A stretch of 64,000 bases of DNA. Origin: Convolutriloba macropyga (lineage: Eukaryota). Shown here in pieces: positions 1 through 64,000 of this stretch. Numbering within the stretch: position 1 is the first letter of the stretch; the number at the start of each line of letters is the position of its first letter. The notes below the pieces were generated by a model. The model had not been told where the DNA came from. It searched no databases and saw only the letters and a list, made by a program, of their open reading frames with translations. The translations under genes were made by a program, and so were the position numbers. The stretch spans positions 16,430,001 through 16,494,000 of the forward strand of contig NC_134475.1 of assembly GCF_964194025.1 (NCBI RefSeq). The letters are read 5' to 3'.

Positions 1-400
1 AACTATTTTTAGGACTCCAAGAGGAAGCACTGTGGTGCTTCCTCCGTAACACTCAAAGATATAACATTCAGAAGCGTATTTATGATAAATTTATTGAATA
101 GTTTTAGTTTTAAAAGAATACCGAGGGCAGCTTTGGTGGCTCCCCTGGTTAATGCTTTTAAACGAAATTGACTAAGAAGTGGACCGATGAGTATCACCCA
201 CTACAGAAACGGCCCCACAACCACAACTGCTCGATACTTCACAACATTTGCATTGGAACCTCGGTTGTTTACTTTATATAGATTTGTCCTTTACTTCTTC
301 CAGACTAATTATCTTCACTATTCGCCTATGTTAAGAACAGTTGCAGCCAAATTGCTCTATAACTCGCTCGAAACTCTCTTAGAATCTTAACGAGCAGGAA
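1..400. repeat. Dispersed unclassified repeat
   Basis: 1-168 recurs at 2393-2560. An inverted diverged copy lies at ~16800-17450. 2000-2330 resembles 3930-4250. Confidence 0.7.
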
Positions 401-1955
401 TGACTGTTTCAAGCTACTCAGGACTCTCAAAGAGACTAGCGCTTTTCCGCCTGTGATGAATTACGACGGTGTCAGTTTTTCAACTGACGATAAAAAGGCA
501 AATGCATTCAATGATTTTTTCAGCTCTGTCTATAGTTGTAAAATTCACGAAAATGTTCCAATAGCTTTAGATTCGAGTATTAAATTACAAGATGTTACGT
601 TTGGAGTTCTGGAAATTGAAAAAATATTGAGCAAATGTGATGACAGTTCTTCCATGGGCTCAGATCAAGTACCATCTTTCTTGCTTCGTGATGGCTGTCA
701 AGTTTTAGCCCCAGCAGTTATGGCATTATTTCAAGTTATTCAAAAGTCCTCGCATTGGCCTAAGGAATGGAAAACCTCATATATCACACCACTACACAAA
801 AATGGTTCAGCAAGTGACGTAAAAAACTATCGTCCGATCAGCTTACTTCCAAAACTTTCTATTGTTTTTGAAAAAATGTTGTTCAATTTGTTGTATCCGC
901 TAGTTAGGCCGCTAGTCACAAACGCTCAGCACGGTTTTATGAAGAGACGCAGCACAACTACTCAACTTATTTCATATTTTGATGTTCTTTACAACAATCT
1001 TGACAAAAATTTTCCTTGTGCTAGCGTCTATTTTGATATAAAAAGGCTTTTGATTCCGTTCCGCATCATAATTTACTAAGAAAACTGGCAGCATTTGGGT
1101 TTGACGACGCTTTTCTTCATCTTTTTTTGGATTATCTCGAAGATCGACACCAAATTGTCCGTATAGGATCTTGTTTTTCTAGGCCCTCCGTTGTAACATC
1201 TAGTGTCCCACAAGGAAGTGTCCTTGGACCACTTCTGTTTATCTTGTACATGAACGATTTTGTTGGCCATGTGAAAAACTCCCATGTTTACTTATATGCC
1301 GACGACCTAAAGCCGCTATGCGTTGATTGTTTCGAAGGTCTGCAATGTGACATCAATGGTATTTATGAATGTTCACGCAAAAATCAACTTAAATTTCATC
1401 CAGAAAAGTTTAAAGCGATGAACTTTAAATGCAGCCAGTCTCTCTTATTTCTAGGAGAAGTGGAAATTCTTCTCACTAGAGAGATTATGGATTTGGGAAT
1501 GCTAGTTACTGAAGATCTCTGTTGGACAACACATGTTAAGACGAAACTTGCGAAATGTAATAAAATTTTTAATTTTTTGAAAAGAAGCATACCGTTACAA
1601 GTTTCTATTCTCCGCAAGAAAACGTTGTACCAAACGATGATTCTATCTGTGCTACTTTACTGCTCCCAAGCTTGGTGTATTACAACTGGTATTTTGAAAG
1701 TGTTAGAAAAGTTTCAGCGCAAGGTGTTGCGCTGGGTTATTAGGTCTGAGGATTACAACGAGACACTTTCAAAACTAAATTTGTATCCAATTTGCTATCA
1801 AATTGCGCGAGCTGACCTTATTCTACTATAGAAAACTTGGCATGGAACAATGGAGAGTGACTTAAAGCTGCATGTCAATAGTACGACACTCAGTTCCCGA
1901 GGATCAGTCAAAACCTTTTTTGAACAACCGTTGAACAAAAAATTCAAAACTGACA
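380..1955 (+). mobile_element. CR1-like non-LTR retrotransposon ORF2 (RT) fragment, frameshifted
   Basis: ORFs 453-1079 and 1127-1831 carry RT motifs NYRPISLL, QHGF, VPQGSVLGPLLF and YADD. They are broken by frameshifts and stops. Confidence 0.9.
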
Positions 1956-2560
1956 CAAAGCACATCTTAAGAGCAACGAAACAACTCAATATAAAGTATC
2001 TTGCCGAATGTAAGCTCTTAAATCAATCCGCTGATATCCATTTTTGTTTCTCATACTTCATTAAAAAAGAAAGTATCAAAACCAACTTCAGAACTCGGGC
2101 AGAAAGCGCAAAAACACAGATGAAATTTGAAAAGCAAATTGCAAACGAATGAGCCCCTTCTAATGTGCCATTCACTATCTTGCACAGTGGGGTTTCCCAG
2201 ACGCAGTTGAAATAGAATAAATTCAATTATCGAACCGTGAATGAGATGCTGGGCACACCCAGTAATGAGCTGAATTTTTTTGCACCAAATCAAAAAATGC
2301 TATTTTGGAATGGTTTTTACATAAGAGTTTACTTTGACTACGTAGATTTTGTTAAGATAATCTACGACCACAAGGATTGTTACAATTTTCAAAACTATTT
2401 TTAGGACTCCAAGAGGAAGCACTGTGGTGCTTCCTCCGTAACACTCAAAGATATAACATTCAGAAGCGTATTTATGATAAATTTATTGAATAGTTTTAGT
2501 TTTAAAAGAATACCGAGGGCAGCTTTGGTGGCTCCCCTGGTTAATGCTTTTGAACGAAAT

Positions 2561-3615
2561 CTAGTGTCCCACAAGGAAGTGTCCTTGGACCATTTCTGTT
2601 TATCTTGTACATGAACGATCTTGTTGACCATGTGAAAAACTCCCATGTTTACTTAAATGCCGACGACCTAAAGCTGCTATGCGTTGATTGTTTCGAAGGT
2701 CTGCAATGTGACATCAATGGTATTTATGAATGTTCACGCAAAAATCAACTTAAATTTCATCCAGAAAAGTCTAAAGCGATGAACTTTAAATGCAGCCAAT
2801 CTCCCTTATTTCTAGGAGAAGTGGAAATTCTTCTCACTAGAGAGATTATGGATTTGGGAATGCTAGTTACTGAAGATCTCTGTTGGACAACACATGTTAA
2901 GACGAAACTTGCGAAATGTAATAAAATTTTTAATTTTTTGAAAAGAAGCATACCGTTACAAGTTTCTATTCTCCGCAAGAAAACGTTGTACCAAACGATG
3001 ATTCTATCTGTGCTACTTTACTGCTCCCAAGCTTGGTGTATTACAACTGGTATTTTGAAAGTGTTAGAAAAGTTTCAGCGCAAGGTGTTGCGCTGGGTTA
3101 TTAGGTCTGAGGATTACAACGAGACACTTTCAAAACTAAATTTGTATCCAATTTGCTATCAAATTGCGCGAGCTGACCTTATTCTACTATAGAAAACTTG
3201 GCATGGAACAATGGAGAGTGACTTAAAGCTGCATGTCAATAGTACGACACTCAGTTCCCGAGGATCAGTCAAAACCTTTTTTGAACAACCGTTGAACAAA
3301 AAATTCAAAACTGACAACTGTTTTCTTAGTCGAACTATCCACTCCGCCAAATACTTAATTTCTATCAACGTCATTGACTTTAGGTCATCTTTCAATATTT
3401 TTTGTAAGAATTTAGATAATTTTCTCATAGCCAAAACACTTTCTTTTAATTACTTTCGGCCATGTACATATTTTCTTAAATGTCGCTGTGTGGACTGCAG
3501 ATCTTAATTTGCTACTGTGCTTTGTTAATTTGTACTGTAATGTCTTTCTTTTACTATGTATTCCTCTTGTTGGAATTTAAGTCTTTTACTACTACTACTA
3601 CTACTACTACTACTT
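2561..3615 (+). mobile_element. Second copy of the same CR1-like RT 3' half, with intact C-terminus and (CTA)n tail
   Basis: 2561-3316 is near-identical to 1200-1955. It ends in C-x-C-x-x-C followed by a (cta)n microsatellite at ~3587-3614. Confidence 0.9.
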
Positions 3616-4859
3616 AACAAGAAAAGCTCAATGACGTTTATCTGTCATATCCTTGTGCTTATGTTGACCCCAAAACTAAAATTTATATGTTTCCCTATTT
3701 GACTTCTGTGCCTTTGGAAATGGTGCAGCGGATTATTTGGCACGATGTACTCAATAAAACCATCGCATTACACGAAGTGAATAAAAACATCTTCCAGACT
3801 GTCTCACACCTATGAGAAACCCTCAAAATGTTCCAAATCTACTTCGCGTGGTGCCGTCTTTATTGTGCCCCATACTTATTTTAAGACCTACTCAAAACGT
3901 TGCACTGTTACGTTGCTGCCAAATATAAACTCTTACATCAACCTGCTTATCTCAAACTTTGTCTATCATCTTTCATTACCAAGAAAATATCAAGCCCAAC
4001 TTCAAAACAAGGGGCAAAAAGCGCAGTAACCCTGATGAAAGATAAAAAGCAAAACGCAAAAAAATGAGCCCTTTCCATTCAAATTGGAAATTACTACCTT
4101 GCACACGAGGGTTTCCCAGACGCAGTTGAATTAGGATAAATTTATTTACCGATTCGCGAATGAGATGGCGTACACCCAAAATGAGCTGAGATTTTTTTCA
4201 GCTAATCAATAAATGCTGATTTGGAGTGTTTTTACTGTAAACTTTACTGCAAAAGAAGGACTCCAAAAACCAGAACGATCAAGCATTGACTCCATGGGAA
4301 AAGTTAGGAACTGGCTACAGCAACCACACGAAACGGTTGCTGAACGGGGAAATTTTGTCTCAGCCATGCACCAACACACTCAGGGCCTACTTTTCGTGTA
4401 GATTCTGGCAAATCATACCACAGGCACAGGCCGCCTCTGAATCCGTTGCGTTGCTACCACCAATCAATTGACATTCCTAGTAATCAGAAAATTAGTCCGT
4501 ACCTGAAGGAAGTCAATATCGCACCATCAACTGCAATAAAAAGTGGAAATAGTTTCGTCCAATATGGAATTCTGCTTGACCTATGTTGTTGATTATGGAC
4601 TCGTTATGAGCAAGGTGAGCTTGCTCAAATGGACTACAGTTTCTGTTAAAGCAAAGCTGTGCTGAACCATCTTAAGCAGAAAGAAATTTTACCAGCCAAG
4701 TAGTAAATGGTGGAAATAGTTGCTGAACGCACATTCATATGCATCAGAAAGCCTTATTTCTACAATGGCTCTCCTCTAAACAATCAACACTTAATAAGAA
4801 CGACCTATACCTATTATAGTTCTCATTAACTAAACAACCTTAAGAGGTGCCTCGTGGCT

Positions 4860-6120
4860 AGACTAATGATGCAAAACGCTCACACCTATATGACAACCTT
4901 ATTGCCAATCAAATTTAAGTATTCATCACTGAGACGTGGTTGTACCACACTATTGAAATAGTTGTTGCCTCTTTGTTTGGACAATAATCGATTGGACGAC
5001 AAAATCGTTGCAATGGTCCTCAAGCCTGTTTAATTGTTAAAAAAAACGTGTAAATATCTCCTTTTCTAATGTAGATGTCACCAATGTTTCACTCAACGAC
5101 TACTTTGTTTTTGGCTGTGCCTCAGTGCTCAACTGTGGGAACAGGGAACCAAAACACTACTGCTGTTTGTCTAGATATTTTTTCCTTAATTTTTTAAAAT
5201 TCATCAGAGCGAAAGAACATTGATAAATTCACTAAGAGCTATTTTCAAGTCTTTTTATTTGGCGTCGATAGTTTTAATTACGTTTTCCCTGAAAATTTGA
5301 AAGTCTCTCATAATACTCCTTCAGGTAAAGATGATTCCAAGACTGCCTTGAAAACTACAGATCTATGAGCGTTCTTCACAAAGATCCTATGGCTTGGAAG
5401 CAAATTACCGATTACAATCATTGGATATTTTAATGCTGTTGACCTTAACTGTGTCAAAGCGCTTCACAAAGTTGTTCTCACAAAAAATTTAAACTATTTG
5501 TTTGGACTTGAGTATCATTTTGTTGATCATGTCATACTTTTTTGTGGATCTCAGAAATTCTTCATCAATTAGTATCACTCAAACTCCCTGCAAGTACTTA
5601 GCGGAGTACCTCAAGGCTCGGTGTGGGGTCCCAGTTTAGTTCTGTTAATTAGCAATCTTCCATCAGTTTTTAAATGTGCTATCCCCTAGTTCCTTTCCGA
5701 CAACCTCAAACACCTCCTTAAAACAGCAATCTTTTTGATGATCCAGCTCTGTTGAATTATTGAAATATTATGAATGGAATGGTCGCCAACGTCTGAAGTA
5801 TAACCCTGAATTTCAGTTCTGTCATTAACGTCGGGTCAAGTCGCAGTGCTTTGTTAAACGGAACATCACGAATCACAAAAAGATCGCGGAGTAATTGTGT
5901 CTTCCATAATGAATTGATGTCATAATTTGTAAAGCACGAAAATCCTTTTACTTTTGAGAAATATCATTCACTGGAATACGCCTTGAAAGACAAAGAACAA
6001 CTTCTATAGCACTCTAATGTTATCTGTTCCTCTGTAAGGCTCTTTCATCTGCTCTTCATCTATTTTTTACTAAGGAAGAATCCCTCCAAAAACATTGCTT
6101 GCAATGGCTGTTTGTGAGAA
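4860..6120 (+). pseudogene. Highly decayed LINE (APE endonuclease and RT remnants)
   Basis: FITETWL-like motif at ~4922-4942 and GVPQGSVWGP at ~5603-5632. No long ORF. Confidence 0.55.
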
Positions 6121-6721
6121 AACAGAATGAAAAAACCACGCCGAGAGCGCATAATCAACTAAAATTTGCCACTTTTCTTGATTTCGAATCCATTTTGATG
6201 CTAATAAATTTGCTTCATCTTTGTGTTTCTTAATAGAAGCTCAATGTGTCTCTGCTTTATTGTGGTTGAGAGAATATCCTGGCAGAAAAGTTACTGCAAG
6301 TTTTCTAATAATGCTTGAAAAGTTACATTTTCTCATTTTGTGGAAAAAATTTGGTTAGGGATTTTCATAGAGTAGATTTTCTTCGGGGTTTGTTCATTTT
6401 AATCTCCACTCCGTTACTTTCGTCTTATATAATCATAAAATTATAATGCTTCATTTGTGATCAATTTGTGGAAAAATTTGGTTAGGGATTTTTGTAAAGA
6501 AGATTTTTCGGGGTTTGTTCATATTAACCTCCACTCCGTTAGTTTCGTCTTATATAATCATAACACACCCCAAGCCATAAATTGAGTAACATTTTTACCT
6601 ACCATTCAGAGAATTTCCAGAAAAAACTGCGTTCAATTATACGACGCTATTCAAAAAACAGCGAAACATATCTTTTGTGTAATAAAAGTTAAACATTTAC
6701 CTCTAGATAATATCATTGAAT

Positions 6722-7291
6722 NNNNNNNNNNNNNNNNNNNNNNNNNNNNNNNNNNNNNNNNNNNNNNNNNNNNNNNNNNNNNNNNNNNNNNNNNNNNNNN
6801 NNNNNNNNNNNNNNNNNNNNNNNNNNNNNNNNNNNNNNNNNNNNNNNNNNNNNNNNNNNNNNNNNNNNNNNNNNNNNNNNNNNNNNNNNNNNNNNNNNNN
6901 NNNNNNNNNNNNNNNNNNNNNNNNNNNNNNNNNNNNNNNNNNNNNNNNNNNNNNNNNNNNNNNNNNNNNNNNNNNNNNNNNNNNNNNNNNNNNNNNNNNN
7001 NNNNNNNNNNNNNNNNNNNNNNNNNNNNNNNNNNNNNNNNNNNNNNNNNNNNNNNNNNNNNNNNNNNNNNNNNNNNNNNNNNNNNNNNNNNNNNNNNNNN
7101 NNNNNNNNNNNNNNNNNNNNNNNNNNNNNNNNNNNNNNNNNNNNNNNNNNNNNNNNNNNNNNNNNNNNNNNNNNNNNNNNNNNNNNNNNNNNNNNNNNNN
7201 NNNNNNNNNNNNNNNNNNNNNNNNNNNNNNNNNNNNNNNNNNNNNNNNNNNNNNNNNNNNNNNNNNNNNNNNNNNNNNNNNNNNNNNNNNN
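6722..7291. other. Assembly gap (570 N)
   Basis: Run of N. Confidence 1.
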
Positions 7292-7719
7292 TTCCAGTTT
7301 GAAAAGTTTGATATAATAAGTTTCTCCTATCTATTCACGGATGTCTGAAAAAAATTATGTCGTCCTCTATCTCTTTTGTTCGCGCATCTTTCTTGATCTA
7401 TAATTGTTGGAGTTCGTATGAAGCATGATGTAAAAGTCAATGCCTCATGTGAAAAACAAATGCTTAGGTCACATTTACCGAGCCAAATTTCCTGTTAAGC
7501 TTGTTCTTAAAATGGCATCAAGTTAAATAGTCGTCAAAAATAACTTGGCAAAAAATACAAAATTTTTTTTCATGCGATTAAAATAAAACGATTTTTTGAA
7601 ATTATTCACAGTTAAAATATATTTTATTTCAGAAAATTACTTCAATCTCTATTCCTGAGTTTTTGAAAATCCCGGGTATATTGCTGCCTATTCCTGATAA
7701 AGGATTCTTACTTTCATTC

Positions 7720-10700
7720 CTACGCACCATTGACAAACTCAAAAGTGCTTTCAATATCAAATATTAACTAAAAAAATTTTCAGTTTTTTACGATAATAAA
7801 ACTCATGGGGTACTAGTTCCATTTCAAAAAGCAAAGTATTCCATTCGAAAGGAACAGCAAAACTGAATGATCATTGCCCAAATGAAGTTGTGACATTAGG
7901 AACTTTCAAATGGTACGCAAATCGGCATCTAGTCACTTTATCTTTTGGGAAAACTAGTGCGCCAAGATAAATCGAAACTTTCCACGGATGGTGAATTAAA
8001 CGGTGACTTTAAAGTAGAATTTTGTTTACGACACGTTGTTTCATGGGTATCCAATGAAACTCTTTGATATAATTTGCAGTTGGTGAACCAAGTGTTAGCC
8101 AAAAGTGAGACGACGCTGTAATTTCTGTATAATATAAAAAGGTAGTCCATATTACAGTGAGTTGCAGTAATCTAGTTGCGAGAGAATCCTTACCCGAACT
8201 AACTCAATCAATGCCTTTCTGTCGACTGTATCTCTCATTGAATACATTTTCCACAGGAAATAATAACATCTACAGCACAAAGAACTAACTTGTTTTGTAT
8301 ATGAAAATCTAGAATCTAAGATGAAGCACAACAAAGTAACTTCCTTAGAAAAATTGGCGTATAAACGTTGTTCAATATCGCTATTTAAACTATTCTTTCT
8401 CTTAAAAAAACTTGTACTCAGTTTTATTCGAGTTTAATCTGAGCTTAGCACCACTGAACCGTTCTTGCAGAGTCGTAAGTATCAAATCAAAAGCCCCCTG
8501 ATTTATCGATGCATAGTATACAAAATAGATAAGTGTCATCGGCATAAAAATGATAATTGACATCGAAGACGTTCAAGCAGAACTTCCAGAGGAACAATAT
8601 AGCATGAAAAAAGAACGGAACCTATCACAGATCCTTGAAGAACGCCTTTTTTATGGTTCTTGGCATCCATTTTTCATAATCAATCAACATTTTATGAAAT
8701 TTACTATCAGATAACTATTTAAAAAGCTAAGCACGTTATCTTTAAAACCCAAACCTGTTTCAAGAATTGAAAGAGTTAATTCATGATCGAGAGTGTCAAA
8801 AGCAGCTGATTGACCAAGTCCGATATAAAAAGTGCTTTTTGTTCTATCTAAGTTGAGGAGCAAATCTTTTGTCACCTTAACGAGGGCTGTTTCCGTAGAA
8901 AAAAACCTCTTGTAGGCACTTTGGTATTTGCTAAAGATATTTTTTTTTCATTGTGATCACGCATATGAATAAAGGCCGCCCGTTCTAATAGTTTTGAAAT
9001 GTAACTTAGGTTTGAGATAAGTTGATAATTTGAACAATCTTCATTGTCAGAATTTGCTTTTCTCAAGTGGGGCTTAACAATGGCCATTTTAAAGGACTGA
9101 GGGAAATATCGCGCCTTCAGAGAAAGATTAGGAATTTTCTGGAGGTCGAGGTAATCTGGAAATGATTTTACAAGATGGGTCGGAATGATGTCCAGTGGAG
9201 ATGTAATATTTGACGACGCTGAAATCAAATCTCTAAATTGATTTATTGACAACTCTGTTAACGAATTCATTGAATTGACTTCAGTTTTCAGATCTTCAGG
9301 GCCTATTTCAGTGGGAATTAATGCAACAATGTTTTCCACTCTAGATATAAAGAACTCGTTGAAGTCGTTTGCAAGCTGTTTTTTGTTTTCAAATTGCGGG
9401 AGATGTTCTACATTTTGATCAAGAAGAAATTTTAAGGTGGCAAACTTTTGTCGGCTGCAGTTTTTTTGATCAACGCATTCTCATTGTATAAACTACACTT
9501 TACTAAGAATTTTTCAAAATAAATATTGGTAACTTTTTCATATTCAGAATTTAGTACAGATGTTTTCGACTTTCTGTATTTACGCTCTGCTTTTCTCTTG
9601 TTTCCTTTCAAACTCAAACATTGTCATCAAAAAATGTACATTGATGTTTAGTAGAGGTTTTTACTTTGAGTGGTAGAACGGGGTCCAAAATTTTCTCAAA
9701 CCTTAGATACTTATCCCATGCTTCATCAATACTCGAGGAAGCATCAAACTTTAAGCACGGCTTTAACCTTCAGAGTCAAACTTTTTCCAATTTCTATACA
9801 TCTGTTGAAATCAACCAGGAGAACAATCTTGTCAAATTGTAGCCTTTTCTCTTCAAAAAATAGTAAAGTGATCAATGAATGATTTAACATTTAATCCAGG
9901 TGGTCAATAATTAGCGATTACTAATTAACTGGTAGCCTCAAATGTTAAAGAGGCGTTACAGCATTAAAAAAATTCCGATATAATTTCAAAATTTTCCAAA
10001 TGGAGATCATAACTGTAAAAGAAGCAAGTTCCACCTCCTCTTTTATTAATCCTTGGCGCACTATAGAGAAAAAACCCAGGGGTACAACACAGTTTTAGAC
10101 TAAAATCGTCACCTGAGTTGTTCGTAATCCACGATTCTATAAATACTCCCAAACTTTTTCTTTTACAACCAAGAGCGCATTCATATCTTTTGTCTTGTTA
10201 CTGACAGAACGTACATTATGTAGACAAATGTTTAGTTCTGTAGGTCTTTGTTTCGCCTAGCTCTGTTTTAATGGAAGACTGGCTAGTAGTCATTTTTTAG
10301 CCACTTTTGTAGCCAATGACGGGAGGCTTCATTCAGGTGAAATCCTGTCACCGAAACTTTTTAGTGCCCGAAATCAGGTAACATAAATTTCTCCTCATCA
10401 AAATTAAAACCACCAGGAAAAGCTTTGAGGTGAGCTTCTGACTTCGAAATTGGGCGAATATGATTTAATTCAACGTTTTTTCTACACAATACTCCTCCAT
10501 TTCTTATGCTGTTATGTTCTGACTCAATCAACTTCTCAATCAACTGGAAATTTGGCGAATAAGAATTAGTTCAACGTTATTTTCTATACAGTACTCCATT
10601 TCTGTTGCTGTTATGTTCTAACTCAATTAACTTACACATAAGTGACAATGCTTCGGGGCTTTTTGACAACCTTGATGGCTGCTGGATTGGTGTTAGTTCA

Positions 10701-10860
10701 CGATTTTACCTCCTTAGTTGATCTTATTTTTCTGCGTACAGTTTCAATTTCACAATTATCTGCCGTTCTTTTTTTGTTTAATGTCGCACTGTGATAACTG
10801 GATGAGCCGTCGTTTCAATTCTTGCCGGGTCCAGTTTTTGCAGCTTTTAAAAAAAAGGAA
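7720..10860 (-). mobile_element. L2-clade LINE, internally deleted copy 1
   Basis: Minus-strand fragments: APE (ESWI, RGGG), RT (ISNLSYISKLLE, SAAFDTLDH, GVLQGSVIG, YADD) and the L2-type LSQLDYCNSL. Confidence 0.85.
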
Positions 10861-11039
10861 TTCCAGAGCAGATAGTTCTGCAGTATCGATATTTTGAAAT
10901 TATTCACAGTTGAAAAGATTTTTACAACAATTTATTTACAGTTATTACACTAAAGTTACTTCAATCTCTTTTCCAGAGTTTTTGAAAATCTCGGGTATAA
11001 TGCTGCCTATTCCTGATAAAGGGTTTTCACTTTCATTCC

Positions 11040-14000
11040 TACGCACCAATGACAAACGCAAAAGAGCTTTCAAAATCAAATATTAACTAAAAAAGTCTTC
11101 AGTTTTCAACGATAATTAAAACTCATGGGGTACTAGTTCCATTTCAAAAAGCAAATTATTCCATTCGAAAGGAACAGCAAAACTGAATGATCATTGCCCA
11201 AATGAAGTTGTGACATTAGGAACTTTCAAATGGTACGCAAATCGGCATCTAGTCACTTTATCTTTTGGGAAAACTAGTGCGCCAAGATAAATCGAAACTT
11301 TCCACGGATGGTGAATTAAACGGTGACTTTAAAGTAGAATTTTGTAGACGACACGTTGTTTCATGGCTATCCAATGAAACTCTTTGATATAATTTGCTGT
11401 TGGTGAACCAAGTGTTAGCCAAAAGTGAGACGACACGCTGAGTTCATTATACGCTGTAATTTCTGTATAATATAAAAAGGTAGTCCATATTACAGTGAGT
11501 TGCAGTAATCTAGTTGCGAGAGAATCATTACCCGAACTAACTCAATCAATGCCTTTCTGTCGACTGTATCTCTCATTGAATACATTTTCCACAGGAAATA
11601 ATAACATCTACAGCACAAAGAACTAACTTGTTTTGTATATGAAAATCTAGAATCTAAGTTGAAGCCCAACAAAGTAACTTTGTTAAAAAAAATTGGCGTA
11701 TAAACATTGTTCAATATCGCTATTTAAACTATTCTTTCTCTTAAAAAACATGTACTCAGTTTTGTTCGAGTTTAATCTGAGCTTAGCACCACTGAACCAC
11801 TTTTGCAGAGTCGTAAGTATCAAATCAAAAGCCCCTTGATTTATCAGTATTTGCATAAAGGCCGCCCCTTCTAATAGTTTTGAAATGTAACTTAGGTTTG
11901 AGATAGGTTGATAATTTGAACAATCTTCATTGTCAGAATTTGCTTTTTCTCAAGTGGGGCTTAACAATGGCCATTTTAAAGGACTGAGGGAAATATCGCG
12001 CCTTCAGAGAAAGATTAGGAAGTTTCTGGAGGTCGAGGTAATCTGGAAATGATTTTACAAGATGGGTCGGAATGATGTCCAGTGGAGATGTACTATTTGA
12101 CAACGCTGAAATCAACTCTCTAAATTGACTTATTGACAACTCTGAGAACGAACTCATTGAATTAACTTCAGTTTTCAACTTCAGGACCTATTGCAAGGAA
12201 TCAATGCAACAATGTTTTCCACTGTAGATATAAAGAACTCGTTGAAGTCGTTTGCAAGCTGTTTTTTGTTTTCATATTTCGGGAGATATTATACATTTTG
12301 ATCAAGAAGCAATTTTAAGGTAGCAAAATTTGTCGGCTGCAGTTTTTTTTATCAACGCATTCTCATTGTATAAACTACACTTCGCTAAGAATTTTTCAAA
12401 ATAAATATTGGTAACTTTTTCATATTCAGATTTTAGTACAGATGTTTTCGACTTTCTGTATTTGTCATCAAAAAATGTGCATTGGTGTTCAGTAAAGGTT
12501 TTTACTTTGAGTGGTAGAACGGAGTCCAAAATTTTCTCAAATCTTAGACACTTATCCCATGCTTCTTCAATACTCGAGGAAACATGAAACTTTAGGCACG
12601 GCTTTAATAACCTAACAAAACCTTCAGAATTAAACTTTTTCCAATTTCTATACATCAAACGGTGCTGAGATTTGGGTTTTTTCACACTGCTGAGCGAGAA
12701 GCAAAAAAATGAATGGACCGAAGACGGAATAAAGGTATTCGATTTAACATTAGTTGAAATACTGTTTGACGCTAAAAGATGGTCAAGAATCCCACCACTT
12801 CTGTTCGTTTCTCGCAGACGTGCTGAGTTCAGCCAAAATCTTTAACAAATACGTTCGACATTTTCGATTCATCGTTATTTAGGTTCAGTGAATTGTTGAA
12901 ATCAACCAGGAGAACAATCTTGTCGAATTGTAGCCTTTTCTGTTCAAAAAAATAGTAAAGTGATCAATGAATGATTTAACATTTAATCCAGGTGGTCAAT
13001 AATTAGCGATTACTAATTAACTGGTAGCCTCAAATGTTAAAGAGGCGTTACAGCATTAAAAAAATTCCGATATAATTTCAAATTTTTCCAAATGGAGATC
13101 ATAACGGTAAAAGAAGCAAGTTCCACCTCCTCTTTTATTAATCCTTGGTGCACTATAGAGAAAAAACCCCGGGGGACAACACTGCTCTAGACTAAAATCG
13201 TCATCTGAGTTGTTTGTAATCCGCGATTCTACTAATACTCCCAAACTTTTTCTTTTACATCCAAGAGCGCATTCATATCTTTCGTTTTGTTAACGACAAC
13301 GTACATTATGTAGACAAATGTTTAGTTCTGTAGATCTTTGTTTCGCCTAGCTCTGTTTTAATGGAAGACTGGCTAGTAGTCAAGTTTGAGGCACTTTTGT
13401 AGCCAATGACGGGCGGCTTCATTCAGGTAAAATCCTGACACCGAAACGTTTTCAGGCCCGAAATCACGCAACTTAAATTTCTCCTCATCAAAATTAAAAA
13501 ACAATGAAAAGCTTTCGGGTGAGCTTTTGACTTCAAAATTATCGAATATGAAATAATTCAACGTTATTTTCTACACAATACTCTTCCATTTTTGTTGTTG
13601 TTATGTTCTGACTCAATCAATTTCTCAATCAACTCGAAATTTGGCGAATAAGAATTAGTTCAACGTTATTTTCTACACAGTACTTCTCCATTTCTGTTGC
13701 TGTAATGTTCTGACTCACTCAACTTACACATAAATAACAATGCTTCGGGGGTTTTTTGACACCCTTGATGGCTGCTGGATTGGTGTTATTTCTTGATTTT
13801 ACCTCCTTAGTTGATCTTATTTTTCTGTGTACAGTTTCAATTTCACAATTATCTGCCTTTCTCTTTTTGTTTACTCTCGCATTGTGATAACTGGATGAGC
13901 TGTCGTTTCAATTCTTGCCGGGTCCAGCTTTTGCAGCTTTTAGAAAAAGGAAGTCCGGTTTCTTTATCAACGCTATCTCATTGCGTAGTATTGTCACCTC

Positions 14001-14420
14001 TTGGATCAAAGAATAAACAAAATCAAGCTTTTTCTCCACGGCAGTAATTTTGTACAGCGCAGATAGTTCTGCAGTACAGATAGGAGGACAGCCAGCACAT
14101 GACCAGTAGATCATTCCGTGATACTAGCGGTACTTAAAATTCCCAAACAACCAAAGTGAACAGAAAGTTTCTTACATTTGACAAAAAATGCACTCAATTC
14201 TACATTGCAAAGCTCGTTACAAATATTGCGGATAAGTTCAGGCGATGGCAGCGGCAGTGGGGGCACCATTGTAACTTGGGATAAAATAGGGACTAAGGGA
14301 AGTGGCCGCTAGGGGCCTAACTAACTAGTCAAACAAATGTGGAGAACACTCACACCAACTGTTTGACTAAGAAAAATATTGAGGATGGCAAAAAAGTTAG
14401 GAAACAACCAAGCAGGTGCG
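11040..14420 (-). mobile_element. L2-clade LINE, copy 2, including PHD-like ORF1 5' end
   Basis: Paralogous to 7720-10860 with different deletions. ORF1 remnant CNELC...KCKKLSVHFGCL...WSCAGC at ~14090-14270. Confidence 0.8.
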
Positions 14421-14639
14421 GAGAACACTCTCGCCAAATGCTTGATACCAAATATGGAACTGTAGTTAATTTTCGTATGAATTAATCCGCCGGAAGCTGA
14501 AACCCCGGTAACTGGGGCTACCCATACAAAGTCCGGACTCTGACACCACAGTAAATAACAACAATCAAGAGCTGAAACTCAATTTAATAGCCTCCCGGGT
14601 GCACAGTTCAAAAAATTAATCACAAAGATTTGGCTAAAA

Positions 14640-15175
14640 GAGTGGTTTAAGAACTATGACGATAAAAGCGATCTACATCAAAAAGCTGAAAGCGCAATTA
14701 AATATGCGCTGAGTACCCGGGGCAGAAATTAACATTGAAGTATTAGTTCAAATACAAAAAAAATTGATTTTTGAAATTCAAAATTTATTCTGGTGCATGT
14801 AAATTCGAAATTTTGGCATCCCAACCAGTAAAAAACAACAACAGATAAAAATGAAATTAAAAAACCTTTTTCAGGAATAGAAAGCATTATACCCAGAATT
14901 TTCAAAAAATCCGAAATTGAGATTGAAGTTAATTTTTTGTAATAAGTGTAAATAAATTGTTGTAAATATGAATTTAACTGTGAATAATTTCAAAGGTTCG
15001 TTGTTATTTTGAACCATTTTTTTTTACGAAAAAGTAGGATCAAAGACAAGTTCATGTACTTTGTAAATGATTTTATTCATTTTTGAAACCTGACGACAAA
15101 AGCAATGTTCGAAAACGTTCGTTTTTTCAATCAAATTAAAATTTATTTGACAATTACTTCTTCTCATCTAAAAGA
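14640..15175 (+). mobile_element. Penelope-like element 3' fragment (GIY-YIG end, 3' UTR, pLTR)
   Basis: 14650-14990 is an inverted diverged copy of ~15230-15550 (GIY-YIG tail, AIYIK.LK..LN). 15056-15175 recurs at 16257-16355. Confidence 0.65.
15083..15130 (+). ncRNA. Degenerate minimal type I hammerhead ribozyme (PLE-associated)
   Basis: gaaac-CTGACGA-c-aaaagcaatgttc-GAAA-acgt-TC-gtttt. The core is intact, loop III is palindromic (ACGT), stem I is aaac/gttt and stem II is mutated. Confidence 0.55.
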
Positions 15176-15229
15176 TGAGTTGAAATAAGAACAAGTTTTT
15201 GAAAATATTAACGTTAAAATCATATTTAC

Positions 15230-16230
15230 AAAAATTTGTTTACTCTAATTGCAATAAATTTACTTCAATCTCTATTCCGTAGTTTTTGAAACAACCGGGT
15301 ATATTGTTCGCCATTCCTGCGAAAGTTAATTTTTTCATTCCTATCTTTTGTAATTTTTTCTCTGTTGGGGTTGTAAAAATTTTGAAATATCGTGTACCAG
15401 TATGAATTTTGAATTTCAAAAGTCAATTTTTTTCTTTTTGAACTAATACTTCAAAGTCATTGCCCGCCCCCGGTACTCGTCGCGCGTATTTAATTGCCTT
15501 TTCAGCTCTTTGATATAGATTGCTTCTATTGTCATTAGTTTTTTAACCCCGCGTCATGCATCTAGGATCTCCCATTCAATATTATGAGCTGTACCGCAAC
15601 ATTCATCGAGATGTTGTCCGTTAGGGGAATCCTTTTTTTGATGCTTCGAAATTCTAGTGGTAACATGCTGGCTGGTTTGGCCGACATAGATGAAACTGCA
15701 TCCATTACATGTAACTTTATATACCACATGACATTTCACATTCTTATCAAAAGATGATTTCAGGGTGGGCAAACAAGTTCTTAGCTTTCTTGTTGTGAAA
15801 ATGATTTGAATATCACATATTTTTTCAGTCTACTTGCAAATTTCTGAGTGATTTTTCCTCTGTATTGAACAAAAAACCTCGGATTAGGGTCCCTTTGTTA
15901 AGACTTTAAACTTTTTTAAGATGTTCGTTTTTTTTTCTTTGGGGGCGGGGGGGGGGGGTTGCTGTGACTTCTTCCTTTGTGACTATTTTATCCAACGTCT
16001 CATTAAGAATACTGCAGGACCACTCAGTTGGATATTGATTTTCAGTCCAGATCTCTTGATTTTTCTTTAGAGCTATATCAAAGGATCGAGAGTCACTGGT
16101 CGCATTAAAAATTCTATGCACAGTCCCTTTAAGCAAATTTTTCTTATGTTGTAACGGTGCACAGCTACGGAAATTTTGGATTATGCCGGTATCGGTTGAT
16201 TTTTGATACCAATAACAGCTAATATCTTAG
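15230..16230 (-). mobile_element. Penelope-like element (RT C-terminus plus GIY-YIG endonuclease), decayed
   Basis: WYQKSTDTG...APLQHKKNLLKGTVHRIFNAT and VVYKVTCNGCSFIYVGQT...RISKH. Confidence 0.85.
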
Positions 16231-17569
16231 AATTAGAATCACAGACACGTTTATATACTTTGTAAATATTTTCATTTGATTTTAGACTTTACGATGAACG
16301 CAATGTTCGTTTTTTGAATCAATTTGATATTTAATTGAGAATTTCTTCTCTGCATTAGAGTTTTGCTTATTATTAAGGTTTTGCTTAATTTTATTGTAAG
16401 ATGATGATTTCGGTTAATGTTAATATTTTTGGTCAATATATGTGGTGAACATTGGTTAATACTTTTTTATTTCATGTGTTTGTGGTAGTAGTAAAAAAGC
16501 GCTATTCGATGACATCGGACAAGATGTTTCGGAACAGTTGTTTTAAGCCAAGTTTAAGAAAAGATTAATACCTAAAAATGGGCCGAATAGGCTGTTCTTT
16601 GATATTTTTTTTATTTTTGAAAAAAGCCTTTCAAAGAAAAATTTCTGTTTTGAAAAATTTGATTTAGAGGCTAAATAGCACTTTTTTATCACTACGGTTC
16701 AGCGGCACAGTTTTTCCAACGACAGAGAAGTCATATAGTGATAAATATAATTGTTTGTTTTGAGGACAGGAGAAGCACTAGGATATGACTGATCAACGTC
16801 ATTGAGCTGTTCTTGTCAAGATTCTGAGAGGGTTTTAAGCAAGTTGTGGAGTAAATTGACTGCGACTGTTTTTTTTATCACAGGCGAATGGTGAAAATAA
16901 TCAATCCGGAACAGATAAAGGACGAGTATAAAGTAAATAGCTGAAGTTCAGCTGCGAAGGTTGTGAAGCATCCAGCAGTGGATGTGGGGCCATTTCTGCA
17001 GTAGGTGATGTTCACTTGTCCTCTTCTGAGTCTGCTTCGTTGAAAAGCATTAATCAAGGGAGCCACCAAGGCTGCCCCAGTATTGCTTTTAAACTAAAAC
17101 TATTTAATAAATTTATCGTAAATATTCTAATTGTTATGATAAACTGGAGTGTTCTGGAGGAAACACCACACTGTTTCCTCTTGGAGTTGTAAAAATAGTT
17201 TTAAAAAATTGTTCACAATCCTTGTGGTCGTGGGGTATCTCGACAGAATCTACACACACGGTAGGCTCTAATGTTTTTGTGCATGGCTGCGACAGGTTTC
17301 GCCCCTTTCAGTAACCGTTTCCTGGAGTTGGTGTAGCCAGTTCTTCTTTTCCGTCCAAAAAGCCAATAATTGATCATTCTGGTTTTCGGCGTCCTTCAAT
17401 TGCAGCAAAGTCTCAAAAGGCACTCCAAAGTAGCATTTTTTGATTTGAAAATAAGGATCGCTATAATAGCTAGCTGAGAATAAGAGAGCGGCTAGTAATA
17501 ACAATTTTCTATTCAAGCAACAATTCCCCTCCCCCAGGAATTGTTTTCCAGTTTTCTATTCAAGTTTTT

Positions 17570-17805
17570 GGGCAGCTCCCTTTTTTCAAACTTTTGAAAC
17601 AGCTCCCTCTTTTCAAACAGCTCCCCTTTTTTCAAACAGCTCCCTCTACACTGGGCAGCTCCCTTATAAAGTTTGTAATTTTTCAGTTGAAAATCAAAGT
17701 TAGCCTCTATTGGCTTTAAAATGAGTTTCCTTTTTTGCACGATACGTGAAGAAAAAGTGAAAATATGACTGAAGAAAAAGCGAAAATATGACTGAAGAAA
17801 AAGCC
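17570..17805. repeat. Short tandem repeats (~19-bp cagctcccYttttcaaa; 23-bp gaagaaaaagYgaaaatatgact)
   Basis: Directly visible tandem units. Confidence 0.8.
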
Positions 17806-18149
17806 GCCCTAGCTTATATAGTGCACTTTTTCGAAATTTTTTTTGAACAATAGCTTTAATTACACGATTTGGTTGGAAATGCTAGCTCTTATTTAGATTG
17901 CACCTTCCATTGATGAGGTTCGCCCTCATAATTAACGACGAATGAGGTTGTGTGATCGTCTAATGAGAATCTGATGAACCATTTGAAATGTAACTATGAT
18001 ACTATCCGATCGAATAAAAAATCAAGATGACTCTGTAGAGGCGACATAGTCGTGAGTAAACATTGATATATTTTAAGCTCCCAAACTCCTAAACGAAGTC
18101 CGTTATTACTCTTGCTTACTTGATTAAGCTAACTTTATCTAAATGGGGA

Positions 18150-19425
18150 GCTTTTATTTCGTATTTTTCTAGATTTTGAAGGAACACCACAGTGTTTTTT
18201 CATAATTGGAATAAACATATTTGTTTTTGCTGAGTGTTCCCTCCAATAGGTGTAGGTTTCTCTCTCTATAAGTTCCATGGGCTGGCTCAAAAAGTTCCGT
18301 TAGACAAAAGCTAGTCAGAAGTTCCCAAAGCTAATTAAACATTCCCAGGCGAATAGCCACGTGCACCAGTTTTTTTGTGTTAACTTCTTCCGTATGTTCC
18401 TCCTGGTGTCAAAAAATTACCTATAGAACATTCCGAACTACCTGCTAGAAGATTTCGAACTGTGCATCTTCTAAGGCAGAAGTCTGTGCGAGGCATCCCA
18501 TAGAGCTGGGTCCTCTTGGTAGATCATTCATACGATTCGACAGAAGGATGATAAAGGTTGTAATGATGATAAACGCATCCTCTCAAACATGTGTAACTGG
18601 ACGACTAAACTGGACGCGTACATTGGTTACGTCGTTCCAACTGTCACCTTCGCATCGCAGGCATGGATGCCCTCCCCGACAAACATGTTAGCTCTTAAAA
18701 AAGTTCAAAAACTGGCAACAAAATGGATTCTCTGCTCAAATTATAGCTACAGGAGATAGATTGACCAACCTTAAACTTCTTCTGGAAATTATTGTGAAAA
18801 CTGGTGCACAAAAGCCTTGAAAGCGTACTATTACCGGAAACGCAACGTCTCTACCAATTCTAATGTTAAAACAAAATGAAATGCTTATGCGGGCTATGTT
18901 GTGCCAGTAATAAGCTTTCTTTCCCAGGGCTGGCGTGTAAACAAAACTGAAATGAAGGATCTTGAAAAAGTTTAGCGCAAAGCTATTATAAGACCAGATG
19001 GGTAAAGCTATTATAAGACTTTCATGACGTCCTTCTTTGTCTTTTCTCAAAGGGAGTTTGATATCGATCTACCAATAAGAGTAATTTCAGAGAAAATTAC
19101 TGCTACAAAAACGTGACAACAGGATTTTATAGAAATACAAAAAACAAACAAAAATGGCTGACGAGGTTTTTTGGACAAGATCCAGCCGTCTTTTGAACGT
19201 AGTTTCTAAACTAATATGTAAACTTACATGCGAAGTCAACAAATCTCAGTTAACTAAGATCTACTGGAGTTACTTTATCAAGAGTTACTCAGATGTAATT
19301 TTATGTTCATGGACCTTCATGTGCAATTGTGGACATTGCAACCCAATCCAGAAATTCAACTTAGCTGTGAAGTGACGGGCCCAAGCCCCGAATCAGACTG
19401 ATTCAAAGCCTAAACTACTCGTAGT
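18150..19425 (+). mobile_element. Decayed CR1-like LINE 3' fragments
   Basis: YIGYVVPTVTFASQAW...KVQKLATKWIL at ~18620-18735. C-terminal CNCGHCNP and a short cta-rich tail. Confidence 0.6.
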
Positions 19426-20673
19426 ATAGGTTGCATGCTTGATTTTTGCGCACAATTACTGCTGTGTTTTTCAAGAAGTTTTGCGTCTGAAAAAAGTACT
19501 GTTGCCACCGATTTGTTGCATTTTTTAAGTCAATTTTTTCAAGTTGGGCCATGATGTACGGGTACGACCAGGTCTTTCATGTACTCTGATGAGTGGAGGA
19601 ATTCATGTTTCAAAATAAAAGTCCCCTCCCCTCCAATTAGCGAACCCGGACAAATCTGTTTTTCATTTCTCCAAACGGCATTTTACGCTCGAAGTTGCCT
19701 TTATGAAGCTGTGCAAGTTCAAATTCATCAAAAATTTGATACAAACTATTGATTTCATTTTCATATCATCAGCAAAAAAATAATTGTACGAATTCTTCAT
19801 CCTTTCTGGCAGGTCGTACAGGAGGAAACAGATCAAACTTGGTCCAAGATTTGAATATTTTAGGACACCAAGAGATAAGATTTTGTCCCTTGATGATGTG
19901 CAGACAATGTTTTGTTTTCTTTAACTAATATTTTTGAAAAATTCTGTGAAATGTGATCTGTAAGATGAGATCAAAGCTGCGAGTTATACTCAGTTTTCAT
20001 CTGTGAAAGAAAAGGGAGTAAAATTGAAATTCTCACAATTTTCTTAAAACAAAGTTCTAAGTTTTGTTAAGAGCGCAAATAAAATGTGCAAATTAGTTTT
20101 AATAAGAATCAATTTGCAGCAAAAAAAAGCAATTGAGCAGTTCACTTTATGCTAGCTTGCAAATACAAGGTATTTTTGTTAAGCAAAACGGAAATTTCGT
20201 AGGTATAGAAATAACTGAATATTAAAATAGTTTACTAATTACTACACGACCGGGTTATTGTTCCCACATTTTTTGAAGAGAATGAAAACTTTCTGAAATC
20301 TTTTATGCTAGCCCCATCTTTTTGTTCAGACAATATTTGTCTTTTTGTGGGCATCCCAGGATACCATATGTGGTATCAAATTGAAGCTCTCTACGTCAAA
20401 AATCTCGCTACAAGAGAAATTTTAGGATTTTTGCTTTTTATAAAAATTCAACATTATCTACTCACAATTTCAAGCTCTTTGGCCTAATTTCTGATCAAAT
20501 TTAACAAAAATTGCGGTCGAAATTGAATCATTTAACGACAACTAGCGGTTTTTATCCAGGGTTTCTTTGAAAAACATGTATTTTATCGTTTTGTCATTGT
20601 CTCCAAATAGTACAGAAATACGAAAAAATGCGTTTTGTAAGAAACGCGAAGAATTTTAGCCATTTTTAAGACA

Positions 20674-21011
20674 TTTTTAATTGCTCTCAAATCTTTTTTG
20701 TATCAATTATATTAGTCCTGTCGGTTTGTTAATGCGAGTTTTCGCTTGACCGATTTTTCGTCTGACCCATTTGACTTTCCGTCCTAAAAAAACGGGTTAA
20801 ATCAGGTGGCGCCCAGCGGGCATTAAGTGCTGTTATAGCCTTTCAGCTCATTAGTCTCCAAGTTTCCCTCATTTAAGCTAAAGCTAGCCTCACTAAACCG
20901 TAGCTCACTAAACCGTAGCTCACTGAACCGTAGCTCACTGAACCGTAGCTAGCTACTGACGAAACCAGCCGTCTTTTGAAAGCAATTCGCACGAAGTTAG
21001 TTGGTTATGTT
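20674..21011 (+). mobile_element. Helentron/DINE-1-like non-autonomous element, family 1 subtype B
   Basis: 5' aattgctctc, 3' gaaagcaatt and degraded hairpin + ttatgtt. Internal 15-bp tandem ctcactaaaccgtag x4. Homologous to 63531-63960. Confidence 0.7.
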
Positions 21012-22874
21012 ATGAACTTTTAACTCGTCCCTCGCCTGTGATAACAGAGTTTTTTAATCCAATGTTTATTTTTTCTTAAATCCTTGTTTAAGCCATGATA
21101 AATAGGAAGAAAATCATTAAATAGAAGCAATTCGAACCAGTTCGGATGTCAACTGTTCTCTGTTTGCATGTTTTTGATAAAGTAAACGTATTTTTTTTTT
21201 CAGTAGACAAATTTTGTTTGTATTTGAAAATCGTTTTTAATTCTCTATTGATGAACGTTTCGTCTTTCTGAGCAAAACACAATGATTAAGATGTCTCAAG
21301 TGCTCTTTAGTAAAGTATATTGTCTGCCTTTTGACCCTTCTTGCACGCATACTGGTTTTATCCAATTGATTTTTTTGAGGATTTGAACTTTTAGATTTGA
21401 TGCCCATATAATTATAATGTATTCCTTCGCGGAGTATTGTAACCATAATTAGAGCTTAAAACTATTACAAGTTTTAAGGTGCGTCAGAGAGCTGTTTTAT
21501 TTATCTTCACAGGCATATAAGCTACTAAAACTTTCTTCTTATTCAATGTTGTCACATAGAAGAACATCTCTCCGGATATGCTGAAAAGAGCTACTTTCTT
21601 TTTTAGGTTATATTTTACTGCTACTTTTTGCAAAATTAGCCTCTTCTTGTTTTTGGGTTTTCTGTGTTAATAGTTATTGTTATAATAAGCTATAAAAATT
21701 AACATGTTTTGGAATAAGTGAAGTGCAGCCTGTTTTGAAAAACACCTCACCTTTGCTAATTTTTGCCAGCTCTTGGCTCTCTATAGTATTTTTTATAAAA
21801 ATTGTTTTATCATGTGGTGTAGGTGTGTCATTTGGGTTATTAGCTCAATCTGTTTTTACCTTAGTTTTCGGAGTAATTCGTTCAACCCTCTTTTTACCCG
21901 ATGGTTGAGACAACTACCTAAATTCCTTTCAACTTCTTGAAGCTATTTAGTTCCTTCGTTTTGCCTAAACAACTTTTACGGGATGTTGCAAGAACAAACT
22001 TGAAAAATTGAGCCAATTTTGTCGTTTTGAATGTGAGAATGTGAGACTTGTTAAAAAAATTGCTTGTTTCAAGTATTTTGAAACAAAGTTTTACGGCACG
22101 GCTAGGAATAGAAAACTGTATGTATGAACTTTGAATCAGAAGTCGTGAATTTGAAGACTTCAGAATCTGCTAGAATGTTTATGTTTTGAATTTTAGCTAA
22201 ATAACTTTAACGCTTTTCTTCGCAGCTTGATAAAAACAATGTTTGATGCTAAAACAAACGTTTCGGAAGTTTCATTTTTGATATATTGATTTGATATGAT
22301 TTCAAATGCAAATGTGGGAACATTCTGTGCCACGCACAGAACAAGCGAGCCTTGTTGTTGAATGTTAGGCCGCTTAAAAAACAGCGGTACAAAATTCACT
22401 TTATAACAGTTGAGTGAGCACACGTTACAACCTCTTAATTATGTTCCCAGACTCGAACGACAAGTTTCACAGATGCGTACCAAAAATTGTGACGTTGCAC
22501 GCATCACGTTTGACATCACGTAGCACGTATCGACTTCTTCTGCCAATACTTGCAATTTCAATTCGTAATGGGATACTACTACTGAGCATATTTTCGCAAA
22601 AATACAACGGGAATTTTAGATGGTCGTAGACATTCATCTGTTACTGTGGACTCTGTAACCCGGAAGCAAAGCTTTGATGAGAGCTGAAATCTGTAGACAC
22701 TCTTAGTCTTTCCTGGACGCCTTGCCCTTGGCTACTACTACTGTTTTGCCATTAAGACGTTGGCTGCAGTTTGGCCCTCACTGCTTACATCTTTTTGTGT
22801 CATGCAAAATGCTGTCATTAATCTAATAGAATTATTTTCAATGTTAAATTAACTAAAGAAAATACAAAAATTTG

Positions 22875-25800
22875 CTTATTTATTCTGACTAGTTTGTTTT
22901 GTTTTCACGTTTCGTCGGAATGCACGCTTGTTATTGATGTTTTCCTTGAGACGCCTGTCTTGACTTTTTGCTGCTTTGATGAGATTGTCCAATAACGCCC
23001 GCCTCTCTTCCTCGCGCTAAAAAAGTCATCCTATTATCTATCAAATTTGAACTTTAATTGGGATATAAGATTTTTTTCTCATCAAATATACCGCTCGTGC
23101 TCATGTTTCAAGCCAGGGTAGGATATGCATGTTTCGCTTATGCTATAGAGTAGCATAGGAGTCTCAACGCCTGTTTTGAAAAGTACCCGATTTTTGTCTG
23201 TTCCTCATTGTTGTTGGACCATCGGGCTTTCTAAAAATGAAAAAATATTGCTTTCGCGCCCTTTCATCGCCTTCTTTTTTGAATACTATTTACAATATGA
23301 TTGTTTGTAAAACTAATTTTGCAGCATTTGAATTTAAAATTTGACTACTTTAAAATCAGCATATTAATATGACCTAATGCAACAGAAATTTCATGTTTGG
23401 AGTTTTGATTAGTGTTTTTTCATTTTGTTGAAAACGCAATGGTGTAAATTGGATTATCGATTGAGGAAAATTTCAATTAATGCCCACAAATAAAAAAAAC
23501 TACATTCTTTAATAAAACTACATTCTTTACATGCACTTTTTACATACACTTTTGTGGCCTACTCAGGATATTTTTCTGATTGTCTCATATGGCCTTTTAT
23601 ATTCTCAAATAGTTGCTTTAGTTAAGTTCTTAATTAGTTCAGGGCCATGTTTGGTTCTTATTTTCATCTAGGACCATTACCCCTATTTAGTTTGTTTACC
23701 AGTAACAACCAGTGACAATATAACTATAGCACATGTAGAAACCTGTTGTATGTACCTAAATTGTTTGAAGATTTTTAATTGCTCTCGTAGAGAAGCAATT
23801 ATTGTAAACGTGTGTCTTTATGCAAAATTTTTGCTTGGATGTTTTGACTTTTCGAGTGAATTTTACGCTCTTGACTTTTTGCGTTTCGCGTGATCTAAAA
23901 TTCTCGCTCAATCACAATTTCAAGCAGCTGAACTCAATTGGCGGCAATTTAATTTTAAAAGTCAAATGAAAAGTGCGCCGAAACTGGTGCCATTTTTCAC
24001 TTTAAATCTTAATAGTGGTATGTGTTATCCTCTAATGTGGTTATTTGAAGCCCACTATTGAACTTTTTAGTCCAAGTTAGGCTCCACCCTCCCGACTGAA
24101 GCAGGCTGCAATTGATTAGAGCTCCCACTAGTAGTACGAGAGCAATTCTTCCGACGTTTAGTCGGTTATGTTTTACTTTTTTAAGTTTCTTGTATATAAT
24201 CTTAAGTTTCTTAAGATAAAATTATATAATTGGGAAAGAAAAAGTAAAGCACTCGGCGAAGTGATTATACTGGTAAAGCAGGTGTCAGTGTTAGGTTTTT
24301 GTACTCAACGAACACCAATATACGTGCAAATCGGATTTAGAACAGCAATTGCCTTAATTATGTCTTACAGCAACTTAATACCTGCCTGAATAAACTTTCT
24401 AAAATTAGTGCGTAAAAATTATCAGTCAGTGGACTTAGTAAAATCAAAACGAATTGAAAAATACCAAGAAAACTTGCTGAGACACTTTTTTAATTTCCGT
24501 TGTTCAAATAACCTATTTTTTTCGACAATAGTTTGGGATCAGCAGAAAAATATGCTGTCGCAAGGTGTTCTTAAGGTTGTGCTTTTCAGGATTGTAAATC
24601 GAATTTATTCCCACTTTCGCGTAGGATTTTTTTAAATTTATATCACATTATTTAAAATTTTTTAACAGAATTACGTTCAAGTTACTGATCTAAATAAGTT
24701 TTACTGTAATGTCATTTTTTTAACTCTCGGAGATCGAATCATTGTCAAAGCTGAAAAAGATCTATTGGGCGAAATGAAACGCAGGACAATAGGTTCAAAA
24801 TTTAATCGCTGTTAAACTCTACATTAAAAAGTGCAATATATTTGGTGAAACTTTAATTTTATGTAGCTAATCGTTTGTTCTATATCCTCAAGTTTAATTT
24901 GATGAAATGTAGTCAGTGTAGCTGTTGCGCATTATTAGAGAAATCTTCCCGTGCTCCGCAATGACTACATCTCACAACAGTGTCGCTGTTGGGCATTATT
25001 AGAGAAGTCTTCCCGTGCTCCACGTGGAAGACAAATTTGTTTTTTTTTTATTATGCGAGGACGACATTATTCTATTTTTTTTATACGAGGTGTGCGAACA
25101 CACCTTACCGATCCTCTGTTTTCACTGTAACACGTACAAGTAGCATCTGTACTGGGAGGGAGAGGCTAGAGTTTAATGCCAAAAAGGGGGGAGGGGCTGC
25201 AAAACAGTACACCCTGAATGGGAGCGAAACCTTTCGATGCTTTGTACTTACTAAAACTTCTCGAAATTGGTCCATGACCCTCTGTTTATGTCTGTTATCA
25301 ATTGACTTCATCATTCGGTCCAAGTTGTACTCCTTTCGTCTAATTTGCCTCCAGTCGTCGACGTTCATAAGTCGTTCAAATTCCCCACAGAGTAGGGAGA
25401 ACCTATCATTGACCTGACTTTCTTTCCTTCGAAAGTGCATTTTAAGCAGCTGTTCGGAGGCATTTTTCCAATAGTTGTAAATACGTTGCTTTGATCGCCG
25501 TCGCTCGTTTACGATTTTGCGGAAAGCGCGGTGCCACAATTCACGATATTTGGCTCTTTCTAATCGCATTCTAGCTGCGCGGAGTGCTGCTTCTTTTTCG
25601 GAACAGATTAACGAGTGTGATTTTCGGCGGACGATAACTTGTGACTTGTTGGCTTGAGGTTTGACAGTCGCGTGGAACCATTCATTTTTCAAAGTGTTTA
25701 ATGTAGGTACCGCAAAATCCGCAGAGTTTCTTGAAAGGTCAATTTGGGGCAGACGAATTGGTTTGAATTGTTTTGATTTCTTCTGAGTTCCTATTTGACT

Positions 25801-25995
25801 CGATGAGCTAACCAGCGATTTTGTATTAACTTGGGTAAAAATATTGGTAGAGCTGGGTGGTATTAAAGAGAATGATCGCTCTTTTTGGGGTGCCAATCGT
25901 GGTGTTATTTGAATCTCGGGTTTGTAATTATTTTGGGTGCTGCTGTAACTAAAGTTCAACTGTGTTTTTTGATGACTATTTGTGCTGCTTAACAT
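22875..25995 (-). CDS. Unknown multi-exon gene: exon 25995-25231, probable exons 23230-~23171 and 23016-~22890
   Basis: Long ORF (ATG 25995) with a basic, coiled-coil-like C-half ends at AAG|GTTTCG. In-frame exons follow the acceptors catttttag (23231) and acttttttag (23017; REEERRALLDNLIKAAK...). Downstream boundaries are uncertain. Confidence 0.55.
23772..24174 (+). mobile_element. HINE family 1 subtype A
   Basis: subTIRs aattgctctcg (23777) and cgagagcaatt (24137), 3' hairpin ccgac-gttta-gtcgg, then ttatgtttt. Paralogous to 57966-58370. Confidence 0.75.
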
Positions 25996-27429
25996 GCTCA
26001 AGGCGCGTTTGATGTTTTAAACCGTTTCGCATCCGTGTCAGTATATACTGTAAAGACTCTTGTAATTGCTTGCTCTTTAACTAACCGTATAATTTTCCAC
26101 GCTTAAGATTTCTAAATCCCACCTGCATATATCACTTAGCAATTATATAACTTATATTCTTGCAATTGTGTAATGTGTGTCTTTGCAGATGTTTTCAACG
26201 GATTTGAATTGTACCTCTATAAAATTATTGTCCAGAATCATAAGTGAAGATTAAAGGAGCAGTTATAGATAAAAGAGCCAAGCTATAAAAACGCCATCTG
26301 GCTCAAAATTGATGACGTAAGTCTGGTATAGCAAAATAGTGCGATCGGCGCTTCAACTAGGACGAGTTTACAGATGGCTGTGTACTGGAAAGATGATTTG
26401 ACATATTTATTGCATCAAATAGTATCAGTTTATAATGAGGAACAATAAGTAGTATCGAGCAATGACTCTCAATATAGAATTGTGACGTTCAAAAATTGGT
26501 TCCTTTTGTTTGATTCATTGTTTCAGGTTTCAAAATCATTGCAATTTTTAATGTCTATCGGATTCCTTTTATTCAATTGCTCTCAGACGAAGATTGCAGC
26601 AATTATTTGGGCCCTGGTAGTCTGTTTTGAATGCAATTTTGCGGTTGATCATTTTTTTGTGTGACTCTTGACTCTTTGTCCTCAGTTTGCTTTTACGCCG
26701 TTGCAGTTCTCTAGCCACAGAAAGCTCAAAATAGTAATTTTGTCGAACTACGCATTCCGTTTTCCAAGTTAATTTGGTGTCGTAATTTTTTTCACTGGTA
26801 TATGTGAAGGGGTAGAATAGATCCTATTAATTCATGTTGTGGGTGTCTTTGAAAGTTTCGGCTTTCTGCGAGGTGATCTGGCGAGCTATTTGTGACATAC
26901 TTTTGATTGTTTTTAGTGAAGTTGATCGTATTTCACTGCTCTAGTCTGTCGTATCAATAATTTCGCATAATGCGGAGCTGTAAAATAATTGTTGATGAAA
27001 GCTAGTCTTGCAATTTATTTTATATCAGTGTTTTCTGGTGCTTATCCGAAGGCGAGATTGATTGAAAGACTTGATTAAATTCCATAAATTAATGGTCATG
27101 ACTTCAAATTATTAGCGAAATTTTATCAGATATACCGACCAGACAGCCAAAATACTTTTACCTCGAACAATTTAATGATGAATTTGTATGTCAATTTCGT
27201 CATCTCACTGAAGCAAGTAGTAAGTTAAAAAGATTTTCGAGATGTCGAAGTTACCGAGGTTTGTATTGCAATCGTTAAATCCATGATTAAGTTCTAATGG
27301 CAGCTGAGAAGAAAGGCTGCCGACAACTGAAAGATTTTCTTCATTGTATTGTTTGTTCGATAAAAACGTTTGTTCTAATTTATGCTTTCTGCGCATAAGC
27401 ATGCATATTGAGTTGATTTTCAGGTAAAA

Positions 27430-30400
27430 ATGTCCCTTTTAAAAAATAACTCTTCAAATAGTAATTCGTTCAACAACGACAAAGCAACATTGGAACATGG
27501 ACAAAGAGCAGAGGAAAATACCTCAAATTTTGTCTACAACCCGAATCACAAATTACCCATTTATACGCAAAGATCCCGATTGCCAATATACGCATCTAGA
27601 AGTGAGATTTTGTATCTGTTAGAGAAGTTCCAGGTCCTTGTGCTGGTGGGAGAGACGGGATCTGGGAAGTCCAGTCAAGTGCCACAGTACTTGCTTGAAG
27701 TTGGATGGGCACATAATCGGTGATGAGCATTAGAATCATTGCACATGTATTACTTTTGCAATTATACCTATAAAATGCTGATTCGTTCTTTTTTCAAAAA
27801 GTTTAATTGTTGATTAATTTGTTGATGAAGGTTTTGAAGCTTTTAACGCTCAAATGATAGTTTCAAGTTACATGGTTAAAATTAAGAGCTTCAACTGATA
27901 AATTGCTCTCGAACTAACTTTGACACATATATTGTAAACATGTTGGTCTTTTTATGCAGATTTTTGCTTGACCGTTTTTGCGCTTTTCTTCTAGAACCTT
28001 CTTTGACTTAGCAAGTGACTTTTTCATGCTGCACTTCTTCATTTTTAGTGATCTCAATTGGTCTCATCGTTTGCTGCCAATATAAAAGCGATTGTGAGTG
28101 GTTGAGGAACAAAGCCGTTGTAAGTTAGTGGTTAAGATGGCAGATCGATATCCGGAAGTCGGGGGTGCGAACCCCCACGAGGTCGGAGTTTTTGCGCCCA
28201 TAAAAAATTTCATAAGCTATACACCTAAATTAGATTGACCCGCCTGTTGTTCGAGAGCAATTTATCCGACATTATTGGCTTTTGTCTAAGTGTCAATTTA
28301 ATCCTGGAAACAGCTCTTACTGAATGATCACCTGAGTTGGCTTTTACCAGTAACCGTATCCAAGAAATCTAAATATTGTCAAAGATCTAAGCCAACTAAC
28401 CAAAAATTTACACTAAGGTTATCTGGTCACCGGACAATAGATTTAAAGGACAATATATCGAGAAAAATTGGGACAATAGATTGAAAATTAATCTGATCGC
28501 ATTGGCTGAAATTAAGCGTTGTTTGCGAGCTGGCATAAAATTGATACATCTGGCCTCGCGAGCCATAGCCATGCCTTAACGGCCGGTGGGACTTGATATG
28601 AATCTATCACAACCGAACAATATATCACGACTGAACTTTTAATGCCTTGTATATGTGAGCGCTTGAATCTGGCTGGCCGATACGCAACTTGAATAATTTG
28701 ATTTTCGATCTATTGTCCTAGTACCAGGTTATCTTGACCGTTATGAACACAAATTCTCATGATGAACATCACCTTTGTGTTAGAAAAATGATAGCAGTCA
28801 CTCAGCCTAGACGAGTTGCCGCTGTCTCTTTAGCAGCCAGAGTAGCCGAGGAACGCAACTGTATTTTGGGCGACGAAGTCGGATATTCGATTCGGTTTGA
28901 CGATTGCACATCACCCAGTACCAAGATTAAATTTCTTACTGACGGGCTATTGGTTCGCGAAATGATGGGTGACCCATTGCTTGAAAAGTATTCGGTCATA
29001 ATGCTTGACGAAGCGCATGAACGAAGTATAAATACAGACTTATTAGCTGCTTTGTTGAAAAAGATTTTGAAGAAGAGAAAAGATTTAAGGGTTATTATGT
29101 CCAGCGCGACTATCGACGCTCACAAAATGAAGGACTATTTTAATGTGAAGGAACGTGGCAACAATAACGATAATGCAGCCATTTTGCAAATTGAAGGTCG
29201 TTGTTATCCCGTCGACATAATGTACTCGAAACATCCGGTTGATGATTATGTAAAAGCTACTGTTGATACAGTTTTAATGATTCATAAGACCAACGCCCCT
29301 GGTGATATTCTTGCATTTCTAACGGGTCAAGACGAGGTTGAAGAATGCTGTCGTCTACTTACTGAAAAACTGAAGACGTTTTCGTCCAAAACTAAGTACA
29401 GAATCCAGTCGGTGCCTATGTATTCAAACTTGCCTGCCAGAGAACAATTAAAGGTTTTTCAGCGAGCACCCAGTGGGACTCGAAAAGTGATTTTCTCAAC
29501 AAATATTGCTGAAACCTCGATTACTATTGATAACATTATTCACATAATTGATTGTGGCTTTGTTAAAACTACAGTTTATGATCCAGATTTCAATACTGAA
29601 ACGTTGACAGTTTTACCCATCTCACAAGCATCGGCCAATCAGCGTTGCGGAAGGGCGGGAAGGGTCACGTCAGGAAAATGCTATCGACTTTACTCCGAAG
29701 AAGAATTTCTCAAACTGAAACCCCAATCTGTGCCCGAACTCCAAAGAAGTTCCATGGCTTTCCCAATTTTGCAGTTGAAAGCTTTGGGTGTCTCTAATGT
29801 TGCAAAGTTTGACTATTTATCCCCTCCCCCGGCCAAGAATTTTTCGCGAGCGCTGGAATTGCTTTACTCTTTAGGGGCAATTGACCCAAAAGTTGAATTG
29901 ATAAACCCTCTTGGTCATCAAATGGCAGAAATGCCTCTAAACCCGATGTTTGCTAAATGTCTGTTAAAAGCGAGTGAATTTGATTGCTCCGAAGAAATTC
30001 TAACATTATGTGCCTTGATGCAAATTAAAAATTTATTCCATGTTCCTTCAAGCGGAAAAGAGAAAATGAAAGCTGCCAGAGTTCAGAGAGAATTTTATGC
30101 AATGGAGGGTGATCATATGACGAATTTAAACGTATTCACCACTTTTGTCAACAACCGTCGGAGTAAATCGTGGTGTGACAAATATTACGCAAGCTACGCT
30201 TCACTTAACAGAGCATATAATATCAGAGAACAGTTGCTAAAGTATGTTCAGAGATTTGGAATCGAGATGTCATCGGCTAAAGGCTTCGACGATGACAAAG
30301 TTTTGAAGTGTTTATGTTCGGGGTTCTTTGCAAACGTGGCAATATACACTTCAAGAGGCTGTTTTAAAAGTTTGCGAGATCCAGTTAAATCGCCGGATTT

Positions 30401-30566
30401 ATTCATTCACCCTGATTCAGTATTGTATACTGTGCCCTTTAAAAGTGGAACTTATGTTCTCTTCACGGAAACTGTGCATTCTACAAAGATGTACCTGAGA
30501 GAATGTTCTGTTGTCAAATCCGATTGGCTTTTAGAAGTTGCTCCGCATTTTTATTCAGTAAGATGA
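27430..30566 (+). CDS. DHX35: DEAH-box RNA helicase DHX35 (exons 27430-27719, 28784-30566; ~690 aa)
   Basis: GETGSGKS, TQPRRVAA, DEAH, SAT, STNIAETS and QRCGRAGR motifs. The N-terminal FVYNP...QR.RLP segment is typical of DHX35. The GT-AG join gives HNRKMIAVTQPRR. Confidence 0.9.
27901..28283 (+). mobile_element. HINE family 1 subtype C carrying a tRNA-like module, in the DHX35 intron
   Basis: subTIRs aattgctctcgaac and gttcgagagcaatt. A-box/B-box-like segment at 28114-28185. Confidence 0.7.
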
Positions 30567-32799
30567 ACTGTAAAGTCCCTGGGTGAAGAGCAGTTGTGTT
30601 CGAGTAGTTACGAGCTGATTAGGTTCAGAGTCCTAACGGTTTGTATACTATTGCAAGTTTGCACAAGAATGCTTGTCTGATTACAATGGGAACGTTGATG
30701 AAATCTAAGTCGAGTAACTGAATCGACCAGATAGGTGCTTTGATTGAACCTAATTTTTTCATGATGAGTTTTGTGTAGTCAGTTATACATGCTTTTCGAC
30801 GTAGTGTTAGTTGAGTGACAGATGATCGGCCTCATTGAGTGAAACCATTAACCGCGATGAAGAACAGTAGTCTAATAAAAATTTAATTGCAATTTTTGCA
30901 TTCTCGGTTTTCGATCCATAGAGAGTCCAGAAAAACAATTTGACAATTAAACTTAAGAAAATTGCGCACTTTTTTAATCATATTTCAAAATATTGCTCTC
31001 TATTGTTGATTACAGAGAGCCAATTGCTGGCATGATGACGCTAGGTTTGAATTTACTCTCTGGATTTTGTGATTTTTAAGATACTTCTCAATTAGTTTCA
31101 ATAACCTTAACCTAACATTGCTTGAGCCCGCCCGTTAACTCCCTAATGCCAGCATCCCTAAGCACTAGCTGGCTACAACCGTAGCCAACCGCTCGCCTGT
31201 CATTTGCGAGCAATTAGTGGCTTAACGTTAGTCGGTTATGTTCTTTTTTAATTTAAATCTTAGCAATCCGTCAGACATAGTCGAGGGTAATTCGAAAGCC
31301 AATAGTCTGACTTTGGTTGATTTGATTTATATTTGAACGATGTCAGAATTTTGAACCCAGATTGCTGATGGTGAAAGGAGTGAAACCCTTGCGTAGAACT
31401 TTTGGGCTTCTTAGATGTCTGTCGCTATATATTTTTTTCATAATGTCACAAAATTATTTATGCTAACAAGGACATTTGCTATAATACAAACTTTATAATA
31501 CACAATTTTTGAAGAAGCACAGTCAATATGTTTATTTGGTGATGTATTTTTGGTTGCTGAATCTTGATTTACTTGTCTCTAAAAATTGAATCTGTTTTGT
31601 TTCAGATCCTCGAGCATAATGGTCTAAAAATGTTGATTCCCGGAACGCACACGATCGAAGAGTAATGTAACATATGGCTTTGGGCAGAAAATCTGTTTGA
31701 AAAAAGAGCTGTATAACCAAAAGATAGAAGGCATTTCCAACAATGCTGTTAAATGGTGACAATAGCGAACTACTTAGTAAGCGGACTGACATGGAGATAA
31801 ATTTAAATTTAATTTTTAACGAGACGTAAGAATATGACGTCATTTAAATAATATTAGCAGGTCGCAACAGGTGCTGAGTATATCCCAGCTTCCTGTCAGA
31901 AAGAATTCAATCTGTTTTTCCAGACACAGCTGACGTGACGTCTGATTATGGTAGACGCGCTTTTCATCGTCAATCAGATTCAAAAATATTTTTAAGCGTA
32001 GCTCTTATTATTACTCGATCTAAATCTTAAAAACTTCTTAAATCCTTAAATCGGTTTATGTTTGAACCAGTGCCTTGCACCATTTGGATTGTTGCTAGAT
32101 AGCATTTCACTAAGTAGAGAATCTAACATCTGCGTTCGTGACGTCAACGTTTTGTGTCCTTAAAGTTGTTGGATGATCTGAAACAATAGTTCTTTCTAAT
32201 TGCGCACAGGTGATTATAGTAACTTTTTAGCAATTATATTGTTATTTTTGATTTCACTTCTGTGAGATAATTTTCTGACTGATTGCTTTCGTTGTGCATT
32301 GCTTTCTTTCGAAAGCAACTTAGGAGATTACATTTGGCTTTGATGTCTTTGACGGCTTTCGTAGATATTCAGTTATTCCTAGATGGCACGGACTCGTCCT
32401 TAAGTTCATGTGACACAAGCTTTGACAATTTTATAATTTTCCGTTGAAGATTTTTAACTATTGACTAGTCTTTACAAAAATACGAAATACAGAAAGCAAT
32501 TTCAGTATGTTTGCCTTGAAGAACAGTTCATTTTCAGAGTTTATTTAATTGGCTTGGTACGAGATCAGATTGAGCGGAAGTTAATCCTTTGGCGCTACAA
32601 TTTAATTGCAATGTTTTTAGAACATAGAAAGTTCAGATGAGTACTTGGTCTAAAATTATAGCTAAATCTATTTTTCAGTTTAATTTTTTCTGGGCGATGA
32701 TGGCGAATTCTGACATTTAACTGCTCTCAAATAAAGTATAGAGCAGTTGTTTTAGTCCCAAGTTTTCAATTTTTTGTACCGATTTTTTCTAAACGATGT

Positions 32800-33630
32800 T
32801 TCTTGCGACCATGTTTTAGAGACAAAGCTATTGGTCAAAGCGGCCTGAACTACGGTGCTCCCATTTGGGCTTCCACAATTAGCAATGCAAACTGGAACTA
32901 TCTGCAAACGCAACAAATCATTGCTCTTCGTGCAATTACTGGCTGTTTAAAAATGTCTGACATCAATGACTTACACAATGAGGGTGAAATGCTTCCTGTC
33001 AAAGCTCACACTGAAATGTTAGCAGAGCAATTCCTAGCTGGCAGTTATCAGTGCCACTGTGCTGATCATGAAACAACCGCTTCAACCAGTCTTTGTCCCA
33101 TAAGACCGACACTAAATGATGCTTATAGGGACCGCGTGAATTAACACAAAAACAATAAAGAGAAATTAAATAGCAAAGAACACAAAAATGCGCTCAAAAG
33201 TATCCTCCGACTCACGGTCCATACTCAGCTGAACAAAGACAGCAAGCAACTAGGCACACCTCCCCAAGAGATAGCAGAACAAACGTTGCCATGATATGCA
33301 CGTATCCGACTAGCGCAATTGATGACTGGATACTGTCCCCTGCTAAACTCACTGCATTTTTAACTGCAGTAAGAATACAACGGACCTGAAAGTAATTGAC
33401 CTGTGGGAAAGACCAGTAGAGGTAGCCAAATGGCTGGACTTAATTCCATCAGTCCAACACGATCGCACTGCACAGAATAATCCGCCTTTCTTGCCCCATT
33501 CCCCTGATGTTAACGATGCCCCTCCTGGTCCCCTAACCCGGGGACCGCATATCATTCAGCACGGTGTTGATGCAGAAATTTAGCCGCACCACAAGCAAGT
33601 TGTGGATAGGCAGTCACTCACTACTACTAG
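32800..33630 (+). mobile_element. Non-LTR retrotransposon 3' fragment (I/Jockey-like RT C-terminus)
   Basis: NYGAPIW...LQTQQ..ALRAITG...LH.E..MLPV and RLAQLMTGYCPLLNS, followed by a cta-rich tail. Confidence 0.7.
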
Positions 33631-33785
33631 TATACCTATTATTATTATCTAGGATACCAGTTAAAACGGAAATAAGCGCCGGTACCCCGCCAAAATTACC
33701 CCCGAATTGCTGCTCTGTGAAGGCTGCAACAACAACCATATTTTAGGTAACTTGTTTCCACTGGACTTCTTGATTCTCGCACGAT

Positions 33786-34590
33786 ATATTGCTCTCATTC
33801 AGAGTCTGAGCAGCATAATTTGGCGGCAGTTTAATGTATAGTCTTAAAGTGCGCCAAAAATTGTTTCATTTATGAATTCAAAACTCGTTGTTTAGAGTTA
33901 ACATTTATAAAAAGCACTTGAAACTGATTATGCAAACCAAACCGCGCTTCCTGTTTAAGCAAAAATAATTTTTCACAGGTCGGTTGAGAGCAGTTCGTCA
34001 GACATTAGTCGATCGTTTCTTTTATTTGCAGTTGTTTTTGAAGGCTTTATTTGAAGCTAACCATTGCTTTTTTGCTATTTTGGTGTCTTCGGCGCTCAGT
34101 GGTTGTTCGAGAGCAATTCGTCCTTAATTAGTTGTTCGTTTTTATTTTCAATTACATTTGAAGGTACTTATTGCTTTTTTGGAGTTTTATCGTTTGCTCA
34201 AATTTTTTGTAAACCACCTTTTTGCTGAAACATTTGAATTGATCCCACTGCAGACCGATTGTTTGAGAGCAATTCTTTTGACCTTATTCGTTTGCAATTT
34301 TGCAGTTATTGCAGTTTTGGTGACTGTCGCTTCAATAACCATTGTATTTCTGCTACTTTATTTGTTGCTCAATATTTTTGTTAAACAGCTAGTATAGACG
34401 CCCTTTCTGCTTCAGCGCTATTAATTGATTGCACCGCCTTCCAGTCTTTTAAGAGCTATTCGTCCGACATTAGTGGGTTTTTTATTTATTGGTAACTATT
34501 GAATCTAAGTTTGTTGGTTGCCAAATGCTTTTTGATCCCACCGCCAACCGGTTGTTTGAGAGAAATTTATCTGATATGAGACAATTGTTT
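33786..34590 (+). mobile_element. HINE family 1 element followed by tandem extra 3' ends
   Basis: One 5' end (attgctctc) and five gagagcaatt + hairpin modules at ~33983, 34105, 34261, 34451 and 34555. Confidence 0.6.
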
Positions 34591-36569
34591 TATTTATTGG
34601 TAACTATTAACTATTGCTTTTTTGAAACTTTCTTGGTTGTTCAGTTTTTTTTTAGAATTTTGGAAGTTAGAGATCTCATCCAAACAAGAGTCTGTGCTGC
34701 CGATTAACATCTTATATAGGTTTTACTGTTGTAAAAATGATGGTGGAAAAATCAGTTTTTCCGTTTTTTAATTGGTTGCGAATGAAAAGCAATTATTGTA
34801 GACGTGTATATTTTTTTTTCGAAGAGGAGAAATGGTTTTCTATCGGTCTTTTTTTGTTTTTTACAGGATGTAGATTTGTTCAAGCGGCATTTTGACCTAC
34901 AAACAAACTTGAGAAAAGCTGTCATGGTGGACAGATTTCTGCTGAGCAAGAAAAGTTTTTTGATCATGAGCTGCATTCAGTGAATGAATTTTTGACTTTA
35001 AAAATTGTTTTTGAGAGAGGCGATTATAAATAACCGTTTTTTTTGTCCATTTGGCTCAGTAGTTATTGTAATTTGGTTTTTGTAGAAATATTTTTTGCTC
35101 GATGCTGCATTATAGGTTACTTCCATAAAAGTTACTTCCATAAAGTTACTTCAATTAAAATTACTTCCATGAAGTTTTGCAGCGCCTAGTTATGCTTTTC
35201 AAGTCTAAAGTAAATTGGGCCATTTTTCTCTATTTTTTTTAAGTTAATTTCTGGAATTATTTCTTTTCTTCACTTTGGGATCTTTGAGAATCTACTTTGG
35301 GAATTATTTTCTTCACTTTGGGATCTTTGAGTGGTCTTTTATGAACAATCAGTGTATGTGGCAAAGTCCTTGTGACAATTCATGAATTGAATACCTGTTT
35401 TTTTGGGAAAAAAACGTGAGATTTTTTATAAATTTGTACATATACTAATCCGATTTTGGTGGTTTTCGTCCAATTTTGTTATTTTGTTTTTGACTATTTG
35501 TAGAAAAAATTTTGCTGTTCCCAGCCAGTGTTTTAATTTTATGTTATTGAAATTTGTTTTCTTATTGTAGTTAAATCTGTGAAGTTCATTAAAAATTTGT
35601 TCCTTTGTTAAAATTTTAACAACTGGACAATTTTTCTGCAGATTTTTTTTTTTCAAATTTTTGAATCTGAAATCATTTTTCACTTATTTTGTTTTCACAG
35701 AAGGATGACTATTTAACGTTTTTAAGCCGTGATTATTTTTATATGTGAGCGAGCAAAGAAACCGGAAGTTCAGGGAGTGAACAAAGTTTGAAAAATTTGT
35801 TTTGCCGATCAATTCGAAGAGCGGAGAAAAGATAATGGTTATTTTCTTTATACCTTCTTTTGAAATAGATCAAGAGTTGTAGGTGTGAAAAATTTTTTAA
35901 GCGAGCTATTTCAACGTGCTTCCTTTGAAGTTTTATTTTTAGTTTTAAGTTTTGTAGACTATCGGGTTATTGCAGACCAAAGTATTACTATTCAGCCTGT
36001 TTTAATAACTTTCTGATGTCTTGAAAACGGACATTTAAGGCTATTTTGATCGTTTTACAACGTTTTTGGTATTTTTTAGTCAATTTTTGGCCCATTTTTT
36101 TGTTTTATTCAATTTGTTGCCAAAAATTTTATGCCTGTAGGCATTGTTTTCTACAAAGGATACAAGTTTGTTTTTGTCACAAGTTGTCGTTTTCCATGAA
36201 ATTCGACAAAAATTGAAATTTGATACAAATTCTCATTTCGTTTCTCTGATTTCTTCAGTTTTCTCCGGACAAAAATGTTTGTGAGATCATTAAGGCTTGG
36301 GTTATATTTTGTGTTTAGATTACCAAATTTTATTGCTTGAGACATGTTTTGTCTGTCTGTGTGATTGTACTATGTGAAAAAGGAACTGAGTTTTCGTGAT
36401 TTTAGTTTAATTTGGCTATTTTTTTCACTCACTGACTATATGTTGTTATTTTCTCTGCTTTCATGCGTTTATTGAGAAGATATTAGATATTTTAAAGGCC
36501 AGTTCTGTCGGGGAATACGACTTCGAGTCGGTTTCGGAGTTTTTCCGGCTAATTTTGTTGTGCACATGT

Positions 36570-36920
36570 TCGCGTGACCATTTTGCGCTTTTCTAGAATC
36601 ATTTTTGACTACGCAAGTGAATTTTTCACACTTTTCTTATTGATATTTCAGTGGTTTCAATTGCTTTCACTCCGAGCTAAAATTTGTTTATCAAACAAAA
36701 CCGATTGTTAGAGAGTAGATAACAAGGCCCTGATAGCCGAGTTGTTAATACCTCCGCTGAGGTGACGGAATCGGACTCAGGAGGTCGGTTGTCGAATCCA
36801 AACTTCGGCTGATGTTTTTGCACCCATAAAGAAAAAAATATCAAGGCTACAGTGCCTAAATCAAATTGCGTCGCCTGTCATTCGAGAGCCATTTTTCCTA
36901 CGTTAGTCGGTGTATGTTTC
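36570..36920 (+). mobile_element. HINE family 1 subtype C (5' truncated), with tRNA-like module
   Basis: tagccgagttgttaa...gtcgaatcc, then tttttgcacccataaag and 3' tcgagagcc...cgttagtcgg. Confidence 0.65.
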
Positions 36921-38389
36921 TTCGTCGAAACTTTGCCTGCAGTTGTGTAGTTTTCAAGTCAATTTATATAAGTCTAATGCCAGTGTATAAATGCCATTTT
37001 ATGCAGCTATTATTGGGTGGTGGCGAATAATTCTTTCCTGTTGTCTGAAAATGAAGAACCAATTAAATTAGAAAAAGCTTTACGTACCAAAACCACCTGG
37101 AGCATTTCACATCAAAGGTGAACGCTTTTCACCTGGTTGACCAATATAGTTTTATGGGTGTGTCATTAATAGCTTTAAAGCTTTGTGCTTGTTCACTTTG
37201 ACTGCGTTTTCTCACTGCTTACATCGTCACGCCTAGTTGCTAGGTGAGACTTCATTTTCAAAGTACACAAATGAACAAAATTTTTGTTTCCATTAACTTC
37301 TGTAAACAAGTTAGCGCATGTTTTGCCCTGATAATGGTTTGTTCAAATGTTCTCCAACTGTTATGTGCACTCGCTGAGTTATATAAAATTGAATCAATGG
37401 CGAATACCTTGAAAATCTCTAGCTGACGGTTTATTGTGTTAGTGACTCGGATAAATATTTCTTCCTTCTGTATAGCTTAACAAGGTGAATACTAGTTAAC
37501 AGGGCGAAGCTCAACAACTGTTTCAACCAAGATGTTTGCTTTTAGAGAGGTAGACAAAGCGTCAACAGAGGGCAGAAGTTTAAAAAAGCTGGTATATTGT
37601 CATAAAACAGCTGCGGTTACCTTATGCAATTATTTCTCTTCCCGGTCTTTTTATGCAATTTTTTCTCTTCACAGTTTTTGCGCTTTCGTGTGAGAACATT
37701 GTTTGAATGCTTGTGACTTTTCCACAAGTTCTTCATTTTTGACTGGCCTAAGTTGCTCTCGTTCTGAAATAAAGTTCCTTGGTAAAAGCGATTGTGAACG
37801 AATGAAATCGAAAGCATTGTGGCTGATTGGTGTAGATGTCAGTTTGCCTACCTGGATGTCAGTGATTTGATCCCTTGTGGGGCCTTTTTTGTGCTCCTAA
37901 ATTTTTTCTCAACTACTCCCCTCAAATTTAAGTAAGGGAGGTTTTTAAAATTCTACTTCACTAGATAATCGAAAACTAGAAAATCCAAAAATTCGTAAAC
38001 GACTGAATCGGCCATTTTTGAGTTTTTGAATGATGTCACTTCAATTCTCGGCGCAGGCATAAAAATCGACCGCATGCGTCTTGGTAAAAAGTTCGCTTGG
38101 GATAAAATTCCGCCCCCGAAGTTGGGGTTGGAAAATGAGAGGTGGGGCTATATGACAGAAATCAAACTCGTAATACCGTCATAAGTTTTAGTTATAAGTG
38201 TCAAAATCTGCCTGGAAATGCCGGTCCTGGAGGGGGGGGGGTGTTCAAGCAGCTCGAATTGAAAACATATGAATGCACTCACTTATGGTAAAAATTAGAT
38301 TATGATGAATTATTAATGGCGATTGCAAGTGAAATTGTTATTTGTCTTCAGATACTTAATGAATATCTTCAGATGAGAACATTCTAAAC

Positions 38390-39581
38390 ATGCCTTCAGA
38401 TCTCCCGTTAAAGGTCAAAATTGGTCCCTCTATTCTGAATTCTGACCTGTCATGTTTAGCAGACGAATGCAACAGTCTAATTAAAAATGGCGCTGACTAT
38501 CTTCACTTGGATGTAATGGATGGCCATTTTGTACCCAATTTAACCTTTGGGGCTCCTGTAGTTAAGAGTTTGAGGAAACATGTTGAAAGGAGTGTGTTGT
38601 TTGATATGCACATGATGGTAGCTGAGCCTGAAAAATGGATCCAAGGGAACTTTTTCACACTAATTGTCGCTAGAACCGGCATACACCACATCATTATTAT
38701 GTAGTCGCATATCAACCTCTTGGCCGCATATTATAAAGAGACGAAATTGCTCATGGAATTTATTGAAATGAAAGCGTGTAGATTGGGATTGAACGCAGAA
38801 ATGGTATCGTTCGGCCGTCAAAGAAATTTTTCCCAAGAAACATGCGCAGGCTGATATCTCAAAGTGTTAATTGTGGACACTATTAAGAATTTGATGATGG
38901 AAAGCTGAACTTGTATTGGTGTAGAATCCGGTGATTTTTCTAATTAGAGTTACGTCTGAGAAATGTCCTTAACATTTTTTTAATTAAGTCAGCTATAAAC
39001 GAACAAACGCAAGCAAACTGCTATTGGCTAATAATTGATTATAAAATATAAGCGGAAATGCACGGTATGCAAATGTTAAATCTATATTTAAGAATTTGCG
39101 ATTTAATTTGAGCAATTCTTGCTGAAATGAAATGGTTCCCTAGCATATTAAAGATATGGCTAATGCCGGCGCCGATCAGTACGTGTTCCATTACGAAGCC
39201 TCCAAAGATCCGGCCAACTGTATCCGGCTAGTGAAGGAATCCGGTATGAAGGTTGGAATGGCTGTGAAACCCAAAACAGACGTTACTCTAGTTGACGAAT
39301 ACGCCGACATGGTCGATTTGGTACTGATTATGACAGTTGAACCCGGTTTTGGAGGTCAAAAGTTCATGGTTGACATGATGCCCAAAGTGGCGCATTTGAG
39401 GCAAAAGTTTCCTAAATTAGAAGTTGAAGTTGATGGAGGAGTTTCTCCAAAAAACGTTGACCAATGTTTTACAGCGGGTGCTAATCAAATTGTCTGTGGA
39501 AGTGCTATTACTCAGAACTCAGACCCAGCGGGTGTAATTAAACAACTGAAAACAATTGCAGATGATGCCTTTAAATTTTGA
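38390..39581 (+). CDS. RPE: Ribulose-phosphate 3-epimerase (exons 38390-38645, 39154-39581; 227 aa; GG-AG intron)
   Basis: [39 protein letters not shown] and EVDGGV motifs. The join gives EKWIQDMANAGA, colinear with animal RPEs. Confidence 0.93.
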
Positions 39582-40001
39582 CTGGGGCAGTGATTTGACA
39601 ATTTTTTTTTGGTATTCTTTTGGTATATATGGATTAACATTAAATGCCCGAGTTTAAACTGTTAAACTGTAGTAAAATGAGTTGTAATACAGAAAAACCA
39701 TTATAGCGTTTTCAAAACTATATCAGATTTTTTCATTTAATAGCGTGATGTTATCGTTTTGCTAGCTCTATTTTTAGGTGCGGGTTTGACGGGCAAGAAG
39801 GCTAAAAAGCACAACATACTCGTCATTATTGAGCATTACCCATAAATCGATTACCGGATTTCGATCTCAACAATGATTGTTATTACTGGAAGTGCCGTTG
39901 TTATCAGTGAATTGAAATGCTTTTATACGGAAGACAACTATGATAATGTGCGTGGTTCATCTGTTTCGATTTCAGTTAAGAAATGTGAAAACATTAACAC
40001 A

Positions 40002-43000
40002 ATGAATCTGCAACCGTCTTCATCCAGTGCATTTTCTGCATCTGAAGTGGTGTTGACGGAGGTCGAAGATCCATATCAGAACGAATCGACGTCATTCGAT
40101 GGTCCTCCACCTGCAAAAAGGCTCAGACTAGTGGGTTCGGGATCCACACATGTCTCGGCGGTCACTGACGCAAACCAGGCAGCTAGTGATCCTATTCTGG
40201 AAGAGCTGTTTGGTGAGAAATAATTGGAAATCCTGTGTATGAATTTTTAACAAGATGAGAGCGGGCTGTTGAGCAGTCTAGGAGAGTTGTCTTGGAATTG
40301 TCATTTTTTAGCTAATTGAAGCTAAATGAAAAATTGAATGATTTAGATGTTTAAGAATCTGGTTGCTATTCCGTCAAAATTAGAGGCAATTTTATGAGCT
40401 GGAGGTAAAATTATAAGTGCCAGTTGAATGCAGGTAAAAGTTAAAATAATTTAACGTTTCTCAAGATGAGCTTGCATCTCGTAAAGAAGGAATGGGTATA
40501 TAATAATAGTAATTGTGGTTCCTGCGTAATCGCAGTGGAACATCATTAGGCCTACAGTAGCCTGTTCAAAGCTACCTTTTTTCTCATTATTCCCCACATT
40601 TCAGACTGATCTTTTTATGAGCAGCATTGCTCTTTTTTTGTACCTATAGCCAAAAAAGAATAATGCTGCTCATAAAAAGAATAATGCTGCTCATAAAAAG
40701 AATAATGCTGCTCAATCTGAAATGTGGGGAATAATGAGAAAAAGGGCAGCTGAGAGCAGGTTACTGTAGGCCTAATGCTGTTCCGCTGCGATTTCGTAAT
40801 TTCAGTCGTTTTTCGGGGATATTTTTTGGTTATTTTTGCCACGTTTTAGTCAAAGGAATACTGTTTCATTTTGAACCTTATTTTAGGCACACTGAAAGTA
40901 TCTCACGCAGTGCCACAGGATCAATTGAGGAACCTCTCGTCCGAAGAACAAGTCAGAACTCTGCGTTCTACCATCACCCAGTTGCAATCGGAGAAACCCT
41001 TGGAAACTCGAATGGCAGCTGCCAACTATCTTTTGAACGTTGCAATCAACACCAACATTCCGAACAAGCTTATTTTCTCACTTTTTGAACTAGTACAGCA
41101 ATCAGAAATACCAGATGCATTGTTAAGCATTCTTCTCCGAATTCTATGGATTATCGCGAACGAGAGCTTGTTAGTAAAAAGCATGCTGGTCAAGATTTGC
41201 GTGAAGTTGCTAAGTTCCAATTTAAACAGAGTGGCTCGAATTGCTTGTCTTGAGATACTGGGTGACGTTGCCGATGTCGCGGCAGACAGTTCACAGATGT
41301 TGAAAATATTCGAAGAGTTTGCTCAAAGTCACGATTCTCGAATCAGGCGAGCTGTTGTTGAAATGATTTGTGGTTATGACTCGAGAGGTGGTAAAATATC
41401 GCTTGCTGTTTACCATAGATGCCTTGACTTGCTGAAAGACGAAAATGAAAAAGTTCGAATTGGTGCTATTAAAATCATGTCGAGTTATGCTAATAAATCG
41501 CCGAACGTCAAGATTACAATTGGTGATAAAGGCGATGATTATATGCGATTAGAAGAACATGCATTTTCTCAAATTTGCGAACTGGTCAATGATATTCAAG
41601 TTCCAGTTCGCGTTACGTCTGTCAGTATTCTGAGAAACTTCATAGGCGTCGATCAGAAATTTTTGCAGCAGACTTTAGGGAACTGTTTCCTTTCGCCTGA
41701 GGATTAAAATTTTGTTTTCACAAGTATGGAAAATGGGAGTTCATTTTCATGGGTTTTCCCTTGATGGTATTTTTCCTATCTGAAATGGGTGGTTATTTTC
41801 TTTGGAGCTCACACCGATTTCTTTCGAAATCGGTGTGAGCATATTGGTGCGCATATTTACCATCAAAAGATTTTGCAAAGCCTATGCTGTGGAGGTAGCT
41901 ATTGGTGCATTGTGAAGGGGAGAGTGAGTAAAGTTGTTGGCTCCTTGGCATCATTGCATCATGAAAAATAAATGGCCGTCATTATAGCATAATTGTTGCT
42001 ATTGACGGGTAACCCCCCTTAAACTATCGGGGCTAGTAGACTAAGTAGACTATAATACGAGGGAACCAAAATAGCAATTATAGATGATTAAATTCTACCA
42101 AGGGGAAAGGAAACAATTCCGCTTTTAGACAAGCAATTGATGTCACAGTTGCGAACGAAGCGTAGCTCCCATCAGAAGAACGCCGAGTTGGTTCGAAGTG
42201 GTGCTTACAGCTCAGGTAGACGGTGGGGAGACGATGCACCTCTTGATAATGTAGACGAACAGTCCTTGTCGCTTATAAGCTCGGGCGCTTGTGGAGCTTT
42301 AGTTCATGGTTTAGAGGACGAATTCAAAGAAGTCAGAATTGCTACTGTTGAAACTTTGAGCCACCTTTCGAGTAATCGAAGTACGTTTGCAAAAGAAGCT
42401 CTGGATTTTTTCATTGATATGTTAAACGATGAGATTGAATTGGTTAGAGTGAAAGCGTTGGAAAGCTTGGCGAACATTTCACACCATGCCGTGTTGAGAA
42501 AAGACCAGGTTGTGGATACTTTGAGTTGTTTGGACGATTATTCGGATATTGTGAGAGAGAAAGTGCATTATTTATTGAGGAAAATTCAATTTGAAGAGAT
42601 GGGTTGCCTGAAGTTGACGTTGCAGCGTCTGATGAGGAATTTGAAGAAGTACCCGCTCGATAAAACTTCCATTTATGGTGCTCTGAAGTACCTGGGTTCT
42701 AAGCATTCAAATTTTGTCATTCCTTATAGTAAGTGCGATGGTATTTCCTTTTTTTAGTGAATCATTTAAAAAGGAAAGTGAGCCTTTACCTTATAATATG
42801 AACATCTAGAATTGATCTTTCTGCTGCTAAATTTGATTTATAATGGCCGGGCATACCTCTTATTAAGCGACATTGAGCGATATCACTGATATCACTTAAA
42901 ACGTGCGTAGATATAACCAGGTTTGTGTTGCAATTAAGTTCGTTTCGTAAGCCCTTATAACAAATCAATTGTTTTAGATCATTTTTGCATTTGTTTATGC

Positions 43001-46000
43001 TGAATTTGTTTAACCTGAAATATTACGCTATGCGAGTCTGCAGCTGGCGGATATACGACAAATAAGACTAGCTAAATGTACTCTTGATTGTGAATGTTTC
43101 AGTGAAAGAGCTGTTATGTGCACATCCTTTTTTGGACACTACTGAACCCAATGTCTCAGATCCCTTCTACATCGCAATTATGATCCTAGTTCTCAATGCT
43201 GCCCACTCAACCAGCAGCATCATTGGACTATTCCCCCCATTCATAAACCAACATCACCAGTTTCTCAAGGAATTGCACCCAGAGTTTATACCTGATCTGG
43301 ATCTGAATAAAAACTCATTGAGGTTCTGTTACCGGAGACCAGAAAGTGCAATCAAGTTTCAAGATGTAAATGTGATTGCTCGAAAACAGTACGAATCGGT
43401 GGTGGAAAAACTGAAAGCGTCTGGTGGTAAAATAACAATAAGCTTGCTGAAAAATTTATTGCGTGACCTAGAACATTTGAAAAATTGTGACAAAACATCT
43501 GGACCGGCCAATTTTCTCTGTGCATCTTTGAAAATAACAATAGCTATGACAAAAGTTTTCGAGAAATTAAAATCGTTAACACCGACAAGCCAACTTACAT
43601 TGTCTGATGAGTCAGTTTTTTCTGATCTGAAACGATGTGTTAGTTTCAGTTTTTACTTGGAGGGCATTTTTAATGGTTTGTCCACTGAAACTGTTTCAAA
43701 CATTCTCGAAAATCGATGCATTGCGTCTACCCTTATAGTATTGTTTACGCTATTGAAAGAATCTAATGACATGGCTGGTGGTGAAAAGGCTTTACTGTGC
43801 AAGAATTTTGCTGAGAATGTTCGGAGTTTCAGATTGCGTATTACATCTTCAAGATTACTGCAAGGTCAATTTAGCACTGATCTTCTAAAGCCATTATTGG
43901 AGATTGATCCTTCAAAGTTGACGTTAATTTGTAAGTTTCTGCATCCATTGTTACTGGAAAGTGCTCAAGTGGCCGTTAGAACTATGGTACTTACATCAAA
44001 TGAGTTTGCAACAGGAGTGTCAATGGCGAAGGCAGTTATTAACCATCCACAGAGCTCAGACAGAGTTGAGTCTTTTATGGCTGGTCTGCTGTTGGCTTTG
44101 CGATTAGGTAAATATGAAAACGATAGATATATACGATGATGGTAGTAGCATTTATGTGGTTCTTGATTATTCAGAATTTAAGCCGCCAGCTTCATTTGCG
44201 TGTTTACTAGTGGAATTCAATTCAAACGTGAACCAAATTTGGTGCCAGTTTTTTTATTAATAGCCGCCCTCATCTTCTCAGCCGGCTATTATAGCGCTCC
44301 TATTACGACTCGAAGAGGAGTATTGGAGAAGTCCTTTTTTTTAATCAATTTTATTGGAGTGATTTTTGAAGCGGGAAATGAAACGCATGAAAAAATTTGG
44401 AGTGATTTTTGTGCTGAACAAAAGTGAAGAGCGGAGCGAAAGGAGAGTGGTTTTTGTTCATACCGCTGTTTTTGAGAGAGCGAGAAATTGATGTGTGAAA
44501 AAATTTTCTCTAAGCGAGAGAAATTTTTTTGTTCACGTGCGGCATTTTAAAGCAGTTTTTTTTCATTTCTTTTGGTTAAGAGGTTTGGTTATGATTTTGT
44601 TTTAATTTTAGGCTGGTTTTGGTAGTGTTTTGAAGGTTTTTGGAAACTCATGTGAATTTTATGATAATTCGGAGGTTTTTAATGTATTTTACTGATTTTC
44701 GGGCTAATTTTTGCGTTTTTTGACGATTATTTTGTTTTACTGGCTCAAATGGGTATTGAAGAAACCCCTTCTACTTGAGCAATTTTATGATAACAATTGG
44801 TTATAGTTTTGTGCGTAAGAATCATTTTTTTGTTGAGAAATATGACAAAAAAATTCTGAAAATTGGAACTATTTTTCTTATTTTTTTTTGCAGTTTTTCG
44901 TTTTCTTTCTGTTTTTAGCTAAGTATCTTTGCCTATTATGACTTGCCTATTGTTTTGCGAGCATCTGGATACCCTTATGGCTGAAGGGAGTTTCTCTTTG
45001 GATTTATATGTATTTGAAATATTAAAAAAATTAGTGACTTTTTCCACTTTTTCAGTGGAAGTTGTTTTTTTTTCATAATTTTAGCCTAAAGTATTTTTCA
45101 TAATTCACATAAGTGATTTTTGTAAGTACTAGTTGTTTTGATGAAGTTATTTTGGCAGAGATAGTTTTTTCGGGATCTCAATTTATAACAAAATTTGATC
45201 AGATTTTTTATCATATTTTAACAAATTTGATTTTATTGTTTTTACTTTTTTGTTTGATGACTTTGTTTCAAGATAATCATAAATTAGTGAAGGCACGTTT
45301 TGTGTGATGTGTAGGTGTATGGCGTTTAAATGGATTTTCACTTCGAGTCGTTTCCGGAATTCTTCCGGCTATGTTTTTTTTTACTTCGTCGAATAAAAAA
45401 ATGTTTCGCTTTACCTCATTTTGCCGCTTTTTCAACTTTTTGCGTGATATCTTTTTGACTTCTCTAGGCTAGTTTCTCTCTTCTCTCATTCTGCTAAAAT
45501 TGATTTTGAACATCAGTTGCTCAGCAAAGCAATTCAAAATGAACAGAGTCAGTATAAAAAATTGAAGTCAGAAGTAGAAACGGGATAAACCCATAAAGCC
45601 CAATTTTAGATGCCCGCTATTTGAACGTCGTTCCTGTAAGTCTTAGTTACCATCTCTAATGCTTATTGGTATTGATAGTAGCCCCTGTAGCCTCTCTCTG
45701 AGAAACAGAAGTACGTTATGTTCAACTACGAAATGCCATCAAATTAAATCGGACTTAAAAAATGTTTTTGTACAAAAATCTTTTTTTTTTAATATCTTCT
45801 ATTCTTCCAATCCCAATCATGCTTATTGGAATCAACGGCGGCTATTTTCCGGCAATCTGTCGGGTATGTTTTTAAATCGTGGTAGTGGTCAATGCAAAGC
45901 TCGAATGGTTGAAGTAAGGTTCAGTTTACCCCGTCTGTTGGTCTAGAACAATTCGACCGACCTTAATCGGTTATTAATAGCCGCACAGCGATAGCTGGCG

Positions 46001-49000
46001 CTATTATGGGCCTTATCTTGTTTATTTTACAATTCAAAGAATTTGAATTGTATTGGGGAGGTGCCTTTTTTAAGATCTGTTCACACATTTTCATTATTTT
46101 TGAATTCAAATTGAAGCGATGATTTTGGTCACGACGAAACAGGAAGTGAAGCGACAAAGCGAGTGGTTTTGCGGCGTGAAGTTTTTGCATTATAATTTTT
46201 AAATCGAGTGAGAAAAGGTTCATGAACAAAACTTCGCTTTCTCGCTAGTGGTTTTCTGTTCACATGCGGCATTTTGTTTATTATTAATTCCTCTCGAACG
46301 AAGTTCGTAGCAATTATTGTAAAGCTGTTAGTCCTTTTTAAGCAAATTCTTCGCTTGACCGTTTTGCGCTTTTCTAGATTATTCTGTGACTTATCAAGTA
46401 ACTTTGTTCATTTATGAGTGATATCTGTTGCTCTCACTCCGAAGTAAAGCTTGTTGTTAAAATGAAATCGATTGCAGCAGAGCTAAACTAAGGCCGAGTG
46501 AGCCCTGCTTCTGCTCAGGGATCGGTAGGCGTGGTCGAATCCCGGCGTGGCAATGTTTTTTTGCTCCCATAAAGAAAATTTTATCTAGGCTACGCCCCTG
46601 AATTAAATTGCCTCGCCTGTTTGAGAGCAGTTCTTCAGACATTAGTCGGTTTATGTTTTTTAAAATATTTTTCGATATTTTTCAAATAGTTTTCACAATC
46701 CAGTCATGATCCATTCTAGGTCTAGTTTTTTGTTTGAACCAAATTTTATTTTCCCGCTAATGGTTTTATGTTCATGTGCAGCCTTTTTTGTTTGGTTTTT
46801 TTCCAATTTTATTGATGAGATTTTTTTTAATGACTTTTCCAATCCCGTCATAATCCATTATAAATCTAGTTTCTTTATTCAGTCAATGAAAATTCTTTGA
46901 ATTGTTGGTCAGGACTTCGTCCTGCTATGTTTTTTCCGTCATGATTTTTGTTACGACCATATGACGTCACAGCCACTTCAAATATGCTTTTTTAAAATAT
47001 TGCAGATCTACGAAGCTATTGCGGCTGTTTTCTGGCAATCTGGCAGCTAGGTTATTTTCCTGTTCAGAAATTTGCTCGTGGGGATGCATATGTTCAACAT
47101 TTTCCCCCAATTTTTGCTCATTGTTGACAGTAGTGTTGTTGTGCTTACAGAGGGTTGCTGAGTAGAAGATAGAAGAGGGTTACTGACTTGTCTGATCAGA
47201 CTTATTTGGCTAAGATTTTAGAGTATTCAGATTTTTTGTAGAAAGTTTTTTCTAATTTTGCCGGAACAATCTGCGTCAGATCGAATGAGGGCTATTAGTA
47301 CTTCCAAAGATATTGTGGATTTGAATTTTTGCCTGTTTTTAGCTTGTTTTTGTTGTTGCTCTGACTTGTATTTCAAGAATTGTCTCGTTTTAATTTTAAG
47401 ACGTTTTAAAGAGGTTTCAATTTTGTTAACAGCCTTTTGATCTCACTGATTTTAATTTCCCCCTATTTTTGGCGGAGTTTTAGCGAAAGTGTTGTTGGCT
47501 GTACCTCTTTGAAGACAGAAGAGGGTTGCTGAATTGTTTTGATCGGACTTATTCGGCTAAATTTTTTGACGATTTAGCATAGCAAATATCAAACATCAAA
47601 GACATAGATATGTGCAAGATTCTTATAGCGGGTTTACTTGTTTATTAGCCTTAACTTCATAAATTGAAATTTGCTATTTGTCAATTATCCTTTTATTCCT
47701 TTTCGTAATTTTGTCTCATTTTTTGCTGGTGAAATTGATGTACGCTTTTTTGAGGACGTCTAGAGTGATTTAAATGAACTCATAATTGAATGTGCTTACT
47801 TTAAAACCACTAATTTTCGAAAAAAAATGTTCTCATTTTTTCATAGTCCTAACTATTTCTCCGGTTCATTTTTAGTTGTATATGCCTCGATGCTTTGTGA
47901 CATTTAAAATCTTTTATTCAGTGTAAAGAACTCTCCTGATTTTCATCGAATCCAGTGTATTGAAATTTGATTCGGAATGTTTGTTCATTGTTTCGGAATA
48001 TTTGTTTTATGTTCAATGTTTGTCTTGACAGTCTTTTTATAGCTGCGAAGCTGTAAGCTGAGCGTAGCTATATTGCGGTGCTCTTGGTTTTTTTTTTGTT
48101 TCGTCGTCTGATGCTTCATTTTCGTTTTACATTTGTTCTAGAACATTCTGTCTCGTCACTGCTTAAATGGCTTTTTCGCGCTTGATTTCACGCTTTCTGC
48201 GTGACCTAAATGGCGGTTATTCAGAAACAGAATCTGTTCCTAAAACAAATTTGATTTTAAGAAAACAGATTGTATGGTCTGACAGCCGAGTGGTTAAGGC
48301 GACTGGCTGTTAATCCGGAGATCGCCGGTTCGAGGCGCGACAGGGAAACTTTTTTTGCACCCAAAAACAACCTCCTTTGAAATAAACTTGTAAGTTTTAT
48401 AGGCGGCGGCGATAGCTATTATCAACTCACTTCTGTATCTTTTTCCATCTGTATTTTACGGCACGCAAGTCTATTTCGCAGCTATTCCGGCAATCTGCCG
48501 GCTATGTTTTCAACTTTTGGAAGTCAATGAGAAGCGAATGGCAGATGTCAGTGCGCAGCTAATACTTTTTGAGTGGTTATCTTCCTTAAAGCACAAGTAA
48601 TTTTTCAATTTATACCTGTTTGTTTTCCTTTTGTCTTTTTACTAAGTCTCAATAATGGCTGATTTGATTGACTTTCTAATGAGGCATGAGTCGGTTTATT
48701 CAATGTTTCTATTTGGTAGCGTTTGGTTTTTATGACTTTGTCATTCTGTATTCTCTTGAATTACGGGTTAATTTTGTAGTTCGTATTTATGGGCTGTTCT
48801 GTTGTGTAATCGCTTAGTTTAGAAAACGACGGGCCCTATATGCTTCCCAATGGATGGAAAAGAAAACAAACTTTCATTTTTGCAGTTCATAGTTTTTCTT
48901 TTTATCACTGTTTACAAAATTCTGTTTGATTTTTATTTTTTGTGCACATATTTGTTGTTCTACTTGCTTCTGTATCCCTTTACGTGAATTGAGCTGGGTC

Positions 49001-51040
49001 ACATTGACTCTCAATCTTTTGAACGATTTCCTATAATAGCTAATGGTTGTAGCGACATTGGACCATACTGCCTGCTATAAATGTCACTGGCTTTTAGTTT
49101 TTGGTTGTTCTGTTGTGCTGTCACTTGGTCACATTGGCTATTTTTTGAGCATAGTTGAAACTTTTGAGCTGTTCAACGGTTTTGTCCCATTTCTAATAAT
49201 TTGGAAAATTTTTCAACTTTTCGAAAAAAATTGTTTCGAATTTTGATAGTTTTTCTAGTTTTCTTTTGTTGCCGTTCTTGTTTTCTTTTGTTTTCGCATT
49301 CATGACTTTTTGCGTGTCGACTTTTCGATGCGGATAGATTGAATCTATTCGATTTGTAAAGGCGGTAGTCTGAACGCCCATGGAGCTTCTTTTTGTAAAT
49401 ACGGACTAAGTCATCAATAGTTTTTAAAACTAAATGGGAAAAAGACCTTTTCTATATTCTTTGTTTTATCTTTATCTTTTTGTGTTGTAGTGTATGCTTT
49501 TTTGGCCATCGATGGCTGTTCTTCTAATTAAGTTGAAAGCGCGGCCTTCAGTTTGTCAAATTTTTTGGGTGTGTTTTGCAGGATTTTTTGGTATTTTTTA
49601 ATTCGTCGTCTTCGATTATTGTTGCGACCCTCAAATCACGCTGCAACAAGTAAACATGACTTTTGTTGACTTTTTCCGTTCAGCCGCTGATTTCTTGTTC
49701 TGACAAAATCAGGTGATTCCTTAATAAGAATTGTTTTTTAATGAGAACTTCTTTAGAGTTGCGTTCGATCGAGACCAAACTTTTCGATCCCTTCAATATT
49801 TATCTTTTGCGGTGAAATACAAAAACCAACTTGACTGGTATTATCAGCACTGGTATACATGTCCGTCGTTGTTTCAGATGCCATCGAGTTTTAAATTACA
49901 GAGCATTAATTATGTAATTTTAAATATTGCTATCTGCTCGTTAGTAATTTGAAATATTTTTGTCTGCATTTGGTTTGGTACACTATTATGCCAAAAGGTA
50001 GGATGATTGAAGTAGGAACATTGTGCAAACGCACAATAGCGAGCCTCCTTGTCCGAATGGAAACATTAAGAGAAATGGAAGGGATTTTTACGGGACGACT
50101 TACTTTGGTCATGACTCCGCCATGCAATTGATCAGAACGTTCGTTTGTTTACCGATGAAACGTGAAAATGGTGCAAATCGTTCTTTTTAAATTTTTTGAA
50201 GCTCCGGAAGTTGCATTCAAGTTTTTAGTAACGAATTATGTATCTAATCGTTGAGGCCACGCAGCCAGCTGTCTGTTTAAACGAGTGATAGCTTAAAAAA
50301 CGTTATTGTATGGTATTTTCATTCCTGTGGTACACTGTTGCTGCCAGCCTAAGAAATAGAAGTCACGAAAGAAAGAGCCACAACTGTCTTGCTTGTTATG
50401 ATCTCGTTCTACAACTTTTTAGCAATATTGTTCTCTTTTGTTTAAGGAGTTTTTTTTAAACAAGTTCATTTTTCATCATTTAATTGTGTTTTTTTTACAG
50501 CTTCGCAAATTTTGTAGTAATTCTGTCGGCTACTTGCGGCGAGAAATCATTATGTGCTTTCGTAAATAAATCCATTCAATAATGTGAGTCGAAACTTTAA
50601 ATGTTTTAGTGAATTGAATTCCATAGATGTTGCTTTAGCTGGTAATTTTGAACGTTGTTGCTTCAGACGTGACGTTAAATAACATTGATGACATCAACAG
50701 AGTTCGAATTGTCTTGACTTATCCCGGTGGAACGGACCAAGTCGTTTCTCCGAGTGCCGACAAGTTCCGAGAAGCTAATGATACTGAAGATGACGAACCC
50801 TCATCGCCAATCAAATCACGGAAGGTTCCAGATCCAAAAGCTCCGAAGACTTTGAAACTGAGCACGACTTGTTTTATTTCTCACTCCTCATGGACGGAGC
50901 CAGCTGATCTGTTGATTGGTGTTTATTTAGCTGTGCCTAACTTGTTTGACTACACCATGTCTGTGACAAGTTCTGAAAAATTGGTATCGATTAGCGAAAG
51001 TGTTAAAATTGTTATTCATCCCAAACCCACAGCGATATAA
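40002..51040 (+). CDS. INTS4: Integrator complex subunit 4 (exons 40002[or 39873]-40212, 40887-41678, 42129-42728, 43103-44107, 50667-51040; ~993 aa)
   Basis: HEAT repeats. Signature segments FLQQTLDKQLMS, SSGRRWGDDAP, SGACGALVHGLEDEF.EVR, HPFLDT.EP...DP.YIA and C-terminal SHSSWTEP...HPKP. All joins are in frame. Confidence 0.92.
40525..40796. mobile_element. Fold-back/MITE-like palindrome in INTS4 intron 1
   Basis: ~85-bp inverted arms (cgcagtggaacatcattaggcctacagta...cattattccccacatttcaga and its reverse complement). The inner arms contain a 21-bp unit tandemly repeated x3. Confidence 0.8.
44254..45872 (+). mobile_element. HINE family 2 element in INTS4 intron 4
   Basis: 5' ttattaatagccgc; 3' gcggctatt + hairpin ccggca-atc-tgtcgg + tatgttt. 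Its internal parts resemble 35700-36550. Confidence 0.55.
45971..47055 (+). mobile_element. HINE family 2 element containing a nested family 1C element (46285-46660)
   Basis: Same family 2 termini. The nested copy has aattcctctcgaac...gagagcagtt + cagacattagtcgg and a tRNA-like remnant. Confidence 0.55.
48276..48350 (+). pseudogene. tRNA-like (Asn-GTT-like) module of a family 1C remnant
   Basis: agccgagtggttaaggc (A box), ctgttaa loop, ggttcga (B box). The acceptor stem does not pair. Confidence 0.55.
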
Positions 51041-51799
51041 AGATCCGTACAATTCTTTGAATATTGAAATTTAGCTTTATTGAAAATTGAGTTTTGCGAA
51101 CAAGGCCAATTTTTCAATTGTTTTCTAACTAAGTTGGTAGCAGTTGCTTGTTTCCTGTTAAGTTATTTTTTGTCTAATTGATTCGAATTCTTGTCCCGAA
51201 AGTTTTCCACGCGTGACTTGATTAACTGACATCGCAAAATACACTGTGTTAAAATGTTTTCCCGGAATTCGTTTTTCGTCTCAGTTAAACCTTTAAACGG
51301 CTGAAATGAATGCGCTAATTAGCGGCAGGTATTAGGAATTTAAATAAGTGAGCTGAAAGTAATTTAATTGCTCTAATTATCTGACTTTAGAAACCCATTT
51401 TCTCAAACGCTTTCATTTGGCGCTGTATAATTCCTCTTCCTACCGTGCACCTTGCTCTCCCGACCTCACTGAATGCGTGAAGGACTTGTTTTGTCATATT
51501 TGACGAGCCTTCCGTAAAATCCGTAAAATAATTCAATGCTCATACGGACCAAACAATTAAGATCATTCATATGTAGCATTTACCTGCTGCCAACGTTTCT
51601 AACTATTTTTAGCGGACTAGCATTCGCAATCTCAGACCGTTCAAGCACAAGCTTGATTTCCTTATTTGTTTTAATTGATGACTTCTGATTCACTTTGGTT
51701 GGTAGAAATTGCGGGTTTTGATTTTACCACTTGTGCAACCTAGCATTTCATTGTAATCTGGAAGTCTCTTATGAACCAGTAGTAAACAGACCCTCGTTG

Positions 51800-54700
51800 T
51801 CCAGCAAAGTAAGTCCTAAAGAAGCAAATTAAAAATGGACAGAAAACCACACAAGTTTCCGTCCACCTGTTGAGGTTGCTGTCAAATTTTTATACTATTG
51901 GCATTGCTTGATTCCTGTTGGTTTTAAAACTATTTTGTCTGATCGATTTGAGTTGATGGACTTTTGTCAATAACATTTCCGCTCATGTTATGCTCAATGT
52001 AATTCGAAAATATTTTTTCTCAGAGCTTAAGCTATTTTGTTATCTCATTCAAACTTTTACGAAGCTGAACTGAATTGTGTTTGGAAAGCGGCAGAAGTTA
52101 CTTGGATATCAAAGCCAGCGTGAGAAAAGAACTAACAATTTCAATGCTTTAACTAAGCTCTCACTTTTTATTATAAAAAGAGCACTTTCCTAAGATTTCT
52201 CAATTTTTCCTTAGATTATATATCAGATCTGCAAAATCTGAAATTTTGTATTTCGACGTGACAAACCTTGTATTTCTTAACAAAGAGCAATTCAACCAAT
52301 TTCGGATCCTGCTCAGATCGAGACCTGTTCAGATTTAGTTGAGAGCTGTAAGATGACATCCAGTCGGTTTGAGTATTAAGTTTTTCTGGTGCTAGAGGGA
52401 GGTCTTGATGCAGGATATGCATGGATGCTGGATATTCTTAAATCCAACTCAACAAAGTAATCATAATCGTCATCTTCCCGGTATTTTAACAGATCACTCT
52501 CAGAAATAGATTCACTCCAAGTATATTAACATAAAGGCAGCGAATTTATCATTATTCAAGCATAGAGAAACGTAACGTCAAAAAAAGCTCCAAAGACCGA
52601 TGTCTCATGTTCTTTAAAAGTAGCTCATTTTTCACTTTGATGTGATGAGCTTTGCGTCCCAACTGAGATTAGGTGCACTGTGGAAATGGGCAGGATTTAG
52701 TTGATACGCTTTCATACGAACATCTGTAAATTTTTGAAAAACGTCATCGAGAAGAAAAACATCAATCTTAGGTATGCATCGTGATAGTCTCCAAGGTTTT
52801 TACAGCCCAATAAGTAATAAATCTGCACCGCTTCGTTAGATTGCTGCTCTGAAATATCCATTTTTCCGGTTAGAGTGTTTTCCCACTCCATGCGAAATGC
52901 AGGAGCGTTGATTTGTTCCTGGCCGTCAAGAATACTATATTGAATTACGCTTTTTTCGCAATCTTAAAAACATCGTCATTGATATGGTAAAACCCTGAGC
53001 GTAGAATCCGAAAATCTTTGTGTTCAAGAGTTTTACTTTGTGTTCAAGAGCGCGTCAGGGCTGGAAGCCATAAATTTCATGCTGTCGAGAAAAGTAATTC
53101 ATGTTTTATCGTTTTTTCCTTACCACATTTGTCAAAATACGTATGAATTGGAACCTTAATGGAAAAGAAAAAAATCGTTTCTTCGGTGCGAGCTATAACT
53201 CTTGTTTGTCTTCAAGCGCCAGGTATTTCATTATGTGATGCGAGTCGTAACGGTAAGGGTTGTGGAAAAAAACGAACAAAGGAACCTGCAGTAACTTTCA
53301 AGTTACAATTCGAGTGAGCTACACCAATAAATTCCCGTTAATTGTCAATGAAGCACAACTTTGACCTCGAGAGAAGCGTCTGGAGAGAATTCGCTTTCAC
53401 ATTCAACACGGCTCTACCCAGTTGTTAATCTTCAACTCTGTTGCAATATCAGTCAATTGTAGTTTTCGTTGTTGTCGCTCTACCGCTGTCCACTTCAACT
53501 AATGCCTCATTGTGACCAAAAACTTTGATGCAATTTTCTCCTCCGTAGAACATCTCGTTTGCAAATTAACCATCTCGCACGTCTACCAGAACGGCTCCAT
53601 AATTCAAAGGATGTTGTTGTTCAATTATATGCGTAGTGGCAGAGCCACGATTGAAAGCACCGTGCGTGTAATTAGAAACTATATCCTCGCAGTAATCTGT
53701 TTTAACATTGAATGCCTCTAGATTAGCGTAAATAACAAAGACATTTTGTTGTCTTGTGCCAGCTTGTAAACTCAGTGATAGCGTTCAATGGTGGCATCTC
53801 AATCAATAAGGGTTGTTGGTTAAGGCAGAGTTGTCGCTGCTGTTGCATTTTTGTTCGCGCAACACTCCGCTCAGAAAATGTTTGGAGATTATTTTGAGAA
53901 CCAGCTTTTCTGTCAGACCGCAGGAGTGTCTTCAAAAGCCTACCTACATTTTTTATTGAACAAAATGAGACCTTTTGTCGTCATTGAAAAGCAAAAGATT
54001 GGTTTTCCTCCACCTTTAATGTTCGTGAGATATGCTGGGTAAATTGTGCGAGGTTCTTCAAAAGCGTAAACGTTAATTTTACTGTTATCTTGCTCAACAC
54101 GCGATTTTTGGCCGAGGGGCATTGGTATGCGATCTTTGTTGAACCTAATTTTTTTCAAAATACGGGTGTATCTTTTCGGGCGTTCTTGATAAGTACTGGG
54201 AACAGGACTTCGAAGACGCGTTAAATGAAACAGCCCATCTGCACTGCAAAGTTTTTGATTTTAAGAACCGTCCTTCGGAGAGGCTGAAGCAGCCTTGGTG
54301 TGGGAATAAAGCTACCAGGACGCAGTGGCCGATAATTATATAGTTTATGTAAATCATTTGAAGTCTCTTAATGACCTATCCGCTCCCAGCTGTGCAAAAA
54401 ATATTGATTTACTTCAAAACTTGGTCAGCATGCTGATAGTATTGGTCAGAGTCCAAATGGGATGCCACATTCTCCATGTTACTATTGAGAAAACAGGAGG
54501 TTTTGTCACCTTTAACCGGCTTTTGAATTCAATTTGAAGACAGGAGTGAAAATTTGAATTCATAGGGTCAGAGGTCGTCTTTGATTTCACAAATCGTTAA
54601 AATGCGCTCTTATGTGTCACCAAGAACTCGAACGGATCATAATGCTCTTCGTCGTTGATAGCAAACCGAATCGTGTGGAAAACACCTGTCACCGACCTCT

Positions 54701-55060
54701 TTTCATTGTGCAATTGACTTATTCCCAAAGTCCTTGACTCTCTCGTTGGTTGTTGTCTGACATTATGATTGACATTCGTATGTTCAGTCAACGCGTTTTG
54801 TGTGCAGAAAAAGGTCTGGCAGCTCGAGACTTTCAGGTATCGTGCAAATTTGTGCTCTGTTTAGATATCGCACTATGTTGCGAGCTAAGGAAAACACTCG
54901 TAAACTGCCCGCAACAAAAACGCGTTATTGGTTTGTTGGGATGCTGTTGACGTTAATGATTAGAGAGTTTATGCCGACTTGCAAGGATTCACTACAACTT
55001 AAGCATTTGTGTATAATATTGCTACATTAGGTGGCCTTAAACAACCCCGATTTTGAGTTT
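51800..55060 (-). pseudogene. Decayed Polinton/Maverick (adintovirus-like) protein-primed DNA polymerase B with endonuclease-VII-like motif
   Basis: Ordered minus-strand remnants: INVYAF, GVAHSNCNL, FFHNPYRYDSHHI, FLDSMKFMASS, LGDYHDAY/DVFLLDDVFQKF, LNPAHFHSAPNLSWDA, DVTFLYA and HQDLPLAPEK. Many frameshifts. Confidence 0.8.
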
Positions 55061-55951
55061 AAGATGCAGGTATTTGCCACTTAACGGAGCTTTTTGCATT
55101 AAACATGTAAAATACTGTCACCAGTAGAATTTAGTTGTGGCTAAACGTCCGATGTTGACCTGATTTCTGAGCTAAGAGCAGTCATTGTCTTTAGAAATTT
55201 GTTTTTGTTTTTCTTTCATCTCTTACCTCAAGTTGTTTAGTATTGAATTTTCTTGAACGTACCGTATCAACTTGTTTCAAGGCGAGTAATTCTATCGCTT
55301 AACTCGAAAGTCTTTCTTTGTTAGCAATTCTTCAAAATGGCTGTGCTTGGGCTTTGTTGCTTCAATCTGTTATTTCAGATAAAGCCACTGGGCTTTCGGA
55401 GCCTGAACACAGCCCTATTTTGATAGATAATGTAAACAGAAATGGAGAAATATAATCACTCAAGTAATTTTTCTTGAATAATAATAATATCGTTTTCCTC
55501 TCGTTTCTACCTTTTATAAGTTGTTCCAGGCGTGAACGACATTTTAATTTAATTGATATTGTCGCCTGCAGTTCACGCAGCGAATTGATACGCAGTTTAA
55601 AGTGCGCTCTAACCAGCCAAATCAAAATCTGCTTCAAACTAAATTAAACTGTCTATTGAACTTCGCTGATCTTTAATTGCTACAACGAGCGAGAACAGTG
55701 AAAAGGTGGCGAGCGAGTGTTTGTGAAACAAGAGTCAGTCGATGACTGTTAGTTGATAAAATTTTACAAGGGATCGGGGAAGATCAAGGCCTGGTGTTGC
55801 AAAGCCGAACATACGATAGGCTGATGAACACATTTCTCTATACCGGAAGCTAATTCATGTGGTTGACCACGCAGAGCTAGATTATTCATCTGTGCATGTA
55901 GTAAAGTTTGCGGCCTGCGCAAAGTTGAATGAAGATGCCAAATTTTTATTG

Positions 55952-57358
55952 ATGATGTGCAATTATTCAGAACGTACAAGGTGAGATTAAAGCTTCTTTC
56001 CATTAAAGTTCTGCGCAAAAATCTCCAAACTAGGCTTTCAATTTGTATGTCCTGGCTCATTGCATAGCTTGTACACAGTGGTCATCAATTACGCGCTTCA
56101 TAAGAAATGAATCAAGTTTTGTTCTGTTTCAGTAAACTCAAAGGAATATGCTCGCCTAAATATTGTGGTCTTCAATCCCGAAGAAAACAGGAGGATCACA
56201 TCTTAGTTCAAAATCTTTACAAAAGTCAACGGGAGATTCTGGGATAGGACGCAAGTGACGCTGACCACTAAGGAGTTCTTTGACCTCGTTCTCTATCATT
56301 GAGATCAAAAGAAGTCAAATTTCGTTTGAAGGAGTTGGGCCTGCGGCAAGCTCAAATGGAAATGGTGAACAGGAATATAAGACTCCCTTATTTTTTTTGT
56401 GTGTACTATAAAGACAATCAACAACACATTTTTGCTCATTTTACCGTTAAATATTGTTGCTGCTTAATATTTGCATATTACTCTGCAATTCATTACTTAA
56501 ATGGGTCAATAGTCTTTGAATTGTTTCTTCGTAGCATTTGGTTCATGCTATAATACAGCAAAAGGCCATTCTTATTTTAGTAATAGCGAAATTACGATCA
56601 CATTGAAAGAAACACAAATTGAAACATGTTTCATTGTTCTGTCTATTCAAGATATTAAATACAATTCATAGCGAAGCAAAGAGAGCGTGGCCGCCTATTC
56701 TAAAGTGGGGGACGTTCTAGAGACTGGAGACGGCTCCTGTCTCCAGGCAGGCAACCCGGTCAGCCCGCTTGCTCTAATCCAAGGCGGAGTGTTAAAACTT
56801 AACTTTTGTGTAGCAGCATGGGAAACGCACCCCAACCAGTTATTGGAGGCCGGCGGAACCCTGACACCGCCGTGACTTAGCGAACTAAGTCCTACTTGCC
56901 ACTTTAAACACGTATAAAGTAAGAAAGGGTGTTGAGAAACCACAAGAATTTGATTACATGGGATTTTAAAATGTTAATTAGAATCTGAGTTTCCATACAA
57001 AATTGATGTTAGTTGACTGTTGTTCTCGGTGTTCCGCTTACTTTTCAATAGTTCGAATGATACTGCACTTGAATTGCTCAATTGAGCTCAGAAAAGATGT
57101 ATTACTAATAATATGTTTGTTGCAATTTTACAAAGATGGGTTAATTATCCGCTAATGAATAACTAGCTAGCTTTTTATATTTGTAGCGAGAGAATATGTA
57201 TTGAATAATTCCAGCATTATAGAGTACATATCTATTTCAGAATTAGTAATGTTCGGAGATTAAGATTAGAGGGCAACTTTCGTAGCCCCCAAAAAAGAAA
57301 ATCTCTTAAGTCAGGAGGTACACGCAAGAAGCATAGAAGTACCGCAGACCGAAGATGA
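55952..57358 (+). CDS. Speculative small multi-exon gene (~107 aa), product unknown
   Basis: Clear AAG|GTGAGA donor (55981) and ttctgtttcag acceptor (56132). Further open segments at 56304-56372 and 57241-57358 can be joined only through uncertain sites. Confidence 0.25.
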
Positions 57359-57965
57359 ACAAGATACAAATGTCCCCATGCAGGACAGCAGTGACGTTTG
57401 TTGAAAAATTAAAATTTCGGGATAATATCAAAAATCCATCGTTTCTTCTAAATTAGATGCTAATTCAAGCCTTTGATCAAAAACTTCAAGCCTTTTCCAG
57501 CTTTTTTAATGGTTTCCAGTCTTTTTAATTTGCTATCTGTTAATAGCAAATGTGAGAGAATGCTGTTGTTTGATTTGAAACGATTTTGATTGTTTTCGTC
57601 CAATTGCATAGTTTATGCGAATTATACGCGTACCATACATGTGTTATACATATATATTTTAAATGAGTCATAATGTGGGCAACAGAGCCCCTCATTTCTT
57701 ACTATTGACGTCGTTTTTCACTATTTGTGGAGCGAGGTTTTGTTCCTTTGCATAATTAAGTTTACTTACCGCACTCTCAATACAGACTTCCTCTCTCTGA
57801 AATTGATTTTTCTTTTCTTTTAAATCAGAGAGCTGAGGTCAAGTGAATAAGTGTACCTCTAATTGGAGGTTATTTGAGAGCACCTAAATGACGCAGCAAT
57901 AAGGCATACAGATTCTAAATCTAAATATAACATCTTAGCTTTTAATAAGTGAAATTTGTTTTTTG

Positions 57966-58370
57966 TTTTTAATTGCACTCGCAAAGAAGCAATTATTGTA
58001 AACGTGTCGTTTTTCCTTTCAAAAATTTCGCTAGACCGTTTTTTGACTTCGCTAGTGGCTTTGACTTCCTGGCTTTTTGCGTTTTACATGATCTAAAGTT
58101 CTCTCTCAATCACAATTTCAACCAGCTGAACTCAATTGGCGGCAGTATAATAATAAAAGTCAAATGAGAAGTGCGCCGAAAGTGATTTTTTTTCGCTTTA
58201 AATCTTAATAGTGGTATACTTTAACCTCTGATGAGGTTCTTTGAAGCCCCCTAGTGAATTTGTTAGTCCCATTTAGGCTAACCTTCTCTGGCGCTCCGAC
58301 CGAAGCAGGCTGCAATTGATTAGAGATCCCACTAGTCTTTCGAGAGCAATTCTTCCGTCGTTAGTTGTTT
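57966..58370 (+). mobile_element. HINE family 1 subtype A, followed by a truncated copy at 58529-58830
   Basis: Colinear with 23772-24174 and has the same subTIRs. Confidence 0.75.
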
Positions 58371-59466
58371 AATTTTGAGATTTCAGATCTAGGAAGCTAC
58401 TGCGGCTATTTTCTGGCAATCTGCCAGCTATGTTATTATCTTGTATTTGAAAAAAATGTTACCAAAATTAATGGATGTAAAATTGTAAAACTATTATTAA
58501 ACATTCAAACATTTTTGATATCTTTTTATTTGCTCTCGAACGAAGTTTGAAGCAATTATTGTAAACGTGTTGGTTATTTTAGGCAACTGTTTCTTGGCCG
58601 TTTTTGCATTTTGAGTGAGTTTTACGCCCTTTGAGTGAATTTTACGCCCTTGACTTTTCGATTTTTGTGGTCTTAAATTTTCTCTAATTCAGAAGTGTCA
58701 GCATCTGAACTCAAGTGGCGGCAGTTCACTACTAAAAGTCAGTGTACCAAAATTGGAGTATTTTGTTTTATTATATCTTTTTTAGTAGTTTTGGTGTTAT
58801 ATAATAACCTCTAATGACGTCATTTGAAGCCCCCTCCCCCCCCCCCCCCCCCCCCCCTATTTTAGTTACTATAAGGTGAAGTGTCTTGATTATTGAAATA
58901 TTTGATTACCTTTCTCGGAACTAAGTCAAATATCTCAACATAATTGTCTGTAAAACGTACCAAAAACTGTCAGACTAAACTAAAGAAAACTTGAACGATT
59001 TTGGAACATATGGCAGCGTGAGAAAGCGTGAAAAATGAAAATTTTTGAGAACTTTGAGCCTCAGTGTTTGCTCGGAAAAAAATGAATATTGATTGATTAA
59101 GTTGTTCAATGTTTTTTTTTTCAGTGGTAACATTTGTCTATCTCGCAGTAATAGATATCGATCGGAATTGACTGATCCAGAATTGACTGAACAAAAAAGC
59201 CAGGCTAATAAATTCGGACGTTGGAACAATTAGTTTGCTGTTTTATTGAGTATCTGAGATTTAAATTTGGCGTTTGAGATTTGAACTCGCAAAATATTAA
59301 ACTAGTAGTTTTTATTCATTTTTTGTTGTTTTTGAAGTGCTTGTAGACTTTTTGTCCATTAACCTGTTTTATGCCATTTATGTAATGTTCATATATTCAG
59401 CAACTTTCTTCACCCCCTTCTATTATTTAATTAAAGTCATCCGGTGGATTTTTAACGATTTTGCGC

Positions 59467-59632
59467 TAATCGAAGGTAAAAAGAGTTTATCATTATCAAC
59501 GAACGCACTTAGAGTTGGGGGTTTAGAACAAATTGAAGTTAAAAAGAGTTTATCGTTATCAACGAACGCTCATAGAGTTAGGGTTTTAGAAAAAATTGAA
59601 GTTAAAAAGAGTTTATCATTATCAACGAACAC
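59467..59632. repeat. 63-bp tandem repeat (~2.6 units)
   Basis: gaagttaaaaagagtttatcattatcaacgaac recurs three times with similar linkers. Confidence 0.85.
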
Positions 59633-59803
59633 TTCTACAGTTCGCCAGTTTTTATAAGTGTTTTTTATTTAGCTTGACTTATAGTACATAGCCGTGCTGA
59701 GTTGCATTAACTTAATCAATAGTTTTCTGGTTAAAACAAGCTGGTTGTATTCTTGACTCTACAGTGCGCTTATATTGTTAGTTTTAATAAACAACAAACT
59801 AAA

Positions 59804-60485
59804 ATGCCTCGCATACAGTCTAAGTCATGGGAGAGTGCGTCAAATATACGCCAGCTACAGAAAGTCAGTCAGAAATCTGTGTATGATCATATAAACCCGC
59901 TTTGGGACGACGAGCCTCTTGTTCCTTTCGAATTCATTCAACCAAAATCCCCCCAAATAGTTGCAGAACAACCACTTGATAAGGGAGAAGTTGTGTCAAA
60001 CGTGGCATTGTCCCAGACCTCAGAGCAGACCGTTGCCGGAGCCAAAACTGTCAAGTTTGAAAAGATCCCCAAAAAGGTGAGAATTATGCTGGACGTGAAA
60101 AAGGAGCCGGATAAGGAAAAGCCCAGGAAGCGCGGAAGTGACGTAAATGAAGTAGATGTAGGAAGCGAGACTGTTTCATGGTCAGGCACTGCTGGTTCTG
60201 AAGCTGTGAGAAGGGTATCGGAAGATGCGAAGTCGAACACAGATGCTCAAAGTGATCAAATTCCTCAGCAGCGGAAGAAATTTAGTGCAATGAGTCGACG
60301 CTCGTTTGCGAGCTCTCAAGCTTTATCTGGCTTCACATCGAATATTAAACCAGAGAAAGAAGATTTTGATTCGGTCATAAGTTCGATTGAAGAACATTCT
60401 CCGCGGTTAACAACTGAAGAAATATCAGTTGATGCTGTTTCAGAAAACATTGATCAAAATAAGCGAGTGGGTCCGAGCGTGGAAG
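59804..60485 (+). CDS. First coding exon of an unknown gene (Ser/Glu/Lys-rich, probably disordered)
   Basis: aaaATG at 59804, 227 open codons and a consensus donor GAAG|GTAAGT at 60486. The next exon was not identified. Confidence 0.7.
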
Positions 60486-63400
60486 GTAAGTGACAATTAA
60501 AGAGAAGGAAAAGGGTGTAATGAAAATGAAATTGAAGCAAATTGGGCTTAATCTAGTCTGATCCGAACCAGTGTTTCATAGTAAGATTCGAATTTTGATT
60601 TGATTAAAGGTTTTATGGTGTCTGTGAGCACCCCCAACCAACCCCTGACGTCCATTTATTTCTGCTCATTCATCGAATTACCTCCAAAGGTTGCGCTCCA
60701 TTGCCGCTGTCATTACACCCAATACTTAAATTAATTGGGACAACTAGAACCCAAATTTGCGGATATGCAGGTGTGGGGCAAATACCGTAGTAGAGGGGTG
60801 AAATACCGTAGCGGTTTTGACTATTGTTCAGATGAATAAGAGTAAAATTGTTTTCGGATGTAAAATATAGGAGCAACTGACATGGCTGGCATAGTTGCTG
60901 GTTTCTCTAAACTGGTTTTTATGAAATTTAAACCGAAGAAATGTTTTCATAAATGTGAAGTTTGTTTTATGCTACGACAACTGTTCTTTTTTATGGCACG
61001 GTATTCAATTTGTTAAAGTGGCTATGATGTGGACGTGAGAATCTACAGCCCCTCCAATTACCATAAAATACTATTATGGGCCATATGGGAACCTAAAAGT
61101 TTTAGCTTTTACAGGTCATATATACAATACAATTTATGTACAACCATTCGGCAAAAGAAGTTAAATAGACATTAAGAAAGAGTTTCAGTTTAAAAGGAAT
61201 GTTGAGAAAAAAGTTCATGTTAAAAATGGGTGTTGTTCTCGCTGTATTAATGGACTTCTGCTGCCTCAGGCGCACTCAGCCATTACAAGCACCAGTGAGG
61301 GCTTCTACTGGCTGAAGTTGCCATATCAAATAGATTTTGGCTTGATTGCTTGGCTAGCCTCGTAGAAGATGGTATGAGCGGCAAGTTTCAGTTTCGCAAG
61401 GCAATTATGTACTATTAAATAATAAATTTTAGGATAATAAGAGTTTCATGTACGTTGGTGATGCTCGAACCTCGTCTCGTGTGGATGCATGAATATTGCT
61501 CGGTAACAGCGCATTTCACTAAATTGTCTTCTCTGTTTGAAGTTGTTCCGTTTTCTCGTTTCATTTTTGATCTTCAAATCGTCGCAAAAATTCAGGAGGA
61601 GGGAATTTGATCATGATGAGTTTCGAACCGACGCGCGCATTTTCTATTGCGTGTTAGCTGACCGCTCTAAGTTCAATTTAGGATACCGCATATTTTTCAC
61701 TATTTCTTTTCCGATTGCATTGCGAATTAACATTTAAGGCAGATAGCTAGTTTTCCAGCCGAAACAAAGTAACTATGTTTTCTATTATAAAATAACCATC
61801 AGTCTAAGAAGGACACGCTAAAAATTAGTGATGAAAAGGGAGAAAGAGCAATAAAGCAAGCGTTACGTTGACTTCGTAAAACATAACCAAAGTAAGAAGT
61901 GCTTGATTAAAAGTGCAACGCTGACCGAAATCATAAAACCACTGAACCAATCCATGCGTAGCACATAAATAGAGGATTTTGCAATCTGATGTAGATTTTG
62001 TATGTTCTTGATCATTGGGTGGAGTGTATCAAAAGGAACGATAAGTATGAAAGATGGGAAGTTAACTAAGATTGCGTATGCTGGTCGTCATTTTGCTGAC
62101 AATGTATTAAAGTCACTTGATCGTTTCGGCCCCGGATTAACTAGGAGAGCGGCTGGCCGAACTAAGATAAAAGAGGTAGGAAAGGAAAATTGTCCAAAGT
62201 GAAATAGGATAGATTGAAGTGTTTTTTCAGGCCCCGAATTGACTAACCGAGCGGCTGGCCGTATACACTTAAGTTCGGTTGGTGAACGCAGAAAATGCTG
62301 TAATTTGACACGCAATAAGAAGACAAAAATAGATAGACTGGTGAAGCAGAGCTGAGGATTGAACTTCATACCAGTAGATTGCAAGATTTTTTTGCGTTCT
62401 GTTAGTCGGCTGGTCTATTTCGTTTTGTTTTTGCGCCGTTAACTTCACAATACTTTTGATAGAAGAGAACTTAGGGAGAAAAGAAAAACTTTTTGGTACG
62501 ACTTAGAAACGAATTGTAGTCGCTTAAAGTTTGTTGATTCGCTTTGGTGGCTTTGCAACTGCGCTGATGTGCTATATGTTTGGAGTGCTTAGGTTGAAGG
62601 TCAATACATTGATTTTTTGTTTGTCGGTATTTTTCATTTTCTTTTTTTAGCAATTATCTGTTTTTACTTGTATCTATTTAGTAATTGTGGTCCACAATTA
62701 CTAAATAGAGAAACTTTTCTTTTCCGTTATATGTTGTTTTAGAAACCAGTTCTTCAAGGATATTGTTATTGGTGTATGGGGTGCTATGGGGCTTGATTTT
62801 ATTATGTGCCAATATTCAAGTTCTTTGATCTGTTACTTATGCCTCTAGAGTGTGGTTCCTTAAATAAAAAGATGGCGTTAAATGAGATCTTTTAACTTTT
62901 TCAAATACGTGGTCCGAGATAAACGTGCTGATTTCCGCTTAATTGAATTGTATAAAAGTAATTGCATGTCTATAAGAAAAGCCATATAGAGCCTTCTCCA
63001 TTTGCGGTGGTGGTGTCACTAAAATTCCGGAAGTTGACTGCGTAATATATTTTTGAACATTGTTATAATGCTGAATTATTAAAAATGCATATATTGAAAT
63101 GGCGAAAGTCTGCAGTGCCAGAAGTTCTTATATACTTAGCCAGAATTTGACCGACATTTTAAAACTTAAACGTTTCGTGTTTTAAGCAAAGTTGCGTGAC
63201 TGCAGAAATCACTTTCGCGGTTCGCATTAAACGCCAGAAGTGCTCATTGACTTAAAGCAGAGTCACGTAACCTATATTTAATACCTATCAATCAATCAGA
63301 AGCTGGAAGTTTGATATCTGAGATCGGATTTATAATCAACTGTGGCTTCTAAAAAGCGGTTTGAGCTTTGGATGTTTACAGCTAATTATTTTTTAGGAAA

Positions 63401-63525
63401 GTATGCTAATAATGATTTTCATAGCCGTCAGCCTCCATTCAGGTGCTTTCCTTTTTACAATTCAAAGAATGTTTTTGAGTTATGTTGCAGATATAATTTT
63501 AATCAAATTTTGGCCAATTTTTGTT

Positions 63526-63960
63526 TATTGATTGCTCTCAAGCGAAGTTTGTATCAATTATATTATTCCTGTAAGTCTTTTTTATGCGATTTTGCGCTTG
63601 ACCATTTTTTTGTCTGACGCATTTGACTTTTCGTCCCCAAAAACGGGAAAAACAGGTGGCGCCCAGCGGGCATTAAGTGCTCCTAGAGCCTTTCAGCTCA
63701 CTAGTCTTCAAGTATGCGGTTCACAGAATCTGTTTTGGAGACTTATACTTATGGTGCGAAGGGCAGTTCTTAGAGATTGACCCCCCCCCCACTGTTGCCC
63801 CCCCCGCTGTTGCCACCCCGTCAGTACCCGGTCCCCCCCCCCGCTGCGCTCACTTACGCCCCTTCAATTAAGCTGAAGCTAGCCTCACTAAACCGTGCCT
63901 AGCTACTGACCAAGCCAGCCGGTCGTTTGAGAGCAATTCGCCCGACGTTAAATGGTTGTT
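63526..63960 (+). mobile_element. HINE family 1 subtype B
   Basis: attgctctc...gagagcaattcgcccgacgtta. Shares caggtggcgcccagcgggcattaagtgct with 20674-21011. Confidence 0.7.
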
Positions 63961-64000
63961 CTTAAGTGTGTGACGTATTTTTCTGAATTTAAGCTTTTCG

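Follow-up and report, generated by a model that had tools for sequence, protein, structure and literature searches.

Two of the six coding introns in the window, a 64,000-nt stretch of the genome of Convolutriloba macropyga, start with GG where GT is usual, and the two ends of each pair with one another more strongly than chance allows. We lean towards the reading that these GG introns, probably together with the DHX35 intron and its GTGATG donor, are young MITE-like insertions which a tolerant major spliceosome removes at their own edges.

Gene Models and Intron Positions

The six introns were delimited by homology to intron-less orthologues, one in DHX35, one in RPE (ribulose-phosphate 3-epimerase), and four in INTS4. 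The features are listed below; the species of the window is species A, related species are given other letters, and a slash marks a splice junction.

27430..27719, + strand, DHX35 exon 1 (from its ORF and from alignment with DHX35 in species C and D, where the gene has no introns)
27720..28783, + strand, DHX35 intron, GTGATG..TTAG, species A only
28784..30566, + strand, DHX35 exon 2
38390..38645, + strand, RPE exon 1
38646..39153, + strand, RPE intron, AAG/GGAACT..TTAAAG/ (GG-AG), 508 nt, species A only
39154..39581, + strand, RPE exon 2
39873..40212, + strand, INTS4 exon 1
40213..40886, + strand, INTS4 intron 1, GTGAGA..AG, position common to species A, B, and C
40887..41678, + strand, INTS4 exon 2
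41679..42128, + strand, INTS4 intron 2, TAG/GGAACT..TTTTAG/ (GG-AG), 450 nt, species A only
42129..42728, + strand, INTS4 exon 3
42729..43102, + strand, INTS4 intron 3, GTAAGT..CAG, position common to species A, B, C, D, and F
43103..44107, + strand, INTS4 exon 4
44108..50666, + strand, INTS4 intron 4, GTAAAT..CAG, 6.6 kb, shared position, repeat-rich
50667..51040, + strand, INTS4 exon 5

An earlier sequence-only reading had placed introns at the same six positions, and the orthologue-based boundaries agree with it. Once the introns are removed at these boundaries, the coding sequences of DHX35, RPE, and INTS4 each have a single, terminal stop. In species B and C, the RPE residues ..EKW(V/I)(Q/N)DM(A/S).. 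lie within one ORF without interruption, and the empty site in species B reads tccaag^atatgg. Removal of 38646-39153 gives ..EKWIQ/DMANAG.., an indel-free match to these ORFs in a stretch that is gap-free in 12 diverse animal RPEs; the boundary slides by 3 nt because AAG is repeated. INTS4 is likewise uninterrupted in species B and C (..QQTLDKQLM.. / ..EQTLDKQLM.. in one ORF), and removal of 41679-42128 gives ..QQTL/DKQLM.., again matching without indels, with a boundary that slides by 4 nt because TTAG is repeated. The intron boundaries are shown by this homology. The DHX35 junction, GWAHNR/KMIAVTQ, agrees with the uninterrupted orthologues P0128 and P0129. DHX35 has no introns in species C and D, and its intron positions differ between species A and B, the species B intron sitting 44 nt upstream of the species A site. 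Nested SINE-like and MITE-like repeats are found within the DHX35 intron, and a high-copy foldback repeat occupies 40525-40796 inside INTS4 intron 1.

A second haplotype (L001) was compared with the window for exon and intron divergence. The exons flanking the GG introns are under purifying selection, in a frame carried through the GG junctions: synonymous and non-synonymous differences stand at 9:1 in INTS4 exon 2, 8:1 in exon 3, 14:5 in exon 4, and 13:4 in the RPE exons. Both haplotypes carry the RPE and INTS4 GG introns, and no intron-less allele was found among the DNA contigs. Contigs from two samples cover the GG introns as deeply as their flanks, and none links 38645 directly to 39154 or 41678 to 42129. 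Four public read runs (X1-X4) have even depth across exons and introns, i.e., they are DNA-like.

Pairing of Intron Ends

End pairing was measured with RNAduplex between the first 30 nt and the last 50 nt of each intron, and its significance was taken from 1000 dinucleotide shuffles. The following arms were obtained:

27720..27748, + strand, DHX35 5' pairing arm, +1..+29
28741..28773, + strand, DHX35 3' pairing arm, -43..-11, then the 10-nt tail TTTGTGTTAG
38646..38668, + strand, RPE stem 5' arm, +1..+23, the helix reaching into exon bases -2 and -1
39111..39140, + strand, RPE stem 3' arm, -43..-14, then the 13-nt tail TAGCATATTAAAG
41679..41706, + strand, INTS4 intron 2 stem 5' arm, +1..+28
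42090..42121, + strand, INTS4 intron 2 stem 3' arm, -39..-8, then the 7-nt tail CTTTTAG

The registers proposed from the sequence, with +1 opposite -9, -15, and -12, and weakly -11, were reproduced exactly. The pairing claimed for the two GGAACT introns is real, since their duplexes exceed those of the shuffles. In INTS4 intron 2 the duplex reaches -30.7 kcal/mol (z=-5.8, p=0.001), and in RPE -14.9 kcal/mol (z=-2.2, p=0.037). Whole-intron partition functions place the first 12 nt on the last 60 nt with mean probabilities of 0.91 and 0.82, respectively. The pairing of the DHX35 GTGATG intron, previously called clear, is borderline: its donor-anchored perfect 7-bp helix (GGTGATG with CATCACC) stands out from random 50-mers (p=0.008), but the full duplex of -15.1 kcal/mol does not stand out from shuffles (z=-1.2, p=0.13), and the partition-function mean is 0.51. 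What had been taken for a weak trace in the GTGAGA intron, a weak duplex of -9.1 kcal/mol ending at -10, is no more than composition gives (z=+0.5). No RNAduplex pairing was detected in the GTAAGT and GTAAAT introns (z>0), as had been said of them, and the partition-function mean for the former is 0.00.

Orthologous loci from four related assemblies were added, which brought the set to 20 homology-anchored introns from five assemblies. Four of these are non-GT, namely two GG introns in species A plus one GA and one GC intron in species C, with z of -2.2, -5.8, -2.7, and -3.5. In this sample of three genes, where donor type and intron age are confounded, the end duplex is above shuffles (p<0.04) in 4/4 non-GT and 1/16 GT introns (Fisher p=0.001), and the two classes differ in duplex energy relative to shuffles (Mann-Whitney p=0.0004). 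The suggested link between donor and pairing holds between non-GT and GT introns, but not for graded donor weakness (Spearman p=0.08 for all introns, p=0.11 for GT introns alone). All four non-GT introns are lineage-specific; they are absent from the relatives, whose ORF is uninterrupted at each site. Moreover, every non-GT donor reads AG/GNA, and an exonic AG precedes the donor in 4/4 non-GT vs 4/16 GT introns (p=0.014). The stem starts at +1 in three non-GT introns and at +3 in the fourth, and the tails beyond the right arm measure 6, 7, 13, and 20 nt.

Proposed Origin and Removal

Relic terminal inverted repeats of intron-generating transposons had been put forward as one origin of the pairing. 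This idea gains support from the uninterrupted ORFs in relatives, the arms that begin at the first intron base, and an 11-nt end motif common to the two GG introns (GGAACTnTTTC...GAAAnnGTTCC), whose interiors are unrelated. Phrased as a model, a short MITE-like DNA segment with terminal inverted repeats would have inserted into a formerly continuous coding exon. The pre-mRNA would be rescued because the major spliceosome of the lineage accepts AG/G-N-A donors. The 5' cut would coincide exactly with the left edge of the insertion, the 3' cut would use an AG lying 7-13 nt past the right repeat, and the ancestral reading frame would be regained. The pairing of the 5' and 3' ends would be the inverted repeat itself, which in RNA would close the intron as a stem-loop and juxtapose the splice sites; this may aid splicing and is not necessarily required for it.

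Intron turnover by insertion is rife at this locus: DHX35 varies in the presence and placement of its introns, as described above, and two lineage-specific GT introns have perfect direct repeats across their borders (AGGTG and TCAGGT). Convincing repeats resembling target-site duplications were found at INTS4 intron 2 only (GACTTTAG vs GCTTTTAG, 6/8). No second copy of any such element was found in the ~250 kb of the window and loci, and the 31-mer depth of the elements equals that of their flanks, so that they are not shown to belong to a repeat family.

Alternative Explanations

It is conceivable, if doubtful, that splicing depends on the structure, as the sequence-only reading had also suggested, the terminal stem being needed to define or juxtapose splice sites that lack GT and being kept by selection, which is compatible with a transposon origin. 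Pairing is found in 4/4 non-GT introns and, among the three lineage-specific GT introns, only in that with GTGATG, the weakest-looking donor. Within the GT class, duplex z is lower for GTG donors than for the rest (post hoc, p=0.009), and at an old shared position the GTGAGC intron of species D is paired (z=-2.6), its GTAAGT and GTAAAT orthologues being unpaired. The RPE intron differs between haplotypes at 0/23 and 1/59 of its end positions vs 14-20% of its interior. INTS4 intron 2, whose terminal stem closes the entire intron (MFE z=-4.2 vs shuffles), diverges by 2.0% vs ~5% estimated for flanking synonymous sites. However, the haplotype pairs hold no informative stem changes: stems are unchanged and compensatory changes were not found. 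End conservation is not peculiar to paired introns, because the invariant 5' ends of canonical introns are equally long, with first haplotype differences at +39, +57, and +75. With a stem over +1..+6, U1 and U6 would also lose access to the donor. The 3' arm lies over the zone where a branch site is usually found, and anything from 6 to 20 nt separates this arm from the AG; the confounding of donor type with age again weighs against this explanation.

It is unlikely that the donors have been misread and that these are ordinary GT-AG introns using weak internal GTs, with small protein changes and a partly exonic stem. Stop-free, in-frame GT-AG pairs do exist within 3-20 nt of the donor in all four non-GT introns. 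In RPE, 38666-39143 (ATT/GTCGCT) would add 10 residues; in INTS4 intron 2, 41685-42128 (ACT/GTTTCC) would turn D into GNY; in species C, the GA intron would change RKDQ to RNNQ and the GC intron would add one residue. Such changes would disrupt residues conserved from sponges to vertebrates: the RPE addition falls where 12 animal RPEs have no indels, and INTS4 would lose the D of QTLDK. Counted by eye, the internal sites match the U1 consensus at 2-3/9 positions vs 4-6/9 for the AG/GNA sites, and the presence of AG/GNA at all four insertion edges would be left unexplained. Furthermore, RNA data have proven the use of GA and GG donors in exactly this context by another animal (PMC5714493).

That the complementarity is simply what AT-rich sequence yields on looking is most improbable. 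In the window, 149 inverted pairs of at least 16 nt occur within 2.5 kb, the DHX35 duplex does not exceed shuffles, and the GTGAGA intron ends pair in the whole-intron fold (P=0.83) although its duplex z is positive; against this stand the z of INTS4 intron 2, the contrast between non-GT and GT introns, stems anchored at +1, and a second species that repeats the pattern at independent sites. Equally hard to credit, despite the transposon-like look of the insertions, is that they stay in the RNA as disabling transposons in dying gene copies or undergo somatic DNA excision: both haplotypes carry them, the selected frame of the flanking exons needs their exact removal, homology search of the one species A assembly in the database found no other RPE copy, and the DNA contigs cross the introns without the excised joins.

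Comparison with Known Systems

The insertion reading can be set beside several known systems. No paper on introns of this combined kind in acoels was found. The combination had been thought undescribed, but Fritillaria, Amoebophrya, and euglenids are already known to join non-canonical borders to end-pairing inverted repeats and short direct repeats, all at lineage-specific positions (PMC11282704, PMC7789003).

Introners of Micromonas, Aureococcus, and other algae are inverted-repeat DNA transposons inserted in exons (Huff et al., 2016; Gozashti et al., 2022, 2025, PMC12130899), as is proposed here. The element gives one splice site and the duplicated target the other, so that splicing removes the element and one duplicate. 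Their borders are canonical GT/GC-AG and their copies near-identical in the hundreds to thousands, whereas the present introns have GG donors and yielded no family (PMC12130899). Euglenid nonconventional introns share non-canonical borders and a structure that brings the ends together; repeats resembling target-site duplications and new insertion positions are also counted as likenesses. Their stem is short with a fixed offset (+4..+6 with -8..-6) and their borders are variable, without G..AG or a polypyrimidine tract, in contrast to the spliceosomal-looking borders and stems of 13-28 nt from +1 seen here (PMC3935182, PMC11170887, PMC11282704).

In Amoebophrya (Farhat et al., 2021), as here, inverted repeats of 8-20 nt make the 5' and 3' intron ends complementary, a stem-loop is predicted, and occurrence is strain-specific; direct repeats of 3-5 nt across exon/intron borders are listed as a further likeness. 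This organism is a dinoflagellate protist in which terminal dinucleotides are unclear and U1 snRNA was not found, and its elements form repeated families, whereas the elements studied here yielded no second copy and have regular G..AG borders (PMC7789003). Fritillaria borealis has MITE-derived non-canonical introns (Henriet et al., 2019, summarised in PMC11282704; bioRxiv 10.1101/2025.08.15.670264). These occupy species-specific positions and have terminal inverted repeats, and conserved positions hold GT-AG introns, as in the window. They also have target-site duplications, convincing here for one intron, and are removed by an adapted major spliceosome, a counterpart of the removal suggested here. 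Their borders are mostly AG-AC/AG-AT and ~95% of introns are non-canonical, whereas the introns seen here keep G+1 and the 3' AG, the majority being GT-AG (PMC11282704).

The copepod Eurytemora affinis offers recently gained, RNA-seq-supported introns with GA and GG donors (Robertson, 2017; PMC5714493). End pairing or inverted repeats were not reported there, GA/GG introns make up ~10-12% of the total compared with 2/6 in the window, and RNA-seq backs them, whereas the present introns are placed by DNA homology (PMC5714493). In both animals G+1 is retained with A/G at +2 and A at +3, the acceptor is an ordinary AG, and an exonic AG, obligate in Eurytemora, precedes the donor. In both, the introns are idiosyncratic and recent, occur alongside many new GT introns, and must be removed for a full-length protein to be made (PMC5714493).

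Genes and intron boundaries

The window is AT-rich eukaryotic DNA (about 36% GC) with three conserved + strand genes amid retroelement debris; this base composition and the intron-poor genes are consistent with the published Symsagittifera genome. The Symsagittifera spliced leader does not occur in the window. Intron boundaries were set by reading the exons against orthologues (INTS4 introns are numbered i1 to i4, 5' to 3').

Genes and introns of the window
27430-30566, + strand: DHX35-type DEAH helicase
27720-28783, + strand: DHX35 intron, donor GTGATG
38390-39581, + strand: ribulose-phosphate 3-epimerase, RPE
38646-39153, + strand: RPE intron, donor GGAACT
39873-51040, + strand: Integrator subunit 4, INTS4
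40213-40886, + strand: INTS4 i1, donor GTGAGA
41679-42128, + strand: INTS4 i2, donor GGAACT
42729-43102, + strand: INTS4 i3, donor GTAAGT
44108-50666, + strand: INTS4 i4, donor GTAAAT

With these six introns removed, the coding sequences of DHX35, RPE and INTS4 contain one stop each, the terminal one. For the two introns with GGAACT donors (the GG introns), the boundaries follow from relatives without them, among four assemblies of related species (B, C, D and F; species A is the source of the window). RPE is a single open reading frame in two of these assemblies (..PEKWVQDMANAG.. and ..PEQWINDMSDAG..), and the empty site of species B, tccaag^atatgg (^ marks the boundary), matches both exon edges of the window exactly. 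INTS4 of species B and C is unbroken at the i2 site (..QQTLDKQLM.. and ..EQTLDKQLM..).

The comparison was widened to 20 anchored introns, from the window and from orthologous loci of species B, C, D and F reached via protein hits. Junctions in the relatives were located by comparing every possible donor/acceptor pair with the window proteins, free of any splice-site assumption. Two further non-GT introns were found in INTS4 of species C. The first, a GA intron (gag^GAACAG..GACAG^), has an arm ACAGTCATGTCCAA that is complementary to TTGGCCATGACTGA at 12 of 14 positions. The second, a GC intron (aag^GCAGTGCATTGAT..ATCAATGCATTGCTTGTAG^), has a 13-nt inverted repeat from +1 (-21.2 kcal/mol). From protein homology alone, we infer non-GT/AG borders for all four introns. 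The protein collection contains no transcript-derived protein of this species across the junctions, the best RPE match being to exon 2 alone. Read mapping of four public runs on the window, all from one study and of unknown library type, gave even depth across exons and introns and zero splice joints; the runs are therefore DNA.

Pairing of intron ends

End pairing was computed with RNAduplex between the first 30 and the last 50 nt of each intron, and z-scores were taken against 1000 dinucleotide shuffles. The pairing registers given by the sequence-only reading were reproduced exactly.

Duplexes between intron ends in the window
INTS4 i2: +1..+28 with -39..-8, -30.7 kcal/mol, z=-5.8
RPE intron: +1..+23 with -43..-14, -14.9 kcal/mol, z=-2.2
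DHX35 intron: +1..+29 with -43..-11, -15.1 kcal/mol, z=-1.2
INTS4 i1 (GTGAGA donor): weak duplex ending at -10, z=+0.5
INTS4 i3 and i4 (GTAAGT and GTAAAT donors): z positive

Whole-intron folds of both GG introns place the terminal stem as the closing element in the MFE and the centroid structures, and pairing between the initial 12 nt and the final 60 nt has a mean probability of 0.91 for INTS4 i2 and 0.82 for the RPE intron. The pairing of the DHX35 intron is borderline and depends on a perfect 7-bp helix (GGTGATG/CATCACC) anchored at its donor (p=0.008 vs random 50-mers).

Across the 20 introns, z was -2.2 or lower in all four non-GT introns (range -2.2 to -5.8) vs one of 16 GT introns (Mann-Whitney p=0.0004; Fisher p=0.001). 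Among the GT introns, the three that are lineage-specific gave z of -1.2, -0.35 and +0.84. Terminal inverted repeats are present in all four non-GT introns, as stems of 13-28 nt whose first base is +1 or +3 and which stop 6-20 nt short of the acceptor AG. The earlier proposal that weak or non-canonical donors co-occur with end pairing thus stands for the division between non-GT and GT introns, but a graded link with donor strength was not borne out, either over all introns (Spearman p=0.08) or within the GT introns (Spearman p=0.11). A post hoc contrast of pairing between GTG donors and other GT donors gave p=0.009 (5 vs 11 introns).

The only GT intron with z at or below -2.2 is the last INTS4 intron of species D (locus L009, 11109-11563, donor GTGAGC). 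It lies at an old shared position and carries a perfect inverted repeat of 10 bp (TTTTTGAATA/TATTCAAAAA); its donor is itself paired as well (z=-2.6), whereas the orthologous introns, which have GTAAGT or GTAAAT donors, are unpaired.

Lineage-specific positions and intron turnover

By comparison with the orthologous reading frames of relatives, all four non-GT introns lie at lineage-specific positions. The two GG introns are absent from species B and C, and neither of the non-GT introns that species C carries has a counterpart in species A and B, where the reading frame is uninterrupted. The DHX35 intron of the window is likewise absent from species B, C and D. DHX35 is one open reading frame in species C and D, and the sole DHX35 intron of species B lies 44 nt upstream of the site used in the window. 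Intron number varies from none (C, D) to one, differently placed (A, B), in DHX35; from none (B, C) to one (A) in RPE; and from at least three (B) through four (A) to at least six (C) in INTS4. Introns at common positions span 63 nt to 6.6 kb among species A, B, C, D and F. Across loci L002, L007, L009, L010, L012, L014 and L015, intron turnover among these close relatives is very fast.

Two lineage-specific GT introns have perfect direct repeats, AGGTG and TCAGGT, over their splice sites:

Direct-repeat-flanked, lineage-specific GT-AG introns
L002/L007 merged contig, 2727-3838: species B
L004, 10445-11643: species C

These are textbook cases of intron gain in which an insertion duplicated an AG^GT target. 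In species B, the intron includes a repeat that is also present elsewhere in that genome.

Origin of the non-GT introns

The non-GT introns are most likely lineage-specific insertions with inverted-repeat ends. Short insertions with terminal inverted repeats would have entered coding exons after the split from the species B lineage, and they would be removed from RNA from their own left edge (G+1) to an AG 6-20 nt beyond the right repeat. The GG introns share an 11-nt end motif, GGAACTnTTTC...GAAAnnGTTCC, and their interiors have no likeness; shared ends with different cargo fit two members of one inverted-repeat family. In INTS4 i2, the 8 nt of exon that precede the left repeat (GACTTTAG) match the 8 nt past the right repeat (GCTTTTAG) at 6 of 8 positions, and GCTTTTAG also resembles the empty site of species C, GACGCTAG. 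The likeness is consistent with a target duplication of 8 bp, the copy within the intron having supplied the acceptor. Border direct repeats of the other non-GT introns consist of AAG or AG only, the perfect AGGTG and TCAGGT repeats being confined to lineage-specific GT introns.

No second copy of these elements was found in about 250 kb, either by BLAST of the introns against all loci or among inverted-repeat pairs with at most two mismatches. Depth of 31-mers in the DNA runs was the same in the GG introns as in their flanks, which marks them as single-copy. Since no repeat family was demonstrated, a transposon origin is something that we infer, from anatomy, lineage-specific presence and precedent. 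Assignment to a Tourist/Harbinger-like group, from the TTA^GGGAACTGTTT end, or to hAT, from the putative 8-bp duplication, was rejected, as the other introns do not bear either out. Rfam searches returned generic hairpin matches only, below threshold, and no tRNA genes were found.

Repeats in the window

A foldback element at 40525-40796, in INTS4 i1, has 85-nt arms that are 88% complementary, with inner hairpins of 29-31 nt. In the DNA runs its 31-mers reach depths of thousands to tens of thousands, vs 6-70 in the flanks, which identifies it as a very high-copy MITE-like repeat, and a 75%-identical piece occurs in species B. From 44252 onward, INTS4 i4 contains a repeat with a summed contig depth of 60,000-400,000 in these runs; many contigs end or start at 44252-44257. 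This repeat is among the commonest of the genome, and the 6.6-kb intron consists mostly of such repeats.

The DHX35 intron contains a SINE-like repeat (27898-28275) with a tRNA-like head (..GGTTAAGATGGCAG..GGGGGTGCGAACCCCC..), of which at least five diverged copies lie in the window, including 46283-46411, 36555-36905, 37644-37760, 58530-58607 and 63531-63609; none was called as a tRNA gene by ARAGORN. A second, nested MITE-like element of about 320 nt in the same intron (28415-28735) has 33-nt inverted repeats that are 73% complementary. At 453-3507, a LINE-like element carries two tandem, partly duplicated sets of reverse-transcriptase reading frames (1127-1831 and 2605-3192 near-identical, 1850-2152 and 3211-3507 likewise).

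Haplotype comparison

Both GG introns are also present in L001, the second haplotype of the window locus. Divergence from the window is 14-20% in the RPE intron interior, 12% in intergenic DNA and 19% in INTS4 i1, vs 0.4-3.7% in exons, the exception being the poorly conserved INTS4 exon 1 (6.9%). With the frame carried through the proposed junctions, synonymous to non-synonymous differences number 9:1, 8:1 and 14:5 in INTS4 exons 2, 3 and 4 and 13:4 in RPE; INTS4 exons 2-4 read one base out of frame give 4 synonymous vs 35 non-synonymous codons. Because the exon differences are mostly synonymous in the frame of exact removal, purifying selection acts in that frame on RPE and INTS4, to either side of the GG introns.

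INTS4 i2 differs from its counterpart (L001 8475-8924) by 2.0%, vs 8-19% in other non-coding DNA of the locus and about 5%, by our own estimate, at flanking synonymous sites. It contains a perfect 15-bp hairpin at 41806-41839, and its whole-intron fold is unusually structured (z=-4.2). The low divergence could come from recent coalescence at this place or from constraint over the intron as a whole.

Alternative explanations

The terminal stem may have a role in splicing beyond that of an inverted-repeat relic. Pairing follows donor type even within young introns, the paired GTGAGC intron of species D is at an old position, and the structure and low divergence of INTS4 i2 point the same way. 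Against this, compensatory changes were not found, with no stem differences between the window and L001 and 99.5% identity between the species C haplotypes. A stem over +1..+6 and the branch-site zone must also open for U1/U6 and U2, and its 3' offset from the AG is variable. Conservation of the ends was rejected as a sign of constraint, since canonical introns have 5' ends that are free of haplotype differences over just as great a length as the ends of the RPE intron. We consider it improbable that the acoel terminal hairpin has a working part in splice-site definition, in which a stem with its base at +1 would mark the 5' cut and deliver the 3' AG. The major spliceosome could then remove insertions with any G-N donor, and every hairpin-ended transposon that inserted behind an exonic AG would immediately be an intron; a bilaterian lineage from which most old introns had disappeared would thereby gain new ones rapidly.

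The donors of the non-GT introns (hexamers GGAACT, GGAACT, GAACAG and GCAGTG) have the contexts aag^GGA, tag^GGA, gag^GAA and, for the GC donor, aag^GCA, all of the form AG^GNA; exonic AG at the donor is found in four of four non-GT vs four of 16 GT introns (p=0.014). Each of these introns also has a weak in-frame GT site a few bases inside it, where ordinary GT-AG splicing could occur. Such splicing would add 10 residues to RPE (38666-39143, ATT^GTCGCT), replace D by GNY at INTS4 i2 (41685-42128, ACT^GTTTCC), change RKDQ to RNNQ at the GA intron of species C and add one residue at the GC intron. Use of the internal GT in RPE is unlikely, because the stretch HMMV..PE.W...M..AGA has zero indels in 12 animals from sponge to fish, and we hold the explanation as a whole to be doubtful.

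Half depth over 38669-39124, in the RPE intron interior, in three runs was considered as an intron-less RPE allele and rejected: it reflects the L001 haplotype, whose 14-20% divergent interior falls below the 95% likeness cut. Excision of the insertions at the DNA level was also considered and rejected; the DNA runs yielded no intron-skipping contig for either GG intron.

Comparison with known systems

End-paired non-GT introns, most likely inverted-repeat insertions in the present case, are of a kind already known elsewhere, of which acoels would be a new occurrence. The sequence-only reading had believed the combination undescribed, yet it is described in Fritillaria, Amoebophrya and euglenids, and the GA/GG donor context in Eurytemora. 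In a full-text literature search no paper on such introns in acoels was found. Of two acoel genome papers (PMC9911081, PMC6451197), that on Symsagittifera leaves splice sites untreated apart from trans-splicing and that on Praesagittifera found no intron composed solely of a transposon. Gene models that allow only GT/GC donors would break or frameshift such genes, which neither paper mentions.

Two known types are unlike the introns described here. U12-type introns (donor /RTATCCTT, branch site TCCTTAAC) were rejected, as the donors differ and no such motifs occur in the intron ends inspected. Algal introners (Micromonas, Aureococcus) are bounded by canonical GT/GC-AG and occur in hundreds of nearly identical copies, in contrast to the GG/GA donors and single-copy 31-mer depth found here. 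Euglenid introns have features similar to those of Fritillaria and Amoebophrya (PMC11282704). Nonconventional euglenid introns, however, vary in their borders, which lack G..AG, and form a short stem at +4..+6/-8..-6, neither of which is seen here; this type was rejected, since G+1 and the terminal AG are kept in all four introns and stems of 13-28 nt start at +1 or +3.

The Eurytemora GA/GG donors have RNA-seq support, an obligate exonic AG, A at +3, lineage-unique introns and a normal U1 (Robertson, PMC5714493). The same signature (G+1, A/G at +2, exonic AG, A+3, AG acceptor) is found here, with one donor being GC. In Fritillaria, MITE-derived introns with AG-AC or AG-AT borders occupy species-specific sites and carry inverted repeats and target duplications (PMC11282704), and Amoebophrya introns have end-pairing inverted repeats of 8-20 nt with direct repeats of 3-5 nt (PMC7789003). 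Lineage-specific position and terminal inverted repeats are shared with this type. Acoels are now tractable for testing whether end pairing only marks a transposon origin or aids the spliceosome with non-GT donors. Should RNA bear out the GG/GA/GC-AG junctions, acoels would be added to a set of lineages (larvaceans, one copepod and a few protists) where transposon insertions give rise to introns with non-canonical borders.

Follow-up and report, generated by a model that had tools for sequence, protein, structure and literature searches.

A predicted, recently gained GG-AG intron with paired ends in the ribulose-phosphate 3-epimerase gene of Convolutriloba macropyga

Introduction

In nearly all animals, about 99% of introns follow the GT-AG rule. 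To our knowledge, the large-scale exceptions are found in larvacean tunicates and in some protists. The G-V/AG introns of Oikopleura were reportedly described by Denoeud et al. 2010, and we know of no description of larvacean G-V/AG introns that includes a terminal helix anchored at position +1. Introns of unusual kinds have been described in other systems as well. The non-canonical introns of Fritillaria borealis have the borders AG/AC and AG/AT and are thought to derive from MITEs (PMC13326754, PMC11282704). The nonconventional introns of euglenids leave the transcript as circles, through a mechanism that is not known and may not involve the spliceosome (PMC11282704, PMC12501133). In the structured introns of teleosts, a helix substitutes for a protein-based recognition step, that of U2AF2 (PMC4691745). 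Our literature search returned no paper linking acoels or Xenacoelomorpha with non-canonical introns or introners.

The window analysed here is a stretch of 64,000 nt of Convolutriloba macropyga (assembly GCF_964194025.1, contig NC_134475.1, positions 16,430,001-16,494,000, forward strand), and positions below are counted from its first nucleotide. It is AT-rich and eukaryotic, with a G+C content of about 36%, close to that of the Symsagittifera roscoffensis genome (36.7%). The original prediction for this DNA, made from its sequence, was that the gene for ribulose-phosphate 3-epimerase (RPE) contains a GG-AG intron with paired ends, and this interpretation is supported by the independent evidence presented below. 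We put at about 0.7 the probability that the intron was gained recently, is spliceosomal with G-N...AG borders, carries a terminal helix and resides in a functional single-copy RPE gene.

Results

The RPE gene and its predicted intron

The features of the gene and of the introns compared with it are listed in Table 1. Exon 1 matched residues 5-80 of human RPE (E 3.6e-31) and exon 2 residues 83-220 (E 1.5e-46). The two residues between these matches (Q and D) come from the join, giving a gapless alignment to the human enzyme and confirming the RPE of 227 aa without indel that had been proposed. Exon 1 ends with TGG ATC CAA G at 38645, the bases that follow are GGAACTTTTTCA, and the intron ends with TGAAATGGTTCCCTAGCATATTAAAG at 39153. 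AAG is present at both intron edges, which allows the borders to slide 3 nt leftward and yields four equivalent registers (GG-AG, GG-AA, AG-AA and AA-TA), none of which is GT-AG or GC-AG. When junctions were enumerated against the ortholog, the four with the best scores all excised the identical 508 nt, and the best GT-AG option scored 20 lower and added 10 residues.

An AG terminus is present at the 3' end in the register 38646-39153, for which the predicted GG-AG join reads TGGATCCAAG/ATATGGCT (also as TGGATCCAAG/ATATGGCTAAT; slashes mark splice junctions). The predicted donor AAG/GGAACU matches the consensus at positions -2, -1, +1, +3, +4 and +6. The acceptor is weak (AAAG, with no pyrimidine tract). 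Two AG dinucleotides lie near this end: the first (39142-39143) adjoins the helix described below and would shift the frame if joined to the GG donor, and the second (39152-39153) is the homology-exact acceptor. Set against the canonical definition of U2-type introns (GT-AG or GC-AG), the predicted RPE intron has the AG at its 3' end and lacks the GT or GC at its 5' end. The junctions, the exact join and the empty sites in relatives (see below) agree with the proposed GG-AG intron and its donor AG/GGAACT at the sequence level. The claim that two genes share an identical donor hexamer also held: within the 64-kb window, the 8-mer AGGGAACT is present at the two predicted donors and nowhere else.

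U12-type introns begin with /RTATCCTT, and their TCCTTRAY branch site lies 10-26 nt upstream of the 3' terminus. This type was rejected for the RPE intron on sequence, as the 5' end reads GGAACTTT. The sole match to the U12 branch site, TCCTTAAC, fits the consensus perfectly and lies in the middle of the intron (38966-38973), 180 nt from the 3' end; it is probably due to chance, since the other haplotype does not keep it.

Table 1. Features of the RPE gene and of the paired-end introns compared with it.
Feature	Position	Strand	Borders or sequence	dG (kcal/mol)	z	Basis or remark
RPE exon 1	38390-38645	+	ATG to first base of Asp codon, phase-1 boundary			Translation and PDB match
RPE intron (predicted)	38646-39153	+	GG-AG	-17.5	-4.0	508 nt; nothing but its exact removal restores the ortholog, empty sites in relatives
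RPE exon 2	39154-39581	+	Begins AT ATG GCT; stop codon 39579-39581			PDB match
RPE intron, 5' helix arm	38644-38657	+	AGGGAACTTTTTCA			Spans the 5' splice junction; 13/14 complementary to 3' arm
RPE intron, 3' helix arm	39128-39141	+	TGAAATGGTTCCCT			13/14 complementary to 5' arm
RPE intron, spacer and acceptor	39142-39153	+	AGCATATTAAAG			Sequence, junction enumeration
INTS4-like intron 2 (predicted)	41679-42128	+	GG-AG	-27.7	-5.6	
L007 INTS4 intron B (predicted)	L007:12432-13482		GA-AG	-20.7	-4.1	
L007 INTS4 intron C (predicted)	L007:17000-17382		GC-AG	-22.1	-4.4	
DHX35 intron	27720-28783	+	Donor TCG/GTGATG (weak)	-17.4	-2.8	Related case

Relatives, intron gain and gene function

Relatives were found by a protein search with RPE exon 2. 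An uninterrupted RPE ORF is present on long genomic contigs (225 aa in L001, L002 and L007; 227 aa in L003, L004 and L008) and on the 976-nt JGI contig L006; three related species (L001, L003 and L006) are without the RPE intron. The DNA of these three relatives agrees at the site with the proposed join: L003 reads TGG GTC CAA GAT ATG and the joined window sequence reads ATC CAA G/AT ATG, an exact match of empty site and filled site. The RPE tree unites the window, L003, L006 and L001 in one clade (100/100). L003 is the sister of the window (92/82), and L006 and L001 branch successively outside this pair. One gain of the RPE intron in the lineage of the window would explain this pattern, as against three losses, because the window is nested inside three successively branching intronless relatives.

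A further assembly, L005, is 92-97% identical to the window and carries the RPE intron. It represents the other haplotype of the same species, because its differences coincide with half-depth variants in the read sets. The intron ends are identical in four read sets and in this independent assembly, which upholds the argument that the unusual donor is no sequencing error. The interior of the RPE intron forms a heterozygous half-depth bubble (38669-39124; half-depth contig 38639-39154) with several indels. Between haplotypes, the interior diverges by 15% and the exons by 0.4% and 3.7%. In INTS4 intron 2, the haplotypes differ by only 2%, indicating that haplotype divergence is very uneven over 3 kb.

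Within the RPE exons, the haplotypes differ at 13 synonymous and 4 non-synonymous positions, and both exon frames are intact in both haplotypes. Exon 1 has one synonymous difference; exon 2 has 12 synonymous differences and the four non-synonymous ones, all of which lie within the final ten codons. In INTS4, 17 synonymous and 2 non-synonymous differences are spread over exons 2 and 3. Purifying selection acts on RPE in the reading frames for which this join is required. The gene order DHX35-RPE-INTS4 is common to the window and the relatives, and this conserved synteny identifies the window gene as the RPE ortholog. Read-set contigs give the RPE locus single-copy depth. Since the locus is a functional ortholog, the predicted 508 nt, or something very close to it, must leave the RPE mRNA.

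An insertion in a conserved enzyme gene has the look of a disrupted gene, and no transcript was seen; the protein search found no transcript-derived full-length RPE from this species. The locus could on these grounds be read as a decaying pseudogene, or the intervening DNA as removed at the DNA level, neither of which would need unusual splicing. We regard this reading as extremely unlikely. The excess of synonymous over non-synonymous differences with intact frames, together with the synteny, speaks against pseudogene status, which the original prediction had named as a finding that would overturn it. As for removal at the DNA level, the four read sets contain the complete unspliced locus. 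They behave as DNA, because over 38000-43300 they have no joints even at canonical introns, and none of their contigs contains a joined, intron-less form of RPE. DNA-level excision and a retrocopy were both rejected on this basis.

Pairing between the ends of the RPE intron

The two arms had been predicted to pair at 13 of 14 positions, including one G-U, with +1 opposite -15. This was confirmed on the sequence, the remaining position being a U-U mismatch. The helix consists of the last 2 exon bases and the first 12 intron bases, with a partner that ends 12-14 nt before the acceptor, and it covers the CCCT just before the AG at 39142-39143. Pairing was evaluated with RNAduplex, using positions -3 to +20 against the last 45 nt of the intron and 1000 random intron windows as background. 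Only 1 of the 1000 random windows paired equally well (0 of 2000 in a separate run). The terminal stem closes the whole RPE intron in both the MFE and the centroid fold.

The 5' arm lies within the first 23 bases of the intron and the 3' arm within the last 29, and both stretches are identical between haplotypes. The invariance of the ends despite the divergence of the interior hints at constraint, part of which ordinary splice signals could explain.

Paired ends in other non-GT introns

We compared 15 introns from three genes in three species, a small sample. Lineage-specific introns were delimited by an intron-less ortholog and introns at shared positions by canonical signals. Ten are ordinary GT introns (seven at positions shared between species and three lineage-specific), and their ends do not pair (dG -5.5 to -10.4, z -0.7 to +0.9). 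The z values of all four non-GT introns (Table 1) are below all ten of these (exact one-sided rank test, p = 1/1001). The DHX35 intron has intermediate pairing: its first bases pair with CATCACC located 11 nt before the acceptor, and its position is lineage-specific relative to L008. Among the 15 introns, strong end pairing recurs only in those with a non-GT or weak GT donor.

The second GG-AG intron, INTS4-like intron 2, has the 5' end GGAACTGTTTC. Its arms (41679-41694 and 42105-42120) pair over 16 bp or more and place +1 opposite -9, and the stem closes the intron in the MFE and centroid folds. This intron is absent from both relatives that cover the position, L007 and L008, which have continuous ORFs there. 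The INTS4 gene of L007, a contig from a related species, contains lineage-specific introns of its own, one GA-AG and one GC-AG, whose ends pair over 13-15 bp; the phenomenon therefore extends beyond the species of the window. All four non-GT introns are missing from the other species compared. The last INTS4 intron of the window (44108-50666, GTAA donor) is at a shared position and differs widely in size, with 6.5 kb here and 333 nt in the relative (L007:18257-18589).

The four non-GT introns have a common layout. All four donors read exon-AG/G-N-A, all four introns end in AG, and the G-N...AG register is the only one that gives a constant 3' dinucleotide across them. Position +1 is paired with a base at -7 to -19, the helix measures 12-20 bp and has its start in the exon or at +1, and the predicted acceptor is the earliest AG to lie about 6 nt or more beyond the 3' arm. 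The RPE intron and INTS4 intron 2 share 10 of 11 bases at their 5' ends (GGAACT[T/G]TTTC); we estimated the chance of such an 11-base match in the same register at about 3e-5. The RPE intron would accordingly be placed, as a candidate member, in a lineage-specific class of G-[G/A/C]...AG introns with paired ends in these worms. The correlation between non-GT borders and pairing could also reflect intron age and not function, since young insertions would have inverted repeats as well as poor donors.

Excising any insertion in silico will give back the ortholog sequence, regardless of how the RNA is actually spliced. The G...AG borders could in that case be no more than insertion edges and the stem a relic, with splicing at a weak cryptic GT-AG pair just inside the insertion (in RPE, from ATT/GTCGCT at 38666 to CCCTAG/ at 39143). 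In-frame, stop-free GT-AG alternatives do exist near all four non-GT introns, adding 30 nt in RPE, 6 nt in INTS4 intron 2 (41685-42128), a net 0 in L007 intron B and 3 nt in L007 intron C, and in RPE CCCTAG looks a better acceptor than TTAAAG. We consider such splicing, which for RPE the original prediction had named as a finding that would overturn it, quite improbable. The alternative GT donors are very poor, with the exonic AG missing in all four and a pyrimidine at +3 in three of them. GT occurs every 16 nt or so, and the 1 to 5 in-frame combinations found per intron are about what chance would give. Moreover, the edges are AG/G-N-A...AG in every one of the four cases, unlike random edges. 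In RPE, the join would read CACACTAATT/CATATTAAAGATATGG and leave the insert GNFFTLIHIK in the protein; this hydrophobic stretch of 10 residues would sit in a helix of the enzyme, where neither the three relatives nor human RPE have an indel. That the nearest GT options either insert 10 residues, as here, or delete residues (donor at 38618) had been foreseen correctly in the original prediction.

Origin of the introns

Several observations favour a mobile-element origin. The intron positions are lineage-specific, and the inverted repeat starts with the first base of the intron. The RPE intron and INTS4 intron 2 are alike in their terminal 11 bases alone, a pattern expected of different MITEs mobilized by one transposase. 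INTS4 intron 1 holds a genuine high-copy palindromic MITE, and introns derived from such elements occur in Micromonas, Fritillaria, Amoebophrya and Polarella (PMC11282704). The match of the terminal 11 bases points either to descent from one source, for example the inverted-repeat ends of a mobile element, or to a sequence requirement that both introns have. Together with the inverted-repeat ends and the apparently recent gain, it suggests a mobile-element source. On this view, the intron would exist because a non-autonomous DNA transposon (introner or MITE type), with the paired ends as its terminal inverted repeats, landed in an exon and proved spliceable by chance, and the stem would play no part in splicing. 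We hold this to be a serious possibility, at somewhat less than even odds. It concerns origin, and it is compatible with a recently gained spliceosomal intron except on the function of the stem. The stem may be a remnant of how the intron arose, may have a helping function, or may be both.

Compared with introners and MITEs, the introns have terminal inverted repeats (13/14 bp in RPE and 16 bp or more in INTS4 intron 2) and lineage-specific positions. Evidence against a transposon comes from copy number: by 31-mer depth, the RPE intron and INTS4 intron 2 are single-copy, and a BLAST search of the 64-kb window gave no other copy of either. In addition, a comparison of the exon end with the intron 3' end revealed no significant target-site duplication (RPE, p = 0.05; other introns, p = 0.26-0.87), the edge microhomology amounting to AAG and TTTAG only. 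The 3' arm is subterminal, with a spacer that varies from 6 to 18 nt. The contrast between invariant ends and a diverged interior in the two haplotypes suggests constraint.

Allowing one mismatch, the motif GGAACTNTTTC is enriched in the window (17 matches against 7.8 expected). Partners for the additional matches were sought, the candidate element ends being GGAACTNTTTC...GAAANAGTTCC, and none was convincing in the window. The pair at 9529/12411 was rejected as a paired-end element, as it lies within a segmental duplication of about 1.6 kb (8956-10595 and 11843-13684, 92-94% identity). The MITE-like repeat of INTS4 intron 1 is palindromic and about 270 nt long (40525-40793), and in each of the four read sets its 31-mer depth reaches the thousands. 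INTS4 intron 2 contains a 32-nt palindrome forming a 15-bp hairpin (CTCACACCGATTTCT/AGAAATCGGTGTGAG, 41807-41840).

Other features of the window

Two identical 24-nt motifs, TTTATGATAAATTTATTGAATAGT (79-102 and 2471-2494), match the 32-nt spliced leader of S. roscoffensis at 19 of 24 positions and lie just upstream of two LINE reverse-transcriptase fragments (453-3192). Like the G+C content, these motifs support an animal that is probably an acoel, and the incomplete match indicates a relative of S. roscoffensis, distinct from that species. A Pfam search for further genes in the window returned LINE reverse-transcriptase fragments only, with no match for the remaining ORFs. By homology to L008, a minus-strand gene has exons at about 25251-26001 and at 22885-23016. 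The intron between them (23017-25250) is ordinary (GTAAGT...TTTTAG), shares its position with the relative and has no end pairing. A run of N, either an assembly gap or a mask, occupies 6722-7291.

Discussion

From the DNA, we infer that an ordinary U2-type spliceosome most likely cuts the RPE transcript at AAG/GGAACU...UUAAAG/AU, using a G-G donor and a normal AG acceptor. The stem would bring the weak donor beside the acceptor region and so replace weak U1-based intron definition. By covering the CCCU beside the out-of-frame CCCUAG acceptor, it would also cause the next AG to be used. Such a helper role is not self-evident, because helices that bury a 5' splice site usually inhibit U1 binding. 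A bolder proposal is that the class as a whole is defined by RNA structure and not by U1 pairing: a helix starting from the first intron base and ending 6-18 nt before the AG would set the cut, and any G-N donor would work. We find this proposal rather doubtful, although worth stating. If true, structure-defined introns would parallel, in a bilaterian, the nonconventional splicing of euglenids, and structure-defined splicing would offer hairpin-ended insertions a route to become introns at once. A search for Rfam families, including snRNAs, returned none in the 64-kb window.

For a spliceosomal G-N...AG intron with a terminal helix, the wider meaning is as follows. A second animal lineage, probably the acoels, appears to have a high rate of non-GT introns (4 of 15, in a small sample) with strong end helices, absent from sister species. 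If transcripts confirm the cuts, these worms would provide a natural system of young, datable introns with filled and empty sites in close relatives, in which both the origin of new introns and the replacement of the 5' splice-site consensus by RNA structure could be tested. Such genes will be annotated wrongly by any gene predictor that demands a GT or GC donor; on L005, both RPE and INTS4 are split at these introns in the gene calls.

Among known systems, introners of Micromonas, Amoebophrya and Polarella (PMC11282704, PMC7789003) resemble the introns described here in their origin by insertion, inverted-repeat ends and, in some cases, non-canonical borders. Introners are, however, multi-copy families with clear target-site duplications, whereas the RPE intron and INTS4 intron 2 are single-copy and lack significant ones. 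The structured introns of teleosts, with (GT)n/(AC)n ends, are alike in having an end-to-end helix that bridges the splice sites; they differ in being canonical GT-AG introns with simple-repeat arms, in which the compensated defect is at the 3' end and not at the donor (PMC4691745).

Euglenid nonconventional introns are similar in their non-GT borders, in end-adjacent pairing that brings the ends together and in their new positions (PMC11282704, PMC12501133). Their borders are variable, with no fixed AG, their pairing is short (+4 to +6 with -8 to -6) and their hosts are protists. By contrast, the helices of the non-GT introns studied here are 12-20 bp long and begin either in the exon or at +1, and every one of these introns terminates in AG. 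With Fritillaria borealis (PMC13326754, PMC11282704), there is likeness in recent gain, species-specific positions, inverted-repeat ends and a spliceosome tolerant of non-GT donors. The border dinucleotides are different there, a YAY triplet is duplicated at both borders in the manner of a target-site duplication, while no clear duplication is present here, and 95% of introns are non-canonical, compared with 4 of 15 in our small sample.

The larvacean G-V/AG introns of Oikopleura and Fritillariidae (GA-, GC- and GG-AG; PMC13326754) are alike in beginning with a G that is not followed by T, in their normal AG, in their lineage-specific positions and in their presumed U2-type removal in an animal. 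The RPE intron is a prediction from DNA, and the phylum differs (probably Xenacoelomorpha). The G-[A/C/G]...AG border pattern that, once confirmed by transcripts, defines this tunicate type is predicted from DNA in all four of our cases (GG, GG, GA and GC).

Follow-up and report, generated by a model that had tools for sequence, protein, structure and literature searches.

A lineage-specific insert with complementary ends in INTS4 of Convolutriloba macropyga is removed exactly from RNA and is probably a transposon-derived intron

The INTS4 gene of Convolutriloba macropyga raises the question of how a coding exon came to be interrupted by 450 nucleotides whose most plausible borders are GG and AG and whose ends can pair with one another, and of how such an insert is taken out of the message. 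Our analysis of the 64-kb stretch of DNA that holds this gene (the window) shows exact removal of the insert from RNA and points, as the most likely explanation, to a young intron that a mobile element left behind, of a kind previously recorded in a few other organisms.

All of the features that a preliminary description had reported for this intron were found in place on inspection of the sequence (Table 1). The upstream frame stops with ACT TTA G at 41678, the insert opens with GGAACTGTTTCCTTTCGCCT at 41679 and closes with AGGGGAAAGGAAACAATTCC-GCTTTTAG at 42128, and the frame is picked up again with AC AAG; the motif TTTAG stands at both junctions (41674-41678 and 42124-42128). Splicing from GG to AG restores the QTLDK-QLMS of INTS4 in the mRNA, while translation of the unspliced intron runs through TLGNCFLSPED to a stop. 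A GT at 41685 offers an alternative donor that is also in frame and would remove 444 nt. In two related species the site is empty and the frame continuous, reading QQTLDKQLMSQ in one (L003) and EQTLDKQLMSH in the other (L001); this uninterrupted frame marks the intron as a lineage-specific insertion, and its removal gives back the ancestral reading frame exactly. The comparison indicates that the insert was gained, in the lineage of C. macropyga, within a formerly continuous INTS4 exon.

Table 1. Features of INTS4 intron 2, its surroundings and related introns, in window coordinates; a colon within a motif marks the exon-intron border.
Feature	Position	Strand	Remarks
DHX35 intron	27720..28783	+	weak donor tcg:GTGATG; moderate end pairing; position specific to the window lineage
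RPE non-canonical intron	38646..39153	+	508 nt, GG..AG, start AAG:GGAACT, paired ends; absent from both relatives; removed in RNA
INTS4 intron 1	40213..40886	+	canonical GTGAGA..TTTTAG; position shared by relatives; without terminal pairing
INTS4 upstream coding exon	40887..41678	+	ends ...QKFLQQTL + G; translation, HEAT matches; transcript contig (X5 record 27) covers 40886-41673
Exonic copy of putative target-site duplication, GACTTTAG	41671..41678	+	last 5 nt, TTTAG, form the exact direct repeat
INTS4 intron 2, non-canonical GG..AG	41679..42128	+	450 nt; interrupts coding exon; lineage-specific insertion
5' terminal inverted repeat arm	41679..41698	+	also holds donor GGAACT
Internal perfect hairpin in the INTS4 element	41807..41840	+	15-bp stem, 4-nt loop; repeat search and folding
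3' terminal inverted repeat arm	42101..42120	+	purine-rich; 18/20 complementary to 5' arm
Intronic copy of putative duplication, GCTTTTAG	42121..42128	+	6/8 match to GACTTTAG; provides T tract and 3' AG
INTS4 downstream coding exon	42129..42728	+	AC AAG CAA TTG ATG ... = DKQLMS...
INTS4 intron 3	42729..43102	+	canonical GTAAGT..TTTCAG; position shared by relatives; without terminal pairing
INTS4 intron 4	44108..50666	+	canonical GTAAAT..CTTCAG; 6.6 kb; without terminal pairing; RNA loose end at 44107 resumes at 50667

The insert is removed exactly from RNA. Contig 27 of the RNA run X5 (1609 nt, depth 146) connects 41673 with 42124 and so skips 450 nt, with a register ambiguity of 5 nt; introns 1 and 3 are missing from the same contig, which identifies it as spliced RNA. 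Depth within intron 2 is 0 in X5, whose transcript contigs, which drop rare variants, show nothing but the joined form. This run derives from sample S3 and the DNA runs from samples S1 and S2; the RNA sample yielded no unspliced reads of intron 2, and that the RNA individual carried the insert is an inference. Six registers fit the junction (TT..CT, TT..TT, TA..TT, AG..TT, GG..TA and GG..AG), none of which gives GT-AG, GC-AG or AT-AC. The intron thus shares precise removal from mRNA with canonical U2-type introns and lacks their GT/GC...AG termini. The sole register that opens with G and closes with AG is GG-AG; judged from these borders it is most likely the one in use, and the chemistry is most likely spliceosomal.

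At the DNA level, runs X1, X3 and X4, from two samples, contain the insert at a depth equal to that of its flanks, with positions 41679 and 41680 invariant. The G described at 41680 is genuine and no assembly slip, as GG is present in all three runs and in an independent contig (L005) of the same species, whose arms are identical to those of the window. The second haplotype, represented by L005 and X4, has nine differences within the intron and none in the stem arms. The 31-mer depth across the intron equals the single-copy depth, so that membership of a repeated family is at most putative. Somatic excision of the insert from DNA is disfavoured, because the joined, empty-site form is absent from X1, X3 and X4.

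An inverted-repeat search returned the two 20-nt arms with 90% complementarity, bearing out the 18/20 pairing described for the intron ends, and their positions set intron +1 opposite -9. The terminal duplex has a dG of -30.6 kcal/mol, a value that none of 1000 shuffles and none of 40 interior windows attained, and the stem is retained in both the MFE and the centroid structures of the whole intron. The 3' arm had been described as a purine-rich stretch in place of a polypyrimidine tract; the first part holds (15 of 20 positions are purines), but TTTT lies immediately 5' of the AG, and with this four-T run the intron does possess a short pyrimidine tract.

The preliminary description overlooked a simpler, probable cause for both the stem and the duplicated TTTAG, namely the inverted repeats of a DNA transposon in the interrupted exon and the putative target-site duplication of that transposon. 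We propose, with a probability of roughly 0.65, that the insert is a MITE-like DNA transposon, possibly Merlin-like, that is removed spliceosomally as an AG:GG...AG intron. A non-autonomous element of about 442 nt from repeat to repeat would have entered the continuous exon, its 20-nt inverted repeats starting with GG and its flanks forming a duplication, imperfect over 8 bp or exact over 5 bp, with AG at its end. This element, together with one copy of the duplication, would then be spliced from the pre-mRNA as an intron, and the insertion would have been tolerated because they leave in this way. In such a scheme the AG preceding the junction would come from the exonic copy, a look-alike of the 5' splice site (G-G-A-A-C-T against the consensus G-T-A-A-G-T) from the inverted repeat, and the TTTTAG acceptor from the intronic copy. 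Removal would most likely fall to the major spliceosome, accepting G-purine donors here when they are accompanied by an exonic AG and an A at +3, and the stem, which would place donor and acceptor about 9 nt apart, may aid the matching of a weak donor to its acceptor. The odd GG dinucleotide is suggested to be an obligatory transposon terminus; the stem is probably, first of all, the inverted repeat of the transposon, and it may also have a role in splicing.

The putative duplication is exact over 5 nt only, two of which are forced by the splice consensus, and its 8-nt version has two mismatches; with the AG forced, we estimate the chance of a 6/8 match at about 0.04. Merlin transposons are marked by a terminal GG, a duplication of 8-9 bp and inverted repeats of 24-462 nt (PMC8101967). 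The INTS4 element resembles them in that its inverted repeats open with GG and its putative flanking duplication, which matches at 6/8 or 6/9, is compatible with 8 bp. It differs in its shorter repeat (20 nt) and imperfect duplication, and a Pfam search detected no Merlin transposase (DDE_Tnp_IS1595) among six of the large window ORFs outside known genes. These termini make the family possibly Merlin, a name that we use as a lead and not as a classification. As in introners, the intron is bounded by terminal inverted repeats and is present here and absent from the orthologues. The arm 19-mer has no second occurrence in the 64-kb window (0.01 chance matches expected) and no further copy there at up to 3 mismatches, and BLAST searches with the INTS4 and RPE GG-AG introns against the window and five related loci (93 kb) returned no others. 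A degenerate inverted-repeat pattern gave 14 matches in JGI metagenome contigs, all confined to the 19-21 nt of the pattern and attributable to chance.

Sister introns place the INTS4 insert in a wider setting. The RPE intron has a 12-nt stem and a direct repeat of only 3 nt (AAG) across its borders, and an unspliced contig (38788-39180) shows that it is present in X5 both spliced and unspliced. In the relative L001, a lineage-specific intron starts with (A)GGAACAG and has a 12/13 inverted repeat. The INTS4, RPE and L001 introns have in common only the terminal GGAAC(T). In the latter two a gap of 14-18 nt separates the 3' repeat arm from the acceptor, and a simple model of inverted repeat plus 8-bp duplication does not explain it. 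The DHX35 introns of the window and of L003 occupy different positions, and among the RNA-supported introns of RPE and INTS4 three of five are canonical. Searches with RPE and DHX35, together with an atlas search, returned best annotated matches at only 54-58% identity, scattered among flatworm, mollusc and vertebrates.

GA/GG donors occur in Oikopleura. In the copepod Eurytemora affinis such donors have an obligate exonic AG and an A at +3 (PMC5714493), and the donors of INTS4 (TAG:GGAACT) and RPE (AAG:GGAACT) conform to this rule, with an exonic AG, G at +1, a purine at +2 and A at +3. The INTS4 intron further resembles those of Eurytemora, recent, lineage-specific and constitutive introns that a full-length protein requires: it is confined to its lineage, is represented in RNA by the joined form only and is essential to the frame. 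The difference is that neither inverted repeats nor a transposon origin is reported for the copepod introns, whereas the GG of INTS4 opens an inverted repeat and the intron ends pair (PMC5714493). A U12 type was rejected for INTS4 intron 2, which starts with GGAACTGT and not with RTATCCTT. Arrival at a GT donor by way of a stwintron or of recursive splicing was likewise rejected, there being no internal intron start able to form G:T. An Rfam scan of the 64-kb window gave no match, and hence no snRNA or spliced-leader RNA gene for comparison.

The preliminary description went further and attributed splicing to RNA structure instead of U1 pairing. In its full form this reading makes the 18/20 stem a requirement that replaces recognition by U1 at the 5' end and of the polypyrimidine tract by U2AF at the 3' end, and we consider it unlikely. 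It draws on the very strong stem located exactly at the intron ends, on the purine-rich arm at the site expected for a pyrimidine tract, and on the way in which terminal pairing tracks non-canonical or weak donors: in a survey of nine introns, significant terminal duplexes were found in all three non-canonical introns and in one of six GT introns, the one with a weak donor (Fisher test, about 0.05 by estimate). There is also a precedent in fish introns, in which U2AF2 can be replaced by bridging structures (PMC4691745). However, a single transposon family from which the GG start and the stem both derive predicts the same association. The INTS4 donor moreover fits CAG:GTAAGT at 6 of 9 positions (-2, -1, +1, +3, +4 and +6), as many as two of the three canonical donors of the gene (6, 6 and 7 of 9 for introns 1, 3 and 4), which tells against a substitute for U1, and a TTTTAG acceptor exists. 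Covariation lends the stem no support, its arms being identical in both haplotypes and the relatives having no orthologous copy, and the GA/GG donors of Eurytemora function without reported pairing (PMC5714493). The fish introns resemble that of INTS4 in that complementary ends could force the pairing of splice sites and make a pyrimidine tract less necessary, but they have simple AC/GT-repeat arms, canonical sites and biochemical proof, where the INTS4 arms are unique-sequence repeats, putatively of a transposon, known from their sequence (PMC4691745). We are similarly doubtful of the wider proposition that a GG-ended, Merlin-like transposon family builds new introns in coding exons whose removal depends on the hairpin, with a donor lacking GT and an acceptor almost devoid of a pyrimidine tract.

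It is very improbable that the intron is excised without the spliceosome, by cutting a hairpin-ended insert within the TTTAG repeat with no need of GG or AG, as has been proposed for euglenids and Amoebophrya. We know of no excision machinery of this kind in animals. In the nonconventional introns of euglenids, +4 to +6 pair with -8 to -6, the borders vary and the intron leaves as a full-length circle; INTS4 departs from this pattern, pairing +1 to +20 with -28 to -9. Such a route would accord with the six registers at the INTS4 junction, all of them non-canonical and not separable by RNA, and with the anatomy of Amoebophrya introns, which have inverted repeats of 8-20 nt, direct border repeats of 3-5 nt and an ambiguous cut (PMC7789003). 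The values for INTS4 (20-nt inverted, 5-nt direct) and RPE (12-nt stem, 3-nt direct) fall into these ranges, a likeness of anatomy only. In that dinoflagellate, however, the terminal dinucleotides are inconsistent and a non-standard mechanism is proposed (PMC7789003), whereas here an AG:G..AG register is always available: the INTS4, RPE and L001 introns all permit an exonic AG, G at +1, A at +3 and a 3' AG, which would be unlikely if the consensus were irrelevant. The U2 spliceosome is, moreover, reported to be necessary for such introns in the tunicate Fritillaria (PMC13326754).

Slightly less credible still is the suggestion that no splicing takes place, the RNA animals carrying an empty-site allele and the insert being a polymorphic disruption of the gene. 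The distinct origin of the RNA sample and the zero intron depth in X5 would allow this. Against it, the insert is found in every DNA source (both samples, no fewer than two haplotypes that differ by 2%, and L005) and the empty form in none; the premature stop in unspliced mRNA would fall in an essential and otherwise intact INTS4; and the RPE sister intron occurs unspliced as well as spliced within X5. Template switching by reverse transcriptase classically occurs where direct repeats surround a stem, and an artificial cDNA deletion across the hairpin and TTTAG repeats has therefore to be considered; it is highly implausible, since such artefacts normally form a minority, whereas the joined form stands alone in X5 (depth 146 against 0) in the same contig as two canonical junctions, and the deletion yields the exact ancestral frame. 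That the GT at 41685 is the true donor, or GG an assembly error for GT, can be practically dismissed: the GT is in frame, but it would give TLGNYKQ where both relatives have TLDKQ, the RNA contig lacks 450 nt and not the 444 nt predicted for it, which excludes it as the main donor, and the DNA runs and L005 agree on GG. This GT may give rise to a rare minor isoform.

The transposon-derived intron that we propose combines traits of several known systems. Summaries (PMC11282704, PMC13326754) of the work of Henriet et al. 2019 on Fritillaria borealis describe introns with inverted repeats, target duplications and species-specific positions, which are read as MITEs. Those introns are precisely removed from essential genes, and GT-AG introns lie at older, shared positions, as in INTS4; they differ in their termini, mostly AG/AC or AG/AT and with a YAY triplet, and GT-AG introns make up less than 10% of the total in that species. 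Here, by contrast, the intron is GG..AG with an exonic AG, canonical introns are still common, and no register gives AG/AC or AG/AT with YAY. The introners of Micromonas and Aureococcus, and surveys of such elements, offer a parallel to the proposed division of labour, in which the element brings one splice site and the duplication the other, and the element is spliced out with one copy (PMC11282704, PMC12130899). Those, however, are high-copy families with canonical GT/GC-AG termini, whereas the INTS4 donor is GG and searches of the window and the related loci gave no second copy. A literature search for introns of this kind in worms or chaetognaths found nothing.

The INTS4 locus presents a clean and dated case of intron birth in an animal: an exon that two sister species have in one piece is split here by an insert, and the RNA lacks exactly that insert. 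It joins two phenomena that have been reported separately, the G-purine donors dependent on an exonic AG (copepod) and the hairpin-ended introns derived from transposons (tunicate and dinoflagellates). Should the phenomenon extend across the genome, this organism would give studies of relaxed splice-site choice a useful second animal system; and were the hairpin-dependent reading true, it would represent a class of structure-assisted splicing in a metazoan beyond the tunicates, with young insertions and empty-site relatives at hand. Gene predictors that insist on GT or GC donors will produce truncated genes in this genome. Public gene calls on contig L005 break both RPE and INTS4 at the non-canonical introns.

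Up to position 41678 the reading frame of INTS4 runs ...CAG CAG ACT TTA G, and it picks up again at 42129 with AC AAG CAA TTG ATG; translation straight through the intervening insert gives TLGNCFLSPED and then a stop. The gene is identified by the Pfam domain INTS4_8HBD on the next exon (E 3.9e-16) and by INTS4_C on the orthologue. The insert begins with GGAACTGTTTCCTTTCGCCT and ends with AGGGGAAAGGAAACAATTCC-GCTTTTAG, as the preliminary description of this intron had it, and the TTTAG at both junctions and the paired ends reported there were likewise recovered, the latter in a repeat search as 20-nt arms with 90% complementarity. The terminal duplex has a dG of -30.6 kcal/mol, equalled by 0/1000 shuffles and 0/40 interior windows, and when the whole intron is folded the stem appears in the MFE and the centroid structure alike. 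Each arm is unique in the window, against an expectation of 0.01-0.03 matches by chance.

Coordinates of the features, in the window unless another contig is named
Feature	Position	Details
INTS4 intron 1	40213-40886	GTGAGA..TTTTAG
Foldback element in INTS4 intron 1	40525-40796	inverted arms 85 nt (88%), AT-rich repetitive centre
High word depth, INTS4 intron 1	40489-40886	~3,700-6,300 in X1; 34,000-83,000 in X3 and X4; flanks 10-60
INTS4 intron 2	41679-42128	450 nt, GG..AG
5' and 3' arms	41679-41698; 42101-42120	
Repeat-to-repeat element	41679-42120	442 nt
INTS4 intron 3	42729-43102	GTAAGT..TTTCAG
RPE intron	38646-39153	AAG/GGAACT
RPE intron, L005	9493-9998	
Two INTS4 introns, L001	about 13859-14906; about 12447-13645	
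DHX35 intron	27720-28783	tcg/GTGATG
DHX35 intron, L003	6727-7838	
Reverse transcriptase ORF fragments (RVT_1)	453-3189	with 2.4-kb direct repeat
Tandemly duplicated blocks	7590-13950	about 3.1-3.3 kb, 90-98% identical
47-nt motif family	20966-63963	11 sites

Four public runs were compared with window positions 38300-44250: three of DNA type from two samples (X1, X3 and X4), and X5, which holds exons only and whose run type, 'DNA?', is a guessed label. Contig 27 of X5 (1609 nt, depth 146) lacks INTS4 introns 1 and 3, both canonical, and is therefore spliced RNA. In this contig 41673 is followed directly by 42124, with 450 nt missing between them and 5 nt (TTTAG) assignable to either side; the RNA evidence consists of assembled contigs from one run, of a sample other than the DNA, in which neither rare isoforms nor the precise register of the cut can be seen. 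Six registers are allowed by the junction (TT..CT, TT..TT, TA..TT, AG..TT, GG..TA and GG..AG), none of them GT-AG, GC-AG or AT-AC, and GG..AG alone keeps both a 5' G and a 3' AG. The in-frame GT at 41685, which the preliminary description had weighed as a competing donor, is not the main one, because its use would skip 444 nt. Depth within the intron is zero in X5, and the joined form thus dominates. GG was seen in four independent sources, so the G at 41680 is not an assembly error.

Excision by some non-spliceosomal route is very unlikely, given that a consensus-compatible register exists every time. The junction could also come from an RNA sample with an empty allele, in which the insert was never spliced; this is less likely still, as the insert is in all DNA haplotypes seen and an mRNA retaining it unspliced would be truncated. 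Word depth over the insert equals that of its flanks in X1, X3 and X4, and these runs have neither a variant at 41679 or 41680 nor a joined form of the site. Template switching by reverse transcriptase is a still less probable source of the junction, since the joined form is the sole form seen and lies on one contig with canonical junctions; somatic excision of the insert from DNA is disfavoured by the absence of the joined form from the DNA runs examined.

A search of ENA assemblies with the RPE protein led to three unannotated relatives, whose contigs were compared. L005 is another haplotype of the same species, with an INTS4 intron 98% identical and differences that coincide with X4 variants. 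L003 and L001 are from related species (RPE 78-79% identical; L003 INTS4 exon 88% identical), and in both INTS4 has one open frame across the insert site (...QQTLDKQLMSQLRTK... and ...EQTLDKQLMSHLRTK...); the 450 nt are therefore an insertion that split an exon once continuous, and the RNA lacks precisely the stretch that the DNA acquired. An inverted repeat of 20 nt right at the ends, together with a direct repeat in the flanks, is a hallmark of cut-and-paste DNA transposons. The flanks of the repeat-to-repeat element, GACTTTAG and GCTTTTAG, match at 6/8 positions, for which we estimate a chance probability of ~0.04 with the AG forced. Merlin elements have, by definition, inverted repeats that start with GG and duplications of 8-9 bp (PMC8101967), which makes a Merlin-like MITE a reasonable lead, but not more: the inverted repeat is a little short for Merlin, no transposase was found near the insert and no second copy in the window, 93 kb of related loci or JGI metagenomes, and 31-mer depth over the intron is single-copy.

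We favour removal by the ordinary major spliceosome, with relaxed recognition of position +2, as most likely, because four features point to it. The donor TAG/GGAACT agrees with the U1-complementary CAG/GTAAGT at 6/9 positions (-2, -1, +1, +3, +4 and +6), where the canonical donors of the gene score 6/9, 6/9 and 7/9; it fits the rule for copepod GA/GG donors, in which A stands at +3 and the exonic AG is obligate (PMC5714493); its acceptor, TTTTAG, resembles the TTTTAG and TTTCAG of the gene's canonical introns; and in L001 a GGAAC terminus inserted after A, not AG, yields the register AG/GA. This last case suggests that the AG/G context is what is selected. The odd dinucleotide would derive from the obligatory GG terminus of the transposon, and the exonic AG and 3' AG would be supplied by target duplication; in introners, one splice site comes from the element and the other from the duplication (PMC11282704). 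The stem is most likely primarily a transposon relic. It may also help in splicing: it sets +1 opposite -9, and bridging structures are able to replace U2AF2 (PMC4691745). Pairing accompanies weak donors in our small sample of nine introns, an association also predicted by common origin.

The RPE intron starts with the same GGAACT, its ends pair (dG -20; 3/1000 shuffles; stem in MFE and centroid folds), and in L001 and L003 RPE is read in one uninterrupted frame. X5 holds a 508-nt RPE junction (depth 103) and an unspliced contig over the 3' border (depth 6), so a single sample shows this GG..AG intron both in place and spliced out. Between the two haplotypes the RPE intron is only 85% identical, whereas identity is 98% for the INTS4 intron and, in protein terms, 97% for the RPE exons; neighbouring introns have thus diverged unevenly. 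Within a stretch that forms a single exon in the window, INTS4 of L001 has two introns of its own: a non-canonical one, which begins (A)GGAACAGTCATG ((A)GGAACAG), carries a 12/13 inverted repeat and has a possible AG/GA...AG register (GA-AG, or GG..CA), and one with the canonical donor cag/GTATGA and unpaired ends. The DHX35 intron of the window has a weak donor and moderate end pairing (29/1000 shuffles); the gene is one intronless open frame in two further relatives (P0123 and P0124; 676 and 706 aa), and its L003 intron lies about 13 codons from the window's position. The two DHX35 introns were gained independently of each other, suggesting that introns turn over rapidly in this clade. Significant terminal pairing was found in all three non-canonical, lineage-specific introns and, moderately, in the one lineage-specific GT-AG intron with a weak donor, and in none of the GT-AG introns with strong donors (two, lineage-specific) or common to relatives (three).

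Canonical introns occupy shared, older sites and non-canonical ones lineage-specific sites, the pattern described in Fritillaria (PMC11282704) and Eurytemora (PMC5714493). Anatomically the INTS4 insert corresponds to the introner elements of Amoebophrya, which have inverted repeats of 8-20 nt and direct repeats of 3-5 nt (PMC7789003); biologically it corresponds to the non-canonical, MITE-derived introns known from Fritillaria (PMC13326754, PMC11282704), and its donor follows the Eurytemora rule (PMC5714493). We file it as a transposon-derived non-canonical intron. A literature search for such introns in worms or chaetognaths returned nothing; the best annotated matches of the window proteins are 54-58% identical. 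Public gene calls on L005 split RPE into two ORFs and the compared part of INTS4 into three, with breaks at canonical INTS4 intron 3 and at the two non-canonical introns; calls of this kind will leave genes of this genome in pieces.

Word depth far above that of the flanks marks the foldback element in INTS4 intron 1 as a very high-copy MITE-like repeat. In one X3 DNA contig (depth 50), 21 nt resembling 41670-41690, including the repeat start GGAACTGTTTCC, are joined to 42795 in INTS4 intron 3 across 15 unmatched letters, beside a group of SNPs at 42785-42794; the 21 nt, too short to judge by, may represent either a second, polymorphic copy or just a piece of the same repeat. An X5 contig carries 17 nt (TGATAAACTTATTAAAT), found nowhere in the window, upstream of 38350, joined at a ...gtcttcag acceptor that precedes the start codon of RPE by ~40 nt; these 17 nt may derive from a spliced leader or from a remote 5' exon. 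The dispersed 47-nt motif family, around TTCGAGAGCAATTCGTCC..TTAGT, and its companion motifs (families D5, D10 and D14) are found at some 6-11 places each and probably mark another interspersed repeat.
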